Shown here: one piece after another, positions 1 through 64,000 of the stretch | Position numbering within the stretch: the stretch's first letter is position 1 | Layout of the letters: every line of letters starts with the position of its first letter | NCBI GenBank assembly: GCA_036403435.1 | Contig: DASWQY010000157.1 | Span: 3,186 to 67,185 of the forward strand | Length of the DNA: 64,000 nucleotides | Direction of reading: 5' to 3' | DNA from: Pyrinomonadaceae bacterium | Lineage (GTDB): Bacteria > Acidobacteriota > Blastocatellia > Pyrinomonadales > Pyrinomonadaceae | Position numbers and translations under genes: made by a program | Notes under the pieces: model-generated | What the model was told of the DNA's origin: nothing | Seen by the model: the letters and a program-made list of their open reading frames with translations, nothing else | The model's database searches: none

Positions 1-383
1 CGTTGATAGGCTTCGTAGAAGATGAGGATCGAGATGAGGATGAGCGCGACGCCGTTAATCAGCGCGGCGAGGATTTCGAGGCGGTAGTAGCCGAACGTCT
101 TGCTGGAGGTGGCCGGGCGCGAGCCGAACCAGACGGCGATGAGGGCGAGGGCCAGCGCCGCCACGTCCGTCAGCATGTGGCCCGCGTCCGCGAGCAGCGC
201 GAGCGAGCCGGTCAGCCAACCGCCGGCAGCCTCCGCCAGCATGTAGACGGCCGTCAGCACGAGCACGACGCTCAGCCGACGGCTGCTGCGCGCCGCGCGA
301 CCGTGGACGTGCGCGTGATGGCCGCCGCCGTTGTGGCGGTGTGCCAAATCGTGATTGCCGCTGTTACTCGTCGTGACCGCCAT
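1..383 (-). CDS. Cation diffusion facilitator (CzcD/ZitB-like) metal efflux protein, N-terminal part; the 3' end runs off the window
   Basis: Not in the ORF track because it is open at the window edge. The reverse complement from the ATG at 383-381 reads MAVTTSNSGNHDLAHRHNGGGHHAHVHGRAARSSRRLSVVLVLTAVYMLAEAAGGWLTGSLALLADAGHMLTDVAALALALIAVWFGSRPATSSKTFGYYRLEILAALINGVALILISILIFYEAYQ. It has a His-rich tail plus the SLALLADAGHMLTD and FGYYRLEILAAL motifs typical of CDF TM2/TM3. Confidence 0.8.
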   Translation of the reverse strand, partial: MAVTTSNSGNHDLAHRHNGGGHHAHVHGRAARSSRRLSVVLVLTAVYMLAEAAGGWLTGSLALLADAGHMLTDVAALALALIAVWFGSRPATSSKTFGYYRLEILAALINGVALILISILIFYEAYQ

Positions 384-393
384 AAACTATCGC

Positions 394-1602
394 TTACCCG
401 ATTTTCTCCAGCGCCTGCTCCACGTCCGCGACGATGTCCGCGGCCTCTTCGATGCCGACGGCGAAGCGGACGGTCGAGGCCGAGACGCCGGCGGCGCGCA
501 GTTGCTCGTCGGTGAAGCCCACGTGCGAAGAGTAGAGCGGGTAGCTGACCAAAGTCTCCACGCCGCCGAGGCTCGAAGCGCTCTTGACCAGACGGAGCGC
601 GTCGAAGAAGTGCTCGGCCTCGGGCTCGCCGCCCTCCAAATCAATCGCGACAACGCCGCCGCCGAGACCGCTCATCTGCCTGCGCGCGAGCCTGTAGTCC
701 GGGCTGTCTTCGAGGCCCGGATAATAAACGCGCGCCACCATTTTATTCCGACTCAAGGCGCGGGCCAACGCAAGGGCGTTCGCGCACGAGGCGCGCACGC
801 GCAGGGCAAGCGTCTTCAGCCCGCGGCCCAGGAGGTAGGCCGCCTCGGGGTCGAGCGTCGCGCCCGTCAGGAGCGCCACGCGGCGCGCGCGTGCGATGAA
901 ATCTTGTGTCCCGACGAGCACGCCCGCCGTCAAGTCCGAGTGGCCGCCGAGGTACTTCGTCGCGCTGTGCATGACGGCGTCAACGCCGTAAGCAATGGGG
1001 CGCTGTAGGATGGGTGTTGCGAACGTGCTGTCTATGACGGAGAAGAGGTCTGCGGCGCGGGCGGCGCGGGCCGCGAGTTCGAGGTCAACGAGACGGTTGA
1101 TCGGGTTGGCCGGCGACTCGAACCAGAAGAGGCGCGTGCTCTCGCCGCGAAGCTGGGGCAGGCGCTCGATGTCCTGAACGGCGATGAAGCGCGACCTGAT
1201 CTGAAACCGGCCCAGGACTTCGGTCATGATTTTGACCGTGCCGCCGTAGATGGATTCGCAGCAGATAATTTCGTCGCCGGATTGGCACAGCGCGGTGAGC
1301 GCGCAGAAGGTGGCCGCCGAGCCGGAGGAGGTGACGAGCGCCGCCTCGCCCCCTTCAAGGGCGGCGATGGCGCGCTCGACCTCGGCGACGGTCGGGTTAC
1401 TGTAGCGCGAATAGAAGTAGGCTTCCGGCAGCTCGCCGCGCGCGTAGCGGCGCATCTCGTCGAAAGTCTCGAAGCCGTAAGTTGACGAACGGAAGACGGG
1501 CGAGACGACCGCGCCGAACGGCTGAGGCCGGCGCTCGCCGCCGTGCACGGCGTCGGTGGCCGTCGAGCCTTGTCCGTTCTTACTCTGCTCGTCTGAAGCC
1601 AT
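394..1602 (-). CDS. Cys/Met-metabolism PLP-dependent enzyme (cystathionine gamma-synthase / gamma-lyase / methionine gamma-lyase family)
   Basis: 402-aa ORF. The SATKYLGGHSD PLP-lysine motif, YSRYSNPT, and overall length fit the family. Its stop lies 11 nt upstream of the CDF gene start. Confidence 0.85.
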   Translation of the reverse strand: MASDEQSKNGQGSTATDAVHGGERRPQPFGAVVSPVFRSSTYGFETFDEMRRYARGELPEAYFYSRYSNPTVAEVERAIAALEGGEAALVTSSGSAATFCALTALCQSGDEIICCESIYGGTVKIMTEVLGRFQIRSRFIAVQDIERLPQLRGESTRLFWFESPANPINRLVDLELAARAARAADLFSVIDSTFATPILQRPIAYGVDAVMHSATKYLGGHSDLTAGVLVGTQDFIARARRVALLTGATLDPEAAYLLGRGLKTLALRVRASCANALALARALSRNKMVARVYYPGLEDSPDYRLARRQMSGLGGGVVAIDLEGGEPEAEHFFDALRLVKSASSLGGVETLVSYPLYSSHVGFTDEQLRAAGVSASTVRFAVGIEEAADIVADVEQALEKIG

Positions 1603-1621
1603 GCCCCCTCCTTAAAATTGC

Positions 1622-1696
1622 CCAACCACGCGCATCACACGAAACGACACTAAATGGCTTGAACTGCGTGTCGTTTCGTGTGATGCGCGTGGTCGG
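1622..1696. repeat. Long hairpin element, CACGAA family
   Basis: Arms are ccaACCACGCGCATCACACGAAACGACAC (1622-1650) and GTGTCGTTTCGTGTGATGCGCGTGGTcgg (1668-1696). The stem is 26 bp and perfect, with a 17-nt loop. It lies in the gap downstream of the 937-aa minus-strand gene. Confidence 0.8.
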
Positions 1697-1783
1697 TTAC
1701 TCTCTCTCATCGCACACCAGTCTAAGCTTAGCAGATTACGAAAGAGGCCGACAGCCTGTGCGAGTTCGTCCGGCGGAAGGAAG

Positions 1784-4597
1784 TTACGGCGCGGGGTCGT
1801 TGTCCACGATGGTCGCCGTGCCCTGGCTGGCGGCGAGGGTGGCGTTGACCTGGTCGGAAAGAATGAGTTTGAAAGTCTCGTCGGGCTCGTCCGAGAGGTC
1901 GCCCTTCACCGGCACGGCCACGGTTTTGGCGGTCTGGCCGGGCGAGAAGATTAAGGTCGTGAGCGCCCTGGCCGTGTAGTCGGCGGGGGTCGCGGCCGTG
2001 CCGTCCGCCGTCTGGTATTTGACAGAGACGTTCCGGCCGCTCGCGGTGCTGAGTCTGACGGTGAAGACGGCGTTGAGTGTGCCACTGTTCCCCTCCGTCA
2101 CGGTCACGTTGTTGACCGAAAGCGCGGGGGCTTCGTTGTTGTCAATAATCGTCCCGACGCCCTGGCTGACGGCGAGCGTGGCGTTGACCGGGCCGGACAG
2201 GACCAGGTTGAAAGTCTCGTTCGCTTCGTCCAGCAGGTCGCCCTTCACGGCCACCGTCACGGGGAGGCTGGTCTGACCGGGCGCGAACGTCAGAGTCGTC
2301 AGCGGGACCGAGGTGTAGTCCGCGGGGGCGACGGCCGTACCGTTCGTGGTCTGACACTTGACCGTGACGGTCCGCGCGCTCTGGGCCGACAGGCTGACGG
2401 TGAAGGTGGCGTTGACCGTGCCCGGATTGACCTCCGTGACGGCGACTCTGTTGACTCTCAGGCTCGGGGTCGGGTCGTTGTCAGTGATCGTCCCGAGCCC
2501 GCTCGCCTCGGCGACGGTCGCGTTAGTCGGGGCCGAGAGGTTCACGCTGAAAGTCTCGTTGGCCTCGTCCAGCAAGTCGCCCCTGACCTGCACGGTGACG
2601 GGGAGACTGGTCCGCCCCGGCGCGAACGTCAGCGTCGTCAATGGCACGGCATTGTAATCTGTGGAGGCCGTGGCCGTGCCGTTGGCCGTCTGGTACTTGA
2701 CCGTGACGGTCTGCGCGCTCGCGGCGGACAAGCTGACGTTGAAGACGGCGTTGAGCGCGCCGGTGTTCCCTTCGGTCACGGTCACGTCGCTGATTGAAAT
2801 CGCGGGCATCGTCGCCGCGGGCGGGGCGACGTTGATGTTGACGGGGCTCGAAGTGGTCTGAGCGCCCGCGCTGTCTGTCGCGACGGCCGTCAGCGCGTAC
2901 TGGCCTTCAGGCACGTTGGCCCAGGTGATGCCGTAAGGGCTCGTCGTGTCTGTGCCAATTAAGTTGGCCCCGGCGTAGAAGTCCACGCGGGCGACGTTGC
3001 CGTCCCGGTCCGAAGCACTCGCGGCGAGTGTGACGCTCGCGGGCGCAGTGAAAGTCGCGCCATTGGCCGGGGCGCTCAGGCTCGCCGCGGGCTTGCTGTT
3101 GGGGCCGACTAGCAGCGTGTTGGAGAGAGCGCCGCCCGGATACGTGGCCGTGATTTTGGCGTAAAGTTCGTCCGCGACGGGCGCGGTGTTGACGGCGAAG
3201 ACGGCCGTGCGCGCCCCTTCGGGGACGGTGACGGAGGGCGGAGGAGTCGCCACGGAATAGTTACTGCTTGCGAGCGTGACCTGAACGCCGCCGGCCGGTG
3301 CGGGGGCGACGAGCTTGAGAGTCGCGCTCGTAGGGCCGCCGCCTCCGACCTCTATCGGGTTCAGTCGGAGCGAGGACTCGGCCGCGTCCGATTGATTAAA
3401 AGGCGCGAGGCCGTTGGGGAAAGGCCGGTAGAGTGGGTCGCCTATGTTGGCGATCATCCACTTGAGCCATTCCGTGTTGCGCAAGAGCGCGTCGCCGACG
3501 TTGGCCCCCTCGAAGAGGTTGCGGAAGACCCCGTCCGGGTGCGCGACGCCTTCAAGGTACGGCTCATCCACAGCGCCGCTCGTGACGGTGATGCCTTTGA
3601 TGATGGCGTTACGCGACCAGTTCGCCCCGTCGCGTATGTTGTAGGCCGACGAGCTGTCGGTGTGAAAGCCTATCGCGCCCGGCCGCCACGTGAAGGCGTC
3701 GTTGTAATTATTAAGACTGTACCAGCCGGCGTAGAGCGCCGCATCGTCGCAGCGCAGGGGCGCGGGCGCTGTGCCAAATTCGGCGAAGTTGCTGTCCTCC
3801 AGGACCTCGAAGCCCGCGCGCCGCGCCTCATCTGCGCCGCGGTGAATGTCCCAGTCGCCGGAGCCGTACCTGTAATCGTCCGCCTGGCTGATGTCGCCCT
3901 GTATGTCGAAGCACCCGCGCCCCGAGAGGCCATTGGCCTCCGCCAGCAGCGCCTTGTCAACGAGCCCCTTCGCCAGCGCGGCGCTCGCGCCGTCGAGCCG
4001 CCAGACGGAGTAGAGATGCTTGGCCGCAGGCTGCTCCCGGTAGTCGGAGAGCGAGACGAAAGGCTGGTAATGATTCCCCTGGCTCTGCGCCGGGGCGTAG
4101 TAGGCGTGCGCCCCGACCGCATCCCTGCCGCTCGTATCCTCGTCCCAGACATCAGCGATCTGCTGGTCAACCGCGCGGATGGGGTTCCCGGCCTTGTACG
4201 GAGTCAGGTAGGTGAAGACGATGTAAAGAATCTTGTCCCGGCCGACCGCGTTGAGACAATTCCTGACCGGGTCTCTGACGGCCGCGTCGAAAGCATTCCA
4301 GTCGGGAATGTAATAGGTCTCGGTGGTGCTGATCGCGCACTTGTTGGCGGCGGGAATCCCGCGCTTGGTCATGTAGTAGTCCGCGACTTGAACCGACTCC
4401 GGCTCGTTCGGGTTGTAAACGACCAGGACCCTTTCGTTGAGCGGGAGAGCTTGCGGTTGAGGAGGCGTGAAGCCGTGGGCGGCCTCGCGGCCCGAAGCGA
4501 AGCACGCGAGCGCGACGTAGGCCAGGAGGCACGCTGCGGTGGGCCGCGGGGCGCGCGAGTTATTCAAAGATGGTTTTCGACCCCGTCTGCGACGCAT
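1784..4597 (-). CDS. Secreted multidomain protein: TIGR03790-like N-terminal domain, Ig-like middle region, three C-terminal Calx-beta domains
   Basis: 937 aa. The N-terminus is basic then hydrophobic, consistent with a signal peptide. LVVYNPNEPESVQVADYYMTKRGIP resembles the TIGR03790 family (recognised from memory). There are three ~113-aa repeats with the Calx-beta signature (VxVTEGNxG...TVxVxYxTxxGTAxxxxDY...GDLLDEANETF). Confidence 0.75.
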   Translation of the reverse strand: MRRRRGRKPSLNNSRAPRPTAACLLAYVALACFASGREAAHGFTPPQPQALPLNERVLVVYNPNEPESVQVADYYMTKRGIPAANKCAISTTETYYIPDWNAFDAAVRDPVRNCLNAVGRDKILYIVFTYLTPYKAGNPIRAVDQQIADVWDEDTSGRDAVGAHAYYAPAQSQGNHYQPFVSLSDYREQPAAKHLYSVWRLDGASAALAKGLVDKALLAEANGLSGRGCFDIQGDISQADDYRYGSGDWDIHRGADEARRAGFEVLEDSNFAEFGTAPAPLRCDDAALYAGWYSLNNYNDAFTWRPGAIGFHTDSSSAYNIRDGANWSRNAIIKGITVTSGAVDEPYLEGVAHPDGVFRNLFEGANVGDALLRNTEWLKWMIANIGDPLYRPFPNGLAPFNQSDAAESSLRLNPIEVGGGGPTSATLKLVAPAPAGGVQVTLASSNYSVATPPPSVTVPEGARTAVFAVNTAPVADELYAKITATYPGGALSNTLLVGPNSKPAASLSAPANGATFTAPASVTLAASASDRDGNVARVDFYAGANLIGTDTTSPYGITWANVPEGQYALTAVATDSAGAQTTSSPVNINVAPPAATMPAISISDVTVTEGNTGALNAVFNVSLSAASAQTVTVKYQTANGTATASTDYNAVPLTTLTFAPGRTSLPVTVQVRGDLLDEANETFSVNLSAPTNATVAEASGLGTITDNDPTPSLRVNRVAVTEVNPGTVNATFTVSLSAQSARTVTVKCQTTNGTAVAPADYTSVPLTTLTFAPGQTSLPVTVAVKGDLLDEANETFNLVLSGPVNATLAVSQGVGTIIDNNEAPALSVNNVTVTEGNSGTLNAVFTVRLSTASGRNVSVKYQTADGTAATPADYTARALTTLIFSPGQTAKTVAVPVKGDLSDEPDETFKLILSDQVNATLAASQGTATIVDNDPAP
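1787..2800 (-). repeat. Three tandem ~339-nt coding repeats (Calx-beta modules)
   Basis: Protein repeats of 112, 113 and 113 aa run from ISISDVTVTEGN to IVDNDPAP. The copies are diverged, so this is not a recent DNA duplication. Confidence 0.8.
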
Positions 4598-4729
4598 CGA
4601 CTCCCCTTACGCCTGCTGATAACTACGGGTCTGAAAGTAGGGCCGTTCCGCTCGACGTGTCAACGGATTTCTGTTGGGAGACCCGCAAAATTTTTACCGG
4701 CCCCGCAAAATCTTTTTGATTGACAGCGA

Positions 4730-5026
4730 GTGTCACGCGGGCCGAAGATACTCACAGTGAGCGACGAAGCCGCGACAAAACCGGCTCTCGAAACCGTCTT
4801 GGAGCACATCAGCGACCTGCGTGACGGGATGGATGCTTTCCGCGCTGAGATGAGCACTTTCCGCGATGAGATGAACGCTTTCCGCGCTTCCACAGAAGAG
4901 AGGCTAGAGCGCATTGGGATACGCATGGACAGGATCGAGAGTATAGCTCTAGAGGCGCGCGCCGATGTCAGAGAGCTTAAACGTGAGTTCAACGACTTCC
5001 GCTCCCAATTCAAACAGCCCGCCTGA
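4730..5026 (+). CDS. Hypothetical small coiled-coil protein (start uncertain; an in-frame GTG at 4757 is also possible)
   Basis: 98-aa ORF with the heptad-like repeat AFRAEMSTFRDEMNAFRAS. Its codon usage (GCT, ATA, CTA, AGA, AGG) is atypical for this GC-rich window. The competing minus-strand ORF at 4660-5013 is Ser/Arg-rich and less plausible. Confidence 0.35.
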   Translation: MSRGPKILTVSDEAATKPALETVLEHISDLRDGMDAFRAEMSTFRDEMNAFRASTEERLERIGIRMDRIESIALEARADVRELKREFNDFRSQFKQPA

Positions 5027-5097
5027 GTTTCCCCGAACCTTAACGCGTCATCTGGAATCCGGCAATCGAACCCGGCGCGGGATTTCTGTCTCTCGTC

Positions 5098-5892
5098 TTA
5101 AATGGCTGCGACGTTGAGCGCGGCGTTGAAGTCGCGGTAGAGGTCGTTGAAGTCGCGCATCGTGCGTTCGAGCACCTGCGGCAGGTTCTCCACGTCGGCG
5201 GTGTTGACCACGAGGTTGACGTTCTGGACGAAGGCGGCGTGGCTGTCGAGCGTGCGGACCGTCTGCGAGAGGTGGACGAAGACGAGGCGGCGGCGCTTGG
5301 CCGGGCCAAGCACGTTGATCTCGCTCGTGACGAAGGCCGCGCCCTGCTCCACGGGGTCGAACTCCGCTTCGAGAATCACCACGTCCATCTGGTCCTCGCG
5401 CATGCGCTCGATGGCCTGCGACGTGTCCTCCGCGATGTACACCTGATAGTCCGCGTCAACCATCGCGCGCCCTATGGCCTCGCGGCGCGGAGGCGTGACG
5501 CACACGAGCGCGCGCCGCCGCTCCCACTTCAGGCGCGACGCACTGGGCGACTTGGCGGCCGGCGCGGCCGCGTTCTTCTGCAACAGTTCCATCAGCAGGC
5601 CGGCCAGGTCCTGCGCCGCGGGCTGTCCCTGGTTGCCGTAGCCCTGCACTTCTTCCGCCCCGGCAGACCTTTCGGGCATGAAGGCGGGGGCCGCCGCCTG
5701 CGGCTTGTAGCGCCGGTTTTCGAGCGCCGGCGTCTCGCCGAGCGAAAGCGCGCTCGGCTCACTCGACGCCGCGGGCGGCTGCGCCTGAATGATGTTCTGG
5801 CACTTGGGACAGCGCACGGTGAAGGGCCGTGTCGGAACCTTCGTGTCGTCGAGTTGCAGGCGCGTCGTGCAGTTTGAGCAGACAACTATCAT
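5098..5892 (-). CDS. MJ0042-type zinc-ribbon protein with a C-terminal receiver-like (pseudo-receiver) domain
   Basis: The start is set at the ATG at 5892-5890 (MIVVCSNCTTRLQLDDTKVPTRPFTVRCPKCQNI, i.e. CxxC...CxxC). The track start at 5979 would overlap pilT. The C-terminal ~130 aa have a CheY-like alternating pattern, but the usual acceptor position reads VVILEAEF (Glu rather than Asp). Confidence 0.65.
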   Translation of the reverse strand: MIVVCSNCTTRLQLDDTKVPTRPFTVRCPKCQNIIQAQPPAASSEPSALSLGETPALENRRYKPQAAAPAFMPERSAGAEEVQGYGNQGQPAAQDLAGLLMELLQKNAAAPAAKSPSASRLKWERRRALVCVTPPRREAIGRAMVDADYQVYIAEDTSQAIERMREDQMDVVILEAEFDPVEQGAAFVTSEINVLGPAKRRRLVFVHLSQTVRTLDSHAAFVQNVNLVVNTADVENLPQVLERTMRDFNDLYRDFNAALNVAAI

Positions 5893-5971
5893 CGTTTTTC
5901 GTGTGCTTCGGGAAGTTGATTGAGACGCCGCCCCATTGGGTGCCCGGCCGGGGCGGCAAAATTTTTCGGCC

Positions 5972-7156
5972 TCACTCAATGACGCTGAGCATCGAGCCGT
6001 AGTCCTTGAAGGAGCCGACGGGAACCTTGTTGGTCTCGTCGCGGATATAATCCTCCGACGAGGAGAGCCCCTTCAAGGCCAGCAGCAAGTTGTTCTGGTT
6101 GGTGGCGAAGGCGAGGCCGTCTTCGAGCGTGATGACGTTGCGCTGGATCATGTCCTTGATGACGCCGTCGAAGTCCTGCATCCCGTCGAGCTTCCCGTCG
6201 CGCATCGCGTCGAGCAGGGACTTGCCCTCGCTCTCGCCCTCTTCGATGTATTCGCGCGTGCGCGGGCTCGACTTGAGAATCTCGACCGCGGCGACGCGGC
6301 CCCGGCCGTCGGCGCGCGGGATCAATCGCTGCGAGACGATGTAGCGGAACGTCTGGGCCAGCCGCGTGCGAATCACCTTCTCCTCGTTCTTCGGGTAGAG
6401 GCCGATGATGCGGTCAATGGATTTCGAGGCGTCAATCGTATGGAGTGTCGAGAGCACGAGGTGCCCGGTCTCTGCGGCTTCGAGCGCGATCTCCGTGGTC
6501 TCGAAGTCGCGCATCTCGCCGATGAGAATCACCTTCGGTGCCTGGCGCAAGGCCGCGCGCAGGGCCGACGGGAAATCCTTCGTGTCGGAGCCGACCTCGC
6601 GCTGGTTGATGGTGGAGTTCTTGTGGACGTGGAGGAACTCTATCGGGTCTTCGATGGTAACGACGTGGTAGTGCTTCGTCTCGTTGATGATGTCTATGAC
6701 GGCGGCGAGCGTGGAGCTTTTGCCGGAGCCGGTCGGGCCGGTCAGAAGCACTATGCCGTTGCGCATCTCCGCGATCTCGGCGAGCTGCGACGGCAGGCCC
6801 AGTGTCTTGATGCTCGGGATGTCCGTCGGGATGACGCGCATGACGATAGAGTAGGAGCCGCGCTGCTGAAAGATGTTGACGCGGAAGCGGACGCGCGAGG
6901 GCAAAGAGTAGCTCAGGTCGGCCGTGCCCGCGTGGGCCAAACGCTCCGCCGCCTCGGGGTTCCCCTGCATCAAGGTCATCGCGATGATCTCGGTCTGATA
7001 CGGCATCAGCTTTTGCAGGCCGAGCGGCTGCACCGGAGTCAGCTTGCCGTTGACCTCGACCTGCGGGGGCTGGCCGACGCTGAAGTTCAGGTCGCTGATC
7101 TTGTCCGAGACGAGCAGCATGCGCTCGATGATGGGCGGCAGGTCAAAGAAGCTCAT
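5972..7156 (-). CDS. pilT: Type IV pilus retraction (twitching motility) ATPase, PilT/PilU family
   Basis: 394 aa. Walker A is GPTGSGKSSTLAAVID, the Walker B region is VILIGEMRD, and the His box is TGHLVLSTLHT. Confidence 0.9.
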   Translation of the reverse strand: MSFFDLPPIIERMLLVSDKISDLNFSVGQPPQVEVNGKLTPVQPLGLQKLMPYQTEIIAMTLMQGNPEAAERLAHAGTADLSYSLPSRVRFRVNIFQQRGSYSIVMRVIPTDIPSIKTLGLPSQLAEIAEMRNGIVLLTGPTGSGKSSTLAAVIDIINETKHYHVVTIEDPIEFLHVHKNSTINQREVGSDTKDFPSALRAALRQAPKVILIGEMRDFETTEIALEAAETGHLVLSTLHTIDASKSIDRIIGLYPKNEEKVIRTRLAQTFRYIVSQRLIPRADGRGRVAAVEILKSSPRTREYIEEGESEGKSLLDAMRDGKLDGMQDFDGVIKDMIQRNVITLEDGLAFATNQNNLLLALKGLSSSEDYIRDETNKVPVGSFKDYGSMLSVIE

Positions 7157-7345
7157 TGATTGATGGGCACTCCGCTAGAATTTGAAACGACCGGGAAAGG
7201 GCCTTTAGGTAAGCGAACTGTCTTCGGGAAGAGTATGGGGGCAGCGACTCGAAGCGGCCGCCCCGAACGACCTCATGATTGTCGCGTAAAACGATGATAA
7301 AACGCAAGCAAAAAGTGTTGACCTTAGCGTTTTACGGGAGAAATC

Positions 7346-7981
7346 TTAAGATTCGGGGTCGAGGAGGGCCGAGATTTCCCGCGCGCGGCGCTCGATTTCT
7401 TCCGGCTCATGGAGGAGGAGGCTGATGACGGCGACCGCGTCGGCCCCGGCCGTGAGGACTTCGCGTGCGTTTTCGGCGCGGACGCCGCCGATGGCGACGA
7501 GCGGGATTTGGCCCACAATCCGGCGGACGCGGCGCAAGCCTTCGAGGCCGACGACGGGGTCCGGGTGCTCTTTGGACGAGGTCTCGAAGATTGGGCCAAT
7601 GGCGATGTAATCGACGGGCAGCTCGATGGCTTCCCTCGCCTGCTCTTCGTTATGCGTGGAGAAGCCGATGACGGCCCGCTCGCCGAGCAGTTGACGCGCC
7701 GCCGCCGGCGGCAGATCATCCTGGCCCAAATGAACGCCGTCCGCCCCGAGCGCGAGCGCGATGTCTGCGCGGTCGTTGACGACGAGGCGCATGCCCGACT
7801 CGCGCGCGACGCGCAAAGCGTCTTCGGCTTCCCTGTAGAACGCGCGCGGCGAGAGATGCTTCTCGCGCACCTGCACGAACGTCGCCCCGCCCGCGGCCAA
7901 GCGCCTCACCTGCTCCGCGTGCGAGAGCCCGGAGAGTCGCCTATCGGTTATCGGATAAATTTTCGGCAGGTTGATTCGCAA
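7346..7981 (-). CDS. thiE: Thiamine-phosphate synthase
   Basis: 211 aa with a TTG start. Motifs are IYPITDRRL, FVQVREKHLS, GADGVHLGQDDL, DYIAIGPIFETSSK and PLVAIGGV. Confidence 0.9.
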   Translation of the reverse strand: MRINLPKIYPITDRRLSGLSHAEQVRRLAAGGATFVQVREKHLSPRAFYREAEDALRVARESGMRLVVNDRADIALALGADGVHLGQDDLPPAAARQLLGERAVIGFSTHNEEQAREAIELPVDYIAIGPIFETSSKEHPDPVVGLEGLRRVRRIVGQIPLVAIGGVRAENAREVLTAGADAVAVISLLLHEPEEIERRAREISALLDPES

Positions 7982-8003
7982 AGTTAAGTCGAACTATTTT
8001 CGT

Positions 8004-8041
8004 CGCGCCCTTGCGTGAGATTATTTTCACGCCAGGGCGCG
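8004..8041 (-). terminator. Hairpin between the glucan synthase stop and the thiE start (no U-tract)
   Basis: CGCGCCCTTGCGTGA (8004-8018) pairs with TCACGCCAGGGCGCG (8027-8041). The stem is 15 bp with one mismatch and the loop is 8 nt. Confidence 0.3.
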
Positions 8042-8051
8042 AAGAAGAGTC

Positions 8052-11000
8052 CTAGTGCGCCTGGCCGCTCATCGTCTGCGTTTGTGTGGATCGAGCGGCT
8101 TCCTCTTCTGGCGTCGGCTCTCTCTCGCCGAGGACGACGCGGACATGGTGCGTCTTGCCGTCGTCGGCGAGGGCGATGTCGAGCGTCGCCTGCCGCACGT
8201 CGTCGAGCCAGACTTCGGCGACGCCGCGGCTGACGCCGGAGGGGTTCTCGACCTTGATCGCGTAGAGCGTGCGCCCGCGCCGGTAGTTGATTTCGTACGA
8301 GCGCCAGCTACGCGGGATGCACGGCTCTATCTTGAGCTTCCCGGCGCGCAACTCGAAGCCGAGGATGGATTCGAGGCCCGCGCGGTACATCCAGCTCGAC
8401 GAGCCCGTGTACCACGTCCACCCGCCGCGCCCCGTGTGCGGCCAGACGGCGTAGACATCGCCGGCCGCGACGTAGGGCTCCGTCTTGTACTTGTGAAGGC
8501 CCGCGCGCGTCGAGGCGTGGCTGATGGGGTTCAGGAGCGTGAACAGCTCACCCGCGCGGTCGCCGTCGCCGAGACGGGCGTAGGCGATCAGAGTCCAGAT
8601 CGCCGCGTGCGTGTACTGGCCCCCGTTCTCGCGCACGCCCGGCACGTAGCCTTTGATGTAGCCGGGGTCGAGCGCGCTCTTGTCGAACGGCGGCGTGAAC
8701 AGAATGACCAACCCGTCGCCGCGCCGTATCAAATACTCTTCGACGGCCGACATGGCGCGGTGCGCGCGCACGCGGTCGGCCGCGCCCGAGATGACGCCCC
8801 ACGATTGCACGATGGAGTCAATTCGGCACTCCTCGTTCTGCGCGGAGCCCAAAGGCGTGCCGTCGTCGAAGTAAGCGCGGCGATACCAGTCGCCGTCCCA
8901 GGCGTGTGCTTCGAGCGCCTGCTTCAAGTTCGTCATGTGCTCGCGGTAGGCCGAGGCGCGCGCCGTCTCCTTCCGCTCGTCGCAGAACGGCGCGAAACCA
9001 TTAAGCGTCGTGTGCAGGAACCAGCCGACCCACACGCTCTCGCCTTTGCCCAGATGGCCCACGCGGTTCATGCCGTCGTTCCAGTCGCCCGAGCCCATCA
9101 GCGGCAAGCCGTGCTCGCCCGTCTTCAAGCTCCTGTCGAGCGCACGCGCGCAGTGCTCGTAAACGCTCGCCGTCTCGGCCGAGACGGCGGGCTGCGTGTA
9201 AGACTCGCTCTCTTCGGGGCCGAGCTGCGGCCCCTCGATAAATGGCACAACTTCGTCGAGCACGGAAGCGTCGCCGGTCACCTCTATGTAGAAGTTCGTG
9301 ACGAAGGGGAGCCACAATAAATCGTCCGAGAAGCGCGTCCGCACCCCGCGGCCCGTCGGCGGGTGCCACCAGTGCTGAACGTCGCCCTCCTTGAACTGGC
9401 GCGACGCCGCGCGCACGATCTGTGCTCGGGCAATCTCAGGCTTGGAGTAGACGAGCGCCATCACGTCCTGCAACTGGTCGCGGAAGCCGTAAGCGCCGCC
9501 CGACTGGTAGAAGGCCGAGCGCGACCAGACGCGGCAGGCCAAAGTTTGATAGAGCAGCCAGCGATTAAGAAGCGTGTCCATCGCCGTGTCCGGCGTGCGG
9601 ACCTCGATTGCGCCGAGCAACTCGTCCCAGTGGGCGACGACGCGCTCGAACTCCTGGTTGACCTGGGAGATTTTCCTGAAGCGCACGGACAGAGAGCGCG
9701 CCTCTTCCGCGCTCTCGGCCTGGCCCGCGAGGATGACGATTTGGCGCGACTCGCCGGGGGCGAGTTCCACGACACACTGGAGCGCGGCGCAGGGGTCCAG
9801 CCCCGCGCCCGCGCGGCCCGAAAGACCGACGCGGCGGAGCGCCGCCGGGTCGTCCAGCGAGCCGTTGCGCCCGATGAACTCCTTGCGGTCGCACGTCACG
9901 GTGCGCTCCTGCCCGACTAATTCGAAGAAGGCGACGCGGTGCGCGAACTCGTTGTTATAGGGGTTGCGCGCCGTGACGGGGCCGTCACGCTCGTCGGCCT
10001 CCGTGATGATGAAGGGCGCGGACTGGCTTCGCTGCACGCCGAGCACAAGCTCGTTGTAGCTCGTCACCGAGAGCCGCCGCTTGCGCTCCGTCTGGTTGCG
10101 CAGGCGCAGGACGGAAATCTTGACGGGCGCGTCGAGCGGCACGAATTGCAGCAGCTCCTGCGCCAGCCCGTGGCTCGTGCGCTCGAAGACCGTGTAGCCC
10201 TGACCGTGGCGGACAATGTATGGGCCAGTTTCGCGCACGGGCAAAGGCGTCGGCGTCCAAACTGTGCCAGTCTCTTCGTCGCGCAGGTAAACCACTTCGC
10301 CCGGCGGGTCGGAGATCGCGTCGTTCGACCACGGCGTCAAACGGTTCTCGCGGCTGTTGGCCGACCAGGTGAAGCCTGCGCCCGTCTCCGTCACCTGGAA
10401 GCCGAAGTCCTGGCCGTTCGAGACGACGTTGAGCCAGGGCGCGGGCGTCCACTGCCCCTCGCCGAGGATGATGACGTACTCGCGCCCCTCGGGGCTGAAG
10501 CCGCCGAGGCCGTTGAAGAACGCGAGGTCGGGGCTCTCGACCGTGGGCTCGGGGTAAGTGCGCGAGGGCCGGCGCGGGACGAGTGGCAGCGGCAGTTCGC
10601 TCTCGATGGGGCGGCGCACGAGTTGTTCGTCGAGCGAGCCGCGGTCGGTGACGATGACGACGCGCGCGACCGCGTGGAGCAGGATGCGGTCGGCCTCGGG
10701 CATGATGTCGGTGCGGCGCACGAAGACGCCGCCGGGCTTGTCCAGAAGCGCGTGCGAGCCGCTCTTGCGAATCAGCGACTGAATCTCCTCCTGAAGCTCC
10801 TGGACGTAGCTCAAGGGCTTGTCGTTCAAAATCACCAGGTCGAAGCTCAAGCCCTTAAGGTGCAGGTACTCGTGCGCCCTGAGCATCTGGCGCACCATGT
10901 CCAACTCTTCCGACTGCCCGATGCGGACCAAAACTATCGGCAGGTCGCCGCTGATGCCGTAGGGCCAGAGGGAGGATTGCGCTTTCGTGTTGAGCGAGAG

Positions 11001-14000
11001 GACGTGCGCGCTCGGCCGAAGCGATGGGTCGGAGTAGAGGATGCGCCCGGCGAGGCGCTGGAAGAGGTGCGCCTCCTCGGGGTCCATGTTGAGGTGGAGC
11101 ATCTCGACCTTCGACTTGGTCCAGGCCATTCGCGCCTCGCGCTCGAAGGTGGAGGTATCGTGGTACTTGTCCGCGAGTTGCAGCGCCTCATCACGCGAGC
11201 GTGCGACGGCCGTGGCGAAAGAGACGCGCGCCGTCTCGCCCGGCTTCAAACGCACGCGCTGGCGCAGGCAGAAGGCGGGGTCCAACACCGTGCCCGTCGT
11301 GTTCGAGAGCGGGCGGTCTTCCATCACGGCGACAGGCTCTTTCGTCGAGTGGCCGCGGCCGAGGAAGCGCGAGCGGTCGGTCTCGTACTGCACGGGGCCG
11401 ACCGCTTCGCCTTCGGTGACGACCGTGTGGACGCCCCAGACCACTTCGTCTTTTTCCGAGCGCGGGCGGCGGCGCGCAATGAGCGCGTTCTCCGCCTGGA
11501 TGAATTCCGTTTCGACGAAGAGGTTGCTGAAGGCCGGGTGCGCCGCGTCCGCGGCCGGCGGCGCTAGCACGACCTCCATGTAGCTCGTCAGCTCTATCTC
11601 GCGCATGCGCGACGACTCGTTCTTGACGGAGATGCGGCGCACCTCGGCGTCGTCCTCCGGCGAGACGATAATCTCGGTGTGCGTCGCAAGCCCCGCGTCG
11701 AGCCGCCAGAACTCCGCCTTGTCCTCGGAGAAGCTGACTTCGTAAGAGGACGCGGCGCGGCCCGTCGGCTGGAAGCCGGCGGACCAGACCATGCCGGTAC
11801 GCACGTCGCGCAGGTAGCAGAAGCTCCCCCAGTTGTCGCGCGTCACGTCCTCGCGCCAGCGCGTGACTGAGAGCGGGCCGCAAGCTGAGTAGCCCGCGCC
11901 TGAGGTCGTGACCATCACGGAGTAAGTCCCGTTCGAGAGGAGCTGGACGCGCGGCGTCGGGAGGTCTGCCGTGTCGAAGCGGCGCGCGACCGGCTGAAGC
12001 GTGCCGCGCACGACGCGGCTCAGCAACACTTCCTCCGCGCGTGGCCTGGTGACGGGTACGCCGACGGGGATGCGCTCTTGCAGCAAAAGCTCCGTGGCCT
12101 GGACCAACGGGTCCGCGTGGAAACGCTCCTGCATCACGCGCCCGTTCAGCACGTTGTCAATCGAGACGAAGGTCATCCCCTGGTGGTGCGCCATGAAGGA
12201 CTGTATGCGGACGCTCCTCTGACCCTGCGGCACACGGTCGGGCGTGTAGTCAATCGCCTCGTAGTAACCGTAGCGCCCGAGCGCCCCCTCGCGCGCCAGC
12301 CTATCAAGATTCTCTTTGGCCGCCGGGGGATCAATCATTCCCGCGAGCATCGTCGAGTAGGGCGAGATGACGAGGTCTTGACTGAGGCCACGCTTCAAGC
12401 CTAAGCCGGGGACGCCGAACGGCCCGTACTGGTAGTTCATGTGCAGGTCGCGCCCGTTGTAGGCGGACTCCGAGATGCCCCACGCCACATTGCGCTCGCG
12501 GCCGTACTCAATCTGGCGCGCGACCACCGCGCGATAAGTCTCGCCCAGCAAGGTTTCCGGGTAGTCGCGCATGACGAGGAGCGGCATCAGGTACTCGAAC
12601 ATCGTCGCCGTCCACGAGACGAGCGCGCGGCGGCCGTCAACGGGCGTGAGCTGGCGGCCCAGGCGGAACCAGTGTTCCTGCGGCACCTGGCCCAGCGCGA
12701 TACTGATGAAACTCGCCAGCCTGGCCTCGGACGCCAGGAGGTCGAAGAGCGAATCGTCCAAGCGGCCGTCCGTGACGTTGTAGCCGATGCGGAAGACTTT
12801 GCGCTCCTCGTCGAAGAGGAAACGGAAGTCCGTCTCGGCCGTCAGCTGATCGCACTCGCGGACGAGCGCGCTCATGCGGTCGAGCGCGTACTTCGCGGCG
12901 GCCGCCCCCTCTTCGACGGCGACCGTCAGCAGCGCCAGCCCGTTAAGCGCCGCTTCGCGCTCGGGCATGTCGTCTATGGCGCAGGCTTCGATCTTCGCCT
13001 TGAGCGTTTCAATTCGATTAAGCGCGGCGTCACACTCTTCGGGGACGCGCGCCAGCGCGGGCACGCGTTCGAGCGCCGCCTCAAGCTCCTGCCACTCGGC
13101 GGCGACTTCGGGCGAGCACTTTTCGATCAACGGGGCGAAGTGCTCCACGCTCTTGCCCGCCCAGGGCGTGAGCGTGTTGAAGTCGCGGCGCAGGGCGCGC
13201 GTCTGGTGTTGGAGCGCGCGGACCCAGTAGCCCAACTCCATGAAGCTGCCCTCGCCGTGCTCCTGCGAGAGAGCGCCGACGATGTCCTCGATGACGGCGG
13301 CGCGCTCGGCCAGCGCGTCGAACAATTTGGCCCACGCGCCGAGGAGTTGCGGCATGTCGCCTTCGACCAGCGCGTCGCAAGCCTCTATCTCCCTGCGCAG
13401 CTCCTTCAAAGTCACGACCTGCGTGCGCTGCTGCACGGGGTCCAGGCGTCCCGCTTCGTGGCGCAGGAGGTCAATCGTGTCACTGAGCCCGTGGACGGCG
13501 CGCGCGTCGAAGAGCGGGCGGTCGCCTATGTCCAGGCAGCCCTGCTTGACGCAGATGAGGTGGCCCGCGAGGTTGCCGCTGTCCACGGTCGAGATGTACT
13601 GCGGCTGCAAGGGCTCAAGGTTGCGCGTGTCATACCAGTTGAAGAAGTGGCCGCGAAACCTTTGCAGCTTCTTGAGCGTCGTCAGCGTCAGATTCAGGCG
13701 CTCGCCGATTTCGAGCGTGCCGGCGTAGCCGAAGTCGTGCGCGGCGACGGTCGAAAGGAGCAAGAGCGCAATGTTGGTCGGCGAAGTGCGGTGGGCGACG
13801 ACCGGCTGCGGGTCCTCCTGAAAATTGTCCGGCGGCAGCCAGTTGTCTTCCTCGCCCGCGAAGGTCTCGAAGTAGCGCCAGGTGCGCCGCGCCACGAGCC
13901 GCGCGTCGCGCGCGTCCTTCGGAGCCAGCGTCTGCACGACGGGCGGCGTGCGGCGGCTGACCCAGTGGGCCACAATCGGCGAGAGCGCCCACGCGAGGAG

Positions 14001-16931
14001 GAAGGGCGCGGCCACGGGCAAAGCCGCGGGGTTACGCCAGAGGATGAGCGCGAGCAGGAGGCCCGCGAGCAGCTCGGCGGGCCACATCAGGCGCAGGTAA
14101 GCCTTGCGGTCGTGGCGGCTCGCGCTCTCGGCCTGCGCCGCCGTCACCCATTCGAGCAGGCGACGGCGCGAGACGAGCTTGCGGTAAGCGGTGCGCGCGA
14201 CGGCGTCCACCATCAGGTAAGACTGGTGGGCCAGAAAAGTGATGGTCAGCGCGACCTGCGCGGTGTTGGTCCGCACGTCTCCCCAGACACTCCAGAAGTG
14301 GCTCGTCCAGGGGATGCCGCGCGGGTGAATCAGGAGACTCGTCGTGACGTGCGCGTAGACGGGAAACGCGAGCACGAGCAGGGCCAGGAGCGTCCAGACC
14401 AGGGCCGAGCCGGGGAGCACCGTCCAGGTCGCCGCGAGCCACAGCAGAACCATGGGGGCGACGAGGCTGCGCCGGAGGTTGTCGAAAATCTTCCAGCGCG
14501 CGATGGCCGGGAGACGGTTGCGCACGGCGCGGCCACCTTCTTCTGGCACACTTCTGAAGAGCCAGCGGGAGATCTGCCAGTCGCCGCGCGTCCAGCGGTG
14601 CTGGCGCTTGGCGTAGGTGTCGTAGTAGGCCGGGTAGTCGTCCAGTAGCTCAATGTCGGTGACAAGCGCGGCGCGCGCGTAAAGACTCTCGAAGAGGTCG
14701 TGGCTCAAGAGCGCGTTCTCCGGCACGCGACCTTCGAGCGCCGCCTCGAAGGCGTCCACGTCGTAGAGACCTTTGCCCGTGTAGCTGCCCTCGCCGAAGA
14801 GGTCTTGATACACGTCGGAGACCGCCGTCGTGTAAGGATCAATCCCCGTGTTGCCGGAGAAGACGCGGGCGAAGCGCGAGTGCGAAGCGGAGGGCAGCGA
14901 GATGCTGACGCGCGGTTGCAGGATGGCGTAGCCCTTGACGACGCGGCCGGTGCTTTCGTCAAACTGCGGGCGGTTCAAGGGGTGCGTGATCGTGCCGACG
15001 AGGCGGCGCGCGGCGTCGCGCGGCAACTGCGTGTCGGAGTCGAGCGTGATGACGTAGCGCACGTCCGTTAAAGTTTTCTGGTCGGCGGTCGCGACGATAA
15101 ACGTGGTGTCGCGCGCGCCGCGCAAGTATCGGTTGAACTCGTGCAGCTTGCCGCGCTTGCGCTCCCAGCCGAGCCACTTCCCCTCGCCCTCGTTCCACAG
15201 CCGGCGGCGGTGGAAAAGAAAGAAGCGTTGCTGTCCTTCGTCCGCGTAGCGCGCGTTCAACTCTTCGGTTCCGCGCAGCGCCGCGTCGAGCAGCGCGTCG
15301 TCCTGCGGCGTCTCCTCCGCGTCCGCGTCCGCGAAATCCCCGAGGAGCGCGAACGACAAACGCTCGTCCTGGTTCGCCAGGTAATGCACCTCCAGCTTTT
15401 CCAGCAGCTCGCGCACTGTCGCTTCGCTCGTAAAGAGCGTCGGGATGACGACGAAGGTGCGCGCGTCTTCCGGGATGCCCTTCGACACGTCCATCTTGGG
15501 CAGCACGCGCGGGCTGAAGACGCGCGTGGCGTCCCAGTTCAGCATGCCGAGCGCGAGATCGCCCGCCGGGACGAGGACGACGAGCGCGCACGCGACGAGG
15601 AGCGCCGTCGTCGCCCCGGAGTAAGCGGCGTAAGCGACGAAGGCCGCCGCGACGAACGCCGTCAGGACGGCGAGCGTGCCGAGATAGACCAGGGTCGGGT
15701 GGCGGAAGATTGCGCGGGTGATCTTTTCGTGCAGGCGCGGGCGATAATCGAAAGCCTTTTCAAGCTCAAGCAGGCCGTCGTCAATCAGGTGGTGGCCGAC
15801 GTGCGCGCGCCGCACATCTTTTGCGTCCGCCCGGCCCGAATTCTGTGCCAGCTCGACGGCCTTGCGCGCGACTTCCAGCTCGTCCGTGCGCGTGCGCTTA
15901 CTGATGCGCTCGACGACATGGCGGTAGTGGTCGCGCGAGCCGAACTCCATGCGCGAGTACGCGCCCGCCGGGTCTTCACTCAAAATCGGGTCAACGAGGC
16001 TCACGTCCTCGAAGAAGTCGCGCCAGTCGAGCGACGAGAACAGGCGCATGCTCGTGATGATGTTGCCGACGGTGACCTGCGCGGTGGCCTGGCGCTGGTG
16101 CTCAAGGTGGACGAGTTGTTCGACGCTGCTCCCGCGCTCGGCCAACTGTTTTTCGAGCGTGTCGAGCACGACCGCGACCGCCGGGTCCTGGTCGCGCAGC
16201 CGCTGGACCAGGTGGACGATGAAGGCGCGGCCCAGTTGCTCGCGCCTCTTCCAGCGGTCGTTGATGACGGCGATCAACTCTTCCTTGGGCCGCCCGGTCA
16301 TGCCGAGGAGGCGGTCCGCGAGCGCGTCCGCCTCTTCCCTTTCCTCGCGCGAGCTGACGACGCGCGTCGTCAGGCGGCGCAGGTTCTCCACGAGCGCGAG
16401 CCGCAGGCTGATGGCGAGCGCCCACACCTCGCCGATGGTCAAGGGCGCGACGCGCTGGTAGGCGCGCACGAACCGGCGCAGGGTCTCGCCGTCGAGCCGG
16501 CTGTCAGTATGCGCGACGACCGCGAGCGCGATGGCGTAGATGCGCGGGTAGCCCGAGAGCTCGCCTTTCGTCAACTTCGGCAATTCGTAGTAGAAGCTCT
16601 TCGGGAGGTCTTCGCGGATTTCGCGGAGCTGTTCCTCGACGATGTGGAAGTTGTCAACGAGCCACTCGGCGGCGGGCGAGATGGTGCGCTCGTTGCTGAT
16701 GGCGCGGCCGAGCGAGCGGTAGGCGGCGACGAGCTTGCGGCCGTTCTCTTCGAGGCGCGGCAGGAGTTGGCGGCCGCGCGCGGGCTCCCTGGAGACCTTG
16801 TGCTCGGCGGCCAGGAAGGCGGCGAACTGTTCGAGCCGCTCGACGCTGTAGAGTTCGCCGCGGATCGGCTCTTCGTCCCCGTCGCCGGTCGCCTTGCGCC
16901 TGCCGGATAATGACTCGAAGAATTTAAGCAT
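8052..16931 (-). CDS. ndvB: Cyclic beta-1,2-glucan synthase (NdvB/ChvB/Cgs-like: membrane GT84 glycosyltransferase plus C-terminal GH94 phosphorylase-like region)
   Basis: 2959 aa. There are multiple TM segments around aa 400-1000. The glycosyltransferase motifs YVITLDSDTQLPRD and QHRWTRGDWQ are present. The C-terminal glucoamylase/GH94-like region includes GGQYTHAAIWTLIAYARLGD. Size and architecture match NdvB/Cgs. Confidence 0.85.
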   Translation of the reverse strand: MLKFFESLSGRRKATGDGDEEPIRGELYSVERLEQFAAFLAAEHKVSREPARGRQLLPRLEENGRKLVAAYRSLGRAISNERTISPAAEWLVDNFHIVEEQLREIREDLPKSFYYELPKLTKGELSGYPRIYAIALAVVAHTDSRLDGETLRRFVRAYQRVAPLTIGEVWALAISLRLALVENLRRLTTRVVSSREEREEADALADRLLGMTGRPKEELIAVINDRWKRREQLGRAFIVHLVQRLRDQDPAVAVVLDTLEKQLAERGSSVEQLVHLEHQRQATAQVTVGNIITSMRLFSSLDWRDFFEDVSLVDPILSEDPAGAYSRMEFGSRDHYRHVVERISKRTRTDELEVARKAVELAQNSGRADAKDVRRAHVGHHLIDDGLLELEKAFDYRPRLHEKITRAIFRHPTLVYLGTLAVLTAFVAAAFVAYAAYSGATTALLVACALVVLVPAGDLALGMLNWDATRVFSPRVLPKMDVSKGIPEDARTFVVIPTLFTSEATVRELLEKLEVHYLANQDERLSFALLGDFADADAEETPQDDALLDAALRGTEELNARYADEGQQRFFLFHRRRLWNEGEGKWLGWERKRGKLHEFNRYLRGARDTTFIVATADQKTLTDVRYVITLDSDTQLPRDAARRLVGTITHPLNRPQFDESTGRVVKGYAILQPRVSISLPSASHSRFARVFSGNTGIDPYTTAVSDVYQDLFGEGSYTGKGLYDVDAFEAALEGRVPENALLSHDLFESLYARAALVTDIELLDDYPAYYDTYAKRQHRWTRGDWQISRWLFRSVPEEGGRAVRNRLPAIARWKIFDNLRRSLVAPMVLLWLAATWTVLPGSALVWTLLALLVLAFPVYAHVTTSLLIHPRGIPWTSHFWSVWGDVRTNTAQVALTITFLAHQSYLMVDAVARTAYRKLVSRRRLLEWVTAAQAESASRHDRKAYLRLMWPAELLAGLLLALILWRNPAALPVAAPFLLAWALSPIVAHWVSRRTPPVVQTLAPKDARDARLVARRTWRYFETFAGEEDNWLPPDNFQEDPQPVVAHRTSPTNIALLLLSTVAAHDFGYAGTLEIGERLNLTLTTLKKLQRFRGHFFNWYDTRNLEPLQPQYISTVDSGNLAGHLICVKQGCLDIGDRPLFDARAVHGLSDTIDLLRHEAGRLDPVQQRTQVVTLKELRREIEACDALVEGDMPQLLGAWAKLFDALAERAAVIEDIVGALSQEHGEGSFMELGYWVRALQHQTRALRRDFNTLTPWAGKSVEHFAPLIEKCSPEVAAEWQELEAALERVPALARVPEECDAALNRIETLKAKIEACAIDDMPEREAALNGLALLTVAVEEGAAAAKYALDRMSALVRECDQLTAETDFRFLFDEERKVFRIGYNVTDGRLDDSLFDLLASEARLASFISIALGQVPQEHWFRLGRQLTPVDGRRALVSWTATMFEYLMPLLVMRDYPETLLGETYRAVVARQIEYGRERNVAWGISESAYNGRDLHMNYQYGPFGVPGLGLKRGLSQDLVISPYSTMLAGMIDPPAAKENLDRLAREGALGRYGYYEAIDYTPDRVPQGQRSVRIQSFMAHHQGMTFVSIDNVLNGRVMQERFHADPLVQATELLLQERIPVGVPVTRPRAEEVLLSRVVRGTLQPVARRFDTADLPTPRVQLLSNGTYSVMVTTSGAGYSACGPLSVTRWREDVTRDNWGSFCYLRDVRTGMVWSAGFQPTGRAASSYEVSFSEDKAEFWRLDAGLATHTEIIVSPEDDAEVRRISVKNESSRMREIELTSYMEVVLAPPAADAAHPAFSNLFVETEFIQAENALIARRRPRSEKDEVVWGVHTVVTEGEAVGPVQYETDRSRFLGRGHSTKEPVAVMEDRPLSNTTGTVLDPAFCLRQRVRLKPGETARVSFATAVARSRDEALQLADKYHDTSTFEREARMAWTKSKVEMLHLNMDPEEAHLFQRLAGRILYSDPSLRPSAHVLSLNTKAQSSLWPYGISGDLPIVLVRIGQSEELDMVRQMLRAHEYLHLKGLSFDLVILNDKPLSYVQELQEEIQSLIRKSGSHALLDKPGGVFVRRTDIMPEADRILLHAVARVVIVTDRGSLDEQLVRRPIESELPLPLVPRRPSRTYPEPTVESPDLAFFNGLGGFSPEGREYVIILGEGQWTPAPWLNVVSNGQDFGFQVTETGAGFTWSANSRENRLTPWSNDAISDPPGEVVYLRDEETGTVWTPTPLPVRETGPYIVRHGQGYTVFERTSHGLAQELLQFVPLDAPVKISVLRLRNQTERKRRLSVTSYNELVLGVQRSQSAPFIITEADERDGPVTARNPYNNEFAHRVAFFELVGQERTVTCDRKEFIGRNGSLDDPAALRRVGLSGRAGAGLDPCAALQCVVELAPGESRQIVILAGQAESAEEARSLSVRFRKISQVNQEFERVVAHWDELLGAIEVRTPDTAMDTLLNRWLLYQTLACRVWSRSAFYQSGGAYGFRDQLQDVMALVYSKPEIARAQIVRAASRQFKEGDVQHWWHPPTGRGVRTRFSDDLLWLPFVTNFYIEVTGDASVLDEVVPFIEGPQLGPEESESYTQPAVSAETASVYEHCARALDRSLKTGEHGLPLMGSGDWNDGMNRVGHLGKGESVWVGWFLHTTLNGFAPFCDERKETARASAYREHMTNLKQALEAHAWDGDWYRRAYFDDGTPLGSAQNEECRIDSIVQSWGVISGAADRVRAHRAMSAVEEYLIRRGDGLVILFTPPFDKSALDPGYIKGYVPGVRENGGQYTHAAIWTLIAYARLGDGDRAGELFTLLNPISHASTRAGLHKYKTEPYVAAGDVYAVWPHTGRGGWTWYTGSSSWMYRAGLESILGFELRAGKLKIEPCIPRSWRSYEINYRRGRTLYAIKVENPSGVSRGVAEVWLDDVRQATLDIALADDGKTHHVRVVLGEREPTPEEEAARSTQTQTMSGQAH

Positions 16932-16970
16932 GCTCGCCTGGGCCAGTTTTTAGACGGACGCGCTCCCAGC

Positions 16971-17002
16971 TAAAAAGGCGGGGAGTGTCTATTCCCCGCC
17001 TT
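16971..17002 (-). terminator. Intrinsic terminator of the PQQ-like propeller gene
   Basis: On the minus strand, AAGGCGGGGA-atagacac-TCCCCGCCTT is followed by TTTTTAG. The stem is 10 bp GC-rich and followed by a U-tract. Confidence 0.6.
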
Positions 17003-17052
17003 GAAAATTGTATCTTGCCCGGAGGTTCACACAATCATATCAGATGTGCTCC

Positions 17053-18975
17053 TCATCCGCCGCCCAGCAGACTGTAGGCCATCAGCCGGTCGCCTTTCGA
17101 GACGAAGAGCTGCCGCGTCGTCTCGTCCGTGATGAAACGCTCGTCCGGGTCGCCGAGGCGCAGGCGCACGTCCGTCCGCCCGTTGTGAATGTTGACTCCG
17201 GCGAGCCCGTTACCCATGCCCTTGAGGTCAGTGTAGAAGTACATGTGCGTGCCGCGCAGGGCCGCCAGCCGCTCGCGCCGCCAGAAGAAGCGGGCCAATT
17301 TGTCTAACTGGCTGGCGGGGTCCAGGCGGTCCAGAAGTCGCTCGCCCACGTCATCGGAGCTGACAGAGGGGCGCGGGATTCCTGGCACAGAAGGCATGGA
17401 GACGCGCGGCCGCGTGGCCGTCGCCGTCGTCGCCAGGCCGCGTAGCCGTGAGGCCACGCCGTAAGAGGAGAAACGCTGCGAGACGTAGTCGCGCGCTCGC
17501 TCGGTCGCGAACGTCGTCAGGTTCGGCGTCGCCACGCGCGAGGCCAAACCGGACCAGCGCAAAGAAGCCAGAGAGCTTGCGGTGCGCGCCAATTGGACGC
17601 CGCGGAAGACGGTCGTCACGGTGCCGCCGTAGCGGAAGTAGAGCGAGGCGGCGCGCGCCGCGACGCCCGCGACCGTGCGCAGGAAGCCGCGCCCCGGCGG
17701 CGTGTAGCGCGCACGCCAGACGCCCTCTTTGTAGTCGCCGCGCGGATCGAAGGCGGCGATCTCGTTGCGCCCGCCGACGATCAGCTCGCCGCGCTCGTTG
17801 ACCAGCACGAACGCCGCGCGCTCGATCTTGTGCGAGACTTTAGCGCGCCGCTTGCCGGTCTCCGCGTCAATGAAAACCAGGTCGTCCTCGTCGGCGACGA
17901 CGACCGTCTCGGCGTCCGGCAGCGCGACGTTCGTCAGCCCCTTGTCCGCGCCCTTGTAGCGCCAGATGGTCTTCCCCGTCCGCGCGTCAATCGCGCTCAC
18001 GCCGTAGGGGCCGCGCAAGACCGCCTCGCCGTCTTCGAGGCGCGTGAACTGCCCGCCCGTGCGGACGTAGAGCACGCCGTTCGCTGTGAGCAGCATCTCG
18101 GGCGTGAGGCCGAGGTCTTTCGCCTCCCAGACCTCTTTGCCGCTCTCGCGCGAGACGGCGCGCACGTGGCCGCGGCCGGAGGTGTAGACGAATCGTTCGT
18201 CGAACACGGGGTCTGCTTCAGTCAGCGCCAATCCTTCTTCGTTAACGCGGAAACGTTCGCGCTGGCGCTCCTTCCCGGTGCGCGCGTCGAGCGAGGCGAC
18301 GCCTTCGTAGAAGAGGTAGAGGCGGCCGTCGAGGAAGAACGGCGGGTGATAATTATCGAGCGTGTATTCGGTCTCTCCGCCGCCGCCCTCGCCCCAGCGC
18401 GCGGGCATCATCTCGATCTCGCTCTCGATTTTGTAGTCCCACAGCTCGTCGCCCGACGCGAGGTTGAAGACGTGGACCACGGGGCGGCGCTTGAAGCCTG
18501 AGCGCGCGTGGTCTTTCGCGTCGCGGACGAAGACGGCGGCGAGCAGGTTCTGGTCCGTGTCCACGGCCATCTGCATCACGCCGCCCTTGACCTTGTCGCT
18601 CTGCCAGAGGCGGTCGCCCGTGAAGAGGTCAACGGCCTCGACGCGCGTGCGGTCGTCCTTCTCGAAACTCAGGAGCAGCACGTCCGTCCCCGGCACGGGC
18701 GCAACGTCAGTCTCGTCGAGGCGCGCGTTCTTGCGCCGCCACAGAATTTCGCCCGTCTCGCCGCTCACGGCGTAAAGAGATTTTTCAGTCCCGGCGATGA
18801 GTACGCCCAACTCCGTCATCTGGTAGAAGCGCACCTCGCCGTCGAGCTTCGCGGACCAGTCCGCCTCGGCCGCGCGCGCTTGGCCCGACGAGAGAACGGC
18901 GCAGAGCGAGAGCACGAACGCGATTCTTTTCAGCCCCCAAGCACGAAAGAAAAAACCGTATGACATATAATCCAC
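17053..18975 (-). CDS. Secreted PQQ-like beta-propeller repeat protein (BamB-like fold)
   Basis: 640 aa with signal peptide ...IAFVLSLCAVLSSGQARA. It has recurrent G-x-x-x-W blade motifs (SGETGEILWRRK, ASGDELWDYK, ESGKEVWEAK, ARTGKTIWRYK). Confidence 0.7.
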   Translation of the reverse strand: MDYMSYGFFFRAWGLKRIAFVLSLCAVLSSGQARAAEADWSAKLDGEVRFYQMTELGVLIAGTEKSLYAVSGETGEILWRRKNARLDETDVAPVPGTDVLLLSFEKDDRTRVEAVDLFTGDRLWQSDKVKGGVMQMAVDTDQNLLAAVFVRDAKDHARSGFKRRPVVHVFNLASGDELWDYKIESEIEMMPARWGEGGGGETEYTLDNYHPPFFLDGRLYLFYEGVASLDARTGKERQRERFRVNEEGLALTEADPVFDERFVYTSGRGHVRAVSRESGKEVWEAKDLGLTPEMLLTANGVLYVRTGGQFTRLEDGEAVLRGPYGVSAIDARTGKTIWRYKGADKGLTNVALPDAETVVVADEDDLVFIDAETGKRRAKVSHKIERAAFVLVNERGELIVGGRNEIAAFDPRGDYKEGVWRARYTPPGRGFLRTVAGVAARAASLYFRYGGTVTTVFRGVQLARTASSLASLRWSGLASRVATPNLTTFATERARDYVSQRFSSYGVASRLRGLATTATATRPRVSMPSVPGIPRPSVSSDDVGERLLDRLDPASQLDKLARFFWRRERLAALRGTHMYFYTDLKGMGNGLAGVNIHNGRTDVRLRLGDPDERFITDETTRQLFVSKGDRLMAYSLLGGG

Positions 18976-19014
18976 ACCTCAGAGCACGCGATTGTTTCGT
19001 CAGGGGAGAATGAG

Positions 19015-19173
19015 ATGAGCAAGCAGAGAGATGATACACCGGAAGAGATTCATCCGTCAGGCGAGGAAGAGGAGCCGGAGAGAAAGCCCGGCAGTTATTA
19101 CTACGACGACGCGACGGGGTACGAAGTTTACGACCCCGAGAAAGAGGATGACGAAAAGGGACAGGAAGGTTGA
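19015..19173 (+). CDS. Possible small acidic protein (52 aa)
   Basis: Not in the track (under 60 aa). GGGGAG lies 6-7 nt upstream of the ATG at 19015. The product is MSKQRDDTPEEIHPSGEEEEPERKPGSYYYDDATGYEVYDPEKEDDEKGQEG, ending at the TGA at 19171-19173. The overlapping 117-aa track ORF (19031-19384) is Arg/Lys-rich and runs into a repeat element. Confidence 0.35.
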   Translation: MSKQRDDTPEEIHPSGEEEEPERKPGSYYYDDATGYEVYDPEKEDDEKGQEG

Positions 19174-19276
19174 TTGCGGGATGCGGATTGGGAGGAAAGC
19201 GTCAAGCCTTTCCTTTGCGACTTTGCGCCTCCAGCGTGCAAAACCTTCTCACGCAAAGACGCAAAGTCGCAAAGGG
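19171..19276. repeat. CTTTGCG-family composite repeat (flank module plus hairpin)
   Basis: The hairpin core CCTTTGCGACTTTGCG (19212-19227) pairs with CGCAAAGTCGCAAAGG (19260-19275). The flank tGATTGCGGgatGCGGATTGGGA...AAGCC resembles 45861-45890. The loop shares CACGCTGGAGGCGCAAAG with the 45954-45971 copy, in opposite orientation. Confidence 0.7.
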
Positions 19277-19280
19277 TTGC

Positions 19281-21101
19281 TCACTGCACTTCCTTGCGCT
19301 TCGGCCGCTCGTTGGCGCGCAGCACGCGCTTGCGCAGGCGGATGGTCTGCGGCGTCACTTCGACCAGCTCGTCATCGGCGATGAACTCCAGGGCCTGTTC
19401 GAGCGAGAGGTCTTTGACAGGCACGAGCCTGAGCGCCTCGTCCGCGGACGAGGCGCGCATGTTCGTCAGCTTCTTCTCCTTGACCGCGTTAACGTCCAAG
19501 TCAACGGCGCGCGCGTTCTCGCCGATGATCATCCCCTCGTAAACTTTCGTGTTCGGGCGCACAAACATCGTCCCGCGCTCTTGAAGATTGTAGAGCGCGT
19601 AAGTCGTCGTCTCGCCCGTGCGGTCCGCGACGAGCGAGCCCGTCGAGCGTCCGCGCATCTCCCCGGCCCACTCGCCCCACCGCAGGAAGAGCGTGTTGAG
19701 CAGGCCCGTCCCCTTCGTCTCCGTCAGGAACTCGTTGCGGAAACCGATCAGGCCGCGCGACGGCGTCTCGAACTCAAGCCGCACGCGCCCGGTGCCGTGG
19801 TTAATCATCTTCGTCATCTGCCCCTTGCGCCGGCCCATCGCCTCGGTTACGACGCCGATGAACTCGTCCGGGCAATCAACGACGACCTGCTCGACCGGCT
19901 CAAGCGTCCGGCCGCCGTCCTTGCGCGTCAGCACCTCGGGCTTGGAGACCTGAAGCTCGTAGCCCTCGCGCCGCATCATCTCGATGAGGATGGCAAGCTG
20001 CAACTCGCCGCGGCCCGAGACCTTGAACTGGTCCGGCGAATCCGTCTGCTCGACGCGGATGGCGACGTTGCCCAACAGTTCTTTTTCGAGCCGCTCATTG
20101 ATCTGGCGCGAGGTGACGTACTTGCCCTCGCGGCCGGCGAAGGGCGAGTTATTGACGCCGAAGATCATGGAGATGGTCGGCTCGTCAACCGCGATCACGG
20201 GCAGCGGCTGCGGGTTGTCTGCGCTCGTGATGGTCTCGCCGATCTCTATGTTCTCGATGCCGGCGAGCGCGACGATGTCGCCGAGGCCCGCGCGCTCGAC
20301 CGCCTCGCGCTTGAGCCCCTCGAAGACGTAAAGCTGCGAGACGCGCGTCTTCTGCACGGAGCGGTCACGCTTGATGATGGAGACAGTGTCGCCCACGTGT
20401 ATCTCGCCCGAGAAGATGCGGCCGATGGCTAGGCGGCCGACGTAGTCGCTGTAATCTAGATTAGCTACCAGCAGCTGCAAGGAGTCGTCTCGCAGGGCGG
20501 CGGGCGCAGGAATGGTCTCGACTATCTGGTCGAAGAGCGGGCGGAGGTTCTTCGAGTCGTCCGCCAAATCCTTCTTCGCCACGCCGTCGCGCGAGACGGC
20601 GTAGAGAATCGGGAACTCTATCTGCTCGTCGGTCGCGTCCAGGTCCAGGAAGAGTTCGTAGATTTCGTCCACGACCTCCGCGGGCCTGGCGTCGTGGCGG
20701 TCAATCTTGTTAACGACGGCGATGGCCGGCAAGCGGGCTTCGAGCGCCTTGCGCAGCACGAAGCGCGTCTGCGGCAGACAGCCCTCGGCCGCGTCCACCA
20801 AAAGCATCACGCCGTCCACCATCTTCAAGACGCGCTCGACCTCGCCGCCGAAATCTGCGTGGCCTGGCGTGTCCACGATGTTGATCTTCACGTCGCCGTA
20901 TCGTACGGCCGTGTTCTTCGCCATGATGGTAATGCCGCGCTCGCGCTCCAAATCCATCGAGTCCATCACGCGGTCGCGGACCTGCTCGTTCTCGCGGAAC
21001 GTCCCGGACTGCCTGAGCATCGCGTCCACGAGCGTCGTCTTGCCGTGGTCAACGTGCGCGATGATGGCTATGTTGCGTATGTCTTGCCTCTCCTGATTCA
21101 T
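19281..21101 (-). CDS. typA: Translational GTPase BipA/TypA
   Basis: 606 aa. Motifs are [31 protein letters not shown] and NKIDR, and the protein is collinear with BipA over its full length. Confidence 0.95.
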
Positions 21102-21197
21102 AATTCCCCTACACAGATAGAAATCTCATTTTCATTGATGAGCCGTGAAACCAGACATCATAACACGCGCGGCGCGATTGAGCACACGCAGACGAGC

Positions 21198-21305
21198 GGC
21201 GATTTCACGCAAAGGCGCAAAGAAGCAACGACGTAAGGCGCAAAGAAAGTGCATGCCTCCCTTTGCGCCTTACGTCGTTCGCTTTGCGCCTTTGCGTGAA
21301 ATCGC
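21198..21305. repeat. CTTTGCG-family long hairpin (about 45-bp interrupted stem)
   Basis: GCGATTTCACGCAAAGGCGCAAAG..ACGACGTAAGGCGCAAAG (21198-21244) pairs with CTTTGCGCCTTACGTCGT..CTTTGCGCCTTTGCGTGAAATCGC (21261-21305). The perfect blocks are 24 and 18 bp, separated by a small internal loop. It shares CCCTTTGCGCCTTACGTC...CTTTGCGCCTTTGCG with 45904-45940. Confidence 0.8.
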
Positions 21306-21312
21306 TTCGCTT

Positions 21313-21775
21313 CTATGAACCGAACGCGCCCGTCTGCCTCAATGCCTCGTAGAGCACGATGGCGGCCGATGTCGCCAGGTTGAGACTGCGGACGCGCGGG
21401 TTGAGCATTGGGATAGTCAGACACCGCTCCCAGTTCGCGCGCAGCACATCCTCTGGCAGCCCCGCGCGTCTCGCGCCCGAAGACCAGGCAGTCGTCCGGC
21501 GCGAAACTCCAATCCGTGTAGCGCCTCTCGGCCTTCGTCGTCAGGAAAATGAACCTCGCGCCGGGCAGCGCCTCGGCGAGCGCGGTGAGGTCGCGGTGGC
21601 GATGCAGCTCCACCTCGGGCCAGTAGTCCAGGCCCGCGCGCCGCACGGCGCGGTCGTCCAGCCGAAAACCCGCCACGCCGACGATGTGCAATGGCACGCG
21701 CGTCGCCGCGCACAGGCGCGCGATGTTGCCCGTGTTCGGCGGTATCTCCGGCTCGACCAGCGCCACTCGAAGCAT
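21313..21775 (-). pseudogene. trmL: tRNA (cytidine/uridine-2'-O-)-methyltransferase TrmL (SpoU family) interrupted by a 1-nt insertion in a G4 run
   Basis: Frame 1 reads MLRVALVEPEIPPNTGNIARLC...CLVFGRETRG (105 aa) and then becomes nonsense. Skipping one G of GGGG (plus-strand CCCC at 21460-21463) restores LPEDVLRANWERCLTIPMLNPRVRSLNLATSAAIVLYEALRQTGAFGS*, with the stop at 21315-21313. This is collinear with the E. coli TrmL C-terminus (FGPETRGLP...IPM...RSMNLSNAV..VVYEA.RQ). Confidence 0.85.
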
Positions 21776-21782
21776 AGACAGC

Positions 21783-21868
21783 AGTGGTCAGTAGTCAGTG
21801 GTCGGTGGTCAGTTAAAGACAAAAGCGGTTTCTTTTATCTGACCACCGACCACTGACTACTGACCACT
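21783..21868. repeat. Long hairpin element, GTGGTCA heptamer family
   Basis: AGTGGTCAGTAGTCAGTGGTCGGTGGTCAG (21783-21812) pairs with CTGACCACCGACCACTGACTACTGACCACT (21839-21868). The stem is 30 bp and perfect, with a 26-nt loop. The right arm overlaps the last codons and stop of the cupin gene. Confidence 0.85.
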
Positions 21869-22210
21869 CCTCCGGTAGTCGTCCTCCAGCCTGACGATGT
21901 CGTCTTCGCCGAGGTAGTCGCCGAGCTGGACTTCGATGAGGGCCAGCGGCTCGGTCGCCGAATTGCCCAGGCGGTGATTCGTCTCGGGTGGAATGTGTAT
22001 GTGCTCGCCGGCCTTGAGTCGTAACTCGCGCTCTCCGCAGACTACGTCGGCCGTGCCCTGCACGACGACCCAGTGCTCGCCGCGGCGCGAGTGTCGCTGT
22101 AGACTCAGGCGCGCGCCTGGTTTGACTTCGAGCCTCTTGACCTTGTAGCCCGCGCCCTCTTCCAATACTTCGTAACGCCCCCACGGCCTCTCGTCTGTTT
22201 CACCTCTCAT
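21857..22210 (-). CDS. Cupin-domain protein (mannose-6-phosphate isomerase type II C-terminal-like)
   Basis: The start is taken at the ATG at 22210-22208 (MRGETDERPWGRYEVL...). Cupin motifs are GARLSLQRHSRRGEHWVVVQG and GEHIHIPPETNHRLGN. Confidence 0.75.
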   Translation of the reverse strand: MRGETDERPWGRYEVLEEGAGYKVKRLEVKPGARLSLQRHSRRGEHWVVVQGTADVVCGERELRLKAGEHIHIPPETNHRLGNSATEPLALIEVQLGDYLGEDDIVRLEDDYRRSGQ

Positions 22211-22274
22211 CGCTTCCCGCCTCCCCAATTCGGTGTCGAGTTAACGAGCATAATGAAGACACGCCGCCCGGCGC

Positions 22275-22320
22275 AAGAAAAAGGAACGGCGCGCTTCGTT
22301 GAAGCATTCGCCGTTCCTTT
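22275..22320 (-). terminator. Intrinsic terminator of the (GGSK)n mini-gene
   Basis: On the minus strand, AAAGGAACGGCG-17 nt-CGCCGTTCCTTT is followed by TTCTTGC. With the stem's own T residues this gives CCTTTTTCTT. The stem is 12 bp. Confidence 0.55.
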
Positions 22321-22396
22321 AAGAGTGACCCTAATGGGCCAGTCGTGTTGCGTGCGCCTATGGAAGGTTGTTGCTGTTGTTCGTTGTCCGCTAGGA

Positions 22397-22543
22397 CTAC
22401 TTGCGGCCCTTCGCGCCCTTCGCGCCCTTTGAGCCCTTCGAGCCGCCCTTCGAGCCGCCCTTCGAGCCGCCTTTCGAGCCGCCCTTTGAGCCGCCCTTCG
22501 ATCCACCCTTTGAACCGCCCTTACCACCTTTCTTAGTTGCCAT
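22397..22543 (-). CDS. 48-aa glycine/lysine/serine repeat mini-protein
   Basis: Not in the track (under 60 aa). The ATG is at 22543-22541, preceded by AAGGAG about 12 nt upstream. The product is MATKKGGK-(GGSK)x7-GSKGAKGAKGRK, with the TAG at 22399-22397. It has its own consensus promoter and terminator. Repeat codons vary at synonymous sites (GGC/GGT/GGA, TCA/TCG, AAG/AAA). Confidence 0.55.
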   Translation of the reverse strand: MATKKGGKGGSKGGSKGGSKGGSKGGSKGGSKGGSKGSKGAKGAKGRK

Positions 22544-22641
22544 AGGTTGTTGCTGCTCCTTTTCAGTTTGAAGTTACGACCACAAGATACTGTGCCGAAT
22601 TTCTTCTTGTGGCCTAGAGTAAGCGGCGCACAACATGTTGG

Positions 22642-22670
22642 TATATAAACTTAAAGCGAATAGATGTCAA
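22642..22670 (-). promoter_or_regulatory. Near-consensus sigma70-type promoter for the mini-gene
   Basis: On the minus strand, TTGACA (22670-22665) is followed by a 17-nt spacer and TATATA (22647-22642). It sits in a conspicuously A/T-rich 340-bp gap with A/T tracts upstream, giving a leader of about 90 nt. Confidence 0.5.
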
Positions 22671-22885
22671 TAACTTTTACCTGCAAATGAAATTTTTTTT
22701 GAACGCGCGAATAAAATTTTTTGAGATGTGAGAGAGCGATCTTGCTGCGCGCGACGCGCGAGCGAACTGCTTCGACGTGTTGGAGAGAAGAATCAAACCT
22801 CCGCAGTGACGCTCTCGATGTCGCGCGCGCGGCCTGAGATGAAAATCAGAGATGACGAGTTAATTGCTTGACGCGAGTGTGCGCG

Positions 22886-23530
22886 TCACCGGAAGTATGG
22901 AGTGAAGACCCAGTGGTCGTGCCGCTCGACGCCGTAGTAGGTGAGGATGGAGCTGCGGCGGCTGCGGCTGGCGACGCCGATGAACGGACCCGAAGAGTCT
23001 TCGGAGTCGTCTTCGCCGCCCGGCGCTTCCTCTTCGATCCCCGTGTCGAGGACGTTGGTCACGACCGGGAGTGGTCCGGCCCTTCCCAGGAAGAGCGCGT
23101 CGTTGGTATTCACGGGCCTGCCGGCGTAGGCCGTCACCTTGGCCTGGAATTCGAGGAAGGCGGGATCAGTTTTTCTGATGAGTTTCCACTTGCCGCTGCT
23201 CGACAGCGGATCGCGCGCGGCGGCGGCGCGCAGGATTTGAATTTTCCTTGTGCCGCGTGGGAGACCTTCGAGTAACTGGTCTATAGAGGTCGGAGGGACT
23301 CCTTTTTCACGCGTGTAAAGACGGATGGCTTCCGCGACCTGCTCGCCGCGCTGGATCGCTTCCTCCTCCAGCTCGCGCTGCGCCATCCGGCGGTAATTCG
23401 GGACGGCCGTGATGAGCAGGAGCGCCATGATCGTCATCATGGCGAGCAGCGAAATGAGCGCGTAGCCGCGCTCGCCGCGCCGCGCCGGGCCAATTCTTTC
23501 AACCGTCGTGTCGTCTCGCTTGGCGCTCAT
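22886..23530 (-). CDS. Pilin/pseudopilin-like protein (prepilin-type N-terminal hydrophobic helix, atypical)
   Basis: 214 aa. A short basic leader is followed by G-YALISLLAMMTIMALLLITAVPNY, which resembles a class III signal, but the usual Glu at +5 is Ser. Its start lies 3 nt after the upstream gene's stop. Confidence 0.5.
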   Translation of the reverse strand: MSAKRDDTTVERIGPARRGERGYALISLLAMMTIMALLLITAVPNYRRMAQRELEEEAIQRGEQVAEAIRLYTREKGVPPTSIDQLLEGLPRGTRKIQILRAAAARDPLSSSGKWKLIRKTDPAFLEFQAKVTAYAGRPVNTNDALFLGRAGPLPVVTNVLDTGIEEEAPGGEDDSEDSSGPFIGVASRSRRSSILTYYGVERHDHWVFTPYFR

Positions 23531-23533
23531 CCG

Positions 23534-24493
23534 TTATGGCTCCGTCGGCTCCTCTTCTTCCACTTCGACGGGCTCCGCCGCCTCAGGGACCGGCTGGGGC
23601 TGCGCCTGCTGCGGCGGGTAGCGCGGCTGGCCTCCCACATTCGGGTTAGAGCCGTTGCCGGCGAGCGGCAGCTTGTGCTTGATGTTCAGGTTCGTGTCAG
23701 TCAGCGTCAACTCGGTGACGCTGATCCCGGTGACGCGGAAGCGGCCGCCGAGGATGTCGCCGCGCTGCACGTTCAGAAGGTCGCGGCCGTTCTTCTCCTT
23801 CACCATGGCGATGTCGTTGCCGTGGGGCTTGATGCTGACGCCGATGAAGGTGTAGTTCGGCACGGGCGCGGGCATGACGTTGAGCGTCGCCGTGTTGGAG
23901 AACTGTTGGCCGTCCTGCGAGCGCACCAAGACATCGCGCCCGCCCTCGAAGGAGATGAGCTGGGCAGGGACTTTCGTCGAGAGCTGCTGCGGGCTGATGA
24001 AGCGCGTCTCAAGCTCCGCGCCGCCGATGAAGATTTTCGTCTCGGGCGTGAACTTGTCGCCGGTCACGTCGAGCGTGAAGTCGCCCGTGTGCGCGTAGAC
24101 GTTGACGGGCGAGATGCCCGCGAGAATCACGTTGGGCTCGGGCGCGGGCGGCACCGTGGGCTCTGGCGTCGGCGTCGGCGTCGGCGTCGGCGGGGGCACG
24201 TAGAAGGCGAAGATGTTGCGCCCCGCTTCCGGCACGGCGGGCTGGCTGAAGGTCGCCGGGATCGGGCGCAGCACGGCCAGCGGGTCTGAGGTTATCTCCT
24301 CGACGCGCGGAAGAGTGTTGTTGCGCGGCGGCGTGGGAGAGGCTTTGACGCCCTGAGCGCCAGTCGTCGGCCTCTTCGGGCCGGACGAGCCGAGGAACAT
24401 GTAGGCCAGCGCGATGACGGCGACAGCGCCGAGGACGATGGCCGCTATCTTCTTGTTGCGCTCCGACTGGTTCGTGCCTTCAACTACTGCCAT
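23534..24493 (-). CDS. Membrane-anchored protein with Pro/Thr linker and IPT/TIG-like Ig domain (occupies the PilP position of the operon)
   Basis: 319 aa. It has an N-terminal TM (IAAIVLGAVAVIALAYMFL), a PTPTPTPTPEP linker, and then ILAGISPVNVYAHTGDFTLDVTGDKFTPETKIFIGG...LVRSQDG, which is IPT/TIG-like. Confidence 0.55.
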   Translation of the reverse strand: MAVVEGTNQSERNKKIAAIVLGAVAVIALAYMFLGSSGPKRPTTGAQGVKASPTPPRNNTLPRVEEITSDPLAVLRPIPATFSQPAVPEAGRNIFAFYVPPPTPTPTPTPEPTVPPAPEPNVILAGISPVNVYAHTGDFTLDVTGDKFTPETKIFIGGAELETRFISPQQLSTKVPAQLISFEGGRDVLVRSQDGQQFSNTATLNVMPAPVPNYTFIGVSIKPHGNDIAMVKEKNGRDLLNVQRGDILGGRFRVTGISVTELTLTDTNLNIKHKLPLAGNGSNPNVGGQPRYPPQQAQPQPVPEAAEPVEVEEEEPTEP

Positions 24494-24512
24494 GAGATTT
24501 TGAACCTGCCCT

Positions 24513-25289
24513 TCAGCGAGTCTCTCCCGCGGGTTGTTCCGTCACCGCTTCGCCGCCCGCGTCGCGCCGGAAGTAGGCGGCCAGGTCGAGCCGCAAGCTG
24601 ACGAGCGTGGTGCGCGGGGCCGGAGTGTCGGCGCTCACCGAGACGCCGGCGTCGCTCGCGCGCTCCAGCTCGACCGCGTTAATAATGATGAATTGATTGC
24701 TCGATTCGATGTCCCGCACGAAGTGGCGCAGGCTTGCGTACTGCCCCTCGACCGTGACGGTGACGGCGATGCCGGGGTAGAGGCTCTGCCACCTGCTGCC
24801 GACGGTGCGGGCCGACGCCTGTTGCTGCTGCGCGGCCGTCTTCGATTCGAGGTAGTTGTAGACTGGGCCGGAGGTGTTGCGCAGGTTGTTGCTGCGGATT
24901 AGTTGAATGAGAGTGTTGTAAAGGCCGATGCGCCCTTCGGCGCGCGTGGTCAGCCGCCCGTTCTCGAACTTGTCCAGGCTGTCGTTGATTTGGGTGACGT
25001 TCTCCTCCGTGCTCACGCGCGTGTTGATGGTCTTCTGCAACTCGCCGAGCTTCTGTTGCTGGCGCCCGCGGTCTTGCTGGGCCGCGTCGAGGCGCGAGCC
25101 CGAAGGGGTGTAGAAGTAGAGATAGACGAAGACGACGGCGAGCAGCATGACTGCGCTGCCGGCGAGCCCCGCGATTTCGGCGATGCCGAGGACGCTACGC
25201 TGACGCGCCTGGCGCAGCTTGTCCACGCGGACGCGGATCCGCGCGCGGCGCGGCCTGGCGTTCGGTTGTGTCGCTCTCTCTTCTCTCAT
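24513..25289 (-). CDS. pilO: Type IV pilus assembly protein PilO-like
   Basis: 258 aa. It has a single TM and a coiled coil, then VTVTVEGQYASLRHFVRDIESSNQFIIINAVELE, a typical PilO C-terminal fold signature. Its start overlaps the pilN stop as ATGA. Confidence 0.7.
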   Translation of the reverse strand: MREERATQPNARPRRARIRVRVDKLRQARQRSVLGIAEIAGLAGSAVMLLAVVFVYLYFYTPSGSRLDAAQQDRGRQQQKLGELQKTINTRVSTEENVTQINDSLDKFENGRLTTRAEGRIGLYNTLIQLIRSNNLRNTSGPVYNYLESKTAAQQQQASARTVGSRWQSLYPGIAVTVTVEGQYASLRHFVRDIESSNQFIIINAVELERASDAGVSVSADTPAPRTTLVSLRLDLAAYFRRDAGGEAVTEQPAGETR

Positions 25290-25930
25290 CGCTCCTCGGG
25301 ACCAGCGGCCCGTGTGACGCCGGCGGCCTCCGCGACGCTGCCCGCCGGGGCGCTCGCGGGGATGACCGCGCGCGGGTGATAGACGACGCGCAGAATTGAT
25401 TCTGTGCCAGTCTCTTCCCGCTCCTTCTGCAAGCTCTGCTCGACCAGCTCGGCGCGGAAGATTCCGCCGCGGTCCATCTCCATGATCATCGCCGTGGCGT
25501 CCGCCGGGTTCTTACTCACGATCACCAGCTCCAGTTCGGCAACGGTTCGGTCACCCTGCTGGCCGACCTCGCGGACGGTGATGCGCTTGACGCGGACGCT
25601 GCCGGGCAGTACCGATTCGAGGTCGGCGAACAGCCGCGCCCACGAGAAGCGCTTGCGCCCGACGAGCGCCTGCGCGGCTCCGAGCGTCTGCGTCTGCTCG
25701 GGCGTCAGCGACTGCTTAATCTCGTCAACGCGCCGTTCGAGAGCGGCGACCTGCTGGCGCTGACCCTCGCTCTCGCGCTCGACCTCAAGGGCACGCCGGT
25801 TCGTCTGGTTGCTCTTACTGACGAGCAGGACGAGCGCGAGCAGTGACGCGACCGTGATGACGCCCGCGATTGTCCAGGGCAGAGCACGATTGCGAAATGG
25901 CTGGCTGGCGAGATTGAGGTTGGCGCTCAC
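25286..25930 (-). CDS. pilN: Type IV pilus assembly protein PilN-like (start uncertain; the track uses TTG at 26017)
   Basis: The GTG at 25930-25928 gives MSANLNLASQPFRNRALPWTIAGVITVASLLALVLLV..., i.e. a short cytoplasmic INLLP-like motif, one TM and a coiled coil, followed by FSWARLFADLESVLPGSVRVKRI. Confidence 0.65.
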   Translation of the reverse strand: MSANLNLASQPFRNRALPWTIAGVITVASLLALVLLVSKSNQTNRRALEVERESEGQRQQVAALERRVDEIKQSLTPEQTQTLGAAQALVGRKRFSWARLFADLESVLPGSVRVKRITVREVGQQGDRTVAELELVIVSKNPADATAMIMEMDRGGIFRAELVEQSLQKEREETGTESILRVVYHPRAVIPASAPAGSVAEAAGVTRAAGPEER

Positions 25931-26100
25931 GACTGAATTACCGTCCACTCGATGATGGAGAAGATTCACTCTCCAACAGACTACGAAAGCATACCAGCGC
26001 GTAAACACGGGGCGCAACCGCGCGCGCCTGAGCGACCAACCTTCGGCCCGCCTGCCGACACTTGAACGCGCCTGACGAAACTTAGTTGCAGAAAGAACAA

Positions 26101-26167
26101 GAGACGCGGAGACGCGGCGAAGAAAAGCAACTGTCTTTCTCGCCGCGTCCCCGCGTCCCCGCGTCTC
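26101..26167. repeat. Hairpin element with GAGACGCG(G) tandem arms
   Basis: GAGACGCGGAGACGCGGCGAAGAAA (26101-26125) pairs with TTTCTCGCCGCGTCCCCGCGTCCCCGCGTCTC (26136-26167). The stem is imperfect at about 20 bp. It begins 4 nt after the stop of the 180-aa ORF. Confidence 0.65.
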
Positions 26168-26170
26168 GCT

Positions 26171-26713
26171 TTACTTGTTCCCCGTGGCCTGGCTGACGAC
26201 GCGCGAGTTGACGATCTTGCCGGCGGCGTCGAGCGTGAGTTCGATGACTGCACCGGAGGTGTCGCGGACGCGGCGAACGAGTTGGCCGGAGTTGTTCGTG
26301 GTCTCGCTGAGCACGGTCGCGCCGAGGTCCGTGATGTTGCCGAGCGTGCGCTCGTTCAGGACCTTGCCCGCGCTGTCGAGCGTGCGCTCCAGGATGCCGC
26401 CCGTGCTGCCGATTGTGCGCTGGACGGTCTGGCCCAGCTGGTTGACGGTCTGGCTGAGCAGGCCGTTGGGCGCGGTCAGGTTGCCGAGCGTCTGCGAGAC
26501 CGCGCCGCCCGGCCCGAGCGCCTGCCCGGCGATCCCGCCGACCGTGCCGACGGTGTTGTCCACGGTCTGCAAGAGGCGTTCGAGAATCTGCGGGTTGCGG
26601 TCAATGGTCGTCAGCGTGCGGTCAATGATCGAGGCGACGTTGTCGAGCCGCACCTTTAGGAGCACCTCGGCGCGCACGCCCTTGATCGTCAGCTTGACCT
26701 TGTCGATGCCCAC
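26171..26713 (-). CDS. Hypothetical soluble repeat protein (Gly/Thr/Leu/Val-rich, no TM or signal peptide)
   Basis: 180-aa ORF from a GTG. It has recurring D.(S/A)GK.(L/V)N.R..(L/V) and L.QTV..(L/T)G..V units. The same frame stays open, with similar sequence character, for 38 codons upstream to the TAA at 26830-26828 without any ATG, GTG or TTG. Confidence 0.45.
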   Translation of the reverse strand: MGIDKVKLTIKGVRAEVLLKVRLDNVASIIDRTLTTIDRNPQILERLLQTVDNTVGTVGGIAGQALGPGGAVSQTLGNLTAPNGLLSQTVNQLGQTVQRTIGSTGGILERTLDSAGKVLNERTLGNITDLGATVLSETTNNSGQLVRRVRDTSGAVIELTLDAAGKIVNSRVVSQATGNK

Positions 26714-26858
26714 GTCGGCCCCGGCCGTGAGCTGGAGCAGGTTGGCGAGCCGCGCGTCGAGCGCGACGTGCGCGCGCAGGTTGTCAACTTCGCAGGGGAA
26801 AGTTAGGGGATTTCGGTGACGACGATATTAGCAGATATTGCGTCGTGCCGGAAGATTT

Positions 26859-27830
26859 TCATTCGGGCCGCGCGGGGAGCGCCGCCTGCTCGCCGCTCTC
26901 CTCGGCCGAAGAGCTGTAGGCGCAGACGCGGTTGCGCCCGCCGCGCTTGGCGCGGTAGAGCGCCGTGTCGGCCAGCTCGACCAACTCTATAGGGTCGCGC
27001 GCGTCGTCGGGGAACGCGGCCACGCCGAGGCTGATGGTGATGTAGTGCGTCTGCGGCTCCTCATGCTCTGCCGCGCCGTGCCGCGTGATCGGGAAGGCAT
27101 ACTCCTCGACGCCCGCGCGCACGCGCTCGGCCGCGACGAGTCCCTGCGCGTACTGTGCGTCGAGGAGGAAGGCCGCGAACTCTTCGCCGCCGAAGCGCGC
27201 GGCCACGTCGCCCGCTCGCAGCGAGCGCATGATAACCCCGCCGACCTCTTCGAGCGTCTGGTTGCCGACGAGGTGGCCGTAGGTGTCGTTGACCTTTTTG
27301 AAATAGTCTATGTCCATCATCAGCACGCAGAAGGGGCGCGACTCTGCCGCAGCGCGCGCGGCCTCGCGGCGCAGCTCCGAGAAGAAAGACTTGCCGGTCA
27401 GGAGCCCCGTCAACTCGTCGTGCACGAGCAGGCGGTGAATCTGGCGCTGGAACTCGCGGTCAATCTCGTCGAGCATGTCGAAGCGCAGGAGGTGCTCGCC
27501 GATGACTATCTTGTCGCCGTCCTGGAGGAGCGCGTCGGCGACGAGCTGGCCGTTGACGACCGTGCCGTTCGTCGAGCCGAGGTCCGTGATGCGGTAGCGC
27601 GTGAAGCCGGTCTCACCGTCGCGCTCGGTCGTGATGCGCGCGTGCAGGCGCGAGGCGCGGGCGTCGTTGACGCGCACGTCCGCTTCGAGCGCGCGGCCCA
27701 AAATGACCTCGTCGCGTTCGAGCGGGATGGGGACCGCCAGCAGCTCGCCGCGCAGGAAGACGAGCGCCGGGCGGCGGTCGCGCCCGCGCCCAGGCATCTC
27801 CAGAGTGTCGCTGTTCAGGTTTCCGCTCAT
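26859..27830 (-). CDS. FHA-domain diguanylate cyclase (FHA + GGDEF)
   Basis: 323 aa. The FHA domain reads VILGRALEADVRVNDARASRLHARI...DLGSTNGTVVNGQ. The GGDEF domain has an intact RFGGEEFA active site and LYRAKRGGRNRV. Confidence 0.9.
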   Translation of the reverse strand: MSGNLNSDTLEMPGRGRDRRPALVFLRGELLAVPIPLERDEVILGRALEADVRVNDARASRLHARITTERDGETGFTRYRITDLGSTNGTVVNGQLVADALLQDGDKIVIGEHLLRFDMLDEIDREFQRQIHRLLVHDELTGLLTGKSFFSELRREAARAAAESRPFCVLMMDIDYFKKVNDTYGHLVGNQTLEEVGGVIMRSLRAGDVAARFGGEEFAAFLLDAQYAQGLVAAERVRAGVEEYAFPITRHGAAEHEEPQTHYITISLGVAAFPDDARDPIELVELADTALYRAKRGGRNRVCAYSSSAEESGEQAALPARPE

Positions 27831-27894
27831 CGGCCGTCATCTTAGCGTGAGACGGGCGCGTCGGCAATAATAATGAGAGTGAAGGGCGGGGTGC

Positions 27895-27924
27895 TTGTCG
27901 AGCGGGCCGGGCGTCTCATATAAT
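27895..27924 (+). promoter_or_regulatory. Candidate ribA promoter
   Basis: TTGTCG (27895-27900), an 18-nt spacer, then TATAAT (27919-27924). It lies about 40 nt upstream of the ribA ATG. Confidence 0.35.
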
Positions 27925-27965
27925 GACCGCAATCACTGTTAACATCCGGTGAACGGTTTTGAGGA

Positions 27966-28619
27966 ATGAGTGAATTGAAAGAAGAAGCAACCACAGCGGC
28001 GTGTTCGTGGGCCGCACAGAAGCTGTCGGTCGTGCGCGTGGCCGAGGCACGCCTGCCGACCGAGGTCGGTGAATTTAAGATCGCGGGCTACCGCTCTCGC
28101 ACCAGCGACGAGGAGTACGTAGTCCTCTTCAAGGGAGAGCTGCGGCCCGAAATCCCCACGCTGGTCCGCATCCACTCGCAGTGTCTGACGGGCGACGTGT
28201 TCGGCTCGACCAAGTGCGACTGCGGCCGCCAGCTCCACCTCGCGATGGAGATGATCGAGCGCGAGGGGCGCGGGGCCATCGTCTACCAGCAGCAGGAGGG
28301 GCGCGGCATCGGCATCCTCAACAAGATTCGCGCCTACGCCTTGCAGGACGAGGGCGCGGACACCGTGGAGGCGAATGAGCGGCTGGGCTTCGCCGTTGAC
28401 CTGCGCGAGTACAGGCAGTGCGCCGAAGTCCTCTTCGACATGGGACTGTGCCAGGTGCGCGTGCTCTCAAACAACCCGCTCAAGCTGCGCGCGCTCGAAG
28501 AGGCCGGCCTCGAAGTGGTCGAGCGCGTCTCGATAGAGGTCGAGCCGCCGGAGTCTGCCGCGCACTACCTGAGGACGAAGAAAGAGAAGATGGGGCACCT
28601 GTTGGAATTCGACGTTTAG
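27966..28619 (+). CDS. ribA: GTP cyclohydrolase II
   Basis: 217 aa. Motifs are [20 protein letters not shown] (zinc Cys triad), [17 protein letters not shown] and [11 protein letters not shown]. Confidence 0.9.
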
Positions 28620-28640
28620 ATGGCAGGTGATTCAAAGACA

Positions 28641-28675
28641 AGGGGCCGCGCACTCGGCGTGAGTGCGCGGCCCCT
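28641..28675. terminator. GC-rich hairpin between convergent ribA and the TPR gene (possible bidirectional terminator)
   Basis: AGGGGCCGCGCACTC (28641-28655), loop GGCGT, then GAGTGCGCGGCCCCT (28661-28675). The stem is 15 bp and perfect, with weak T-rich flanks. Confidence 0.5.
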
Positions 28676-28699
28676 TCGCTTTGCCCGGAAGCGCCCCCG

Positions 28700-29716
28700 C
28701 TACTGTTTACTGCGCAGGTCCTGGACCGTGGCGCGCAGCTTCTCGGCGTTGGGGTCTTTGGGCGAGAGCTTCAGGTAAATCTCCAACTCGTCGGCCGCGC
28801 GCTTGTAGTCCTTCTTGGCCCAGTAGATTCCGCCCAGGTAGTAGTGGGCCTTAGCCGCCTCATCCTTACCGTTCTGGATGGCGACCTGGAACTCCTTCTG
28901 GGCGTCGTCAACCTTCTTCTGGCTGACGAGCGTCACGCCGAGGTACATGTGGGCGGCCGGCGACGCGTTGTTCATTTTCAGCGCCTCGCGCAGTTGCGTC
29001 TCAGCGGCCGGGAAATCTTTCTTGCTCAGGAGCGCGAAGCCCAGGTTGAGCCGCGGGGGGAAGGCTTTGGGCGCGAGCTTGATGGCCTTTTCGAGCACCG
29101 GAATCGCCTTGTCAAACTCGCCGAGCCTGGCGTACTGCGCGCCGAGTTCGTTGAGCGCCAGCGGGTAGTCCGGGGCGAGCGCGATGGCAGCCTCTAGGTG
29201 CTCGGCCGCCTTCTTGTGGTCGTTCGACTTGGACGCCTCCAGGCTTTTGGCGTAGAGGTCGCGCGCTTGCTTCGGCACGCTGTCGTCGCCGGCCTCAAGC
29301 CCGCCCTTCATCTTCAGCGTGATCGGGACGATGAGGTTGCGCCCGCCGCCCATCTCCTTGTCTATGCTGACGACCTCAATCGTCCGCTCGTAGTCCTCGC
29401 CCGGCTCAATCGTGATCCTGTACGGGCCGAAGCCGAGTCCGTTGAACCTGAAGGTGCCGTCGTCGTCCGTGACGGTCGTCTGCATGCCCATGTTGGTGCT
29501 CTCGATCTTGACCTTGAGGCGGCGACCGCCCCTGGGCTCCACCGGGAAGTAGATTTTGCCCTGGATCGAGTTGTTGCCTTCGGAGCCGGGCAGGCCGCGC
29601 GAGGACCCGACGCCCTGCGCCGAGGCGTCCGTAGCGAAGGCGAGCAGCAGGAGCGAAAGGGAGAGCAGGAGAAAGACCCTGGGGCTGCGGGCGCTTGAAA
29701 CTTTAGGAGGTTGCAT
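28700..29716 (-). CDS. Secreted CarboxypepD_reg-like beta-sandwich + TPR repeat protein (paralog 1)
   Basis: 338 aa. It has signal peptide ...LLLLAFATDASAQG, then IQGKIYFPV...VTDDDGTFRFNGLGFGPYRITIEP, then TPR-like helices ending HYYLGGIYWAKKDYKRAADELEIYLKLSPK. Confidence 0.8.
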   Translation of the reverse strand: MQPPKVSSARSPRVFLLLSLSLLLLAFATDASAQGVGSSRGLPGSEGNNSIQGKIYFPVEPRGGRRLKVKIESTNMGMQTTVTDDDGTFRFNGLGFGPYRITIEPGEDYERTIEVVSIDKEMGGGRNLIVPITLKMKGGLEAGDDSVPKQARDLYAKSLEASKSNDHKKAAEHLEAAIALAPDYPLALNELGAQYARLGEFDKAIPVLEKAIKLAPKAFPPRLNLGFALLSKKDFPAAETQLREALKMNNASPAAHMYLGVTLVSQKKVDDAQKEFQVAIQNGKDEAAKAHYYLGGIYWAKKDYKRAADELEIYLKLSPKDPNAEKLRATVQDLRSKQ

Positions 29717-29915
29717 TCGGATAACTCCTTTTGAAATAGGATAGGGATGTGCCGCCGGCTCGGCCCCCTCGCGCCCCGGCTATCGGATGATGAAGAGGGC
29801 GGGGGAGAGACTTTCTCGGACTTCGGAATCTGCCTGGGAGACGAACCGCAGAACAGGGCGTCCGAATAAGCGGCGGCTCAGTTTTACCACGAGCCCGCCG
29901 TTTTACGCCAGTCCC

Positions 29916-30995
29916 TTACGGCTGCTTTTCCCTCAACTCCTTGACGGTGGCGCGCACGCGCTCGGCGTCGCCCGCCTTGGGCGAGAGCTTCAGGTAAATC
30001 TCCAGCTCGTCGGCCGCGCGCTTGTAGTCTTTCTTGGCCCAGTAGATTCCGCCCAGGTAGTAGTGCGGCAAGCTGAGCTTGCTGCCGGCGAGGGCCAGCG
30101 CGCGGCGCAACTCCTTCTCGGCGTCCTCGTAGTTGTGCAGCGAGATGAGCGTGATGCCGAGGTACATGTGAGCCGGCCACGAAGACTCGTTCTTCTTCAG
30201 GGCGGTGCGCAGCTCGGCCTCGGCCTCGGCCATGTCCTTCTTCTCCAGGAGTGCGATGCCGTAGTTGAGCCGCGTTGTGAAGTCGTCCGGCTTGATCCTG
30301 AGCGACGCGCGCAACGCCTCGACAGCCTTGTCCGGCTGGCCCAGTCTGAGGTACTGCACGCCCAGTTCGTTGAGCGCCAGGGCGAACTCCGGGTATTGGG
30401 CGACGGCCGCCCGCAGGTGCTCGACGGCCTTCTTCGAGTCGCCGGCCTGGGCCGCCTCGACTCCCTTCTCGTAAAGCTCGACGGCCGGCTTGGGCAGGTT
30501 GGCGAGCGCCGCGTTGAGCACCCCCGGCCTGTTGCCGGCCGCGCCGGGCTTGAGCCTGAGATTGATGATGACGCTGAAGTTGCGCGGGACGTTGGCGCGC
30601 GCTATCTCTGACGCGGGGATGGTCCGGCTGCGGATTGCGAACCCCTCGATGGTGACGGACTCCCTGGCTACCTCGTAGTCCGGGCCGGCGTCCACGCTGA
30701 GCGAGTAGGAGCCGGGCGAGAGGTTTTGGAAGGAGAACGAGCCGTTCAGGTCCGCGATCACGGAGAGCCGCTCGGAGCTGGTGCTTTCGAGCGAGACCTT
30801 GACGGTGAGCGCGTCCGAGCGGCGGCCCGAGGGGAAGAAGATGCGGCCTTGAATCCTGTGCTTGCCGCCCGTGCCGACGGTCTCGACGCCGCTCTGGGCG
30901 GACGCCTGCGCGAACGGAGTTGCGAGCAGGAGGGCGAGTGACAGGACTCGCAGAAAGTGGCGACGCGCAGCGGCCCGACCTGTAGGGAGAAACAT
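29916..30995 (-). CDS. Secreted CarboxypepD_reg-like + TPR repeat protein (paralog 2)
   Basis: 359 aa. The architecture matches 28700-29716, with an identical 30-aa C-terminal block and a nearly identical RBS region (AAGGAGTTATCnGAATG). Confidence 0.8.
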   Translation of the reverse strand: MFLPTGRAAARRHFLRVLSLALLLATPFAQASAQSGVETVGTGGKHRIQGRIFFPSGRRSDALTVKVSLESTSSERLSVIADLNGSFSFQNLSPGSYSLSVDAGPDYEVARESVTIEGFAIRSRTIPASEIARANVPRNFSVIINLRLKPGAAGNRPGVLNAALANLPKPAVELYEKGVEAAQAGDSKKAVEHLRAAVAQYPEFALALNELGVQYLRLGQPDKAVEALRASLRIKPDDFTTRLNYGIALLEKKDMAEAEAELRTALKKNESSWPAHMYLGITLISLHNYEDAEKELRRALALAGSKLSLPHYYLGGIYWAKKDYKRAADELEIYLKLSPKAGDAERVRATVKELREKQP

Positions 30996-31131
30996 TCCGA
31001 TAACTCCTTTCTCAAAAAAGCCAAAAGGTCGAGGGTTCGATTTCAGAGTTAGTTCCTTACGGAGGCGGGGACATCATATCACAAAAAAGATAGGGGAGAA
31101 GCGCTTGTTGGACGCCCCTCCCCTTCAAAAA

Positions 31132-31169
31132 TTTCACGCGCCCGAGCCCGAAGAGTCGGGCGCGTGAAA
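31132..31169 (-). terminator. Intrinsic terminator of TonB-dependent receptor 1
   Basis: The stem TTTCACGCGCCCGA (31132-31145) pairs with TCGGGCGCGTGAAA (31156-31169). On the minus strand it is followed by TTTTTGAAGG. Confidence 0.6.
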
Positions 31170-31178
31170 GCAATCAGT

Positions 31179-34100
31179 CTAGAACTGGAATTTAACGCCG
31201 AAGCGCAGTGACGACGGGAACTGGAAGATCAGCCCCGTGCCGTAGAACGGATTCCCGACCGGCGGAACGCCCGCCACGCCGCTGTTGATGGAGAACGTCT
31301 GGTCCAGCGTGATAGCGCGCTGCTGGTTGAAGGCGTTGAACCAGTCAACCTGGAAGCGGAGCTGCCGATTCTCGCTGAAGACAATCGGGTAGTACGCGCC
31401 GAGGTCGAGGTTGTAGGTGAACGGCGTGCGGGTCGAGCCGATGGCGTTCTCGATGCCGCCGTTGCCGTTGACATCGCTCCGGTCGGGGACGATGGCCGTG
31501 CCGCGCGGGACGGCAAAGCCCTCGTTGTTCCCGTAGACCGGGTGCGGGATCAGTTGGTTGAACGGGTTGCCGGACTGCGCGTAGAAGTTACCGCTGACGA
31601 TAAGTTTCCACGGGGTACGGTAAGAGCCGTTGAACTTGAACTGGTGCGGGCGGTCGTTCGGCAGACGCCCGTAGGAGTTGGCGAGCAGGCTGACGAGGTC
31701 GAACAACGAGGTGATGTTCGGGTCAGACTGGCCGTTGTCGTTGCGGAACAGACCTTCGTAGTTGCCGGTGAGCGACGAGTAAACGTAGGAAGCGACGAAC
31801 TGGTAGTTGTTCGTGAAACGCTTCGTCGCCGTAAGCTCGAACGCGCGGTAGTAGCGGCGGGCGCGGCCGAAGCGCTGGCCGATGGTCGTCTCGGCCAGGC
31901 GGTCTGTCAGGCTCTCGCCGGGGTTGAAGAGGAAGTAATGCTCGCCGTCGTCGAACGAGCCGTCCTCGATGACGGAGCCCTGCGGGCGGTAGATGCCGCG
32001 CACGCCGAGCGCCAGGTCGTTCATGGCCTCGTACTCAAGACCGCCGGTCAGTTCGTTGACGGTCTGCGGCTTGAGGTCGGGATCAATCGGCGTCGCCTCG
32101 GCCCCGAGGTTGCCGATCACCGACGAGATGGCGGCGTTCAGCGGGGCGTTGACGCGGTTGACGCGGAACTGCTTGTCGGTCTGGCTGTCGCCGCCGCCGG
32201 CGCGGACGTTAATGTCGAGCGGGAGCGGGGTCTCAAGGAAGCGGGCGTAGTTGACGAACAGCTTGCCCTTGCCCCGGCCGGTGAAGTCCCAGATGAGACC
32301 GATGCGCGGCTGGAGGTTGTCCTTGAAGTTGTTGAGCTTCAGGTAGGTGTCACCGTTGTCGCCGTAAGCCTGCTGGTAGTCCCAGCGCACGCCGAAGTTG
32401 AACTGGACGTTCTTCGACAGCTTGTAGTCGTCCTGAAGGTAGAAGCTCTCGACATCCGTGTAGGTGTTGGCGACCAGCTCGAAGTCACGAATGGTCGTCA
32501 CGTTGCGGACGAGGAACGGGTTGTTCAGCACCTCGGCCGTGGTGAGCGGGGCGACGCAACCGGCGCAGGTGCCGGCCTTAGCCGCCGCAGTGAATCCGGG
32601 GACCGCGCCCGCCGCGATGGCGGCATTGATGCGGTTGAAGCCCGCGCTGACGCCGCCGGCGGCCGTCACGGGGCAAACCACCGTCGTGCCGCGGGTCGTG
32701 CAGACGAGGAAGCTGTTGGTCACGCGGAAGCCGTTGACCTGATTCAACCCGGTCGGGTCGTTCGAGGTGGCGACCAACCCGCGCGGGTCAGCGAACGTGT
32801 TCGACGGCCCCGTCGAAAGGGTGTTGATGTCGTACTTGTTGCGGTTGTACTCGAAGCCGTACTTGAGCGTGTGGCGGCCGATGATGTTCTGCAAGCGGGC
32901 CGCGAACTCTAAGCGGTTGCGGTCCTGCGTCGAGTAGAGGCCGTAGCCCTGCCGCAAGAAGTTGCGCTGGAGCGAGCCGCCCGGAGCGGAGATGAAATCA
33001 ACGAAGCCGGTCGCGCCGCCGACGTTGACGTTGGTCTGCGTGACGGGAGCAATCGTGCCGTCACCGCGCAGGATGGCGAAGTTGTCGGTGATGAGCGGGA
33101 CGCCGAGCAGGCTGGCGTCGGGGAGCGTGTTGGCGCGCTGGAAGTGCAGGCCGAACATGAACTCGCCGATCCAGGTCGGGGTGATGGTCGAGTTGAGGCG
33201 CGCGGTGTAGTTGTGGCCGCCCGTCTCGGTGATGCCGCTGAAGGTCAAGGGGTCCGTGCCGAAGCCGGAGCCGCCCTGGAAGCCTTCGAGCTTGGTGAAA
33301 TCGCCGAAGGTCGAGAAGGTGAAGGTGTTCGCCTGGTTGATAGAGTAGGTGACCTTGCCCGAGTAGAACGGGGTCGTCACCTTGTTATCGACCGGGGTCA
33401 GGAAGGTCTGGGTCAGGCGGAAGTTCTCGCGCCGCTGCGGGTTGAACGCGCCGAAGAACCAGAGCTTGTCCTTCATGATCGGGCCGCCGATGTCGAAGCC
33501 GGCGTCGATCTCGGAGAAGGTGGTCGGGATGGAGCCCGTGAACGGAATGTTCTTGATGTCACGGACCATGCCCTTCGTCGTGAAGTAGGCGAAGGCGTCG
33601 CCGCGGAACTCGTTGCCGCCCGACTTCGTGATGACGTTGAAGATGCCGCCCGTGGACTTGCCGTACTCAGCGCCGTAAGCGCCGGTCTTGATTTCGACTT
33701 CCTGCACGAACTCGAAGGGCAGGTTCGCGCCCGAGCCGCCGAAGGCGGGGTCGGTCGTGTTAACGCCGTCGAGGATGTAGTTGTTCTCAGGCCCGGAGGA
33801 GCCCGCCACCGACGGGTCGCGGTCACGGCCCGAGGCGTCGCGCAGGCCCGAGCGGGTGACGGTCGGCGCGATGGTGTAGAGCGACTGCACGGTGCGCTGC
33901 GTCGGGAAGTTCGAGAACTGGTCCGAGGAGACATTCGTGCCGGTCGTGTTGGCCGTCACGTCCACGGCCGCGCCGGAAGTGTCGGTGATGGTCACCGAGG
34001 CCGCCTGGCCGGCGATCTGGACCTGAACGTCCGCGGAAGTGGTCTTGGAGAGGTTGACCTCGACTTCACTCTTCGAGGCCTCGCCGAAGCCGGCGGTCGC

Positions 34101-34358
34101 GCCGACCGCGACGGTGTATCTCCCCGGCGGGAGATTTAGAACCCTGTAACGCCCCTCGTCATCCGTCGTGGTCGTCTGGGGGCGAATCAGGTTCGTCCCC
34201 GAGACGGTGACAGTGGCGTTCGGCACGGCCGCGCCCTGCGGGTCGGTGATCGTGCCTTCGATGGAACCAGTCGTCTGCGTCTGCGCTATCGCCCCGCTCA
34301 TAGTAAAGAGCGCGAGGCACAGCGTCAGCAGTGACGTGGTAAAGATTCGCATCTTCAT
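31179..34358 (-). CDS. TonB-dependent receptor with N-terminal carboxypeptidase-regulatory-like domain
   Basis: The start is set at MKMRIFTTSLLTLCLALFTMSGAIAQ (ATG at 34358-34356). The CarboxypepD_reg-like region reads GSIEGTITDPQGAAVPNATVTVSG...DDEGRYRVLNLPPGRYTV. The plug region has NNYILDGVNTTDP. The C-terminus ends ...LRFGVKFQF with a terminal Phe. Confidence 0.85.
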   Translation of the reverse strand: MKMRIFTTSLLTLCLALFTMSGAIAQTQTTGSIEGTITDPQGAAVPNATVTVSGTNLIRPQTTTTDDEGRYRVLNLPPGRYTVAVGATAGFGEASKSEVEVNLSKTTSADVQVQIAGQAASVTITDTSGAAVDVTANTTGTNVSSDQFSNFPTQRTVQSLYTIAPTVTRSGLRDASGRDRDPSVAGSSGPENNYILDGVNTTDPAFGGSGANLPFEFVQEVEIKTGAYGAEYGKSTGGIFNVITKSGGNEFRGDAFAYFTTKGMVRDIKNIPFTGSIPTTFSEIDAGFDIGGPIMKDKLWFFGAFNPQRRENFRLTQTFLTPVDNKVTTPFYSGKVTYSINQANTFTFSTFGDFTKLEGFQGGSGFGTDPLTFSGITETGGHNYTARLNSTITPTWIGEFMFGLHFQRANTLPDASLLGVPLITDNFAILRGDGTIAPVTQTNVNVGGATGFVDFISAPGGSLQRNFLRQGYGLYSTQDRNRLEFAARLQNIIGRHTLKYGFEYNRNKYDINTLSTGPSNTFADPRGLVATSNDPTGLNQVNGFRVTNSFLVCTTRGTTVVCPVTAAGGVSAGFNRINAAIAAGAVPGFTAAAKAGTCAGCVAPLTTAEVLNNPFLVRNVTTIRDFELVANTYTDVESFYLQDDYKLSKNVQFNFGVRWDYQQAYGDNGDTYLKLNNFKDNLQPRIGLIWDFTGRGKGKLFVNYARFLETPLPLDINVRAGGGDSQTDKQFRVNRVNAPLNAAISSVIGNLGAEATPIDPDLKPQTVNELTGGLEYEAMNDLALGVRGIYRPQGSVIEDGSFDDGEHYFLFNPGESLTDRLAETTIGQRFGRARRYYRAFELTATKRFTNNYQFVASYVYSSLTGNYEGLFRNDNGQSDPNITSLFDLVSLLANSYGRLPNDRPHQFKFNGSYRTPWKLIVSGNFYAQSGNPFNQLIPHPVYGNNEGFAVPRGTAIVPDRSDVNGNGGIENAIGSTRTPFTYNLDLGAYYPIVFSENRQLRFQVDWFNAFNQQRAITLDQTFSINSGVAGVPPVGNPFYGTGLIFQFPSSLRFGVKFQF

Positions 34359-34774
34359 GCTTACTATTCCTTTCTTGTTGTGCATTTCTCTTATGCTGGG
34401 CATGCTGCTTCCTTTCAGTGTGCCGCGGCTATCTCGGCGAGGGAACTGTGGCCTCTCGGAAGGGCCTGGCAGCATGATTGTTTGGATTGTTAACCGTAGA
34501 AATTCCTAAAATCCACATCGTTTACGAATTTTTGCAACTCTTATGCCCTGCCCCCGCTCGAAGGTCAATCCACGAGAAATCTTAGATTTAGCCCCGGAGG
34601 GAGAGGGCGCGGTGGCCTTTTGAAATCCAAAAAAATGGTCAGAATCCAGAAATTAGAACTCAGGGTGCTGCTGTCGCGGAGACGACGTGGCGCGCGGGCA
34701 GGGGGTTTTTGATTCCTCGGGCGGAGAGGCAAGGCCCCCTCGGCCAGTGCCGGCCGGGGGCGCTCGCGGGGCTT

Positions 34775-35818
34775 TTAGTTTTGCCGGGCGGGCTCGCGCA
34801 GCTTCTTGATGGCTTCGCGGATGGCGTCAGCGTTTCTCGCGTCGGGAGTCTTGCGCAGGTACTGCTCCAACTCGTCGGCCGCGCGCGAGCGGTCGCCCTT
34901 CTTCTCGTAGAGTCGCGCCAGCTGGCGGTGCACCTCCGCAGACTTTTTGTTGCTCAGCACGGACGCGCGGCCGAGCGCCTTCTCCGCCTCTTCCAGGGCG
35001 AAGCTGCGCTCGTCCCTTGCGGCCTGCGAGCGCGCGGGGTCAATCGCCGTGGCCTGCTCTATCAGGGCCGTGCCCTGCGAGAGCGGATACTGCGGGTCGG
35101 AGGGGTTGAGGCGGGCCGCCTCGGCGAAGATGCGCGCCGCGACGGCGTACTTCCCCTGCTGCATCATGATGCGCGCGAAGAGGTCGTAGACGCGGTCGTC
35201 CTTCGGGTTGACGCGGCGTGCCTCGTCCAGGTGCTTGATGGCGTCGTCGAAGTGGCCCTCGCGGGCGAGCTGACTGGCGAGCACGAAGCGCGCGTCGAAG
35301 TAGTCCGGGAAGAGTTGGATCGCGCGCTCGTAGGAGGCGACGGCCGCGGGCGCGTGGTTCTCGCGCGCGAGTTTGAGGCCCGCGTCGAAGGCTTCGCGCG
35401 CGGGGCGCGGGATGTCCTGGACGAAGTTGAGGCCGGCGCGCGGCGGGCGCACGCCGCCCTTCGCGGAGAGCGTGATTTCGACGGTGCGCGTCTCGCCTAT
35501 AGAGTTCCCGCTCGGCATCATGACGAACTGGACGCTCTCGCTCGCCGTGTTGTAGTCAACGGCCGAGACGACCACGACGTAGCTGGTTTCCATCAGCCCG
35601 GTGAAGGAGAAGTCACCCTCGTTGTTGGTCACGGTCTGGTCCACCATCGCGCCGTTCTGTTCGAGCGAGACGGCGGCGCGCGGGACGTTCGTGCCGGCCG
35701 AGCTGCGCACCTTGCCGCGGATGATGTGCCCCTGCGCGAGCGCGGACGCGCTCGCGCAGAAGATGACGAGAAGCAGGGAGAGAAGGACGAGAGGGGCGGC
35801 GCTAAGGCGGGGATTCAT
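34775..35818 (-). CDS. Secreted CarboxypepD_reg-like + TPR repeat protein (paralog 3)
   Basis: The start is set at MNPRLSAAPLVLLSLLLVIFCASASALAQ (ATG at 35818-35816). This is followed by IRGKVRSSAGTNVPRAAVSLE...NNEGDFSFTGLMETSYVVVVSA and then TPR helices. Confidence 0.8.
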   Translation of the reverse strand: MNPRLSAAPLVLLSLLLVIFCASASALAQGHIIRGKVRSSAGTNVPRAAVSLEQNGAMVDQTVTNNEGDFSFTGLMETSYVVVVSAVDYNTASESVQFVMMPSGNSIGETRTVEITLSAKGGVRPPRAGLNFVQDIPRPAREAFDAGLKLARENHAPAAVASYERAIQLFPDYFDARFVLASQLAREGHFDDAIKHLDEARRVNPKDDRVYDLFARIMMQQGKYAVAARIFAEAARLNPSDPQYPLSQGTALIEQATAIDPARSQAARDERSFALEEAEKALGRASVLSNKKSAEVHRQLARLYEKKGDRSRAADELEQYLRKTPDARNADAIREAIKKLREPARQN

Positions 35819-35902
35819 TTCGCTCGGTCCTCGGAAGTCTGAAAGGAAATTTTCCGACGGCGCTCGCGCCGGGCGAGTCTCAAACGTCTCGCCGCCGCGA
35901 GC

Positions 35903-35946
35903 GGAAAAAATAAGGTGGGGCCGTCGAACTCGCGAAGGCCCCACCT
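35903..35946 (-). terminator. Intrinsic terminator of TonB-dependent receptor 2
   Basis: AGGTGGGGCC (35913-35922) pairs with GGCCCCACCT (35937-35946). On the minus strand the stem is followed by TATTTTTTCC. Confidence 0.6.
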
Positions 35947-35977
35947 AATCAAGCAGCCGGGCCGGAAGCCCAGGTCC

Positions 35978-38900
35978 TTAGAACCTGAGCTTCAGCCCGA
36001 ACTGGAAGGCGCGGGGGCCGCCCGTGCCGAAGACACTGGTCGTGCGTTCCGACGGTGCGAGCGGATTGCTGTCGTCGCCCGCCGGGTTGAGCGTGAAGGC
36101 GGTCGAGCCGCCGGTCGTCAGGTTGGCGACGTTGAAGAGGTTGAAGACCTCGCCGATAACGTCGAGCTTGACGTTCTCGCTGAAGCTGAACGTCTTGGTG
36201 ACGCGCACGTCCTGCGAGATGACCGAGTCGCCGCCGATGAGCGCGTCGGCGGGGACGTGGTTGAGCGGCAGGAGCGGGTCGTGGAAGAAGAAGTTCGGGT
36301 CCGAGGCGTCGCCGGCGTCGCAACGCTCGGCCGGGTCAGCCTCGCACGGCTCGCCCAGCGTCGGGATGCTCGCGTTGTAGGCGTCAATCAGCGAGTTCAA
36401 CTCCCCCACGCTCCTGACGGTGCGCCCGAGCGAGCCCTCGCCCGTGCCGGGCAGGTAAGACTGGAACGTGCCCGTCCTGGAAAGGTCCGCGAAGGCCGGC
36501 AGGAAGACGCTGAAGGGCTGGCCGCTGAAGGCCGTCGAGATGAGCGAGAGCTGCCAGCCGCCGAGCACGTTGCGCTTGAACGAGTCCGAACTCTTGCGGA
36601 AGAACGGCAGCTCGTAGATGGCGCTGACGACGAAGCGGTGCGTGCGGTCGAGCCCGGCGGGGCCGAACTCCTTGCGGAGGTTGTTCAGGTCGGTGACGGT
36701 CGCGCCGAGGCCGAGCGCGTCACTGCCGAACGCCTTGAAGCGGGCGAGCGCGTAGCTGGCCGTCATCTGGAAGCCGTTCGAGAAGCGGCGGTCCAGACGC
36801 ATCAGCAGCGCCTTGTAGGTCGAGAAGCCGGACGAGTCGGCGTACGGCACCGAGTTCGGGAAGGCCGTCTTCGGGCCGCCGACGAGCGAGAAGAAGTGGT
36901 TGGCGTCGTAGGTGATGACTTCGTGTACGCCCTTGCGGTAGTTGAAGTCTGCCTGAAGGAGCATCTTCCAGGGCAGCTCGCGCTGGACGCCGAGGCTGTA
37001 CTGGATCGAGTAGGGCACCTGGAACTCGGTCGAGAAGATCGGCCCCGAAGGGGCGAGCCCCAAGTCGTTCTCACACTCGATGCCGGTCGGGAACGTACAA
37101 GTTGCGATGCTGGCCTCAACGTCGGCGCGCACGGCCGGGAAGATCGCCAGCGCCTGCGCGAGAGTCAACTGCCCGACGCCGAAGCGGCCGTCGCCGCCCG
37201 GCAGCAAGGGGCTGCGCAGGTCGGCCCCGATGAGGAACAGCTCCGCGCCCGGAGCGCCGAGGTCGGCGCGCTCGAAGAGGCGCAGGTTGTCAATCGTGTT
37301 GTCGTAGTACATGCCGACGCCGCCGCGCACGACCGTCTTGCCATTGCCGCCAACGTCCCACGCGAAGCCGACGCGCGGCGCAATGTTGTTGTTGTCGCGC
37401 GGGCTCGGGGCCGTGCCCTTGCCGAAGAGCGGGGCGATGACCTCCGGGTGGCCCAGGTCGTGGTTCCAGAGGTTCGAGTCCAGGCGGTACGAGACGCCGT
37501 AGTTGAAGGTGAAGTTACTCTTAATCTTCCACGAGTCGTTGACGTAGAACTGGATGCGGTTGTTGCGCGTGTCGTCGCCGCCGTTGAAGGGCAGGATGTC
37601 CGTGCCGATGCCCATCGAGATGTCGCGCACGGGGTAGGCGAGGAACTCGGCCTCGGTCGTCGGGATCGTCAGCCCCGGCGTCGTCGGGTTGAAGAGGCGG
37701 ATGCGCGCCGGCTTGGCGAAGGCGAACTGGCCGTTGATGGAGGTCAACTCGTAGTTGGCCCCGAAGCGGAAGGTGTGATCGCCCCAGACCTTCGTCAAAT
37801 CGTCGCGCAACTGGTAACGCTCCTGGAAGGTGGTCTGCGGCGTGATGTAGTTGGTCCCCGACTTCCAGAGCTGCGAGCCGAGGATGCGGATTTCGGGGAT
37901 GCCCTCGGTCGCCGGCAGGATGACGTTGGAGAAGTCCACGAAGCTGAAGACGAAGTTGTTCGAGAGCGTCGGGTTGAAGGCGTGCGTCACGCCCGTCACG
38001 AAGCTGTGCGAGCGGTTCGTCACGATCTGGTCGTTGGACTGGAAGATGCCCGAGGCCGACTCGCGCGGCACGATGCCGGAGCCGGGGGCGAACGGCACCT
38101 GCTGGAAGTTGTCGTCGAACGAGTAACGGAAGTTGACGTTCGTGCTGTTGCTCACCACCCAGTCTACCTTGCCGGTGACGAGCTTCTCGTCGAACGGGTT
38201 CGGCGTGAAGCCGGCGAACGACGGCCCCTCGGTCGGGTTGTGCAGCGCCGAGCCGTCCTGGTTGTTCTGCTCGTAGTTGAAAAAGAAGAAGAGCTTGTCT
38301 CGCTTGATCGGCCCGCCGATGGTCGCGCCGAACTGCTGGCGGTCGAACGGAATCTTGTCGGCGCGCGCGGCCTCGGGGATGCCGTTGGCGGCGTCGAGGC
38401 GGCTCAAGGCGGGAAAGGCCGCCCACTTGTCGTCGCGCGCATAGATGTAGGCGTTGCCGTGGAACTGGTTCGAGCCCGAGCGCGAGATGATGTTGACGGA
38501 GCCGGTGGCCGAAGCGCCGGTCGAAAGGTCGTAGTTGGAGATGCCGAGTTGAAACTCCTGCACGATCTCCTGCGAGAAGTTCTGGACGGTCGTGCCGACG
38601 ACGTTGTCCACGACGGAGCCGCCGTCAACCGCGATCTGCGCGGAGCGGCCCGCCTGGCCGGCGACCGAGACGCCCGTGTAGTTGGCCTTAGTCGGGTCGA
38701 AGCTACCGCCCTCGACCTTTTCGACGCCGGGCTGGAGCTGCGCCAGGTCCAGGAAGTTGCGCCCGTTCAAGGGCAGGTTCTGAATCTGGACGGTGTTGAC
38801 CACGCCCGCGACCGTGTTGTCCGTGCGGTCTATCTGGGCCTCGCCGCCGCCCGTCACGGTGACGGTCTCGGTGGCGACGCCGATTTCGAGACTCACGTCC

Positions 38901-39244
38901 TGCGGCGTGGTGCGGCCGACCTCGACCTTCACGTCGGAGACGATGGTCTGCTTGAAGTTGGTGCCGCCGACGCGGACATCGTAGGTGCCCGGCGGGAGTT
39001 GCGCGATGCGGTACTGCCCGTCGTCGTTCGTCGTTACGTTGCGGGTCAGCTTGGTGCCCGTGTTGACGACCGAGACTTCCGCGCCCTGGACGATGGCCTG
39101 CTGCGGGTCGCGCACCGTGCCCTCGATGGAGCCGGTCGGCTCCTGGGCGAGCGCGACAAAAGAGAGACCGAGGAGGAGGAGGAACGCCTGCGAGGATACG
39201 CTCAGCAGCCACTTCCATAGTCTGCTTCTCAGATGAACCTTCAT
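35978..39244 (-). CDS. TonB-dependent receptor with N-terminal carboxypeptidase-regulatory-like domain
   Basis: The start is set at MKVHLRSRLWKWLLSV...VALAQ (ATG at 39244-39242). The CarboxypepD_reg-like region reads GSIEGTVRDPQQAIVQGAEVSVVN...DDGQYRIAQLPPGTYDVRV. The C-terminus ends FQFGLKLRF. Confidence 0.85.
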   Translation of the reverse strand: MKVHLRSRLWKWLLSVSSQAFLLLLGLSFVALAQEPTGSIEGTVRDPQQAIVQGAEVSVVNTGTKLTRNVTTNDDGQYRIAQLPPGTYDVRVGGTNFKQTIVSDVKVEVGRTTPQDVSLEIGVATETVTVTGGGEAQIDRTDNTVAGVVNTVQIQNLPLNGRNFLDLAQLQPGVEKVEGGSFDPTKANYTGVSVAGQAGRSAQIAVDGGSVVDNVVGTTVQNFSQEIVQEFQLGISNYDLSTGASATGSVNIISRSGSNQFHGNAYIYARDDKWAAFPALSRLDAANGIPEAARADKIPFDRQQFGATIGGPIKRDKLFFFFNYEQNNQDGSALHNPTEGPSFAGFTPNPFDEKLVTGKVDWVVSNSTNVNFRYSFDDNFQQVPFAPGSGIVPRESASGIFQSNDQIVTNRSHSFVTGVTHAFNPTLSNNFVFSFVDFSNVILPATEGIPEIRILGSQLWKSGTNYITPQTTFQERYQLRDDLTKVWGDHTFRFGANYELTSINGQFAFAKPARIRLFNPTTPGLTIPTTEAEFLAYPVRDISMGIGTDILPFNGGDDTRNNRIQFYVNDSWKIKSNFTFNYGVSYRLDSNLWNHDLGHPEVIAPLFGKGTAPSPRDNNNIAPRVGFAWDVGGNGKTVVRGGVGMYYDNTIDNLRLFERADLGAPGAELFLIGADLRSPLLPGGDGRFGVGQLTLAQALAIFPAVRADVEASIATCTFPTGIECENDLGLAPSGPIFSTEFQVPYSIQYSLGVQRELPWKMLLQADFNYRKGVHEVITYDANHFFSLVGGPKTAFPNSVPYADSSGFSTYKALLMRLDRRFSNGFQMTASYALARFKAFGSDALGLGATVTDLNNLRKEFGPAGLDRTHRFVVSAIYELPFFRKSSDSFKRNVLGGWQLSLISTAFSGQPFSVFLPAFADLSRTGTFQSYLPGTGEGSLGRTVRSVGELNSLIDAYNASIPTLGEPCEADPAERCDAGDASDPNFFFHDPLLPLNHVPADALIGGDSVISQDVRVTKTFSFSENVKLDVIGEVFNLFNVANLTTGGSTAFTLNPAGDDSNPLAPSERTTSVFGTGGPRAFQFGLKLRF

Positions 39245-39657
39245 AAAAAGTTCCTTTCTACTAACTTTTTCAGCTAGCTCTGGCGTCTTCTGGGAAAGAC
39301 CTATATCCCGTGGAGAGAAATCGTTTGAAAGGCGGAGAACCCCGTGATGCCGTCCAGAAGCTGCAACTGCTATGCCCGCACGCGGGGATTGAATGAACAC
39401 CTTCTATTACCGGCGTTGAGGGGTGCGGTGCGGGGTCCACCGGGTCAGGCGTAATCCGAAAAAATGAATTCCTCCGACCGAAAAAATGAATTACATCCAG
39501 AAATCGAAAGCCCCGTGATGCCCGCCGCATTTGTGTTAGACTTCAAAACGAGCCCCGCACAGATCGCCCCGCCCGGCTGTCCTTATATATAAGGCCCGGA
39601 CGCGGCGGAGGGCGCGCGGGCGATTCGGAAACCTTCAGAGGAAAGTCGAGCCGGCGC

Positions 39658-40977
39658 GTGTCCGAACGCATCTACCGCGACCCCGTGCACAACATCATCC
39701 GTCTCAGGACGGACACGGACGAGGGCCGCCTGATGGTGAGCCTGATTGACGCGCCCGAGTTCCAGCGCCTGCGCCGCATCAAGCAACTGGGCCTCGCGCT
39801 CTTCACCTACCAGGGCGCGGAGCACTCGCGCTTCACCCACTCGCTCGGCGTGCTCCACCTGATGACGCGCGTGCTCAACCGCCTCGGCGAGAATTATGAG
39901 ATCGCGCCCGCGGACCACGCGGCGGCGTGCGCGGCGGCGCTCCTTCACGACGTGGGCCACGGCTCCTACTCGCACGTGATGGAGAAGGTACTGGGCTTTC
40001 ATCACGAGGCGTGGACGGTGCGCGTCGTCATGAGCGAGGAGACGGAAGTGGGCCAACTCCTGCGCTCCTTCGCGCCGGAGTTCCCAGGCCGCGTCGCGAG
40101 CATCATAGAGGGGAAGTTCCAGCCCGCCGCGCTCGCGCAGCTGGTCTCGTCGCAGCTCGACGTTGACCGCATGGACTACCTCTTGCGCGACTCGCTGATG
40201 ACGGGCGCGAAGTACGGCATGTATGATTTGGAGTGGGTCATCAACGCGCTCCAGATTGACGAGGAGAACGACCGCATCATCGTCGCGGCGCGCGGCCTCT
40301 ACGCCGTCGAGGAATATTTGCAGGCGCGCTACTACATGTTCCGCCAGGTCTACTTTCACCGCACGCTGCGCTCGGCCGAGGCCGTGCTGCGCTCGGCCTT
40401 GCGCCGCGCGCTTACGCTCCTGGAAGAGGGCAAGGAAGTTTGGTGCGCGCCCGGCACCGCCTTCGAGAAGGTCCTGCGCCGCCAGCCGCTCTCCTTAGGC
40501 GAGCACCTTGAGATGGACGACTCGGACGTGCTCTTTCACATCAAGCAGTGGCAGCGGAGCGCCGACCCCGTCCTGAGCGACCTGAGCCGCCGCTTTACGG
40601 GTCGCCGCCTCTTCAAGGCGATTGACCTCGACATGCCCGAGGCCGAGCGCGCGGGCTTCCTCGCGGCGGCGCGCGAAGAGGTGGCGCGCGCGGGCTACGA
40701 GCCAGAGTACTACTTCATAGAGGACCACGCGGGCGACGTTCCCTACTACAACTACTACACGGCCGCGGGCGCGGAGCCGAAGGCGCGCATCTACGTCGAG
40801 GACGGCTACGCGCGCCCCGTCGTGCGCGAGATCAGCGAGGTCAGCGAGGCCGTGCGCGGCCTACAGCGATACCAACTCAACCGCGTCTGCTTCCCGCCCG
40901 AAGTCAAAGAGCAGGTCTACAGGCTCTACCACAGCGTTGCCCCGCCCGAGCAGCAGGCCGCGCGGACAGGAGATTGA
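39658..40977 (+). CDS. HD-domain phosphohydrolase (COG1078 / dNTP triphosphohydrolase-like)
   Basis: 439 aa with a GTG start. Motifs are [31 protein letters not shown] and [12 protein letters not shown]. Confidence 0.85.
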
Positions 40978-41098
40978 GACGCGTGAGCTTCGGGTTCCTT
41001 ACGGCAAACGCTACGGCCGCGCCCACCTGGACCCGAAGGCCCCCGCGTACTTGAAAACCTCCTGAACAGCGCGGCATGCTTGGCTAAACAATCCGACG

Positions 41099-41992
41099 AT
41101 GCCTAACCCTCGCCGCCTTCTTCTTCTAGCTCTCGTCGCCTGCGCGCTTCTTCCGTCGAGTGTCGCGGCACAGGCGAGGCTGCGCGTGGCCGTGCTGGAT
41201 TTCGGCGGGACGGAGACGGGCTTGCGCGCGGCGCAGAGGCTGACGCGCGCTTTCGCTTCGGGCGAGGGACTGTCGCCGATTGACCCCGAAGAGAGTCGCG
41301 CCGCCGCGCGCGGCGCGGGCTACGGCGGTTCTCTCAACATGACACTCGATGAGGCGCGCGACCTCGGCGGGGCGCTCGGCGCGGACTTCTACGTGACGGG
41401 CGACGCGCAGACCTTGCGCCGCTCGCCTTCTTCCGGCCCGCACTACTTTGAATCCTACGCCTCCGTCTTCGTCGTCAGCTCACGCACGGGCCGCCTGGTC
41501 CTCTGGGACCGCCCGAGCTTCGAGGCGGCGTCGCTCGAGGAGTCGGAAAAACTTTTGCTCGCGGAATTGGACCGGCGGGCCGCGAATTACAGTCAGGCGA
41601 TTGCTCACGCGCGCGAATCGGAGTTGCGTGAGCGCGCTCAGCTGATCGAACGCGCCGCCGCTTCGTCGCCCGCCGTCGCCGACGCGCCCGAGGACGAGGA
41701 GGCTGCCGCGCGCGCGGGCCTGCGCCTGCCGCAGCCCTACCGCCGTCTGCGGCCCGCTTACCCGGAGAGCGCGGCGCGCGCCGAGGCTGAGGCGACCGTG
41801 GACGTTAAAGTGGAGATTGACGCCGAAGGCGAAGTCACAAACGTTGAGGTCGTGCGCTGGGCCGGCTTCGGTCTGGACGAGGCGACCGTTCAGACCGTCC
41901 GGCAGCTTCACTTCACCCCGGCCCGTTTGAACGCCACGCCTGTTCCCCTGCGCTTCCTCCTGCGCTATAATTTCCGCAAACCAGCGAAATGA
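41099..41992 (+). CDS. Secreted protein with C-terminal TonB-like domain
   Basis: 297 aa with signal peptide LLLLALVACALLPSSVAAQA. The C-terminal region reads PAYPESAARAEAEATVDVKVEIDAEGEVTNVEVVR...ATVQTVRQLHFTPARLNATPV (TonB_C-like). Confidence 0.7.
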   Translation: MPNPRRLLLLALVACALLPSSVAAQARLRVAVLDFGGTETGLRAAQRLTRAFASGEGLSPIDPEESRAAARGAGYGGSLNMTLDEARDLGGALGADFYVTGDAQTLRRSPSSGPHYFESYASVFVVSSRTGRLVLWDRPSFEAASLEESEKLLLAELDRRAANYSQAIAHARESELRERAQLIERAAASSPAVADAPEDEEAAARAGLRLPQPYRRLRPAYPESAARAEAEATVDVKVEIDAEGEVTNVEVVRWAGFGLDEATVQTVRQLHFTPARLNATPVPLRFLLRYNFRKPAK

Positions 41993-43311
41993 ATGCAAAA
42001 TTAAAAATTAAAAATGCAAAGGTGAGGACGAGAAGCGCGCCCGTCTTCTTCTTCCTTTTTGCATTTTTAATTTTTAATTTTGCATTCTTACTCTCAGGAG
42101 AGACGAAGAGCAGCTCAACTGATGAAGACCGTCTCGCCGTCTTCGACGACGTGTGGGAGACGATTCGTGATCGCTACTACGATTCGTCGTTCCACGGCGT
42201 TGACTGGGAAGCGGCGCGCGCGAAGTTTCGCCCGCTGGCCGCGCGGGCGCAGACGACGGGTGAGCTTTACACCGTGCTGCGCCGCATGCTCGGCTCCCTG
42301 CGCGACCCGCATACGCGCGTCTTCGCGCCCGACGAGAAGTTCGACTGGCGCAGGCCGCGCTTCATCGGCGTCGGGCTCAGCGTGCGCGAGGTCGGCGGCC
42401 TCCCCGTGGTCGTCTCGGTCGAGCGCGGGAGTGAGGCCGAGCGCGCGGGCCTGCGCGCGGGCGACGTGGTCGCGGCCGTTGACGACGAGCCCGCGCTCGA
42501 ACTTTTCGCGCGCCGCCTCAAAGAGCAGGCCGCCTCGCCCGACACGGCCTCGACGCGCTTTCAGGTGATGGCTAGATTGTTCGAGGGGCCGCAAGGGTCC
42601 ACGGTCGGCGTCCGCTGGGTCGGCGCGGACGGGCGCGAGCGGACCACGCGGCTCAGGCGCGAGTGGCGCGAGCGCGATTCTTCCCTGCGCGTGCGGCGCG
42701 TGCGCGGCGGCGAGATCGGCGTCGTCGAGTTCGACATCTTCACCGAAGAGGTCGCGGGCGCTCTGGTGCGCGCGCTCGACCACGAGTTGCGCGGCGTGCG
42801 CGGCCTGGTCGTTGACCTGCGCTACAACGGCGGGGGCGAGACAGAGGCGATGACCGAGGTCGCGTCGGCCTTCCTGCCGGCGGGCCGCAGCCTCGGGCGC
42901 TTCACAGACCGCCTCGGGCACTTGCAGTTTGAGCCGCACACGCGCGCCGCGCTCCTTTTCGCCCCCGACCGCGTCAAGACTTTCCGCGGCCCCGTCATCA
43001 TCCTCACCTCGGAACGCACGTCGAGCGCGGCTGAAATCTTCGTCGCGGCGTTGAAGGACGCGGGCCGCGCGACCACCATCGGCCAGAGCACCTGCGGCTG
43101 CGTGCTTGCCATCCGACGCCGCCACCTGCTGCCCGACGGCGGCGAGTTGACCGTCAGCGAGATGGACTACCAGACGGCAGCGGGCGCGCGCCTCGAAGGG
43201 GCCGGCCTCGTGCCGGACGAACGGATCGCGCTCGACCGACAGGACCTGCGCGCCCGCCGCGACCGCGCCTTCGAGCGCGCCGTCGAGCGCCTGGAGCCCG
43301 CTCATCCGTAG
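41989..43311 (+). CDS. S41 family peptidase (C-terminal processing/tail-specific type, with PDZ)
   Basis: 440 aa. The ATG at 41989 overlaps the upstream TGA as ATGA; an in-frame GTG at 42022 is an alternative start. Motifs are FDDVWETIRDRYYD, a PDZ-like GDVVAAVDDEP, DLRYNGGGE and LTSERTSSAAEIFVAALKD. Confidence 0.8.
   Translation: MNAKLKIKNAKVRTRSAPVFFFLFAFLIFNFAFLLSGETKSSSTDEDRLAVFDDVWETIRDRYYDSSFHGVDWEAARAKFRPLAARAQTTGELYTVLRRMLGSLRDPHTRVFAPDEKFDWRRPRFIGVGLSVREVGGLPVVVSVERGSEAERAGLRAGDVVAAVDDEPALELFARRLKEQAASPDTASTRFQVMARLFEGPQGSTVGVRWVGADGRERTTRLRREWRERDSSLRVRRVRGGEIGVVEFDIFTEEVAGALVRALDHELRGVRGLVVDLRYNGGGETEAMTEVASAFLPAGRSLGRFTDRLGHLQFEPHTRAALLFAPDRVKTFRGPVIILTSERTSSAAEIFVAALKDAGRATTIGQSTCGCVLAIRRRHLLPDGGELTVSEMDYQTAAGARLEGAGLVPDERIALDRQDLRARRDRAFERAVERLEPAHP
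41991..42087. repeat. A/T-rich long hairpin element, AAATGCAAAA family
   Basis: GAATGCAAAATTAAAAATTAAAAATGCAAA (41991-42020) pairs with TTTGCATTTTTAATTTTTAATTTTGCATTC (42058-42087). About 29-30 bp are perfect. It is related to 63623-63718. It lies inside the 5' end of the S41 ORF. Confidence 0.85.
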
Positions 43312-43442
43312 CAGCGCAAGAACGAGCGGGGCGGAACATTCTTTTAGTCGAGTTCCCGGAACCTTGACGAGGCCGCCGGCGTGCGAGTAAAAGTCGGCTC
43401 AGGCTTCGTCCGCTGCTCAACCGCTTGAAAAGGAGTCTGACG

Positions 43443-43994
43443 ATGAACCCCCGAAAGCACCTGGCCGGTTTCACGATATTTTCCATCATTCTCGGCACCG
43501 CAATTCTCATCAATTACTATCTGACGCTGCCAGCCGCCACGATTCCCCCAGTCTCGCTTGAGCCGCCGGCGGTGGACGAGGTGGAAGTTACGCAGCCCAT
43601 CAACTCCACGGTGCGGCTGGTCTCGCTCGACTTCATCAACGGCAAGAGCTACACGACGCTCGTCCTCAACAAGCCCGAGGCCGGCGGGCCCGTGCCGGAG
43701 ATAGTCGAGGTCACGACAGTCTTCTACGTGCCGGACGGCAAGAACGGCCCGAGCCGGTTGACCCGGACCCGGATTCTCAGGCCGTTCGACGCGGGCGGCC
43801 AAGTCGAGGTCACGGCCGCGGCCGACTGCGGTTGGTGCAGCTCTGCCTACGTGCCGAAGGCCGGATACTTCGCCTACGTTTACGTCCGCGGCCTGCGCGC
43901 CGGGAGGACTTACCTGCCGGACTTAAAACCCGAGACGGTCGTCAAGACGGAGGTTCCGGTCGTGGTTCAAGCCCCGCCCCGGCCCGTGCGCTGA
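43443..43994 (+). CDS. Hypothetical membrane-anchored protein
   Basis: AAGGAG lies 7 nt upstream of the ATG at 43443. The N-terminal sequence is MNPRKHLAGFTIFSIILGTAILINYYL (N-terminal TM). I recognised no family. Confidence 0.5.
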   Translation: MNPRKHLAGFTIFSIILGTAILINYYLTLPAATIPPVSLEPPAVDEVEVTQPINSTVRLVSLDFINGKSYTTLVLNKPEAGGPVPEIVEVTTVFYVPDGKNGPSRLTRTRILRPFDAGGQVEVTAAADCGWCSSAYVPKAGYFAYVYVRGLRAGRTYLPDLKPETVVKTEVPVVVQAPPRPVR

Positions 43995-44157
43995 CACGCG
44001 CGCAAGTTCGGCCGCCCTTCTTCATTCAAGACGGCGTGAAGAGTCAACAGCTACTCGGCGCGCTTCATCCGAACGGCCGCGGGGCCGCGAGCGGACGAAG
44101 TGCGCCGCAGCGTGTAGCTTCTTAGTGCGCGCCGAAAGAGCGCCGGAGGATATTGCG

Positions 44158-45858
44158 ATGAGGAATGATGACGGACAGGCTCGTTCAAGGTCTGGGCGGA
44201 ACAGGTTATTCAAAGGGCTGCGCGCGGGAGGCCGCGGCCAGGCGCTCGTCGCGCTCGCGGTCGCTGCCGCACTCTTTCTCTCAGCGTGCGCGAGCAAGCG
44301 GCAAGATGAGGTCGCTTCCAACGGCGCGCCCACGGAATACTCAAGGCAGACTGCTAACAGCACGGTCGCCCCCGGTGTCGTGGCGCAGCCGATGGGCACG
44401 CCCGAGTATGAGGAGCGCGAAGGCAACACGGAACAGTACGCGCACCTCGAAGAGAACCCTTTTCTCGAAGTCGCGCGTGCGCCGCTCTCCACCTTCTCGA
44501 TTGACGTGGACACGGCCTCTTACAGCAACACGCGCCGCTTCCTCAAAGACGGGCAGCTCCCGCCGAAGGACGCCGTCCGCATTGAGGAGTTAATCAACTA
44601 CTTCTCTTACGACTACCCGCAGCCGGTCGGCGAAGCCCCCTTCTCCGTCACGGCCGAAATCTCCGAAGCCCCCTGGAGCCCGCAGCACCGCCTCGTGCAC
44701 ATCGGCCTCCAGGGCAAGCGCATCCCCGTCGAGAACATGCCGCCCGCGAACCTCGTCTTCCTGCTCGACGTGTCGGGCTCGATGAACGACCCGCGCAAGC
44801 TCCCGCTCGTCAAGTCCGCGATGAAGACGCTCTCCGAGCAGTTGACCTCGCGCGACCGCGTGGCGATGGTCGTCTATGCCGGTTCGAGCGGGCTCGTCCT
44901 GCCCTCGACTCCGGGCGACCGCAAGGGCGAGATTCTTGCCGCGATTGACCGCCTCGAAGCCGGCGGCTCGACCAACGGCGGCGAGGGCATCGAGCTGGCC
45001 TACAAGATAGCGCAGGAGAACTTCATACGCGGCGGCTCCAACCGCGTCATCCTTGCGACCGACGGCGACTTCAACGTCGGCGTCACGAGCGAGGGCGATC
45101 TGGTCCGCCTCATCGAAGAGAAGCGGCAGGGCGGCGTCTTCCTCTCGGTCCTCGGTTTTGGCACAGGCAACGTCAAGGACTCGACGATGGAGCAGCTCGC
45201 GGACAAGGGCAACGGCAACTACGCCTACATTGATTCGCTGGGTGAAGCGCGCAAGGTCCTCGGCGAGCAGATCGGCGGCACACTCTTCACCATCGCGAAG
45301 GACGTGAAGATTCAGGTCGAGTTCAACCCGCGCCAGGTCGCGGCCTACCGCTTGATCGGCTACGAGAACCGCATCTTACGCGACCGCGACTTCAACGACG
45401 ACACGAAGGACGCGGGCGAGATCGGCGCGGGCCACACCGTGACGGCGCTCTACGAGGTCGTCCCCTTCGGGCAGAAGTTCGAGAACCCAGGCGTTGACCC
45501 GCTCAAGTATCAGGAGCCCGTCAAGCCGTCCGAGATGGCGAACAGCAACGAGCTGATGACGGTCAAGCTGCGCTACAAGGAGCCGGCGCAGGACCAGAGC
45601 AAGCTCTTGAGCGTCAGCCTCGCGGATTCCAAAGGCAAGTTCGCCGCGGCGTCCGAGAACTTCAAGTTTGCCTCGGCGGTCGCGGCCTTCGGGATGCTCT
45701 TGAGGGATTCCAAATACAAGTCGAACGCCAGCTACAACGAAGTCCTCGAACTGGCGCGCTCCGCGGTCGGCTCGGACCCGCAGGGCTACAGGTCCGAATT
45801 CATCCAGATGGTCGAGACGGCCCGCGACCTCTCCTCGCGCCGCGCGTCGAGGGACTGA
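44158..45858 (+). CDS. von Willebrand factor type A (VWA) lipoprotein, YfbK-like
   Basis: GGAGGA lies 7 nt upstream of the ATG at 44158. The lipobox is LFLSAC. Other motifs are STFSIDVDTASYSNTRRFL, the MIDAS motif LVFLLDVSGSM, and a DUF3520-like C-terminal region. Confidence 0.85.
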   Translation: MRNDDGQARSRSGRNRLFKGLRAGGRGQALVALAVAAALFLSACASKRQDEVASNGAPTEYSRQTANSTVAPGVVAQPMGTPEYEEREGNTEQYAHLEENPFLEVARAPLSTFSIDVDTASYSNTRRFLKDGQLPPKDAVRIEELINYFSYDYPQPVGEAPFSVTAEISEAPWSPQHRLVHIGLQGKRIPVENMPPANLVFLLDVSGSMNDPRKLPLVKSAMKTLSEQLTSRDRVAMVVYAGSSGLVLPSTPGDRKGEILAAIDRLEAGGSTNGGEGIELAYKIAQENFIRGGSNRVILATDGDFNVGVTSEGDLVRLIEEKRQGGVFLSVLGFGTGNVKDSTMEQLADKGNGNYAYIDSLGEARKVLGEQIGGTLFTIAKDVKIQVEFNPRQVAAYRLIGYENRILRDRDFNDDTKDAGEIGAGHTVTALYEVVPFGQKFENPGVDPLKYQEPVKPSEMANSNELMTVKLRYKEPAQDQSKLLSVSLADSKGKFAAASENFKFASAVAAFGMLLRDSKYKSNASYNEVLELARSAVGSDPQGYRSEFIQMVETARDLSSRRASRD

Positions 45859-45860
45859 GG

Positions 45861-45997
45861 ATTGCGGATTGGAAACCGGAATTCAAGCCGCCCACTAATT
45901 CAACCCTTTGCGCCTTACGTCTTAACTTTGCGCCTTTGCGAGAACGGCTGTTTCACGCTGGAGGCGCAAAGGGAAAACTTAAGGCGCAAAGGGTTGA
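45861..45997. repeat. CTTTGCG-family composite repeat (flank module plus interrupted hairpin)
   Basis: The flank is ATTGCGGATTGGAAA...AAGCC. The hairpin ATTCAACCCTTTGCGCCTTA..CTTTGCGCC (45898-45934) pairs with GGCGCAAAG..TAAGGCGCAAAGGGTTGAAT (45961-45997), giving 20-bp and 9-bp stems. It lies between convergent genes. Confidence 0.75.
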
Positions 45998-46040
45998 ATC
46001 GTTCGGTCTCTTGAGTGCTGGAACTGGTCTCAGTCTGCAA

Positions 46041-47336
46041 TCACTCGTATGCGCCGTAGGATTGGAGCAGGGCGACGACTTCCTCGTGGCCTTCGTTTTG
46101 GGCGAGCTTGAAGGCCGTCTCGCCGTCCTTGTTCCTGCGGTGCGGGTCCGCGCCGGCCCAGAGCAGGGCCTTCACGCTGTCAACGTGGCCGCCCGCGGCC
46201 GCGGCCATCAGCGGCGTCTTCCCTTCCTTGTTCCTCGCGTCAACCCTGGCCCCTGCTTCGAGCAGCGCGCGCACGACTTCACTCTCGCTCTCCGCCGCCG
46301 CGACGTGGAGCGCCGAATCCCCTTCCTCGTCCCTGAGGTTGACCTTCGCCCCGGCCGCCACGAGCAGGTTGACGATCTCGGCCGTGGCGGCATCGCCCAG
46401 GCCCATCAGGGCCGTCTGCCTGCTACGGCTTCTGACGTTCGGGTCGGCCCCCGAGTAGAGCAGCAGCCGGACCAGTTCCACCTTCCCGGCCGAGACGGCC
46501 GCCGCCAGCGCCGTCGTGTCCACCGCCTTGTCGAGCGCGTTCACGTCCGCGCCCGCCGCCAGTAGATTTCTCACTTCCCCCTCGTCATCCCCCCAGATGG
46601 CGCTGACGAGTGGCGTCTCGGGCGCGACCACAATCGCCCCGCCCATTGTTAACTCTCCGACCTCCAGGGTCGCGTCAACGCGCTCCTCAGCGCCGTCACG
46701 CAGGAAGACCCAGTTGCGCTCGAACGCGTCGAACCCCTGCGCGCTGATCGTCAGCGTGTACGCCCCGGCCTCGACGTTCTGAAATCGGTAATTGCCCTCG
46801 TCGTCGGACGCGGCCGTCTGTTCCCTCCCCGTCTTGCGGTTGACGAGCACAATGGTCGCCGCGGGGATGACCGCCTGCTGTACGTCGAAGACTGTCCCTG
46901 CGAGCGACGACGTTTGCCCGTCATGGACGAGGGCGCGGCCGAGCGTCGCGCCGCCCGCCGGTTGGACCGCTGCCGGTTGATTGCCCTCCGCCGGCCGCGC
47001 GGATTGGGCCACGGCGGTTGACGCCAGGCTGAGCGTCGCGGTGAAAGCCCCGGCCGCGATGCGCGAGAGCCTGCGCTTGATGTGCGTCAGAGGCTCGGCG
47101 CGCTCGGCCGTTTGGACCGTCCCGTCTGGACGCCTGTAATACCTGACGCAGAGCTTGCCCTGCGAGGCGGCGACTAACTTCATGGCGTCCTTCGCGGTGA
47201 TTTTCGAGAGGTCGTGGACGTGCAGGCTGCAATGCCGGCAGAAGCGCACCTGCTCGTTGCCGATCATCTCGTCCCAACTGGCCGGGCACGGAGAAGCGAT
47301 GTGGATGCGGTCGAGCGCACCCGTCGGTTTAGGCAT
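46041..47336 (-). CDS. Ankyrin-repeat protein with N-terminal Cys-rich domain and CarboxypepD_reg-like domain
   Basis: 431 aa. The N-terminal region reads IASPCPASWDEMIGNEQVRFCRHCSLHVHDLS. The middle region reads LAGTVFDVQQAVIPAATIVLVNRKTGRE...DDEGNYRFQNVEAGAYTLTISA. There are at least 4 ankyrin repeats (TALMGL..., GDSALHVAA..., GKTPLMAAA..., GETAFKLA). Confidence 0.8.
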   Translation of the reverse strand: MPKPTGALDRIHIASPCPASWDEMIGNEQVRFCRHCSLHVHDLSKITAKDAMKLVAASQGKLCVRYYRRPDGTVQTAERAEPLTHIKRRLSRIAAGAFTATLSLASTAVAQSARPAEGNQPAAVQPAGGATLGRALVHDGQTSSLAGTVFDVQQAVIPAATIVLVNRKTGREQTAASDDEGNYRFQNVEAGAYTLTISAQGFDAFERNWVFLRDGAEERVDATLEVGELTMGGAIVVAPETPLVSAIWGDDEGEVRNLLAAGADVNALDKAVDTTALAAAVSAGKVELVRLLLYSGADPNVRSRSRQTALMGLGDAATAEIVNLLVAAGAKVNLRDEEGDSALHVAAAESESEVVRALLEAGARVDARNKEGKTPLMAAAAGGHVDSVKALLWAGADPHRRNKDGETAFKLAQNEGHEEVVALLQSYGAYE

Positions 47337-47650
47337 GGCGGTCTCCTTCTTGGTAGGTAGGCCGAAGTTAAAGGGGAGACGAGAGCGCCGGAAGGCTCAT
47401 GGGCTCGCGCCTCAAGCCGGACGCGCGTCCTTTGGGCCTTGCCATCATTAACCGCGAGCCGCGTGACGAGGGCCGGTGGAGCTGGCAGGGGCTTGCGGTT
47501 TGGGCTGAGACGAAAACGAAGGGCGCGATGGTTGTCTCGGGCGCTAAAAAACTTTCCTTCGCCTTCTTTGAAATTGGCCCGATACCTGCCTGCGCGTGCC
47601 GCGTGCTATGATTCCGCGCCGGACGATTCCGTCAGGGTTAATCAAAAGTC

Positions 47651-48892
47651 ATGCTCTACCTCTCTCAAGTATTGAACCGCCCGATACGCGACCTCGACGG
47701 CGAGCGCGTGGCGGCCATCAAGGACGTGATCGTCCGGCTCGGCGAGGAAGACCACCCGCCCGTGGCCGGCTTCGTCGCGCGCTACCGCCGCCGCGACTTC
47801 TTCCTCCCGCGCTGGCGGATGGCCGAGTTCGGCGAGCACGGCGCGCGCCTCAACTCGGACATCCTGGACCTGCGCCCCTTCGCGCGGCGCGGGGGCGAAG
47901 TGCTCCTTGCGCGCGACGTGCTCGACAAGCAGTTGATTGACGTGGACGGCAAGCGCGTCGTGCGCGTCAACGACGTGCAGCTCATCGAAGCGGCCGGCGA
48001 GTTTCGCGTGACGGGCGCGGACGTGAGCCTGCAAGGCTTGTGGCGGCGGCTGATGCCCGCGGGCTTCGTCGGCTCGGGCCGCCCCGTCGAGGTCATTGAC
48101 TGGGCCGACGTGGGCTACCTCGCGACCGACGCCGCCACCGTGCAGTTGAAATCATCGAGCGACAAACTGGCCCGCCTGCACCCGGTCGAGATCGCGCGCC
48201 TCGCCGAGGTGCTCTCCTACCATCACGGCTCGGAGATAGTCGAATCGTTAGACGACGAGACGGCCGCCGAGACTCTTGAAGAGATGTCTGCCGAGGACCA
48301 GGCGCGCATCATCGGCGAGATGGACGAGGAGCGCGCGGCGGACATCCTGGAGTGGATGTCGCCGGACGAGGCGGCGGACGTGCTCGGCGATTTGCCGGAG
48401 GAGAAGGCCGAAGACCTGCTCAACCGGATGGAGGGCGAGGAGCAGGCGGACGTGGCCGAGCTGCTGCCTTACGAGGACGACACGGCGGGCGGGTTGATGA
48501 CGACCGAGTTCGTCACGCTGCCGCGCGCGCTGACGGTGGGCGAGGCGCTGGCGCGGCTGCGCGAGATGGCCGAGACGCCGAACATGATTTACTACCTCTA
48601 CGTCGTCGAGCAGGAGAATTCGTGGAAGCTCTGCGGCGTGATCGCGCTCCGCAGTCTGATTCTGGCCCCGCCGGATTACCCACTCGAAGCGGTGATGCGC
48701 GACGAGTTTCAGACGGCGCACGCGGACGACTCGGCGCGCGAGGTCGCGGAGAAGATCGCCGCATACAACCTCCTCGCCCTGCCCGTCGTTGACGAGGCCG
48801 GCGACATCCTCGGCATCATCACCGTGGACGACGCGATAGAGATGCTGCTCCCGAAGAACTGGCGGCAGCGCATGCCGAGACTATTCGGGTAA
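47651..48892 (+). CDS. Soluble MgtE-N-domain + CBS-pair protein with N-terminal PRC-barrel-like region (no membrane domain)
   Basis: 413 aa. The acidic helical MgtE_N region reads HPVEIARLAEVL...EEMSAEDQARIIGEMDEERAADILEWMSPDEAADVLGDLP. It is followed by GGLMTTEFVTLP... and a CBS pair. The ORF ends without any hydrophobic segments. Confidence 0.75.
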   Translation: MLYLSQVLNRPIRDLDGERVAAIKDVIVRLGEEDHPPVAGFVARYRRRDFFLPRWRMAEFGEHGARLNSDILDLRPFARRGGEVLLARDVLDKQLIDVDGKRVVRVNDVQLIEAAGEFRVTGADVSLQGLWRRLMPAGFVGSGRPVEVIDWADVGYLATDAATVQLKSSSDKLARLHPVEIARLAEVLSYHHGSEIVESLDDETAAETLEEMSAEDQARIIGEMDEERAADILEWMSPDEAADVLGDLPEEKAEDLLNRMEGEEQADVAELLPYEDDTAGGLMTTEFVTLPRALTVGEALARLREMAETPNMIYYLYVVEQENSWKLCGVIALRSLILAPPDYPLEAVMRDEFQTAHADDSAREVAEKIAAYNLLALPVVDEAGDILGIITVDDAIEMLLPKNWRQRMPRLFG

Positions 48893-48989
48893 AGCTCTCC
48901 GTGGTGATGACCCACGGGCGGCCCGCGGCAATAGAATTGCGGGCCGCGGCAATAAAGAAACCAGGCACGGGAAGGACGTTGAGCCCGTG

Positions 48990-51900
48990 TTATTTAGAAT
49001 TGCTAATCATCACGGCGTCGCGGATGAGGAGGCCGCGGGCGACGGCGAGCTGGCGGCCGTCGCGCGACCAGTCGAAGGCCGTGATGATGTGCTCTTTGAA
49101 GTCCGTCAACTGAGTGGGCCTCCCGCCGTCAACGGGCTGACTCCAGATGTTGGAGACGTTGTTCGTGATGACCGTGTAGAGGAGCGAGCGCCCGTCGCGC
49201 GACCAGTGGAGGATGGTGCGCGCGCCGCCGAGGCCCGACGGAATCTCGAAAGTCTTGACGGGCTCCCCGCCCTCGAACGGGATGACGCCGATCCGGTTGG
49301 GCGGCGCGGCCGGCGCGCTCGCCTCCGTGTAGAGGTAAGCTATCCAACGCCCGTCCGGCGAGACGACTGGGTTGACGCCCTCCCGCTTCAACTCGACGGG
49401 AGCGCCGCCGCCGACGTGGACCCTGCGCAGCATCAGCCGCGCGGCATCGAGCGAAGAATAGACGACCCACTGGCCGTCGGGCGAGACATCGGGCAGGAAC
49501 TCCACCAGGCCGTCGGTCAACTGCCGCGGGTCGCTCCCGTCAATGTTCATCACCCAGACAGTGCGCGTGCCCGTGCGCCCCGAAGTGAAAACGACGTGTC
49601 GCCCATCCGGGCTCACCACCGCGTTGTGGTTGAGGCCCGAGCCGGAAGCGGTCAGTTGCTTTCGGTCGCTCCCGTCCGCGTTCATGATCCAGATGTCGCT
49701 CTCTTTGCCGGTGGCGTTGATGAAGACGATGCGCCCATCCGGCGTCCACGAAATCCCCTCGTTGCCTCCCAGGTAACCGACGTTGCCGATGGAGAGCTGG
49801 ACCGCTTCGCCCGCCGCCTGCCCTTGCGCGCCCGCGGGCAGCTTGACCGCGCCCTTCGCGTCTCCGCCCGGCACGAGCCAGATGTTGACGAGGCCCGTGG
49901 TCTGCACAGTCACCAGGCGGCTCGCGTCCGCGGAGAGGCTGACGGCGCGGTAAAAGCTGAGGTCGTTGGTGACCTTGCGCGCCTCGCCCGAGGGGTAAGA
50001 GAGGAGCCAGATTTGTGGCACAGTGGACTTCTGGTCGCGCGCGTTAATCAACAGCCCGCTCATGTCCGGGAGCCACTCGACGCGCGCGAGCTGCGGCCAG
50101 GTCTCTCTGGTCAAGACCTGCTCGCCCCCGTCCGCCACGTTGACGGCGACGACGCGCCCTTCGGACCTGGTGTTCGAGACGGCGCAGGCTATCAGCCGGC
50201 CGTCGGGCGACCACGACGGGCCGGTGTAGAAGATGGGGAAGAAGAGGTCTGGGAGCTTTCGCGCGGCGAGCTGGCGGACGCCGGTGCCGTCGGCGTTCGC
50301 GACGAAGAGGCCGCTCTCGCCGCGGACGGGGTAGTCGCCGCGCACGAAAGCGAACTGCTTCCCGTCGGGCGAGAAACTGACGGGGCAATCTATCTTCTCC
50401 ATCACCTTGACGGGCGTGCCGCCGAGCACGGGCATGCGGTAGAGCGTGCCGGCGTCGTTGGCCTTGATGACGTAGTAGAGGTCCGCGCCATCGCGCGAGA
50501 AGGTGACGCCGAAGACGCCGCCGGGCGCAGGCGCGACGATCTGCGTGTCGTTGACCGCATCCGTCTGCCTGAGCCAGAGACTCTGCTTTCCAGCGTCGCT
50601 CAGGACGTAAACGAAATATTTCCCGTCGGGCGAGATGGCCGCCTGCGTCGCCTTGCCGTGATTCGTCAGCCGCGTGATGTTGACGGCCTGAAAGTGCGCG
50701 ACCCTTTCGTCGGGCAGCAAGAGTTTGTAGAGCGCGAACCCGGCGGACGCTAGGACGGCGAGCGCCAGCGCCGCGTAGGCGAGCGCAGGGCGCGGCCGGC
50801 CCTTCACGACCGTGGGCGCGGGCGACGGGGTCTGCCCTTTGCGTATCTCGTCAGTCGTAATGATGGCCGACCCGTCAGTCGTCACACTCGCTCGCGGCGG
50901 GACGCTTCCCTTCAGGGGCGCAAGCTTCTCGACCGCGCGCCCGAGCTTGGCCTCGAACTCTAAATCCTGTTTGACGGCGCGCAAGTCTTCGAGCAGCTCG
51001 CGGGCCGAAGGGTATCGCTCCTCGCGCTCCTTCCCGAGCGCCTTTCTCACGATCCGGTCCAGCTCTGCGGGGAACTCTCCCGCCGCCGGGCGGAGCGCCG
51101 CGGGCTCCCTCTCCAAAATAGAGACGGTCACGTCGGCCGTCGTCGCGCCCTCGAACGGCGCGCGCCCGGCCAGCATCTCGTAGAGCACGACGCCCAAACT
51201 CCACACGTCCGTCCGCGCGTCCGTCGCGAGCCCTCGCGCCTGCTCCGGCGACATGTAATGCGCCGTGCCCATCACGACGCCGGGCGACGTGTTGCCGAGC
51301 ATCGCGGTCGTCGCCTCCGGGCCGGAGCCGTGCCCCGCTTTTGGGCCAGTCAGCTTCGCCAGCCCGAAGTCGAGCACCTTCACGTAGCCGTCGCGCCTGA
51401 GCATGACGTTCTCGGGCTTAACGTCGCGGTGAACGATGCCCGCCTCGTGCGCGGCCGCGACCGCCGAGGCCGCTTGCAGGATGATGTCGAGGGCTTCGCT
51501 CAAAGCGAGCGGCCCGGCGCTCAGGCGCTGGCGCAGGGTCTGGCCCTCTATCAACTCGGTGGCGATGAAGCGGCGGCCGTCGTGCTCGCCGATTTCGTGG
51601 ATGGTGACGATGTTCGGGTGGTTGAGCGCGGAGGCCGTGCGCGCCTCCTGCCGGAAGCGGCGCAGGCGCTCCGCGTCGTCCGCGAAAGAACGCGGCAGCA
51701 GCTTGAGCGCAATCTTGCGCCCGAGCGTCGTGTCCTCGGCCAGGTAGACTTCGCCCATCCCGCCCGCCCCGAGTTCCGCCAGGATTTCGTAGCGGCCGAC
51801 CCGCTCGCCCAGGAGCGACGGCGCGGGGCCGTCCGAGGCTGCGCCCGCGAGCCACCCGGCGGCGACCTCGTAGGCGGGCGAGTCGATGAAGCTGCCCTCG

Positions 51901-52055
51901 CTCTCGTGCGCCTTGATGAGCGACTCGACCTCGACCTTGAGCGCGTCGTCGCCCGCGCAGACCTGTGCCAGAAAAGCGCGGCGCTCGCCCGGCGCGCGCT
52001 CCAGCGACGCGTGGAAGATTTCCTTGATCTGCTGCCAACGCTGAATCGTCATCAC
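48990..52055 (-). CDS. Ser/Thr protein kinase with TM segment and C-terminal TolB/WD40-like beta-propeller repeats
   Basis: 1021 aa. The kinase motifs are GAGGMGEVY, IALKLLP, HRDVKPENVML, DFGLAK and MSPEQ. There is a TM around ALAYAALALAVLASAGFALY, followed by repeated SPDG+...(V/F)S blades. Confidence 0.9.
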   Translation of the reverse strand: MMTIQRWQQIKEIFHASLERAPGERRAFLAQVCAGDDALKVEVESLIKAHESEGSFIDSPAYEVAAGWLAGAASDGPAPSLLGERVGRYEILAELGAGGMGEVYLAEDTTLGRKIALKLLPRSFADDAERLRRFRQEARTASALNHPNIVTIHEIGEHDGRRFIATELIEGQTLRQRLSAGPLALSEALDIILQAASAVAAAHEAGIVHRDVKPENVMLRRDGYVKVLDFGLAKLTGPKAGHGSGPEATTAMLGNTSPGVVMGTAHYMSPEQARGLATDARTDVWSLGVVLYEMLAGRAPFEGATTADVTVSILEREPAALRPAAGEFPAELDRIVRKALGKEREERYPSARELLEDLRAVKQDLEFEAKLGRAVEKLAPLKGSVPPRASVTTDGSAIITTDEIRKGQTPSPAPTVVKGRPRPALAYAALALAVLASAGFALYKLLLPDERVAHFQAVNITRLTNHGKATQAAISPDGKYFVYVLSDAGKQSLWLRQTDAVNDTQIVAPAPGGVFGVTFSRDGADLYYVIKANDAGTLYRMPVLGGTPVKVMEKIDCPVSFSPDGKQFAFVRGDYPVRGESGLFVANADGTGVRQLAARKLPDLFFPIFYTGPSWSPDGRLIACAVSNTRSEGRVVAVNVADGGEQVLTRETWPQLARVEWLPDMSGLLINARDQKSTVPQIWLLSYPSGEARKVTNDLSFYRAVSLSADASRLVTVQTTGLVNIWLVPGGDAKGAVKLPAGAQGQAAGEAVQLSIGNVGYLGGNEGISWTPDGRIVFINATGKESDIWIMNADGSDRKQLTASGSGLNHNAVVSPDGRHVVFTSGRTGTRTVWVMNIDGSDPRQLTDGLVEFLPDVSPDGQWVVYSSLDAARLMLRRVHVGGGAPVELKREGVNPVVSPDGRWIAYLYTEASAPAAPPNRIGVIPFEGGEPVKTFEIPSGLGGARTILHWSRDGRSLLYTVITNNVSNIWSQPVDGGRPTQLTDFKEHIITAFDWSRDGRQLAVARGLLIRDAVMISNSK

Positions 52056-52088
52056 ACTAATTAACGCGCGAGGCGTGGCCCGCGTCCC

Positions 52089-52646
<558 letters not shown>

Positions 52647-52856
52647 TCTAAAAATTTCTCCCGGTGACGATTTTCTACTTCGGCCGGCGCTTGTGCGAGC
52701 GCGCGTTCTTCGGTTGCGGGGCCGTGCGGACGTTGATTCTACATCAAAAATTTTCCGCGACGTGAGGGAATTCGGGCCGGCCCTGCGCGTTACTAAATGA
52801 AGGCGGCAATCAGTGGCCGCGCGACGGCAAGTTCGGCAGACACGAAAGAGGTCCGT

Positions 52857-53300
52857 ATGAAAAAACTCAGCATCTTCCTACTTTTCGGATTATTCGCAAT
52901 CCTCGCGGCCGCGCCCGCCCGCGCCCAGGCGGTCCGGGAACAGACTGCGAGCATTCCTTTCGCATTCAACGTCGGCGACAAGACTTTCCCGGCCGGCGAC
53001 TACAGGGTCCGGCGGTTGAACCCGGCGTCGGACCGCGCGGCGCTTGAGATTAAGAGCGCCGACGGGCACTTCGGCAAGATCACGCTGACGAGCTTCGTTC
53101 ACTCGGGCAAGGCGTCGGGTCAGGCGCGGTTAGTCTTCACGCGCTACGGCGAACAATATTTTTTGGCACAAGTCTGGACGCAGGCCCAGGACGAAGGGCT
53201 GGCGCTTCCGACATCTCGCAGCGAGCGCACGCTGGCGCGTAAAGCTAGGGAACGCGCGCCCGAGCGCGCGACCGTCGCGCTCGGCCGGCGGCCCAGGTAA
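52857..53300 (+). CDS. Hypothetical secreted protein
   Basis: The start is set at the ATG at 52857 (MKKLSIFLLFGLFAILAAAPARAQ signal peptide). The product is 147 aa. I recognised no family with confidence. Confidence 0.5.
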   Translation: MKKLSIFLLFGLFAILAAAPARAQAVREQTASIPFAFNVGDKTFPAGDYRVRRLNPASDRAALEIKSADGHFGKITLTSFVHSGKASGQARLVFTRYGEQYFLAQVWTQAQDEGLALPTSRSERTLARKARERAPERATVALGRRPR

Positions 53301-53365
53301 ACGCCCCGGAAGACGTTTACCGAAGGCCGCCGCCACCCTGTGCGGCGGGCACGCTGCGAGTCCAA

Positions 53366-53409
53366 CCAAAGTGGGCCGGAAGTCTGAGTTGACTTCCGGC
53401 CCACTTTGG
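53366..53409 (+). terminator. Perfect 19-bp hairpin downstream of the 52857-53300 gene (no U-tract)
   Basis: CCAAAGTGGGCCGGAAGTC (53366-53384), loop TGAGTT, then GACTTCCGGCCCACTTTGG (53391-53409). Confidence 0.4.
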
Positions 53410-53447
53410 CGTGCGCGCGCGACGGAGCTTATCCATTACCGACAAAA

Positions 53448-53539
53448 AAAAATCAGGGACCACGAAGCAACACGAAGAGACACGAAGGAAGCTCAACTCC
53501 TTTCGTGTCGTTTAGTGTTGCTTCGTGGTTCCTGATTTT
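53448..53539. repeat. Long hairpin element, CACGAA family (10-nt periodic arms)
   Basis: AAAATCAGGGACCACGAAGCAACACGAAGAGACACGAAGGA (53448-53488) pairs with TCCTTTCGTGTCGTTTAGTGTTGCTTCGTGGTTCCTGATTTT (53498-53539). The stem is about 40 bp and imperfect. Confidence 0.75.
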
Positions 53540-53674
53540 GATGATTCGCCATCACGCGCGGCGCGGGTTATGATAGTATCGGTTTTCGTCATCGTTCCAA
53601 CGCAAGTCGCTCTTAATTCTCGCGCCGGCCGGCGTCCCGCGCGGCCCCCGCATCAGTCGAAAGGAATTTCAGAA

Positions 53675-54106
53675 ATGTGCCCCAGGGTCTGCCCGAAAAT
53701 CTTCACGCTCCTGAGTCTCCTCATCGCGACGGCCGCCGCCGCGCCGGCGCAAAGCTGCCTCTCGTACGAGCCCGCAGAAGTCCAACTTTCCGGCACACTC
53801 AGCAAGCAGGTCGTCCCAGGCCCGCCCAACTACGAGAGCGTGCGGCGCGGCGACAAGCCCGAGACCATCTGGATACTGACGCTCGACAAGGCCGTCTGCG
53901 TCACGGGGAACACGGACGACGTGAACGAGCCCGAGCAGAACGTCACAGACCTACAACTGGCCCTACAGCAAGACCAGTTCGCACAGCTCCGCAGGGTGAC
54001 GGGCCGCAAGGTTCACGCCGCGGCCTCGGGCAAGCTCTTCCACGCCCACACCGCGCACCACCGCACGAAGGTGCTGCTCGACGTTAAAGAGATAGAAAAG
54101 CAATGA
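53675..54106 (+). CDS. Hypothetical secreted protein (DUF4431-like)
   Basis: The start is set at the ATG at 53675 (MCPRVCPKIFTLLSLLIATAAAAPAQS). The product is 143 aa. The pattern LSGTL...PGPPNYESV..GD.PE..WIL.LD..VCV resembles DUF4431 (recognised from memory). Confidence 0.5.
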   Translation: MCPRVCPKIFTLLSLLIATAAAAPAQSCLSYEPAEVQLSGTLSKQVVPGPPNYESVRRGDKPETIWILTLDKAVCVTGNTDDVNEPEQNVTDLQLALQQDQFAQLRRVTGRKVHAAASGKLFHAHTAHHRTKVLLDVKEIEKQ

Positions 54107-54111
54107 TGAAC

Positions 54112-54172
54112 GAGGAATGATGAATGCGGAATTAAAAACCAGTTGTCTTTAATTCCGCATTCATCATTCCTC
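54112..54172. repeat. Long hairpin element, GATGAAT family
   Basis: GAGGAATGATGAATGCGGAATTAAA (54112-54136) pairs with TTTAATTCCGCATTCATCATTCCTC (54148-54172). The stem is 25 bp and perfect, with an 11-nt loop. It starts 6 nt after the upstream stop. Confidence 0.85.
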
Positions 54173-54211
54173 ATTCCGCATTATTATTTCTGATGGACGG
54201 AGAACCCCCAA

Positions 54212-55522
54212 ATGGCCGAGACCCGCACAGCGGTTGGCGCTGCCGGTCGTCGCTTGCTGCGGCGCGGCGCTCGCGGCGTGCGGCGCACGTTCTCCAAGCG
54301 CAAGCGGCTCTTCGCCTACCTGGCCGTCCTCGGCCCAGGCGTCATCGCGGCCAACGCCGGCAATGACGCGGGCGGCATAGCCACTTATGCCTCCGTCGGC
54401 GCGGACCACGGCTACCGTCTCCTCTGGGTTCTCATCCCCATCACCCTGAGCCTCGGCCTCGTGCAGGAGATGTGCGCGCGCATGGGCGCGGCGACCGGCA
54501 AGGGGCTGGCGGACTTGATCCGCGAACGCTTCGGCGTCCGCTGGACCATGCTCGTGATGCTGGCGCTCCTGGTCGCCAACGGCGGCATCACCATCTCGGA
54601 GTTTTTGGGAATCGCCGCGGCCTCGGAACTCTTCGGCGTCCCGCGCTACGTCTCCGTGCCGCTCGCGGCCGCGGCCGTCTGGTGGCTCGTCGTCAAAGGC
54701 TCTTACAAGCGCGTCGAGCGCGTCTTCCTCGTCATGGCGCTCGTCTTTCTGGGCTACATCGTCTCGGCCTTCTTAGCCCGTCCGCATTGGGGCGAGGTGG
54801 CGCGCGCGCTCGTCACGCCTTACTTCGACTTCCACCCGGTCTTCCTCTTCACGTTCCTGGCAATCGTCGGCACGACCATTTCGCCCTATATGCAGGTCTT
54901 CGTGCAGTCCTCGGTCGTCGAGAAAGGCGTCACGACCGAAGACTACAAGCTGACGCGCGCCGACGTGTGGGTCGGCACGACCTTCGCGATGACGATTGTC
55001 TTCTTCATAGTCATCTCGACGGCCGCGACCTTGCACACGCGGACGCCCCCCGCACACATTGAGGCGGCCGCGGACGCCGCGCGCGCCCTTGAGCCGCTGG
55101 CGGGCCGCTACGCCGAGGCGCTCTTCGCCGTCGGGCTCTTCGGCGCGTCAATGCTGGCGGCGGGCGTGCTGCCGCTCGCGACCGCCTATTCGATTACCGA
55201 GGCGCTGGGGTTCGAGAAGGGCGTCTCGCGCAGCTTCCGCGAGGCTCCGATTTTCCTGGGCATCTTCACTTCGCTCGTCGCCGTCGGCGCAATCGTTGCG
55301 ATGCTGCCGGGGCTGCCCCTGATCGACGCCCTGCTCAACATGCAGGTCATCAACGGCCTGCTCCTGCCCGTCATCCTCATCGCCATCCTCCGCCTCGTCA
55401 ACGACCGCGAGGTGATGGGCGACTACACCAACGGCCCCATCTACAACGTCGCCGCCTGGCTCACCACCGTCATCGTCTCCGCCCTCTCGCTCCTCTTCAT
55501 CGCGACGAAGATTTTTTGGTAG
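54212..55522 (+). CDS. mntH: NRAMP-family divalent metal (Mn2+/Fe2+) transporter
   Basis: 436 aa with about 11 hydrophobic segments. The motif GPGVIAANAGNDAGGIATY is the NRAMP TM1 DPGN-type motif region. Confidence 0.85.
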   Translation: MAETRTAVGAAGRRLLRRGARGVRRTFSKRKRLFAYLAVLGPGVIAANAGNDAGGIATYASVGADHGYRLLWVLIPITLSLGLVQEMCARMGAATGKGLADLIRERFGVRWTMLVMLALLVANGGITISEFLGIAAASELFGVPRYVSVPLAAAAVWWLVVKGSYKRVERVFLVMALVFLGYIVSAFLARPHWGEVARALVTPYFDFHPVFLFTFLAIVGTTISPYMQVFVQSSVVEKGVTTEDYKLTRADVWVGTTFAMTIVFFIVISTAATLHTRTPPAHIEAAADAARALEPLAGRYAEALFAVGLFGASMLAAGVLPLATAYSITEALGFEKGVSRSFREAPIFLGIFTSLVAVGAIVAMLPGLPLIDALLNMQVINGLLLPVILIAILRLVNDREVMGDYTNGPIYNVAAWLTTVIVSALSLLFIATKIFW

Positions 55523-55616
55523 TGGTCAGTGGTAGTGGTCGGTGGTCAGTGGTCAGTTAAGAGAAAGATAAAAGCAGTTGTGCCAATCAGGCCGGCCGCT
55601 TTTTAACTGACCACTG
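55521..55616. repeat. GTGGTCA-family element, asymmetric (long left arm, short right arm)
   Basis: The left arm AGTGGTCAGTGGTAGTGGTCGGTGGTCAGTGGTCAGTTAA starts inside the mntH stop codon. Only CAGTGGTCAGTTAA (55547-55560) finds a partner, TTAACTGACCACTG (55603-55616). Confidence 0.7.
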
Positions 55617-55672
55617 TCTTTTTGCGCTTGATAGTGGTAAAAAGAGGTGCAAAGTTACTCGGGCTTACCTGA

Positions 55673-57160
55673 TTGGTTTTCAGAGGAATCAACGCCGCTG
55701 TGGCTCGTTCCCACTCAAAAAATCGAATCCTCCTCTTCCTTCTAGTCACGGCCCTCGTCGTCCTGGCCCTCTACGGCCTGCACTTCTTCGAGCCGCGCCT
55801 GCGCGCGGGCTTCGTGCACGCCGGCGACCCCGCGGCCGACGTTCATAAGCAGGAAGAGAATTTTCGGATGGTGATGAATATCGCCGGCCTGGTGCTGTGG
55901 ATGATTCTCGCCATCCTCATCACGCGCGCCCTGAGCGCCATCCTCTTCGGCATCTTCTTCCGGCAGCGGAAGGGCTACGAAGCGCCGGTCCTGATTCGCA
56001 ACACCTTCTCCGTCGTCGCCTACATCGCCGGCTTCATCATCATCTTCAAGGCGTTCTACCCGGACGTGGGGCTCGGCGCGCTGTTCACGACTTCGGCCGT
56101 GCTCGGCGCGATCATCGGTCTCGCCTTGCAGGACACTCTGGGTAACTTCTTCGCGGGCATCTCCGTCCACGCCGACAAGCCGTTTCAGGTCGGCGACGTG
56201 ATCGCCGTCGGCCCCTGGACCGGCGTGGTCGAGAGCATCACCTGGCGCGCGGTGAAAATCAGGACTTTCTCAAACCACATAGTCCTCGCCAGCCATTCGA
56301 GCATCTCGAAGGAGTCCATAGACATCGCCCCGCGCGACAACCTGAACGCGCGCATAGTCTTCTTCAACACGCTCTACACGGACTCGCCCGCCAAGACCAT
56401 ACACATCGTCCGCGAGGCCGTGCGCGAGGCCGACAACGTCTCGCCCAAAATCACGCCCATCGTCCGCGTCAGGGGTTTGGGCGACAGCTCGATTGACTGG
56501 GAGGTCAAATACTGGTTGATTGACTACGCCAAATACAACGACACGGACGCGCTCGTGCGCCAGCGCATCTGGTACGCCTTCCGCCGCGCGGGTATCCACT
56601 TCGCCTACCCGACGCGCACGCTGCACATCGCCCGCCAGCCGAAGACGGACGGCCTCGGCGCGGACGGCAGCGGCTTCATAGACAGGCTCTCGGCCGTGGA
56701 CATCTTCGCGCCGCTCTCTACGGAGGAGACGGCGCGGCTGGCCGCTGCCTCCGTCAGCCACGTCTTCGCCCCCGGCGAATCCGTCATCCGCGCCGGCGAC
56801 GAGGGCTCCAGCATGTTCGTCGTCCATAGCGGCCGCGTCAGCGTTCAGCTTACGGACCACGGCAAGCCGCGCACGGTCGCCGTGCTCCAGGAGGGCGACT
56901 TTTTCGGGGAGATGGCGCTCTTTACGGGCGAGCCGCGCACGGCCAACGTCGTCGCCCTGGAAGAGACGGAAGTCCTGGAAATCGGCAAACAGGCCATGAA
57001 ACACCTCTTCGACACCAACCCCAACCTGGTTGACTCCTTGAGCCACATCATCGCCGAGCGAAGGGTCGGCCTCACGGCCAAGCCCGAAGAGGCCGGCGAC
57101 GGCGAAAAAGAGTCCGAAGGCATCATCGCCTCCATCAAACGCTTCTTCGGCTTCGACTGA
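55673..57160 (+). CDS. MscS-family mechanosensitive channel fused to a C-terminal cyclic-nucleotide-binding domain (start uncertain)
   Basis: 495 aa. The MscS core reads LQDTLGNFFAGISVHADKPFQVGDVI. The cNMP-binding region reads FAPGESVIRAGDEGSSMFVVHSG...GDFFGEMALFTGEPRTANVVA. Confidence 0.85.
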   Translation: MVFRGINAAVARSHSKNRILLFLLVTALVVLALYGLHFFEPRLRAGFVHAGDPAADVHKQEENFRMVMNIAGLVLWMILAILITRALSAILFGIFFRQRKGYEAPVLIRNTFSVVAYIAGFIIIFKAFYPDVGLGALFTTSAVLGAIIGLALQDTLGNFFAGISVHADKPFQVGDVIAVGPWTGVVESITWRAVKIRTFSNHIVLASHSSISKESIDIAPRDNLNARIVFFNTLYTDSPAKTIHIVREAVREADNVSPKITPIVRVRGLGDSSIDWEVKYWLIDYAKYNDTDALVRQRIWYAFRRAGIHFAYPTRTLHIARQPKTDGLGADGSGFIDRLSAVDIFAPLSTEETARLAAASVSHVFAPGESVIRAGDEGSSMFVVHSGRVSVQLTDHGKPRTVAVLQEGDFFGEMALFTGEPRTANVVALEETEVLEIGKQAMKHLFDTNPNLVDSLSHIIAERRVGLTAKPEEAGDGEKESEGIIASIKRFFGFD

Positions 57161-57256
57161 GGCCCGCGCCGGCACCCCGGCCCCGCCCGGCTTAACCTTA
57201 ACTATTTTTCAATTTAACTTTCTCGGCCACACGGCCAAAATTTTTCCCGCCCGAGA

Positions 57257-57286
57257 CTTGACAAAGAGGGACTCAACATTTATCAT
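57257..57286 (+). promoter_or_regulatory. Consensus sigma70-type promoter of the heat-shock block, overlapped by a HAIR-like (HspR operator-like) sequence
   Basis: TTGACA (57258-57263), a 17-nt spacer, then TATCAT (57281-57286). CTTGACA-AAGAGGG-ACTCAAC (57257-57277) compares with the HAIR consensus CTTGAGT-N7-ACTCAAG at 11/14 positions with correct spacing. Confidence 0.5.
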
Positions 57287-57382
57287 ACGGCCATGCTCAC
57301 AAGCCGGGGTCCTCGATTTACTCTCAGTCTTCGGCCTGTGAGCAGCCAAAAGAATTACCGTTAAGGAAAGGAGAAGTTCGTC

Positions 57383-57922
57383 ATGAGCATCATTCGTTAC
57401 GACCCATTCCGCGACCTACGCAGTCTTCAGGACGAAGTCAACCGTCTGTTTTCGACCAACTTGTCCCGCGTCTTCGGTGACGAGGGCATTGCCCGCGGTG
57501 CCTGGAACCCGAACGTGGACATCTACGAGAACAAGGACCAGATCGTCATAGAGGCCGAGCTGCCCGGCATGAACCGCGAGGACTTCGACCTCTCGTTCGA
57601 GAACAACGTGATTACGCTTCGCGGCGAGCGGCGCTTCGAGAAGAAGGACGAGACGGACAACTACCACCGCGTCGAACGCTCCTACGGCTCTTTCACGCGC
57701 TCGTTCACGCTGCCGCCGACCGTCTCCGGCGAAGGCACCACGGCCGAGTACCGCAACGGCGTCCTGCGTATCACGCTCCCCAAACGCGAAGAGGTCAAGG
57801 CCCGCCGCATAGAGATTGCCGGCGAAGGCGCTGAGGCCAAGACCTCGCGCACCATCGAGGCTCAGGCCGAAACGTCCGGCGGCGAAAAGTCTGACAAGAC
57901 GATGACGGCGTCCGGCAAGTAA
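57383..57922 (+). CDS. Small heat-shock protein, Hsp20/alpha-crystallin family
   Basis: 179 aa. AAGGAAAGGAG lies upstream. The alpha-crystallin domain reads WNPNVDIYENKDQIVIEAELPGMNREDFDL...GVLRITLPKRE. Confidence 0.9.
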   Translation: MSIIRYDPFRDLRSLQDEVNRLFSTNLSRVFGDEGIARGAWNPNVDIYENKDQIVIEAELPGMNREDFDLSFENNVITLRGERRFEKKDETDNYHRVERSYGSFTRSFTLPPTVSGEGTTAEYRNGVLRITLPKREEVKARRIEIAGEGAEAKTSRTIEAQAETSGGEKSDKTMTASGK

Positions 57923-57929
57923 ATACTTT

Positions 57930-58006
57930 AGTGATGAGTGGCGAGTGATGTGTGAAAGACTTCTTCTTATCACACATCACTCGCCACTCATCACTCATCA
58001 CTTTTT
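57930..58006 (+). repeat. Long hairpin element (GTGATGA family) plus T5 tract abutting the clpB start codon
   Basis: AGTGATGAGTGGCGAGTGATGTGTGA (57930-57955) pairs with TCACACATCACTCGCCACTCATCACT (57970-57995). The stem is 26 bp and perfect, with a 14-nt loop, followed by CATCACTTTTT and the ATG at 58007. Confidence 0.85.
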
Positions 58007-60598
<2,592 letters not shown>

Positions 60599-60606
60599 AA
60601 AGCAAT

Positions 60607-60687
60607 GCGGAATGATGAATGATGAATGATGAATTAAAGGCATTTGCTTTTCATTCATCATTCATCGTTCATCGTTCATCATTTCGG
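60607..60687. repeat. Long hairpin element, (GAATGAT)n family
   Basis: AATGATGAATGATGAATGATGAAT (60611-60634) pairs with ATTCATCGTTCATCGTTCATCATT (about 60662-60685). This gives about 23 bp if two U.G wobbles are allowed in the plus-strand RNA. Alternative pairing registers are possible because both arms have a 7-nt period. Confidence 0.75.
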
Positions 60688-60694
60688 AGACGTT

Positions 60695-61135
60695 ATGACT
60701 CGACATTGGGACCCGTTACGCGATTTGGTGACGTTGCAGGATCGGATGAACCGCCTGTTTCAGGACGCGGCGGAGAAGCGCGGCGAAGGTGAGGGCGAGC
60801 AGGAGTTGGAGCGCGCCGACTGGTTCCCGGCGGCGGACATCTACGAGACCGAGAAGGATTTCACCATCGCGGTTGACCTGCCCGGCATCGAGCGGGCCGC
60901 GCTGGAGATCAACTTGGACGACGACAAGCTCGTGATTCGCGGCGAGCGCGCGGCCGAGGGCGAGGCGCAGCGCCGCACGGAGCGCCCGCACGGCCGCTTC
61001 CTCAGAAGGTTCGGCGTGCCCGCGAGCGTGGACCAAAAAGGAATCAGCGCCGAATACAAGGACGGCGTCCTGCGCGTCCGCCTGCCCAAGCGCAAGGAGC
61101 CGAAGACGCGGCGCGTGGAAATCAAGATTCAGTGA
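60695..61135 (+). CDS. Small heat-shock protein, Hsp20/alpha-crystallin family (second copy)
   Basis: The start is set at the ATG at 60695 (MTRHWDPLRDLVTLQDRMNRLF), with GGAGA 5 nt upstream. The alpha-crystallin domain reads WFPAADIYETEKDFTIAVDLPGIERAALEI...GVLRVRLPKRKE. The track's N-terminal extension is only the translated hairpin. Confidence 0.9.
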   Translation: MTRHWDPLRDLVTLQDRMNRLFQDAAEKRGEGEGEQELERADWFPAADIYETEKDFTIAVDLPGIERAALEINLDDDKLVIRGERAAEGEAQRRTERPHGRFLRRFGVPASVDQKGISAEYKDGVLRVRLPKRKEPKTRRVEIKIQ

Positions 61136-61190
61136 TGAGTGATCAGAGGCGGGCTCTTACTCATCACTCATCACTCATCACTCATCACTA
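61131..61190. repeat. GTGATGA-family element, asymmetric, overlapping the hsp20 stop
   Basis: AGTGATGAGT (61131-61140) pairs with ACTCATCACT (61160-61169), and AGAG pairs with CTCT. The right side continues as (CTCATCA)x4. Confidence 0.65.
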
Positions 61191-61192
61191 CT

Positions 61193-61888
61193 ATGGTATC
61201 TTTCCGCAGGGAGAAGAAGAAGCGTCGTATGGAAGAGGACAGGGTGTCTGATGAGGCGCGGGCGGAGGCGTCCGCGCCGGCCTCGGAAGAGGAGACACGC
61301 GTGACTGACCGCGGTCGAATCAACTTGGAAGGCCAGGCGGGCGGCGAAGCTGCCGGCGAAGAAGCGCCGAGCTTGAAGCCGACTTACGAGCAGTTGGAGG
61401 AGACGACGCGCGCAGCCAAGCAGGAGGTCGCGGACGTGCGGTCTCGCTTCGAGCAGATGCGCGCGCAGTTGCAGCGCGAGACGGACGAAACGCGCCGGCG
61501 CTTGAACCGCGCGGCGGACGAGCGCGCACGGCGCGAGAAGGGCGAGTTCGTCGCCGCGCTTTTGCCGGTCGCGGACAACTTGCAGCGGGCGATTAACGCG
61601 GCCGAGCAGGGCGGCTCCTTAGAGTCGCTGCTCGACGGCGTGCGCGGGACGCTGAGCAGTTTCGAGAGCGCGCTTGCGGCGGCCGGCCTTGAGCCTGTCG
61701 CCTCGGTCGGCGAGCAGTTCGACCCGGAACGGCACGAGGCCGTGGACACAGTCGAGGTCGAGCCCGAGCGCGCTGGAATAGTTACGGCCGAATATAGCCG
61801 CGGCTACAAGCTCGGCGACCGCTTGCTGCGCCCCGCGCGCGTGCAGGTCGGCCGCGCGCAGGGCGAGGCGAAGAAGGCGGCAGAATGA
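61193..61888 (+). CDS. grpE: Nucleotide exchange factor GrpE (start uncertain: ATG at 61193 or 61229)
   Basis: It has an acidic N-terminal region and a coiled coil, then LLPVADNLQRAI, FDPERHEAV and GYKLGDRLLRPARV. Confidence 0.85.
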   Translation: MVSFRREKKKRRMEEDRVSDEARAEASAPASEEETRVTDRGRINLEGQAGGEAAGEEAPSLKPTYEQLEETTRAAKQEVADVRSRFEQMRAQLQRETDETRRRLNRAADERARREKGEFVAALLPVADNLQRAINAAEQGGSLESLLDGVRGTLSSFESALAAAGLEPVASVGEQFDPERHEAVDTVEVEPERAGIVTAEYSRGYKLGDRLLRPARVQVGRAQGEAKKAAE

Positions 61889-61891
61889 AGC

Positions 61892-63620
<1,729 letters not shown>

Positions 63621-63622
63621 AG

Positions 63623-63718
63623 AATGAAAAATTAGAAATGTAAAATGCAAAATGGGAGACGGTCGGCGGCGGGCTCTGCGTCTTCCATTTTGCATTTTTA
63701 ATTTTGAACTTTTCATTT
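63623..63718. repeat. A/T-rich long hairpin element, AAATGCAAAA family
   Basis: AATGAAAAATTAGAAATGTAAAATGCAAAATGGGAGACG (63623-63661) pairs with CGTCTTCCATTTTGCATTTTTAATTTTGAACTTTTCATT (63679-63717). The stem is about 39 bp with about 6 mismatches. It starts 3 nt after the groEL stop. Confidence 0.75.
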
Positions 63719-63950
63719 AGAAATTGGCTTGCCAATTGCAGGTGCGAGGTGTGGTATAGTTGCCTTGCACGGAAACGCAACGGCGTTTCCGGCCCTCGCA
63801 TCTAAAGGAAGGCTTGAAGGGGCCGCCCTCGCTTTTTGTGCGGCCCGCGTTTGAAGTAACAAGACGACACTTCGCCGCCAAACTTTTGTCACATCCGTGG
63901 CGTCTGATTGAGAGCGAGCATCGCCTTCTAATTTAGTCGAGAAACAGATA

Positions 63951-64000
63951 ATGATAGACCTAGGGGCTTACAAAGATAAGTTTAGCGACAGCGGCCAGCG
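63951..64000 (+). CDS. Possible 5' end of a further gene (runs off the window)
   Basis: The ATG at 63951 gives MIDLGAYKDKFSDSGQ. The ..(D/E)KFS....Q pattern loosely resembles the first helix of Clp N-domains. The fragment is far too short to call. Confidence 0.2.
   Translation, partial: MIDLGAYKDKFSDSGQ

Follow-up and report, generated by a model that had tools for sequence, protein, structure and literature searches.

What are the long hairpins that recur in the intergenic gaps of a soil Pyrinomonadaceae bacterium (Blastocatellia, Acidobacteriota; GC 65%)? In one stretch of 64,000 nt of this genome (the window), the original prediction listed 15 of them as a dense non-coding class that could not be named. 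Our data indicate that these hairpins are real, exceed chance expectation, and are lineage-specific. With a probability of roughly 55%, we read them as REP-like dispersed palindromic heptamer microsatellites that take their shape from DNA-level processes and that the cell tolerates, or uses, as intercistronic and 3'-end stem-loops. Jointly with this, sequence comparison suggests, as the best reading, that the 15 hairpins would be part of a lineage-wide superfamily in Pyrinomonadaceae/Blastocatellia.

We found that all 15 listed hairpins are inverted repeats with near-perfect arms (Table 1). Across these loci, the arms are 16-45 nt long and 77-100% complementary, the loops span 2-59 nt, and the MFE, including 25-nt flanks, ranges from -33 to -91 kcal/mol. 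Three listings describe true hairpins with inexact architecture: 21198-21305 is a nested double hairpin (21190-21314), and the arms at 55521 and 61131 are unequal in length. TRF bore out that the arms are themselves short tandem repeats, with a period of 7 (AGTGGTC, GAATGAT, AGTGATG, and AAATGYA), 8 (CTTTGCG and GAGACGCG), or approximately 10 (CACGAAnnn), and at least seven unit families co-occur in the window. A hairpin finder (ungapped, stem ≥14, loop ≤45) returned 17-18 hairpins for the window, according to the loop length allowed, and none in five local shuffles. With the same finder, Pyrinomonadaceae loci contained 1.9-4.4 hairpins per 10 kb while 16 loci from unrelated high-GC taxa contained 0-1.4, and only one hairpin among the latter (in L024) passed the period test. 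As the original prediction had suspected, the elements are lower in GC than their surroundings (0.32-0.65 versus 0.61-0.69 for the window).

Table 1. Hairpin elements of the window (MFE in kcal/mol)
Position	Element	Arms and stem	Site
1622..1696	Palindrome, CACGAAn family (period ~10), C-rich arm first	1622-1650 and 1668-1696, 29 nt, 97% complementary; MFE -54.8	87 nt past Calx-beta gene stop, 20 nt ahead of metC-like start
19211..19276	Palindrome, CTTTGCG family (period 8)		4 nt past typA stop (typA on minus strand)
21190..21314	Nested double palindrome, CGCAAAG/CTTTGCG family	Outer 21190-21222 and 21282-21314; inner 21227-21245 and 21261-21279, 100% complementary	Abuts true trmL stop
21780..21871	Palindrome, AGTGGTC family (period 7)	38 nt, 95% complementary	Overlaps cupin gene TAG stop; ends 8 nt ahead of trmL start
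26101..26167	Palindrome, GAGACGCG family (period 8)		3 nt past stop of minus-strand gene 26171-26713
41991..42087	Palindrome, AAATGCAAAATT / AAAATTA family (period 7), GC 0.33	41991-42031 and 42047-42087; perfect stem 30 bp	Overlaps TonB_C gene TGA stop; 28 nt ahead of S41 peptidase start
45876..46021 (core 45898-45997)	Palindrome, CTTTGCG family		Convergent gap, VWA gene / ankyrin gene
53449..53539	Palindrome, CACGAAGnnn family (period 10)	43 nt, 86% complementary; MFE -69.1	Second hairpin past stop at 53300
54102..54182	Palindrome, GAATGAT family (period 7)		Includes DUF4431 gene TGA stop; 30 nt ahead of Nramp start
55517..55616	Palindrome, AGTGGTC family	Unequal arms	Includes Nramp gene TAG stop
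57930..58002	Palindrome, AGTGATG family	Perfect stem 26 bp	8 nt past hsp20 stop; then T5, then clpB ATG
60604..60686	Palindrome, GAATGAT family		6 nt past clpB stop, 8 nt ahead of hsp20b start
61131..61190	Palindrome, AGTGATG family	Unequal arms; right array ACTCATC x4.4, 100% matches	Includes hsp20b TGA stop; ends 3 nt ahead of grpE ATG
61892..61970	Perfect palindrome, AGTGGTC family, mirrored variant units	32 bp; MFE -72.9	4 nt past grpE stop, 22 nt ahead of groEL start
63623..63718	Palindrome, AAATGYA family, centre GC-richer		3 nt past groEL stop

Contact with stop codons, reported for 12 of the 15 hairpins (overlap or a distance of at most 10 nt), stands at the same count after two gene-call corrections: the ORF beside 26101-26167 lies on the minus strand, as indicated by codon-position composition and an independent gene call, and trmL is frameshifted, its real stop being 21313-21315. 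The other three are farther away: 1622 by 87 nt, 53448 by 148 nt, and 45898, which sits in a convergent gap, by 18-40 nt. Because TGA, TAG, or TAA is part of many units, the stop codon can come from the element itself. We took a census of approximately 1 Mb of related DNA, seeded with one family (AGTGGTC) and using crude gene calls outside the window, which gave 113 elements. None of the 113 is intragenic, and 101 (approximately 90%) have a period of 7, with units of 8-10 nt in the remainder. Co-directional, convergent, and divergent gaps hold 86, 10, and 8 elements, respectively, against a background of 352, 72, and 77 gaps. Elements lie a median of 6 nt from the stop codon, versus 48.5 nt for other hairpins, and 65 of 96 elements are within 10 nt. 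Whichever strand they are on, elements of the heptamer families nearly always have the G-rich, C-poor array as their 5' arm: G exceeds C in the 5' arm of 96 elements versus 9 (of 105; p = 2e-19), or 53 versus 9 when the seeded AGTGGTC family is left out. Within the window the C-rich arm comes first in three of the 15 hairpins (1622, 19211, and 45898).

Distant loci had been said to share sequence, and within the window they do: CCCTTTGCGCCTTACGTC is present at 21198 and 45898, AATGCGGAAT...GAATTAAA at 54112 and 60607, and GGTCGGTGGTCAGT at 21783 and 55521. The further claim, that these are dispersed families and not independent local inventions, is upheld by the same units on many contigs and by genome L005, in which an identical 28-nt arm segment (31 nt with three unit-continuing loop bases counted) occurs at two loci 6 kb apart. 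The arm at 61892..61970 has the irregular unit order of the L005 arms with one base substituted, and irregular variant units are mirrored exactly between arms (here 32 of 32 positions are complementary across four unit variants). The CACGAAn family of 1622..1696 is also found on L071 and L058, L050 has a CAGAGAC family similar to that of 26101..26167, and 45876..46021 has TCAACCCTTTGCGCCTT...CTTTGCGCCTTTGCG in common with a non-orthologous site (L004, 16192-16288). The 19-mer CAGTGGYCGGTGGTCAGTT occurs in at least 120 metagenome stretches on contigs with a GC of 0.35-0.69; among the matches listed, contigs with the 19-mer inside a detected hairpin have a GC of 0.46-0.69, and ribosomal protein S3 marks one contig with such a hairpin (L043) as Pyrinomonadaceae-like. 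Other hairpins on CAGTGGYCGGTGGTCAGTT contigs use a limited set of units (CGTAAAT, GGGATGA, AGTGAYR, CACGAAn, CTTTGCG, and CAGAGAC). The irregular arm AGTGG[C/T]CGGTGGTCAGTT is strongly conserved across genomes with a GC of 0.46 to 0.69. Such conservation is hard to obtain from slippage and self-correction alone and hints at a candidate sequence-reading factor that might act on these arms.

At orthologous gaps, we found that the hairpin is retained while its units turn over. A hairpin is retained in nine of nine related genomes after hsp20a and likewise after groEL, where it is of the AAAATGCAAAAGG/AAAAGGCAAAAGG or CGTAAAT type. Between hsp20a and clpB, double compensatory changes occur in 7 of 20 pairs around a nearly invariant GTGA core, and a T-tract trails the hairpin in seven of nine genomes. 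The clpB-hsp20b gap holds GGGATGA in L004, CAGGAGA in L010, and decayed ATGAACGCGAAAC hairpins in L003, L005, L009, and L011. Eight of the nine genomes have the hsp20b-grpE gap (L008 is without hsp20b), all eight with a hairpin, weak in L004 and L011. At the Nramp-MscS and GrpE-GroEL gaps, hairpin subtypes are always concordant inside one genome and cut across the gene tree. The typA site bears a related ATTGCGG hairpin in L153 and none in L152, L154, or L155; the nested double palindrome has an orthologous copy in L155 and none in L152-L154; the site of 21780..21871 carries RGTGAYR-type hairpins in L152, L153, and L155; and in L003 and L004 a CAGGAGT/CTGACTY palindrome spans the stop codon at the site of 54102..54182. 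In L003 the grpE-groEL element (61892..61970) is deleted, and a trace of the last unit remains after the deletions in this genome. Of the two signs that the original prediction proposed to look for, presence/absence variation was seen, in the form of deletions only; neither target-site duplication nor an insertion event was found.

Unit number also varies between close assemblies. The right arm of 55517..55616 is 21 nt (three heptamers) shorter than in L001, which is the sole difference between the window and L001 in 16.6 kb. Over 38.4 kb, the window and a second assembly show just two differences, both unit-sized indels, the second affecting a repeat within coding sequence by one 12-nt unit; these polymorphisms are read from assemblies in which repeat collapse is possible, and the L002 contig breaks inside 55517..55616. 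The unit-sized indels and the unequal arms at 55517 and 61131 indicate replication slippage of units.

In each element, a variable centre is flanked by two arrays of a short unit in inverted orientation. On the microsatellite reading that we favour, units are gained and lost through replication slippage, the arms would be held as mutual copies by templated, hairpin-mediated correction, and arm sequence would occasionally be copied between loci by conversion or a transposition-like step. Elements would expand into, and survive only in, untranslated space starting at the stop codon, mostly between co-directional genes. Co-transcribed with the upstream gene, they might form stem-loops of 16-45 bp that replace the ordinary GC-rich 3' hairpin. 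These stem-loops may serve as intercistronic or 3'-end barriers, as proposed for E. coli REPs, through partial attenuation of read-through and a block to 3' exonucleases; this RNA-level function is predicted from sequence. Among the roles that the original prediction offered (RNase III processing, conditional termination, or selfish elements aimed at gene ends), sequence data single out none.

A different origin, which we regard as possible at considerably lower odds, is that the hairpins are non-autonomous mobile elements (REP/REPIN- or MITE-like) copied by a trans-acting RAYT or IS200/IS605-type tyrosine transposase. Such an enzyme would read the hairpin and heptamer sequence, slippage being a secondary decoration. 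The dispersed families, the irregular arm consensus conserved across many genomes, the identical segment in L005, subtypes that are genome-specific yet common to separate loci, and variable presence at orthologous sites all agree with this origin; moreover, GTAG REPs are known to contact stop codons (PMC3733652), and ordinary GTAG-type REP-like families (TGTAGGGGCAGGGC...) coexist in relatives. However, among the element copies compared we found no conserved GTAG/CGTC tag, end tag, flank, or target, and neither the sequence nor the length (3-60 nt) of their centres is related from copy to copy. Target-site duplications were not seen, and all clear polymorphisms resemble deletions with unit remnants, with no clear gain. 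The reported lack of a transposase or RAYT gene in the window is matched by a Pfam scan of 39 window proteins; beyond these 39, the 2,959-aa protein at 8052-16931 has an L152 orthologue with glycoside-hydrolase domains. A HUH/Y1 transposase was likewise not found in the window, nor in approximately 1 Mb of related DNA by a crude, weak motif scan.

We consider it unlikely, somewhat more so than mobility, that the hairpins are purely local cis-acting RNA structures (unusual terminators or 3' stabilisers), each evolved in place out of an ancestral hairpin, with slippage lengthening the stems, selection on RNA pairing keeping complementarity, and convergence producing the resemblance between loci. 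Occupation of the same gaps in nine genomes with compensatory changes is what such structures would show, as is the T-tract after seven of nine hsp20a-clpB hairpins, and the ClpB-Hsp20b element of the window looks as if the degenerate ATGAACGCGAAAC hairpin of L005, L009, and L011 had been amplified. Ordinary GC-rich hairpins are scarce in element gaps (2 of 86 versus 41 of 340 other gaps), a mutual exclusion that is confounded by short residual spacers (27 versus 143 nt); a GC stem with a T-run is nested in the element centre in L044, L116, L128, and L142. Yet long irregular arms are common to non-orthologous loci and different genomes, and the limited unit repertoire is common to many contigs. 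With the upstream gene setting the orientation, mismatches in the stems comprise 30 G:T and 32 A:C, and this lack of a sense-strand G:U excess counts against selection purely on RNA pairing. The original prediction was right to separate the class from GC-rich stem plus T-tract terminators, which the same genome also uses, and to note that most lack a U-tract: a T-run of at least 4 within 10 nt follows just 13 of 86 elements (15%), and the flanks are symmetric. About half of the window elements leave a spacer of at most 36 nt, and many spacers could not accommodate a promoter for the next gene, which complete termination would therefore switch off. These features suggest that the elements are not canonical intrinsic terminators. 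Missing from the original list was a window hairpin of the ordinary GC-rich kind at 53366-53409, with a stem of 19 bp.

G-quadruplex or i-motif regulatory repeats with an incidental hairpin, as proposed for Xanthomonas and Nostoc heptamers, are very improbable: the G-rich strand lies sense-side after stop codons, matching the Xanthomonas rule (PMC4692102), and the GGGATGA family (L004, L008, and L093) fits a G3N4 x4 pattern, but AGTGATG, GAATGAT, CGTAAAT, AAATGCA, AGTAATC, and TGAGTTT have no G-tract, AGTGGTC has GG only, and duplex or hairpin formation by near-perfect complementary arms competes strongly; unit composition largely refutes this reading. Just as improbable are DNA-uptake-signal-like motifs, spread and homogenised by biased uptake and recombination and, as in Neisseria and Haemophilus, placed behind genes as inverted pairs; genome-specific dialects common to separate loci that cut across the gene tree, and Type IV pilus/T2SS-like genes in the window, would suit them, but at least seven unit families in 64 kb and 0 of 113 elements inside genes would not. 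Uptake sequences are not known to take the form of tandem arrays, which also counts against this reading.

Among described systems, the closest analogue of the heptamer microsatellites is a set of inverted heptamer repeats in Xanthomonas with the unit GGGAATC (Rehm 2015, PMC4692102), which have related GGGGAYT repeats in Nostoc and no known function. The novelty implied by a class without a name was therefore overstated, since stop-adjacent inverted heptamers between co-directional genes are known from Xanthomonas, and REP termini are known to supply stop codons (PMC3733652). Both the Xanthomonas repeats and those described here consist of tandem 7-nt units, mostly in about four copies per array, and are spread genome-wide; in Xanthomonas, most arrays are paired in convergent orientation and able to fold into a stem-loop (PMC4692102). 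Both are enriched between aligned ORFs and depleted in divergent gaps and coding sequence, lie near or overlap a stop codon with the G-rich strand sense-side, and occupy the same gaps in related species, where they vary widely in length and sequence (PMC4692102). In contrast to the single Xanthomonas family, the repeats described here comprise at least 10 unit families, in another phylum (Acidobacteriota); the arms are longer and near-perfect, with stems up to 45 bp, and the constant feature is the hairpin, not a single array. Since most units here have no G-tracts, the G-quadruplex interpretation of the Xanthomonas repeats is inapplicable to most of them.

Like the RAYT-associated REP/BIME of Proteobacteria, for which a dual role as partial terminator and stabiliser of mRNA has been proposed (bioRxiv 10.64898/2026.03.23.713779), the elements are dispersed extragenic palindromes of species-specific sequence that often touch or supply a stop codon and lie for the most part inside operons or at their ends. 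Unlike REP/BIME, their stems are two to four times longer and built of tandem units, their centres are unrelated between copies, and neither the GTAG/CGTC tag nor, in the DNA examined, a RAYT was found; true GTAG-type REP-like families are separate in relatives. Compared with intrinsic (Rho-independent) terminators, which are also stem-loops downstream of genes, the stems are longer (16-45 bp) and AT-richer, 85% have no T-run, flanks are symmetric, many spacers have no room for a downstream promoter, and the same genome uses ordinary terminators elsewhere. Cyanobacterial STRR and the TAACTGA repeats of Beggiatoaceae, Cyanobacteria, and Bacteroidetes are likewise intergenic tandem heptamers with related units and a function that is not known (PMC4679880). 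They are mainly direct arrays, with one inverted repeat reported in BOGUAY, and often lie just upstream of start codons, whereas the inverted, stop-anchored form dominates here (PMC4679880). In the AGTGGTC family, TAACTGA is found within the loop-proximal TTAACTGAC. The STRR2 unit, reportedly given by Mazel and colleagues in 1990 as TTGGTCA, would be one base off the GTGGTCA found here.

All 15 of the originally predicted hairpins were retrieved by an inverted-repeat search of the window, and each of these loci, folded with 25-nt flanks, has a minimum free energy between -33 and -91 kcal/mol. Independently, Tandem Repeats Finder resolves the arms into short tandem arrays with units of 7 nt (CAGTGGT, GAATGAT, ATCACTC, and AAAATTA), 8 nt (ACGCAAAG and GAGACGCG), and 10 nt (CACGAAGAAA). 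An ungapped hairpin finder (stem of at least 14, loop of at most 45, mismatch penalty of 3) detects 17-18 hairpins in the window, the count varying with the loop limit, and none in five shuffles that keep the composition of each 100-nt block, which bears out the prediction of approximately 15 long hairpins with tandem arms. The GC content of the elements is 0.32-0.65, compared with 0.61-0.69 for the window. Rfam gives no match to the elements at gathering score, and an E-value search returned only weak, sub-threshold matches to eukaryotic miRNA-precursor models, which we attribute to the elements being generic long hairpins. A tRNA/tmRNA scan of the window found none.

The window contains approximately 41 ordinary chromosomal genes (gene map based on GC3, together with Pfam), including metC-like, thiE, typA, trmL, ribA, TonB-dependent receptor, ECF sigma factor, Nramp, and MscS genes as well as an hsp20-clpB-hsp20-grpE-groEL cluster. 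Two gene calls were corrected. The ORF adjoining the element at 26101-26167 is on the minus strand by codon-position composition, with which an independent metagenome gene call agrees, and trmL is frameshifted, with a Pfam/NCBIfam match that ends at residue 107 and a remainder in another frame. Since the same frameshift is present in an independent JGI contig, it is either a real pseudogene, a recoding event, or an error common to both assemblies. With the corrected calls, every hairpin lies downstream of a gene 3' end and 12 of the 15 overlap a stop codon or lie within 10 nt of one, the same number as predicted, while none of the four divergent gaps of the window holds an element. Elements are found at one third to one half of the gene 3' ends in the window, and for about half of them the residual spacer before the next gene is at most 36 nt (e.g., hsp20 to clpB, clpB to hsp20, hsp20 to grpE, grpE to groEL, cupin to trmL, TonB to S41, and DUF4431 to Nramp). 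Conventional terminators coexist with the elements in the same genome (see the table), and the repeat-armed hairpins thus form a separate class, as had been proposed. Other features of the surrounding DNA are listed with them.

Coordinates of genes, elements, and side features in the window and in other DNA compared with it (L-numbers)
DNA	Position	Strand	Feature
Window	1820-2786		339-nt tandem repeats (2.8 copies, 74% matches) within Calx-beta/Big_7 surface protein gene
Window	4836-4888		21-nt direct repeats (2.5 copies) in 500-nt gap upstream of Calx-beta gene; possibly regulator binding sites, judged from sequence
Window	39456-39498		22-nt direct repeats (1.9 copies) in divergent gap; possibly regulator binding sites, likewise
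Window	16932, 22229, 30996		Gaps with conventional GC-rich stem and T-tract terminators
Window	28620, 48893		Convergent gaps with GC-rich hairpins
Window	21158-21775	minus	trmL (SpoU-family tRNA methyltransferase); frameshift near 21470, stop at 21313-21315
Window	~22400-22560	minus	Small lysine/glycine-rich ORF (MATKKGGKGGSKGGSKG...) built of a 12-nt repeat, in 657-nt gap 22229-22885; K/A-rich in relatives
Window	26171-26713	minus	ORF adjoining the element at 26101-26167
Window	53366-53409		Perfect 19-bp GC-rich hairpin, arms without repeats; not among the predicted hairpins
L003	2326-2367		Orthologue of 53366-53409 hairpin; sequence differs, complementarity kept
L004	2154-2194		Orthologue of 53366-53409 hairpin; likewise
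L006	2193-2237		Orthologue of 53366-53409 hairpin; likewise
Window	57996-58009		clpB ATG 0-2 nt after hairpin and T5 tract, without Shine-Dalgarno; same in orthologous sites, 7 of 9 genomes
Window	63725-63950		Non-coding block downstream of groEL hairpin, conserved in 9 of 9 genomes: promoter-like TTGCCAATTGCAGGTGCGAGGTGTGGTATAGT, then GGAAACGCAACGGCGTTTCC hairpin; upstream of ClpA/ClpC-like gene
L003	16749-16890		Very long hairpin (64-bp stem, 58 matches), non-repetitive arms; unlike the heptamer palindromes in kind
L008	6458-6530		REP-like palindrome
L009	1899-1967		REP-like palindrome
L032	8576-8648		REP-like palindrome
L047	7923-7979		REP-like palindrome
L050	5068-5162		REP-like palindrome
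L060	496-571		REP-like palindrome
L126	10006-10078		REP-like palindrome
L035	358-540		AGTGGTC-family hairpins between tRNA genes

We found that the great majority of the elements are heptameric and that their chirality is fixed, the G-rich arm preceding the other. In a census of approximately 1 Mb of Blastocatellia-type DNA, made with crude gene calls and on a sample partly seeded with one family (AGTGGTC), 101 of 113 repeat-armed hairpins have period 7 and stems range from 14 to 41 bp. The elements occupy 86 co-directional, 10 convergent, and 8 divergent gaps and none is inside a gene, compared with background gaps of 352, 72, and 77, respectively. The median distance from stop codon to element is 6 nt (at most 10 nt in 65 of 96) compared with 48.5 nt for other hairpins (at most 10 nt in 11 of 46), a bias toward gene 3' ends that is to be read with the partial seeding and crude gene calls in mind. 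G exceeds C in the 5' arm in 96 elements versus 9 with the opposite skew (p = 2e-19), or 53 versus 9 without the seeded family, and ATG/GTG triplets number 213 in 5' arms versus 17 in 3' arms. Stop triplets are evenly divided (163 in 5' arms, 160 in 3' arms), which rules out their concentration in the 5' arm. Stem mismatches, oriented by the upstream gene, comprise 30 G:T/T:G and 32 A:C/C:A. A T-run of four or more within 10 nt downstream is present in only 13 of 86 elements, in line with the prediction that most lack a U-tract, and the downstream T fraction (0.36) is similar to the upstream A fraction (0.39). A GC-rich hairpin is also present in 2 of 86 element gaps versus 41 of 340 other gaps (p = 0.005), a difference confounded by the very short residual spacer.

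Our data indicate that an element persists for long at a given gap while its units turn over. The window GrpE matches a protein from a 'MAG TPA: Pyrinomonadaceae bacterium' with 100% identity. We compared eight species-level relatives with synteny at the heat-shock cluster and four more with synteny at typA. A repeat-armed hairpin follows hsp20a and groEL in all nine genomes (counting the window) and hsp20b in all eight that have this gap (L008 lacks hsp20b), with a weak one in L004 and L011. Eight of nine genomes have a hairpin downstream of grpE and of Nramp, L003 having deletions that leave only the last few right-arm bases. After clpB, three genomes have strong hairpins, one has a different GC-rich structure, and four have decayed hairpins, and after trmL and after typA a hairpin is present in only two of five genomes. 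The units differ between genomes at one site, and both arms change jointly. Between hsp20a and clpB the units are GTGATGA, GTGACGG, and GTGATAA; after groEL they are AAATGCAAAAT, AAAGGCAAAAGG, or CGTAAAT; and between cupin and trmL the window has AGTGGTC whereas relatives have GGTGACA, AGTGACA, and AGTGATG. RNAalifold on the nine hsp20a-clpB gaps finds double compensatory changes in 7 of 20 pairs and a nearly invariant GTGA/TCAC core.

By its flanking proteins, the window clades with L003, L004, and L006 (GroEL 94%, MscS 93%), and the other five genomes are more distant (GroEL 90%, MscS approximately 80%). The subtypes at Nramp-MscS and GrpE-GroEL always agree within a genome, in a pattern that conflicts with the gene tree. 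The window and L005 carry AGTGGTC with a GAACTGATTT-type centre, L009 carries an AGTGGTC-type element with AGTGGCC units and a different centre, and L004, L006, and L011 carry AGTAGTC/AGTAATC with a CAGCT...GCTTT centre. Within L005, the two sites have an identical 28-nt arm segment, or 31 nt with three unit-continuing loop bases (AGTGGTCAGTGGTCAGTGGCCGGTGGTCAGT), and unrelated centres.

The elements are dispersed and belong to a limited number of sequence families, consistent with the prediction that distant loci have sequence in common. The 19-mer CAGTGGYCGGTGGTCAGTT, which is an irregular part of the AGTGGTC arm, occurs in at least 120 stretches of a metagenome collection; among the matches listed, contig GC is 0.35-0.69, or 0.46-0.69 where the match falls in a detected hairpin, and 46 of the 125 listed matches lie inside hairpins by a strict finder. 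One contig with a GC of 0.52 has an AGTGGTC-family element between rpsQ and rplN, and its S3 groups with Pyrinomonadaceae/'Chloracidobacterium sp.' MAGs. The 82 other hairpins on contigs with listed matches use the same small repertoire of units as the window and its relatives (CGTAAAT, GGGATGA, AGTGAYR, TGAGTTT, GAGTCTG, AGTTTCA, CACGAAn, CTTTGCG, and CAGAGAC). Since AGTGGTC-family hairpins also occur between tRNA genes, the elements are not confined to the ends of protein-coding genes. At 16 loci from unrelated taxa there are 0-1.4 hairpins per 10 kb, and only one hairpin (in L024) passed the period test. The elements are real, abundant, and lineage-specific, and more general than was visible from the window sequence alone. 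Ordinary REP-like families (e.g., TGTAGGGGCAGGGC...) are found on the same contigs as heptamer palindromes, and two families of REP-like palindromes with non-tandem arms, TGTAGGGGCAGGGCTTGTCCCTGCCC (GTAG-headed) and GTCAGTACCGCCTGCGGTAGCGGGCGGGT, recur in related genomes.

The JGI contig spans window positions 9281-31089 and 47404-64000 (38.4 kb in total) and has zero substitutions and exactly two differences relative to the window. In the first, the right arm of the element at 55517-55616, the same hairpin inside which an ENA contig ends, differs by an indel of 21 nt or three heptamers (ACTGACCACTGACCACCGACC). The second, the sole difference in its 21.8-kb segment, involves a single 12-nt unit of the coding repeat in the small lysine/glycine-rich ORF at ~22400-22560. 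An exact-protein look-up of the VWA gene for further strain-level comparison returned no record. Unit-sized indels and unequal arms suggest that units are gained and lost by slippage. Irregular variant units are mirrored exactly between the arms and mismatches show no G:U preference, a combination that points to copying of one arm from the other at the DNA level; selection on RNA pairing alone would not yield it. Mutation by template switching, known as 'quasipalindrome correction', is well established (Ripley 1982; Lovett and colleagues). Some copying between loci is suggested by the arms that are identical at separate loci and by the genome-specific subtypes.

We found that the elements occur only in untranslated space beginning at a stop codon. 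This abutment may simply show how far expansion is tolerated: no signals would need protection on the 3' side of a gene, and many units contain stop codons, while the ribosome-binding region would be needed on the 5' side of the next gene. The elements are probably co-transcribed, many of them inside apparent operons, and they appear to stand in for the ordinary 3' hairpin while lacking U-tracts. Given these properties, the most likely effect, by analogy, would be like that of E. coli REPs, that is, partial attenuation of read-through and protection of the upstream message, REPs having been described as partial terminators and stabilisers (bioRxiv 10.64898/2026.03.23.713779). The terminating ribosome would also open part of any stem that starts within 10 nt of a stop codon. 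REPs that near the stop codon reportedly affect translation of the upstream gene, a result attributed to Liang, Rudd and Deutscher in 2015.

We consider it improbable that heptamer-array palindromes at stop codons constitute a general class of bacterial element, so far unrecognised, that lies at 3' ends or between cistrons and is read or made by a trans-acting factor with a 7-nt register. Such a class could be common, at least by convergence, to Blastocatellia, Xanthomonas, and cyanobacteria, and candidate factors would be a single-strand binder of the Csp/S1-type OB fold or an HUH-type ssDNA enzyme. The G-first polarity might then ensure that no C-rich Rho-loading site is exposed in the untranslated spacer or, alternatively, keep start codons out of the arm preceding the next gene, a possibility for which the 213-to-17 skew in ATG/GTG triplets can be cited.

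Among known element types, REPs are likewise dispersed, multi-copy extragenic palindromes in frequent contact with stop codons (PMC3733652), but no constant GTAG/CGTC tag, unpaired at one end, is present beside the 15 window elements or beside 46 AGTGGTC copies, and a full-length consensus is likewise absent. No RAYT (Y1/HUH) was found among 39 window proteins scanned with Pfam, nor by a regular-expression scan for HUH...Y across approximately 1 Mb of related DNA, which is a weak test. Canonical intrinsic terminators, which would also place hairpins behind genes, are rejected by the scarcity of T-runs (13 of 86), the symmetric flanks, the GC of the window elements (0.32-0.65), and the census stem lengths (14-41 bp); a terminator nested in the centre is not a general feature either (1 of 83 in a strict scan, with a few clear cases in L044, L116, L128, and L142). 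MITEs are rejected since the centres of different copies share neither sequence nor length and target-site duplications, which we looked for at element ends, were not seen; empty sites resemble internal deletions. RNA thermometers of the heat-shock cluster are ruled out as a general explanation since the same architecture is present behind typA, trmL, a TonB gene, Nramp, ribosomal protein genes, and tRNA genes. Integron attC sites are rejected since RYYYAAC...GTTRRRY cores are found in 0 of 15 elements, Pfam finds no integrase in the window, and the flanks are syntenic housekeeping genes (e.g., groEL, clpB, typA, and ribosomal protein genes). Phage association has no real signal, with four viral-contig matches of which three are apparently ordinary non-hairpin sequence and one is hairpin-like.

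Blastocatellia, including Pyrinomonadaceae, abound in soil and have hardly any molecular genetics. Present at one third to one half of the gene 3' ends in the window, the elements rank among the major non-coding features of the genome. They bear on operon and terminator prediction and on assembly, as the contig break inside an element illustrates. In the open-access literature we found no description of such elements in Acidobacteriota; the Chloracidobacterium and Pyrinomonas genome papers do not mention such repeats, and the arm sequences returned unrelated primer matches only. The original view that the class could not be named overstates its novelty, since inverted heptamers were already reported in Xanthomonas (PMC4692102).

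Related heptamer phenomena are the STRRs of cyanobacteria and the TAACTGA repeats (PMC4679880), which mostly take the form of direct arrays. The closest description is that of Rehm et al. (2015, PMC4692102), in which X. campestris and X. axonopodis each contain approximately 185 GGGAATC heptamer arrays, with 70-75 pairs in convergent orientation. Those arrays lie mainly between aligned ORFs and are depleted between divergent ORFs, are at most 50 bp from a stop codon or overlap it, have their G-rich strand in sense orientation, and occupy the same gaps in both species while varying in length and sequence; they were read as G-quadruplex formers and no function was found (PMC4692102). Every contextual feature recurs here, namely tandem 7-nt arrays, two convergent arrays able to form a stem-loop, preference for co-directional gaps with depletion in divergent gaps and coding sequence, and stop-codon contact with a G-rich sense strand. 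The four or more G3 tracts of a G-quadruplex do not recur, as only the GGGATGA family fits and units such as AGTGATG, GAATGAT, CGTAAAT, AAATGCA, and AGTAATC have no G-tract. Since most families here cannot form G-quadruplexes, these are unlikely to be the common explanation. The elements are thus not categorically new; they represent a variant, multi-family and non-G4, of an element kind that had been reported but left unexplained, and they place it in a new phylum. Their main value is comparative, since they separate the general properties of heptamer-array palindromes (7-nt unit, inverted arrays, stop-codon anchoring, G-rich arm first, and co-directional gaps) from the assumed explanation. 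With many natural sequence variants at orthologous sites, this system makes directly testable the old question of why heptamers dominate the long microsatellites of bacteria and what role they have.

Follow-up and report, generated by a model that had tools for sequence, protein, structure and literature searches.

A conserved Pyrinomonadaceae gene for a putatively disordered, polycationic microprotein with conserved untranslated regions

The window analyzed here, a 64-kb stretch of Pyrinomonadaceae DNA (64,000 nt), carries a stand-alone small gene on its minus strand, hereafter the mini-gene. The original prediction had described a (GGSK)7 ORF of 48 aa at 22543-22397, and we found it exactly at these positions, together with the predicted promoter, Shine-Dalgarno (SD) sequence and terminator (Table 1). 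The product is MATKKGGK(GGSK)7GSKGAKGAKGRK, with a net charge of +15. By hand count it contains 20 G, 14 K, 8 S, 3 A and 1 R, that is 42% G and 31% K+R, with Met1 and Ala as the only hydrophobic residues at most. The composition supports the view, also part of the original prediction, that this protein is disordered, without structure, and extremely basic. The synonymous differences among its GGSK repeat units are real, and the final three GGC-GGC-TCG-AAG units are identical. A sister contig (L287) carries eight GGSK units instead of seven, being otherwise identical to the window over ~430 aligned nt, and its 52-aa allele was annotated as a gene by JGI's gene caller.

Table 1. Features of the mini-gene and its transcript, from 5' to 3' on the minus strand.
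Feature	Position	Strand	Details and basis
A/T-rich, UP-element-like tract	22671..22723	(-)	directly 5' of the -35; sequence and orthologues; function putative
Sigma-70-type promoter, TTGACA-17-TATATA	22642..22670	(-)	-35 22670-22665, -10 22647-22642; sequence and conservation
5' untranslated leader, ~93 nt	22544..22636	(-)	start predicted at or near A 22636, 6 nt past the -10
Leader hairpin, GGCCACAAGA / UCUUGUGGUC	22578..22614	(-)	17-nt loop; predicted in every orthologue fold
Shine-Dalgarno, AAGGAG	22556..22561	(-)	12 nt before the ATG, longer than the classical optimum
Coding sequence	22397..22543	(-)	ATG, 48 codons and TAG; read from the sequence, orthologues and codon-position bias
12-nt tandem array, encodes GGSK	22433..22522	(-)	7.5 copies, 88% matches
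9-nt array, encodes G(S/A)K	22406-22444	(-)	adjoins the 12-nt array; repeat analysis
Single-stranded 3'UTR block, AACCTTCCATAGGCGCAC	22352..22369	(-)	conserved in 66 diverse orthologues
Small 3'UTR hairpin, GACUGGCC-CAUU-AGGGUCAC	22323..22344	(-)	predicted fold and alignments
Intrinsic terminator	22275..22320	(-)	12-bp outer stem AAAGGAACGGCG/CGCCGTTCCTTT, inner GCUUC/GAAGC stem, U-tract

DNA pattern scans recovered the locus from no fewer than 150 species-level Pyrinomonadaceae/Blastocatellia genomes, and from at least 120 contigs of soil metagenomes. Three different patterns retrieved 23, 55 and at least 119 genomes, plus the metagenome contigs (all of 1 kb or more), with a single match per genome. 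When a flanking gene alone was used as the route, the mini-gene was present in seven of the seven evaluable Pyrinomonadaceae loci; retrieval based on TrmL yielded close relatives only. The neighbors of the mini-gene are pilus, cupin, trmL and typA genes, and all 55 loci inspected share the order pilus cluster, mini-gene, (cupin), trmL, typA. The conserved locus and invariant synteny support a stand-alone small gene, as originally proposed. According to these comparisons, the mini-gene is kept in every related Pyrinomonadaceae examined, and the best explanation of its distribution is a monocistronic gene that is vertically inherited in Pyrinomonadaceae (Acidobacteriota, class Blastocatellia).

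The original prediction hinged on conservation of the reading frame in relatives, and 249 of 251 related loci keep the frame open, with variation in the type and number of repeats. Among 251 complete ORFs, 245 start with MATKK and 210 end with KKR; K accounts for 38-43% of the residues and G, A, S and T for the remainder, D/E being absent save in one aberrant contig end. Family products contain no hydrophobic residues, 19-26% G and 0.4% proline. Their length ranges from 22 to 72 aa (3.3-fold, CV 0.24), with a median of 32-34 aa and ~45% Lys, and the median K+R fraction across the family is 0.44-0.47. The repeat types GGSK, GSK, GTK, GGAKK and AAKK interchange among orthologues, and many members are of the GGAKK or AAKK type. 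With such a median length and such members, (GGSK)7 cannot be upheld as the conserved feature; in the light of its orthologues, the window version is an expanded, diluted variant and one lineage's solution.

Regarding selection, we compared 652 same-length pairs and counted 739, 1012 and 3856 differences at codon positions 1, 2 and 3, respectively (69% at position 3), with 3286 synonymous versus 1542 non-synonymous codon changes. The proposal that the repeat reflects selection on the peptide and not recent slippage thus stood in its first part. The second part did not: the identical last three units of the window and the extra in-frame 12-nt unit of the sister allele indicate that slippage is ongoing besides selection. 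Little or no variation affects the SD, the start codon and codons one to five. The K+R count has its mode at 15 (60 of 134 unique sequences, kinship ignored), the value of the window product, with a CV of 0.13, and charge density drops from 0.50 to 0.31 with growing length. The best explanation of these patterns is that selection acts on the MATKK start (with A/T-rich codons), the complete exclusion of acidic and hydrophobic residues, the spacing of basic residues (one every one to four positions) and a total of about +15, and on no particular sequence or repeat.

The predicted promoter matches 10 of 12 sigma-70 consensus positions with a 17-nt spacer. The window holds one perfect TTGACA-N17-TATA site, which is that of the mini-gene, and two when up to one mismatch is allowed, versus 0.21 expected in 64 kb. 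The only other near-consensus promoter in the window belongs to an Hsp20 gene elsewhere. A generic promoter scanner missed the promoter of the mini-gene because its rule requires a T at the last base of the -10. To score conservation, we used loci retrieved by patterns that did not contain the promoter sequence: the -35 TTGACA was present in 240 of 249 loci, 239 of these 240 with the 17-nt spacer, and the -10 was TATATA in 209, TATAAA in 16 and TATAAG in 14. The sequence AAGTTA abuts TTGACA in the window, AAGTT(A/G)TTGACA is conserved in the orthologues, and their region 5' of the -35 is also A/T-rich, with runs of A or T. As had been noticed beforehand, the gap of ~340 bp around these elements is rich in A/T: the 342 bp at 22544-22885 have a GC content of 0.468 versus 0.649 for the window, a value as low as this is found in just 0.12% of 342-nt windows, and the lowest-GC 200-nt stretch of the window (GC 0.37) begins at 22528. 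Judging from these elements, the near-consensus promoter and the A/T tract probably make the mRNA abundant, and the mini-gene probably ranks with the most strongly promoted genes of its genome.

The leader opens with a ATGTTGTGCGC block common to every retrieved locus, and its identity to the window has a median of 77% across 152 genomes. For comparison, typA, trmL and the 214-aa gene gave identities of 0.47-0.52 at their fourfold-degenerate sites, and the further-upstream spacer gave 0.585. With 77% against ~50% at neutral sites, the leader is far more conserved than neutral sequence. The core arms of its hairpin (CCACAAG/CTTGTGG) were present in 55 of 55 genomes, found by a pattern that lacks these arms. 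Among 53 distinct leaders, the outer pairs can form in 47-49, with G-U replaced by A-U in seven and by G-C in two, the loop is 17 nt long in 51, and no double compensatory change was found. The minimum free energy of the leader is no better than that of shuffled sequences (z = -0.31). The 5' end can form a duplex with the SD region, with a mean energy of -9.3 versus -6.4 kcal/mol in shuffles and a median empirical p of 0.115, and this pairing is missing in some lineages; sequestration of the SD by the 5' end of the leader is suggestive only in these models. GGAG is present in all loci, and the spacer between SD and ATG measures 8-13 nt, being 12 nt in 165 of 251. A spacing of 12 nt is atypical for a maximally translated gene and counts against the explanation that we favor below. 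We also considered a possibly leaderless upstream ORF within the leader (MLCAAYSRPQEEIRHSILWS) and discarded it: it has 5 to 34 codons or runs on, and presents no codon-position bias.

Downstream of the coding sequence, the GCGC columns of the 3'UTR block are invariant in the 66 diverse orthologues, and those of AAC-TT and GGCGCAC are more than 90% conserved. The stem of the small hairpin that follows varies by lineage yet stays self-complementary (GGCC/GGCC, GCCC/GGGC, ACCCC/GGGGU or AGAGTC/GACTCT), and the hairpin is missing in loci L012 and L058. For the 3' region of 136 nt, the predicted fold has an energy of -51.2 kcal/mol (z = -4.2), and compensatory double changes affect five of the eight stem pairs of the RNAalifold consensus from 66 sequences, with the U-tract present. 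By its sequence and covariation, 22275-22320 qualifies as a putative intrinsic (Rho-independent) terminator, in agreement with the original prediction of a 12-bp hairpin with a T-tract; a generic scanner missed it for its loop of more than 8 nt. The transcript predicted from about 22636 to about 22275 measures ~360 nt, and a conserved -35/-10-like element lies 3' of the terminator. GGCGCAC in the 3'UTR is the reverse complement of GTGCGCC in the leader (22631-22625). Pairing between both UTRs is not established, as the seventh pair varies without compensation, and by our own estimate ~0.4 chance 7-mer complements are expected between two UTRs of this size. An invertible element, with these inverted repeats around the ORF, was rejected since the orientation of ORF and promoter is constant in every locus. 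A search of Rfam 15 over 21800-23400 at E <= 10 gave two chance-level matches (E 3.8 and 5.7) that fall beyond the transcript, and the whole window gave none at gathering score. Conservation is higher in the leader and in the 3'UTR block than in the coding sequence, and part of the function may therefore be RNA-based.

No family could be assigned to the protein, as in the original prediction: we obtained no curated match in Pfam, NCBIfam, PADLOC, PDB or Rfam. The hmmscan of the window protein against Pfam-A returned 0 families at E <= 10, and the KGG profile matched none of five orthologues, so the suggested resemblance to the KGG proteins YciG and GsiB had to be abandoned. These are likewise small, hydrophilic repeat proteins containing glycine and lysine; their KGG repeats are of ~20 aa with acidic residues, which the mini-protein family lacks. 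The window protein had no NCBIfam match, 0 families were found among PADLOC defense models at E <= 10 for it and a typical orthologue, and an AAKK orthologue had no PDB match. Against PDB, the window protein gave compositional matches only (E 0.1-1), the weak likenesses at E 0.1-0.3 being a Stm1/HABP4-type ribosome-bound protein and the glycine-arginine-rich (GAR) tail of fibrillarin. A word-indexed phmmer search produced 4511 candidates, none at E <= 0.1, and an exhaustive one against 1.84 billion representatives gave two borderline matches (E ~1e-3) to unrelated low-complexity proteins. By exact look-up in a collection of 15 billion proteins, none of 20 sequences (the window protein and 19 relatives) was found. 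The 52-aa allele called by JGI is not in that collection either, so absence there cannot mean that a protein was never called.

The sole families touched by AAKK-type orthologues are the lysine/alanine-rich, nucleoid-condensing HC2 (PF07382; chlamydial Hc1/Hc2) and Burkholderia NF038053 (hist_H1_lk_Burk), with 11.2 bits versus 40 and 9.8 versus 80, respectively, for one such orthologue (E 0.4-0.9). These touches are purely compositional, those proteins span ~195 profile positions and the window protein gives none. The AAKK-type orthologues also closely resemble the histone-H1-like tails of AlgP and PhaF of Pseudomonas (KPAA), mycobacterial Ku and HupB (PAKKA) and HBHA, which are low-complexity and disordered, with lysines between small residues and variable repeat number. 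In AlgP, a folded N-terminal domain precedes a long C-terminal domain of K-P-A-A repeats; its KPAA-repeat tail binds DNA and the protein localizes to polyphosphate granules (PMC9239181). In mycobacterial Ku, DNA binding is modulated by the PAKKA tails (PMC3553676), and HBHA, also rich in lysine, functions as a nucleoid-associated protein (PMC10665949). Digestion with trypsin would leave no fragment of the mini-protein longer than 4 residues, and under-detection of this kind has been noted for AlgP (PMC9239181). In all five, the tails sit on folded domains, within proteins whose length runs from at least a hundred to several hundred residues (with +55 in AlgP), whereas here the tail is the whole protein of 22-72 aa, with about +15 and nearly no proline. 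Many lineages, including that of the window, use G/S where those tails use A/P, and no sequence-family relationship is detectable. We rejected membership in the AlgP/PhaF type: a 48-aa low-complexity product has no room for a folded domain, and proline is 0.4% in the family. Protamines, sperm nuclear basic proteins and polyamines offer a functional analogy, based on composition and the buffered charge count, as small, sequence-tolerant polycations in which charge number is key; none of them is related by descent to the mini-protein, and they are eukaryotic, arginine-based or non-peptidic. Besides, an RiPP precursor or secreted antimicrobial peptide was discarded, there being no signal or hydrophobic segment and no modification-enzyme genes conserved nearby.

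From the composition of the family and the characterized lysine-rich tails, we propose, with somewhat more confidence than doubt, that the mini-gene encodes a disordered polycationic microprotein that binds cellular polyanions, driven by its promoter and equipped with conserved regulatory UTRs. The leader, with its invariant hairpin and a 5' end able to pair with the SD-proximal region, and the 3'UTR block would set translation or mRNA stability. The polycation would bind nucleoid DNA, rRNA/mRNA or polyphosphate electrostatically and non-specifically. The DNA-bound helices proposed for AKKA/KPAA tails are out of reach of the G/S-rich variants, and binding, if any, would hence be purely electrostatic. 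The protein could then act as a free-standing histone-H1-tail, a protamine-like or a 'macro-polyamine' counter-ion that condenses, neutralizes or protects polyanions. More tentatively, and with doubts outweighing our confidence, it may be a universal, abundant and so far undescribed microprotein of Pyrinomonadaceae, a macro-polyamine or protamine-like counter-ion that acts on the nucleoid, on ribosomes or on polyphosphate and is selected for a charge number of about +15 in place of a sequence or fold, with two new RNA elements (the leader with its hairpin and the 3'UTR block) governing its synthesis; the 3'UTR block would then possibly be a 3'UTR-derived sRNA or part of a 5'-3' mRNA clamp.

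One could argue that the product is a small basic ribosome-associated protein (a lineage-specific ribosomal protein or a hibernation/assembly factor), autoregulated through its leader like ribosomal-protein operons. It is tiny, very basic, encoded in one copy in every family genome examined, and comparable in size and basicity to bL34, bL36, bS22, bTHX and eL41, for which high expression and conserved leaders are expected. The conserved promoter is strong, the leader is conserved in sequence beyond pairing, as a protein-binding operator would be, and the only PDB likenesses include the ribosome-bound Stm1/HABP4 type. The gene also lies always just 5' of trmL and the ribosome-binding GTPase typA/BipA, but with its own terminator and a family-wide gene order this adjacency weighs little. 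Known small ribosomal proteins vary little in their sequence or length, as they fill defined rRNA pockets, and we know of no ribosomal protein that tolerates a 3-fold change in length or replacement of its repeat type; the mini-protein varies 3.3-fold in length and swaps repeat types freely. Since no sequence match to ribosomal-protein families (Pfam, NCBIfam), to ribosome chains (PDB) or to those five proteins was found either, we regard a ribosomal role as unlikely, although worth keeping in mind. A dual-function transcript in which the RNA products are primary (a cis-regulatory leader and a 3'UTR-derived small RNA) and the peptide secondary would account for UTRs that outdo the coding sequence in conservation. 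Its 3'UTR, with a single-stranded block, a hairpin, an A-rich linker and a terminator, has the architecture of an Hfq-type sRNA in which hairpin and terminator covary, its CCUUCC block is anti-SD-like, and GGCGCAC is complementary to the GUGCGCC of the leader. However, that 5'-3' pairing shows no compensatory change and is of a length for which chance complements are expected, Rfam holds no match, the ORF is intact in nearly all loci with a clear codon-position bias, start codon, SD and first codons hardly vary, and the composition and charge of the peptide are constrained. An RNA role is compatible with a functional peptide and not exclusive of it; as the primary function we consider it quite unlikely.

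Hydrophilins are defined by more than 6% glycine and very high hydrophilicity, and the window protein falls within this compositional class, which is silent on mechanism. Its extreme hydrophilicity, the glycine content of window protein and family, the origin of the loci in soil MAGs and soil metagenome contigs, and the Hsp20 gene served by the other near-consensus promoter of the window would all suit a hydrophilin, LEA-like or KGG-type protectant in desiccation, osmotic or cold stress, with no specific polyanion binding. Such a role is improbable given that KGG and all other Pfam families are unmatched at E <= 10, that many members are of the AAKK/GGAKK type with K+R of 0.44-0.47 and, unlike YciG/GsiB, no acidic residues, and that the promoter has a housekeeping-type consensus, with no obvious stress-sigma promoter. 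A short ORF rich in a single residue, with two hairpins and a terminator behind it and genes of the same strand immediately downstream, is also what a lysine-codon-rich leader peptide controlling terminator read-through into cupin/trmL/typA (attenuation) would look like. We rejected this as highly improbable: the stop codon lies ~30 nt from the conserved block and at least 52 nt from the nearest hairpin, distances at which a ribosome terminating there could not remodel them, we found no competing pairing that could serve as an anti-terminator, the genes further 3' are unconnected to lysine metabolism and come after the conserved -35/-10-like element, and conserved termini with a buffered charge are foreign to leader peptides. 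Finally, an ORF arisen by chance in a simple repeat prone to slippage, with no gene at all, would fit the polymorphic copy number of the repeat and the fact that other frames are also stop-free (the +1 frame across the repeat in 223 of 224 sequences), but is effectively refuted by more than 250 loci in which reading frame, start, composition and synteny are conserved. On these comparative grounds, the 48-codon (GGSK)7 frame is a genuine gene.

The polycationic microprotein that we favor would belong to a conserved bacterial family that is invisible to profile and word-based protein searches, and that emerged here through its conserved UTRs. Its repeat swaps and 3-fold length range, set against a charge that stays near +15, provide a natural test of which properties of a disordered polycation are visible to selection, and hypotheses on charge number in the organization of nucleoid, RNA or polyphosphate become directly testable. 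The blocks in leader and 3'UTR, which have no counterpart in Rfam, are candidates for new RNA motifs. Pyrinomonadaceae are frequent in soil MAGs and metagenome contigs and, to our knowledge, have few cultured representatives; a universally kept and probably strongly promoted gene may offer an entry point to their cell biology.

As proposed in the original prediction, the ORF, promoter, SD, terminator and A/T-rich gap of the mini-gene are all found in the sequence (see table). A generic scanner had passed over the promoter because of its rule on the last base of the -10 box, and over the terminator because of a loop of >8 nt. In a pattern scan, this promoter was the sole perfect TTGACA-N17-TATA site within the 64 kb of the window. 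The 342-bp gap upstream of the gene has a GC content of 0.468, compared with 0.649 for the window, and contains the lowest-GC 200-nt stretch of all, while the 3' region gives a fold of -51.2 kcal/mol (z = -4.2). Elsewhere in the window, the only other near-consensus site (1 mismatch) lies in another A/T-rich trough, ~100 nt upstream of what looks like a gene for an Hsp20/alpha-crystallin small heat-shock protein. The second-lowest GC trough (0.415) lies between two genes and resembles a bidirectional terminator: its A/T-rich sequence forms a long inverted repeat that is almost perfect (GCAAAATTAAAAATTAAAAATGCAAAGG...CCTTTTTGCATTTTTAATTTTTAATTTTGC).

Coordinates of the mini-gene, its signals and other features (window positions unless a locus is named)
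Feature	Position	Strand	Remarks
Coding sequence	22543-22397	(-)	encodes MATKKGGK(GGSK)7GSKGAKGAKGRK
Promoter -35 TTGACA	22670-22665	(-)	17-nt spacer to -10
Promoter -10 TATATA	22647-22642	(-)	
SD AAGGAG	22561-22556	(-)	12 nt upstream of ATG
Terminator AAAGGAACGGCG...CGCCGTTCCTTT + U-tract	22320-22275	(-)	downstream of ORF
Mini-gene allele, 52 aa, 8 GGSK units	L287:1712-1870 (JGI Ga0372937_0000011)		called by JGI's gene caller; no Pfam hit
Alternative ORF, 106 aa, Arg/Ala-rich	22207-22527	(-)	frame +1 of the mini-gene; spans repeat, 3'UTR and terminator
-35/-10-like pair TTGCGC ... TATGCT	22245-22279	(-)	directly past the terminator U-tract
Cupin gene (MannoseP_isomer/Cupin_2)	21857-22228	(-)	between mini-gene and trmL
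214-aa gene	22886-23530	(-)	upstream of the mini-gene
Inverted repeat	41990-42090		
Near-consensus TTGACA-N17-TATA site	57258-57284	(+)	
Hsp20-like ORF	57383-57922	(+)	

Protein searches did not detect relatives of the mini-gene. Since they are blind to this family, we searched DNA with three patterns: the leader hairpin matched in 23 genomes, the SD plus start in 55, and the leader only in at least 119 genomes and at least 120 soil metagenome contigs. Among the matches listed, named records were Pyrinomonadaceae, Blastocatellia or Acidobacteriota MAGs, apart from a handful with generic labels and a single Chloracidobacterium sp., and none was labelled as an isolate as opposed to a MAG. Pyrinomonadaceae/Acidobacteriota MAGs were also retrieved via the flanking 214-aa gene, which closes a pilM/N/O-like cluster and is recorded without a Pfam hit; the N-terminus of its product is hydrophobic and prepilin-like (GYALISLLAMMTIMALLL), and the product also contains a low-complexity patch that is acidic (EEEAPGGEDDSEDSS). 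All 7 loci whose sequence continues past that gene on its downstream side had a MATKK... mini-ORF in this position, and 3 distant loci fetched in this way lacked it. Each genome gave one match. Synteny, which the original prediction asked to have checked, did not vary: each of the 55 loci inspected runs from the pilus cluster through the mini-gene and, in some, a cupin gene to trmL and typA. The cupin gene is found in part of the family only; without it, the mini-gene directly adjoins trmL. One related locus, L055 (318-617), carries a tandem duplication: promoter and leader are complete in front of the first MATKK copy, the second is preceded by just an SD of its own ~60 nt past the first stop, and the shared conserved 3'UTR follows the second.

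We collected 251 complete ORFs (153 genomic and 98 metagenomic), of which 245 begin with MATKK and 210 end with KKR. Lysine makes up 38-43% of the residues and G, A, S and T the remainder; there are no hydrophobic residues beyond Met1 and Ala, and no acidic ones save at one aberrant contig end. Repeat units vary by lineage (GGSK, GSK, GTK, GGAKK, AAKK and S-rich forms), and their lengths of 9, 12 or 15 nt are in frame in every case. Over 652 pairs of equal length that diverge by no more than 15%, differences at codon positions 1, 2 and 3 numbered 739, 1012 and 3856, with 3286 synonymous versus 1542 non-synonymous codon changes. Only two of the 251 loci are disrupted: L093 is the aberrant contig end, and L014 (6472-6690) has an in-frame TAG in place of AAG at position 23, followed by 42 in-frame GGSK-type repeat codons and a normal stop; misassembly, recent pseudogenisation or read-through could account for this. 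The frame is thus conserved in relatives, as the original prediction demanded of a genuine gene; this comparison excludes a chance ORF, and we are highly confident that the mini-gene exists. The frame +1 ORF, which a gene finder could call wrongly, is open because the repeat has no stops in that frame (223/224 relatives).

Selection on the peptide in place of recent slippage had been argued from synonymous variation among the repeat codons. Within the repeat (period 12, 7.5 copies, 88% matches) the synonymous differences are real, but the three terminal units are identical. On a JGI contig from this population, the aligned ~430 nt differ from the window only in having 8 GGSK units, not 7, so this single in-frame 12-nt indel makes repeat number polymorphic within one population.

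Beyond the termini, what is conserved in these sequences is a physicochemical specification and no sequence motif. Length ranges from 22 to 72 aa (CV 0.24), while the K+R count has its mode at 15 in 60 of 134 unique sequences (CV 0.13). Charge density drops with length, from 0.50 for the shortest proteins to 0.31 for the longest, and the slope amounts to ~0.14 charges for each added residue, compared with 0.40 for the mean density, all these charge values being uncorrected for phylogeny. The window protein carries exactly +15 over 48 aa, and a typical member, e.g. MATKKGGKKAAKKGGAKKGAKKGGTKKAAKKR, +15 over 32 aa. The initial codons ATG GCA ACT AAG AAA are A/T-rich and near-invariant even at synonymous sites, which would fit selection for an open initiation region.

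Regarding the promoter, which lay outside the leader-only search pattern, the -35 TTGACA is present in 240/249 loci with a 17-nt spacer in 239/240, the -10 is TATATA, TATAAA or TATAAG, and the shared ATGTTGTGCGC block begins 5-7 nt downstream. Median leader identity to the window is 77% in 152 genomes, the search pattern itself having fixed roughly a quarter of the leader, compared with 0.47-0.52 at fourfold-degenerate sites of neighbouring genes and 0.585 in the spacer further upstream. The hairpin core CCACAAG/CTTGTGG occurs in all 55 genomes retrieved independently of it, outer pairs are maintained through one-sided changes, and the loop is 17 nt in 51/53. Because no double compensatory change was found among 53 leaders and the leader fold was no more stable than shuffles, the constraint seems more likely to act on the sequence itself, e.g. 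where a protein or a second RNA binds, than on structure alone. At its 5' end the leader can base-pair with the stretch immediately following the SD (mean -9.3 versus -6.4 kcal/mol for shuffles); of 87 variants, 91% do better than the mean of their shuffles (median empirical p 0.115), and some lineages do not have this pairing. An upstream ORF in the leader was rejected, showing no conservation as coding sequence.

The 3'UTR contains a near-invariant single-stranded block, AACCTTCC-N-GGCGCAC, then a small hairpin whose stem sequence varies between lineages, and is closed by the terminator, with compensatory changes at 5/8 pairs. GGCGCAC is the reverse complement of GUGCGCC in the leader; nothing proves this candidate pairing. 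No mini-gene RNA region matched Rfam. The pair past the terminator is conserved in relatives having the cupin gene (CTTGC...TTCGTTATGCTC) and is probably a separate promoter of cupin-trmL-typA, overlapping the mini-gene terminator.

This single-copy conserved unit, which appears monocistronic, encodes a polycation without the capacity for a hydrophobic core. With its consensus promoter, the A/T-rich tract upstream of it and an open start region, the gene would be highly expressed, and the conserved UTRs point to post-transcriptional control. The protein would bind polyanions electrostatically, a mechanism we somewhat favour, and we cannot choose among nucleoid, ribosome/RNA and polyP as its target. 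A role as counter-ion or condensing agent is consistent with the buffered charge number. Since G/S-rich and A-rich forms replace one another, the protein cannot depend on forming a helix on DNA. The most serious rival is a ribosome-associated protein, with a low probability given the extreme plasticity of sequence and length. Slightly less probable still, a dual-function transcript whose UTRs have an RNA role is plausible and compatible with polyanion binding by its product.

The likeness to KGG proteins (YciG/GsiB) suggested at the outset did not hold: a hydrophilin/KGG-type protectant fails the sole family test, fits the AAKK majority poorly and is quite unlikely. Hardly credible is an attenuator leader peptide, which fails on geometry and on gene content. 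We found no membership in KGG, HC2/Hc1, NF038053, AlgP/PhaF, any ribosomal family or PADLOC. Among characterised analogues, lysine-rich low-complexity tails come closest: the AlgP KPAA domain binds DNA and is located on polyphosphate granules (PMC9239181), the Ku PAKKA tail modulates DNA binding (PMC3553676), and HBHA acts as a nucleoid-associated protein (PMC10665949). In AlgP and Ku the tail is part of a protein, whereas here it stands on its own. By analogy, the mini-protein may work like a histone-H1-type lysine-rich tail, in no curated family; what is new is a stand-alone, ~30-aa, charge-buffered version of such a tail with its own conserved regulatory RNA.
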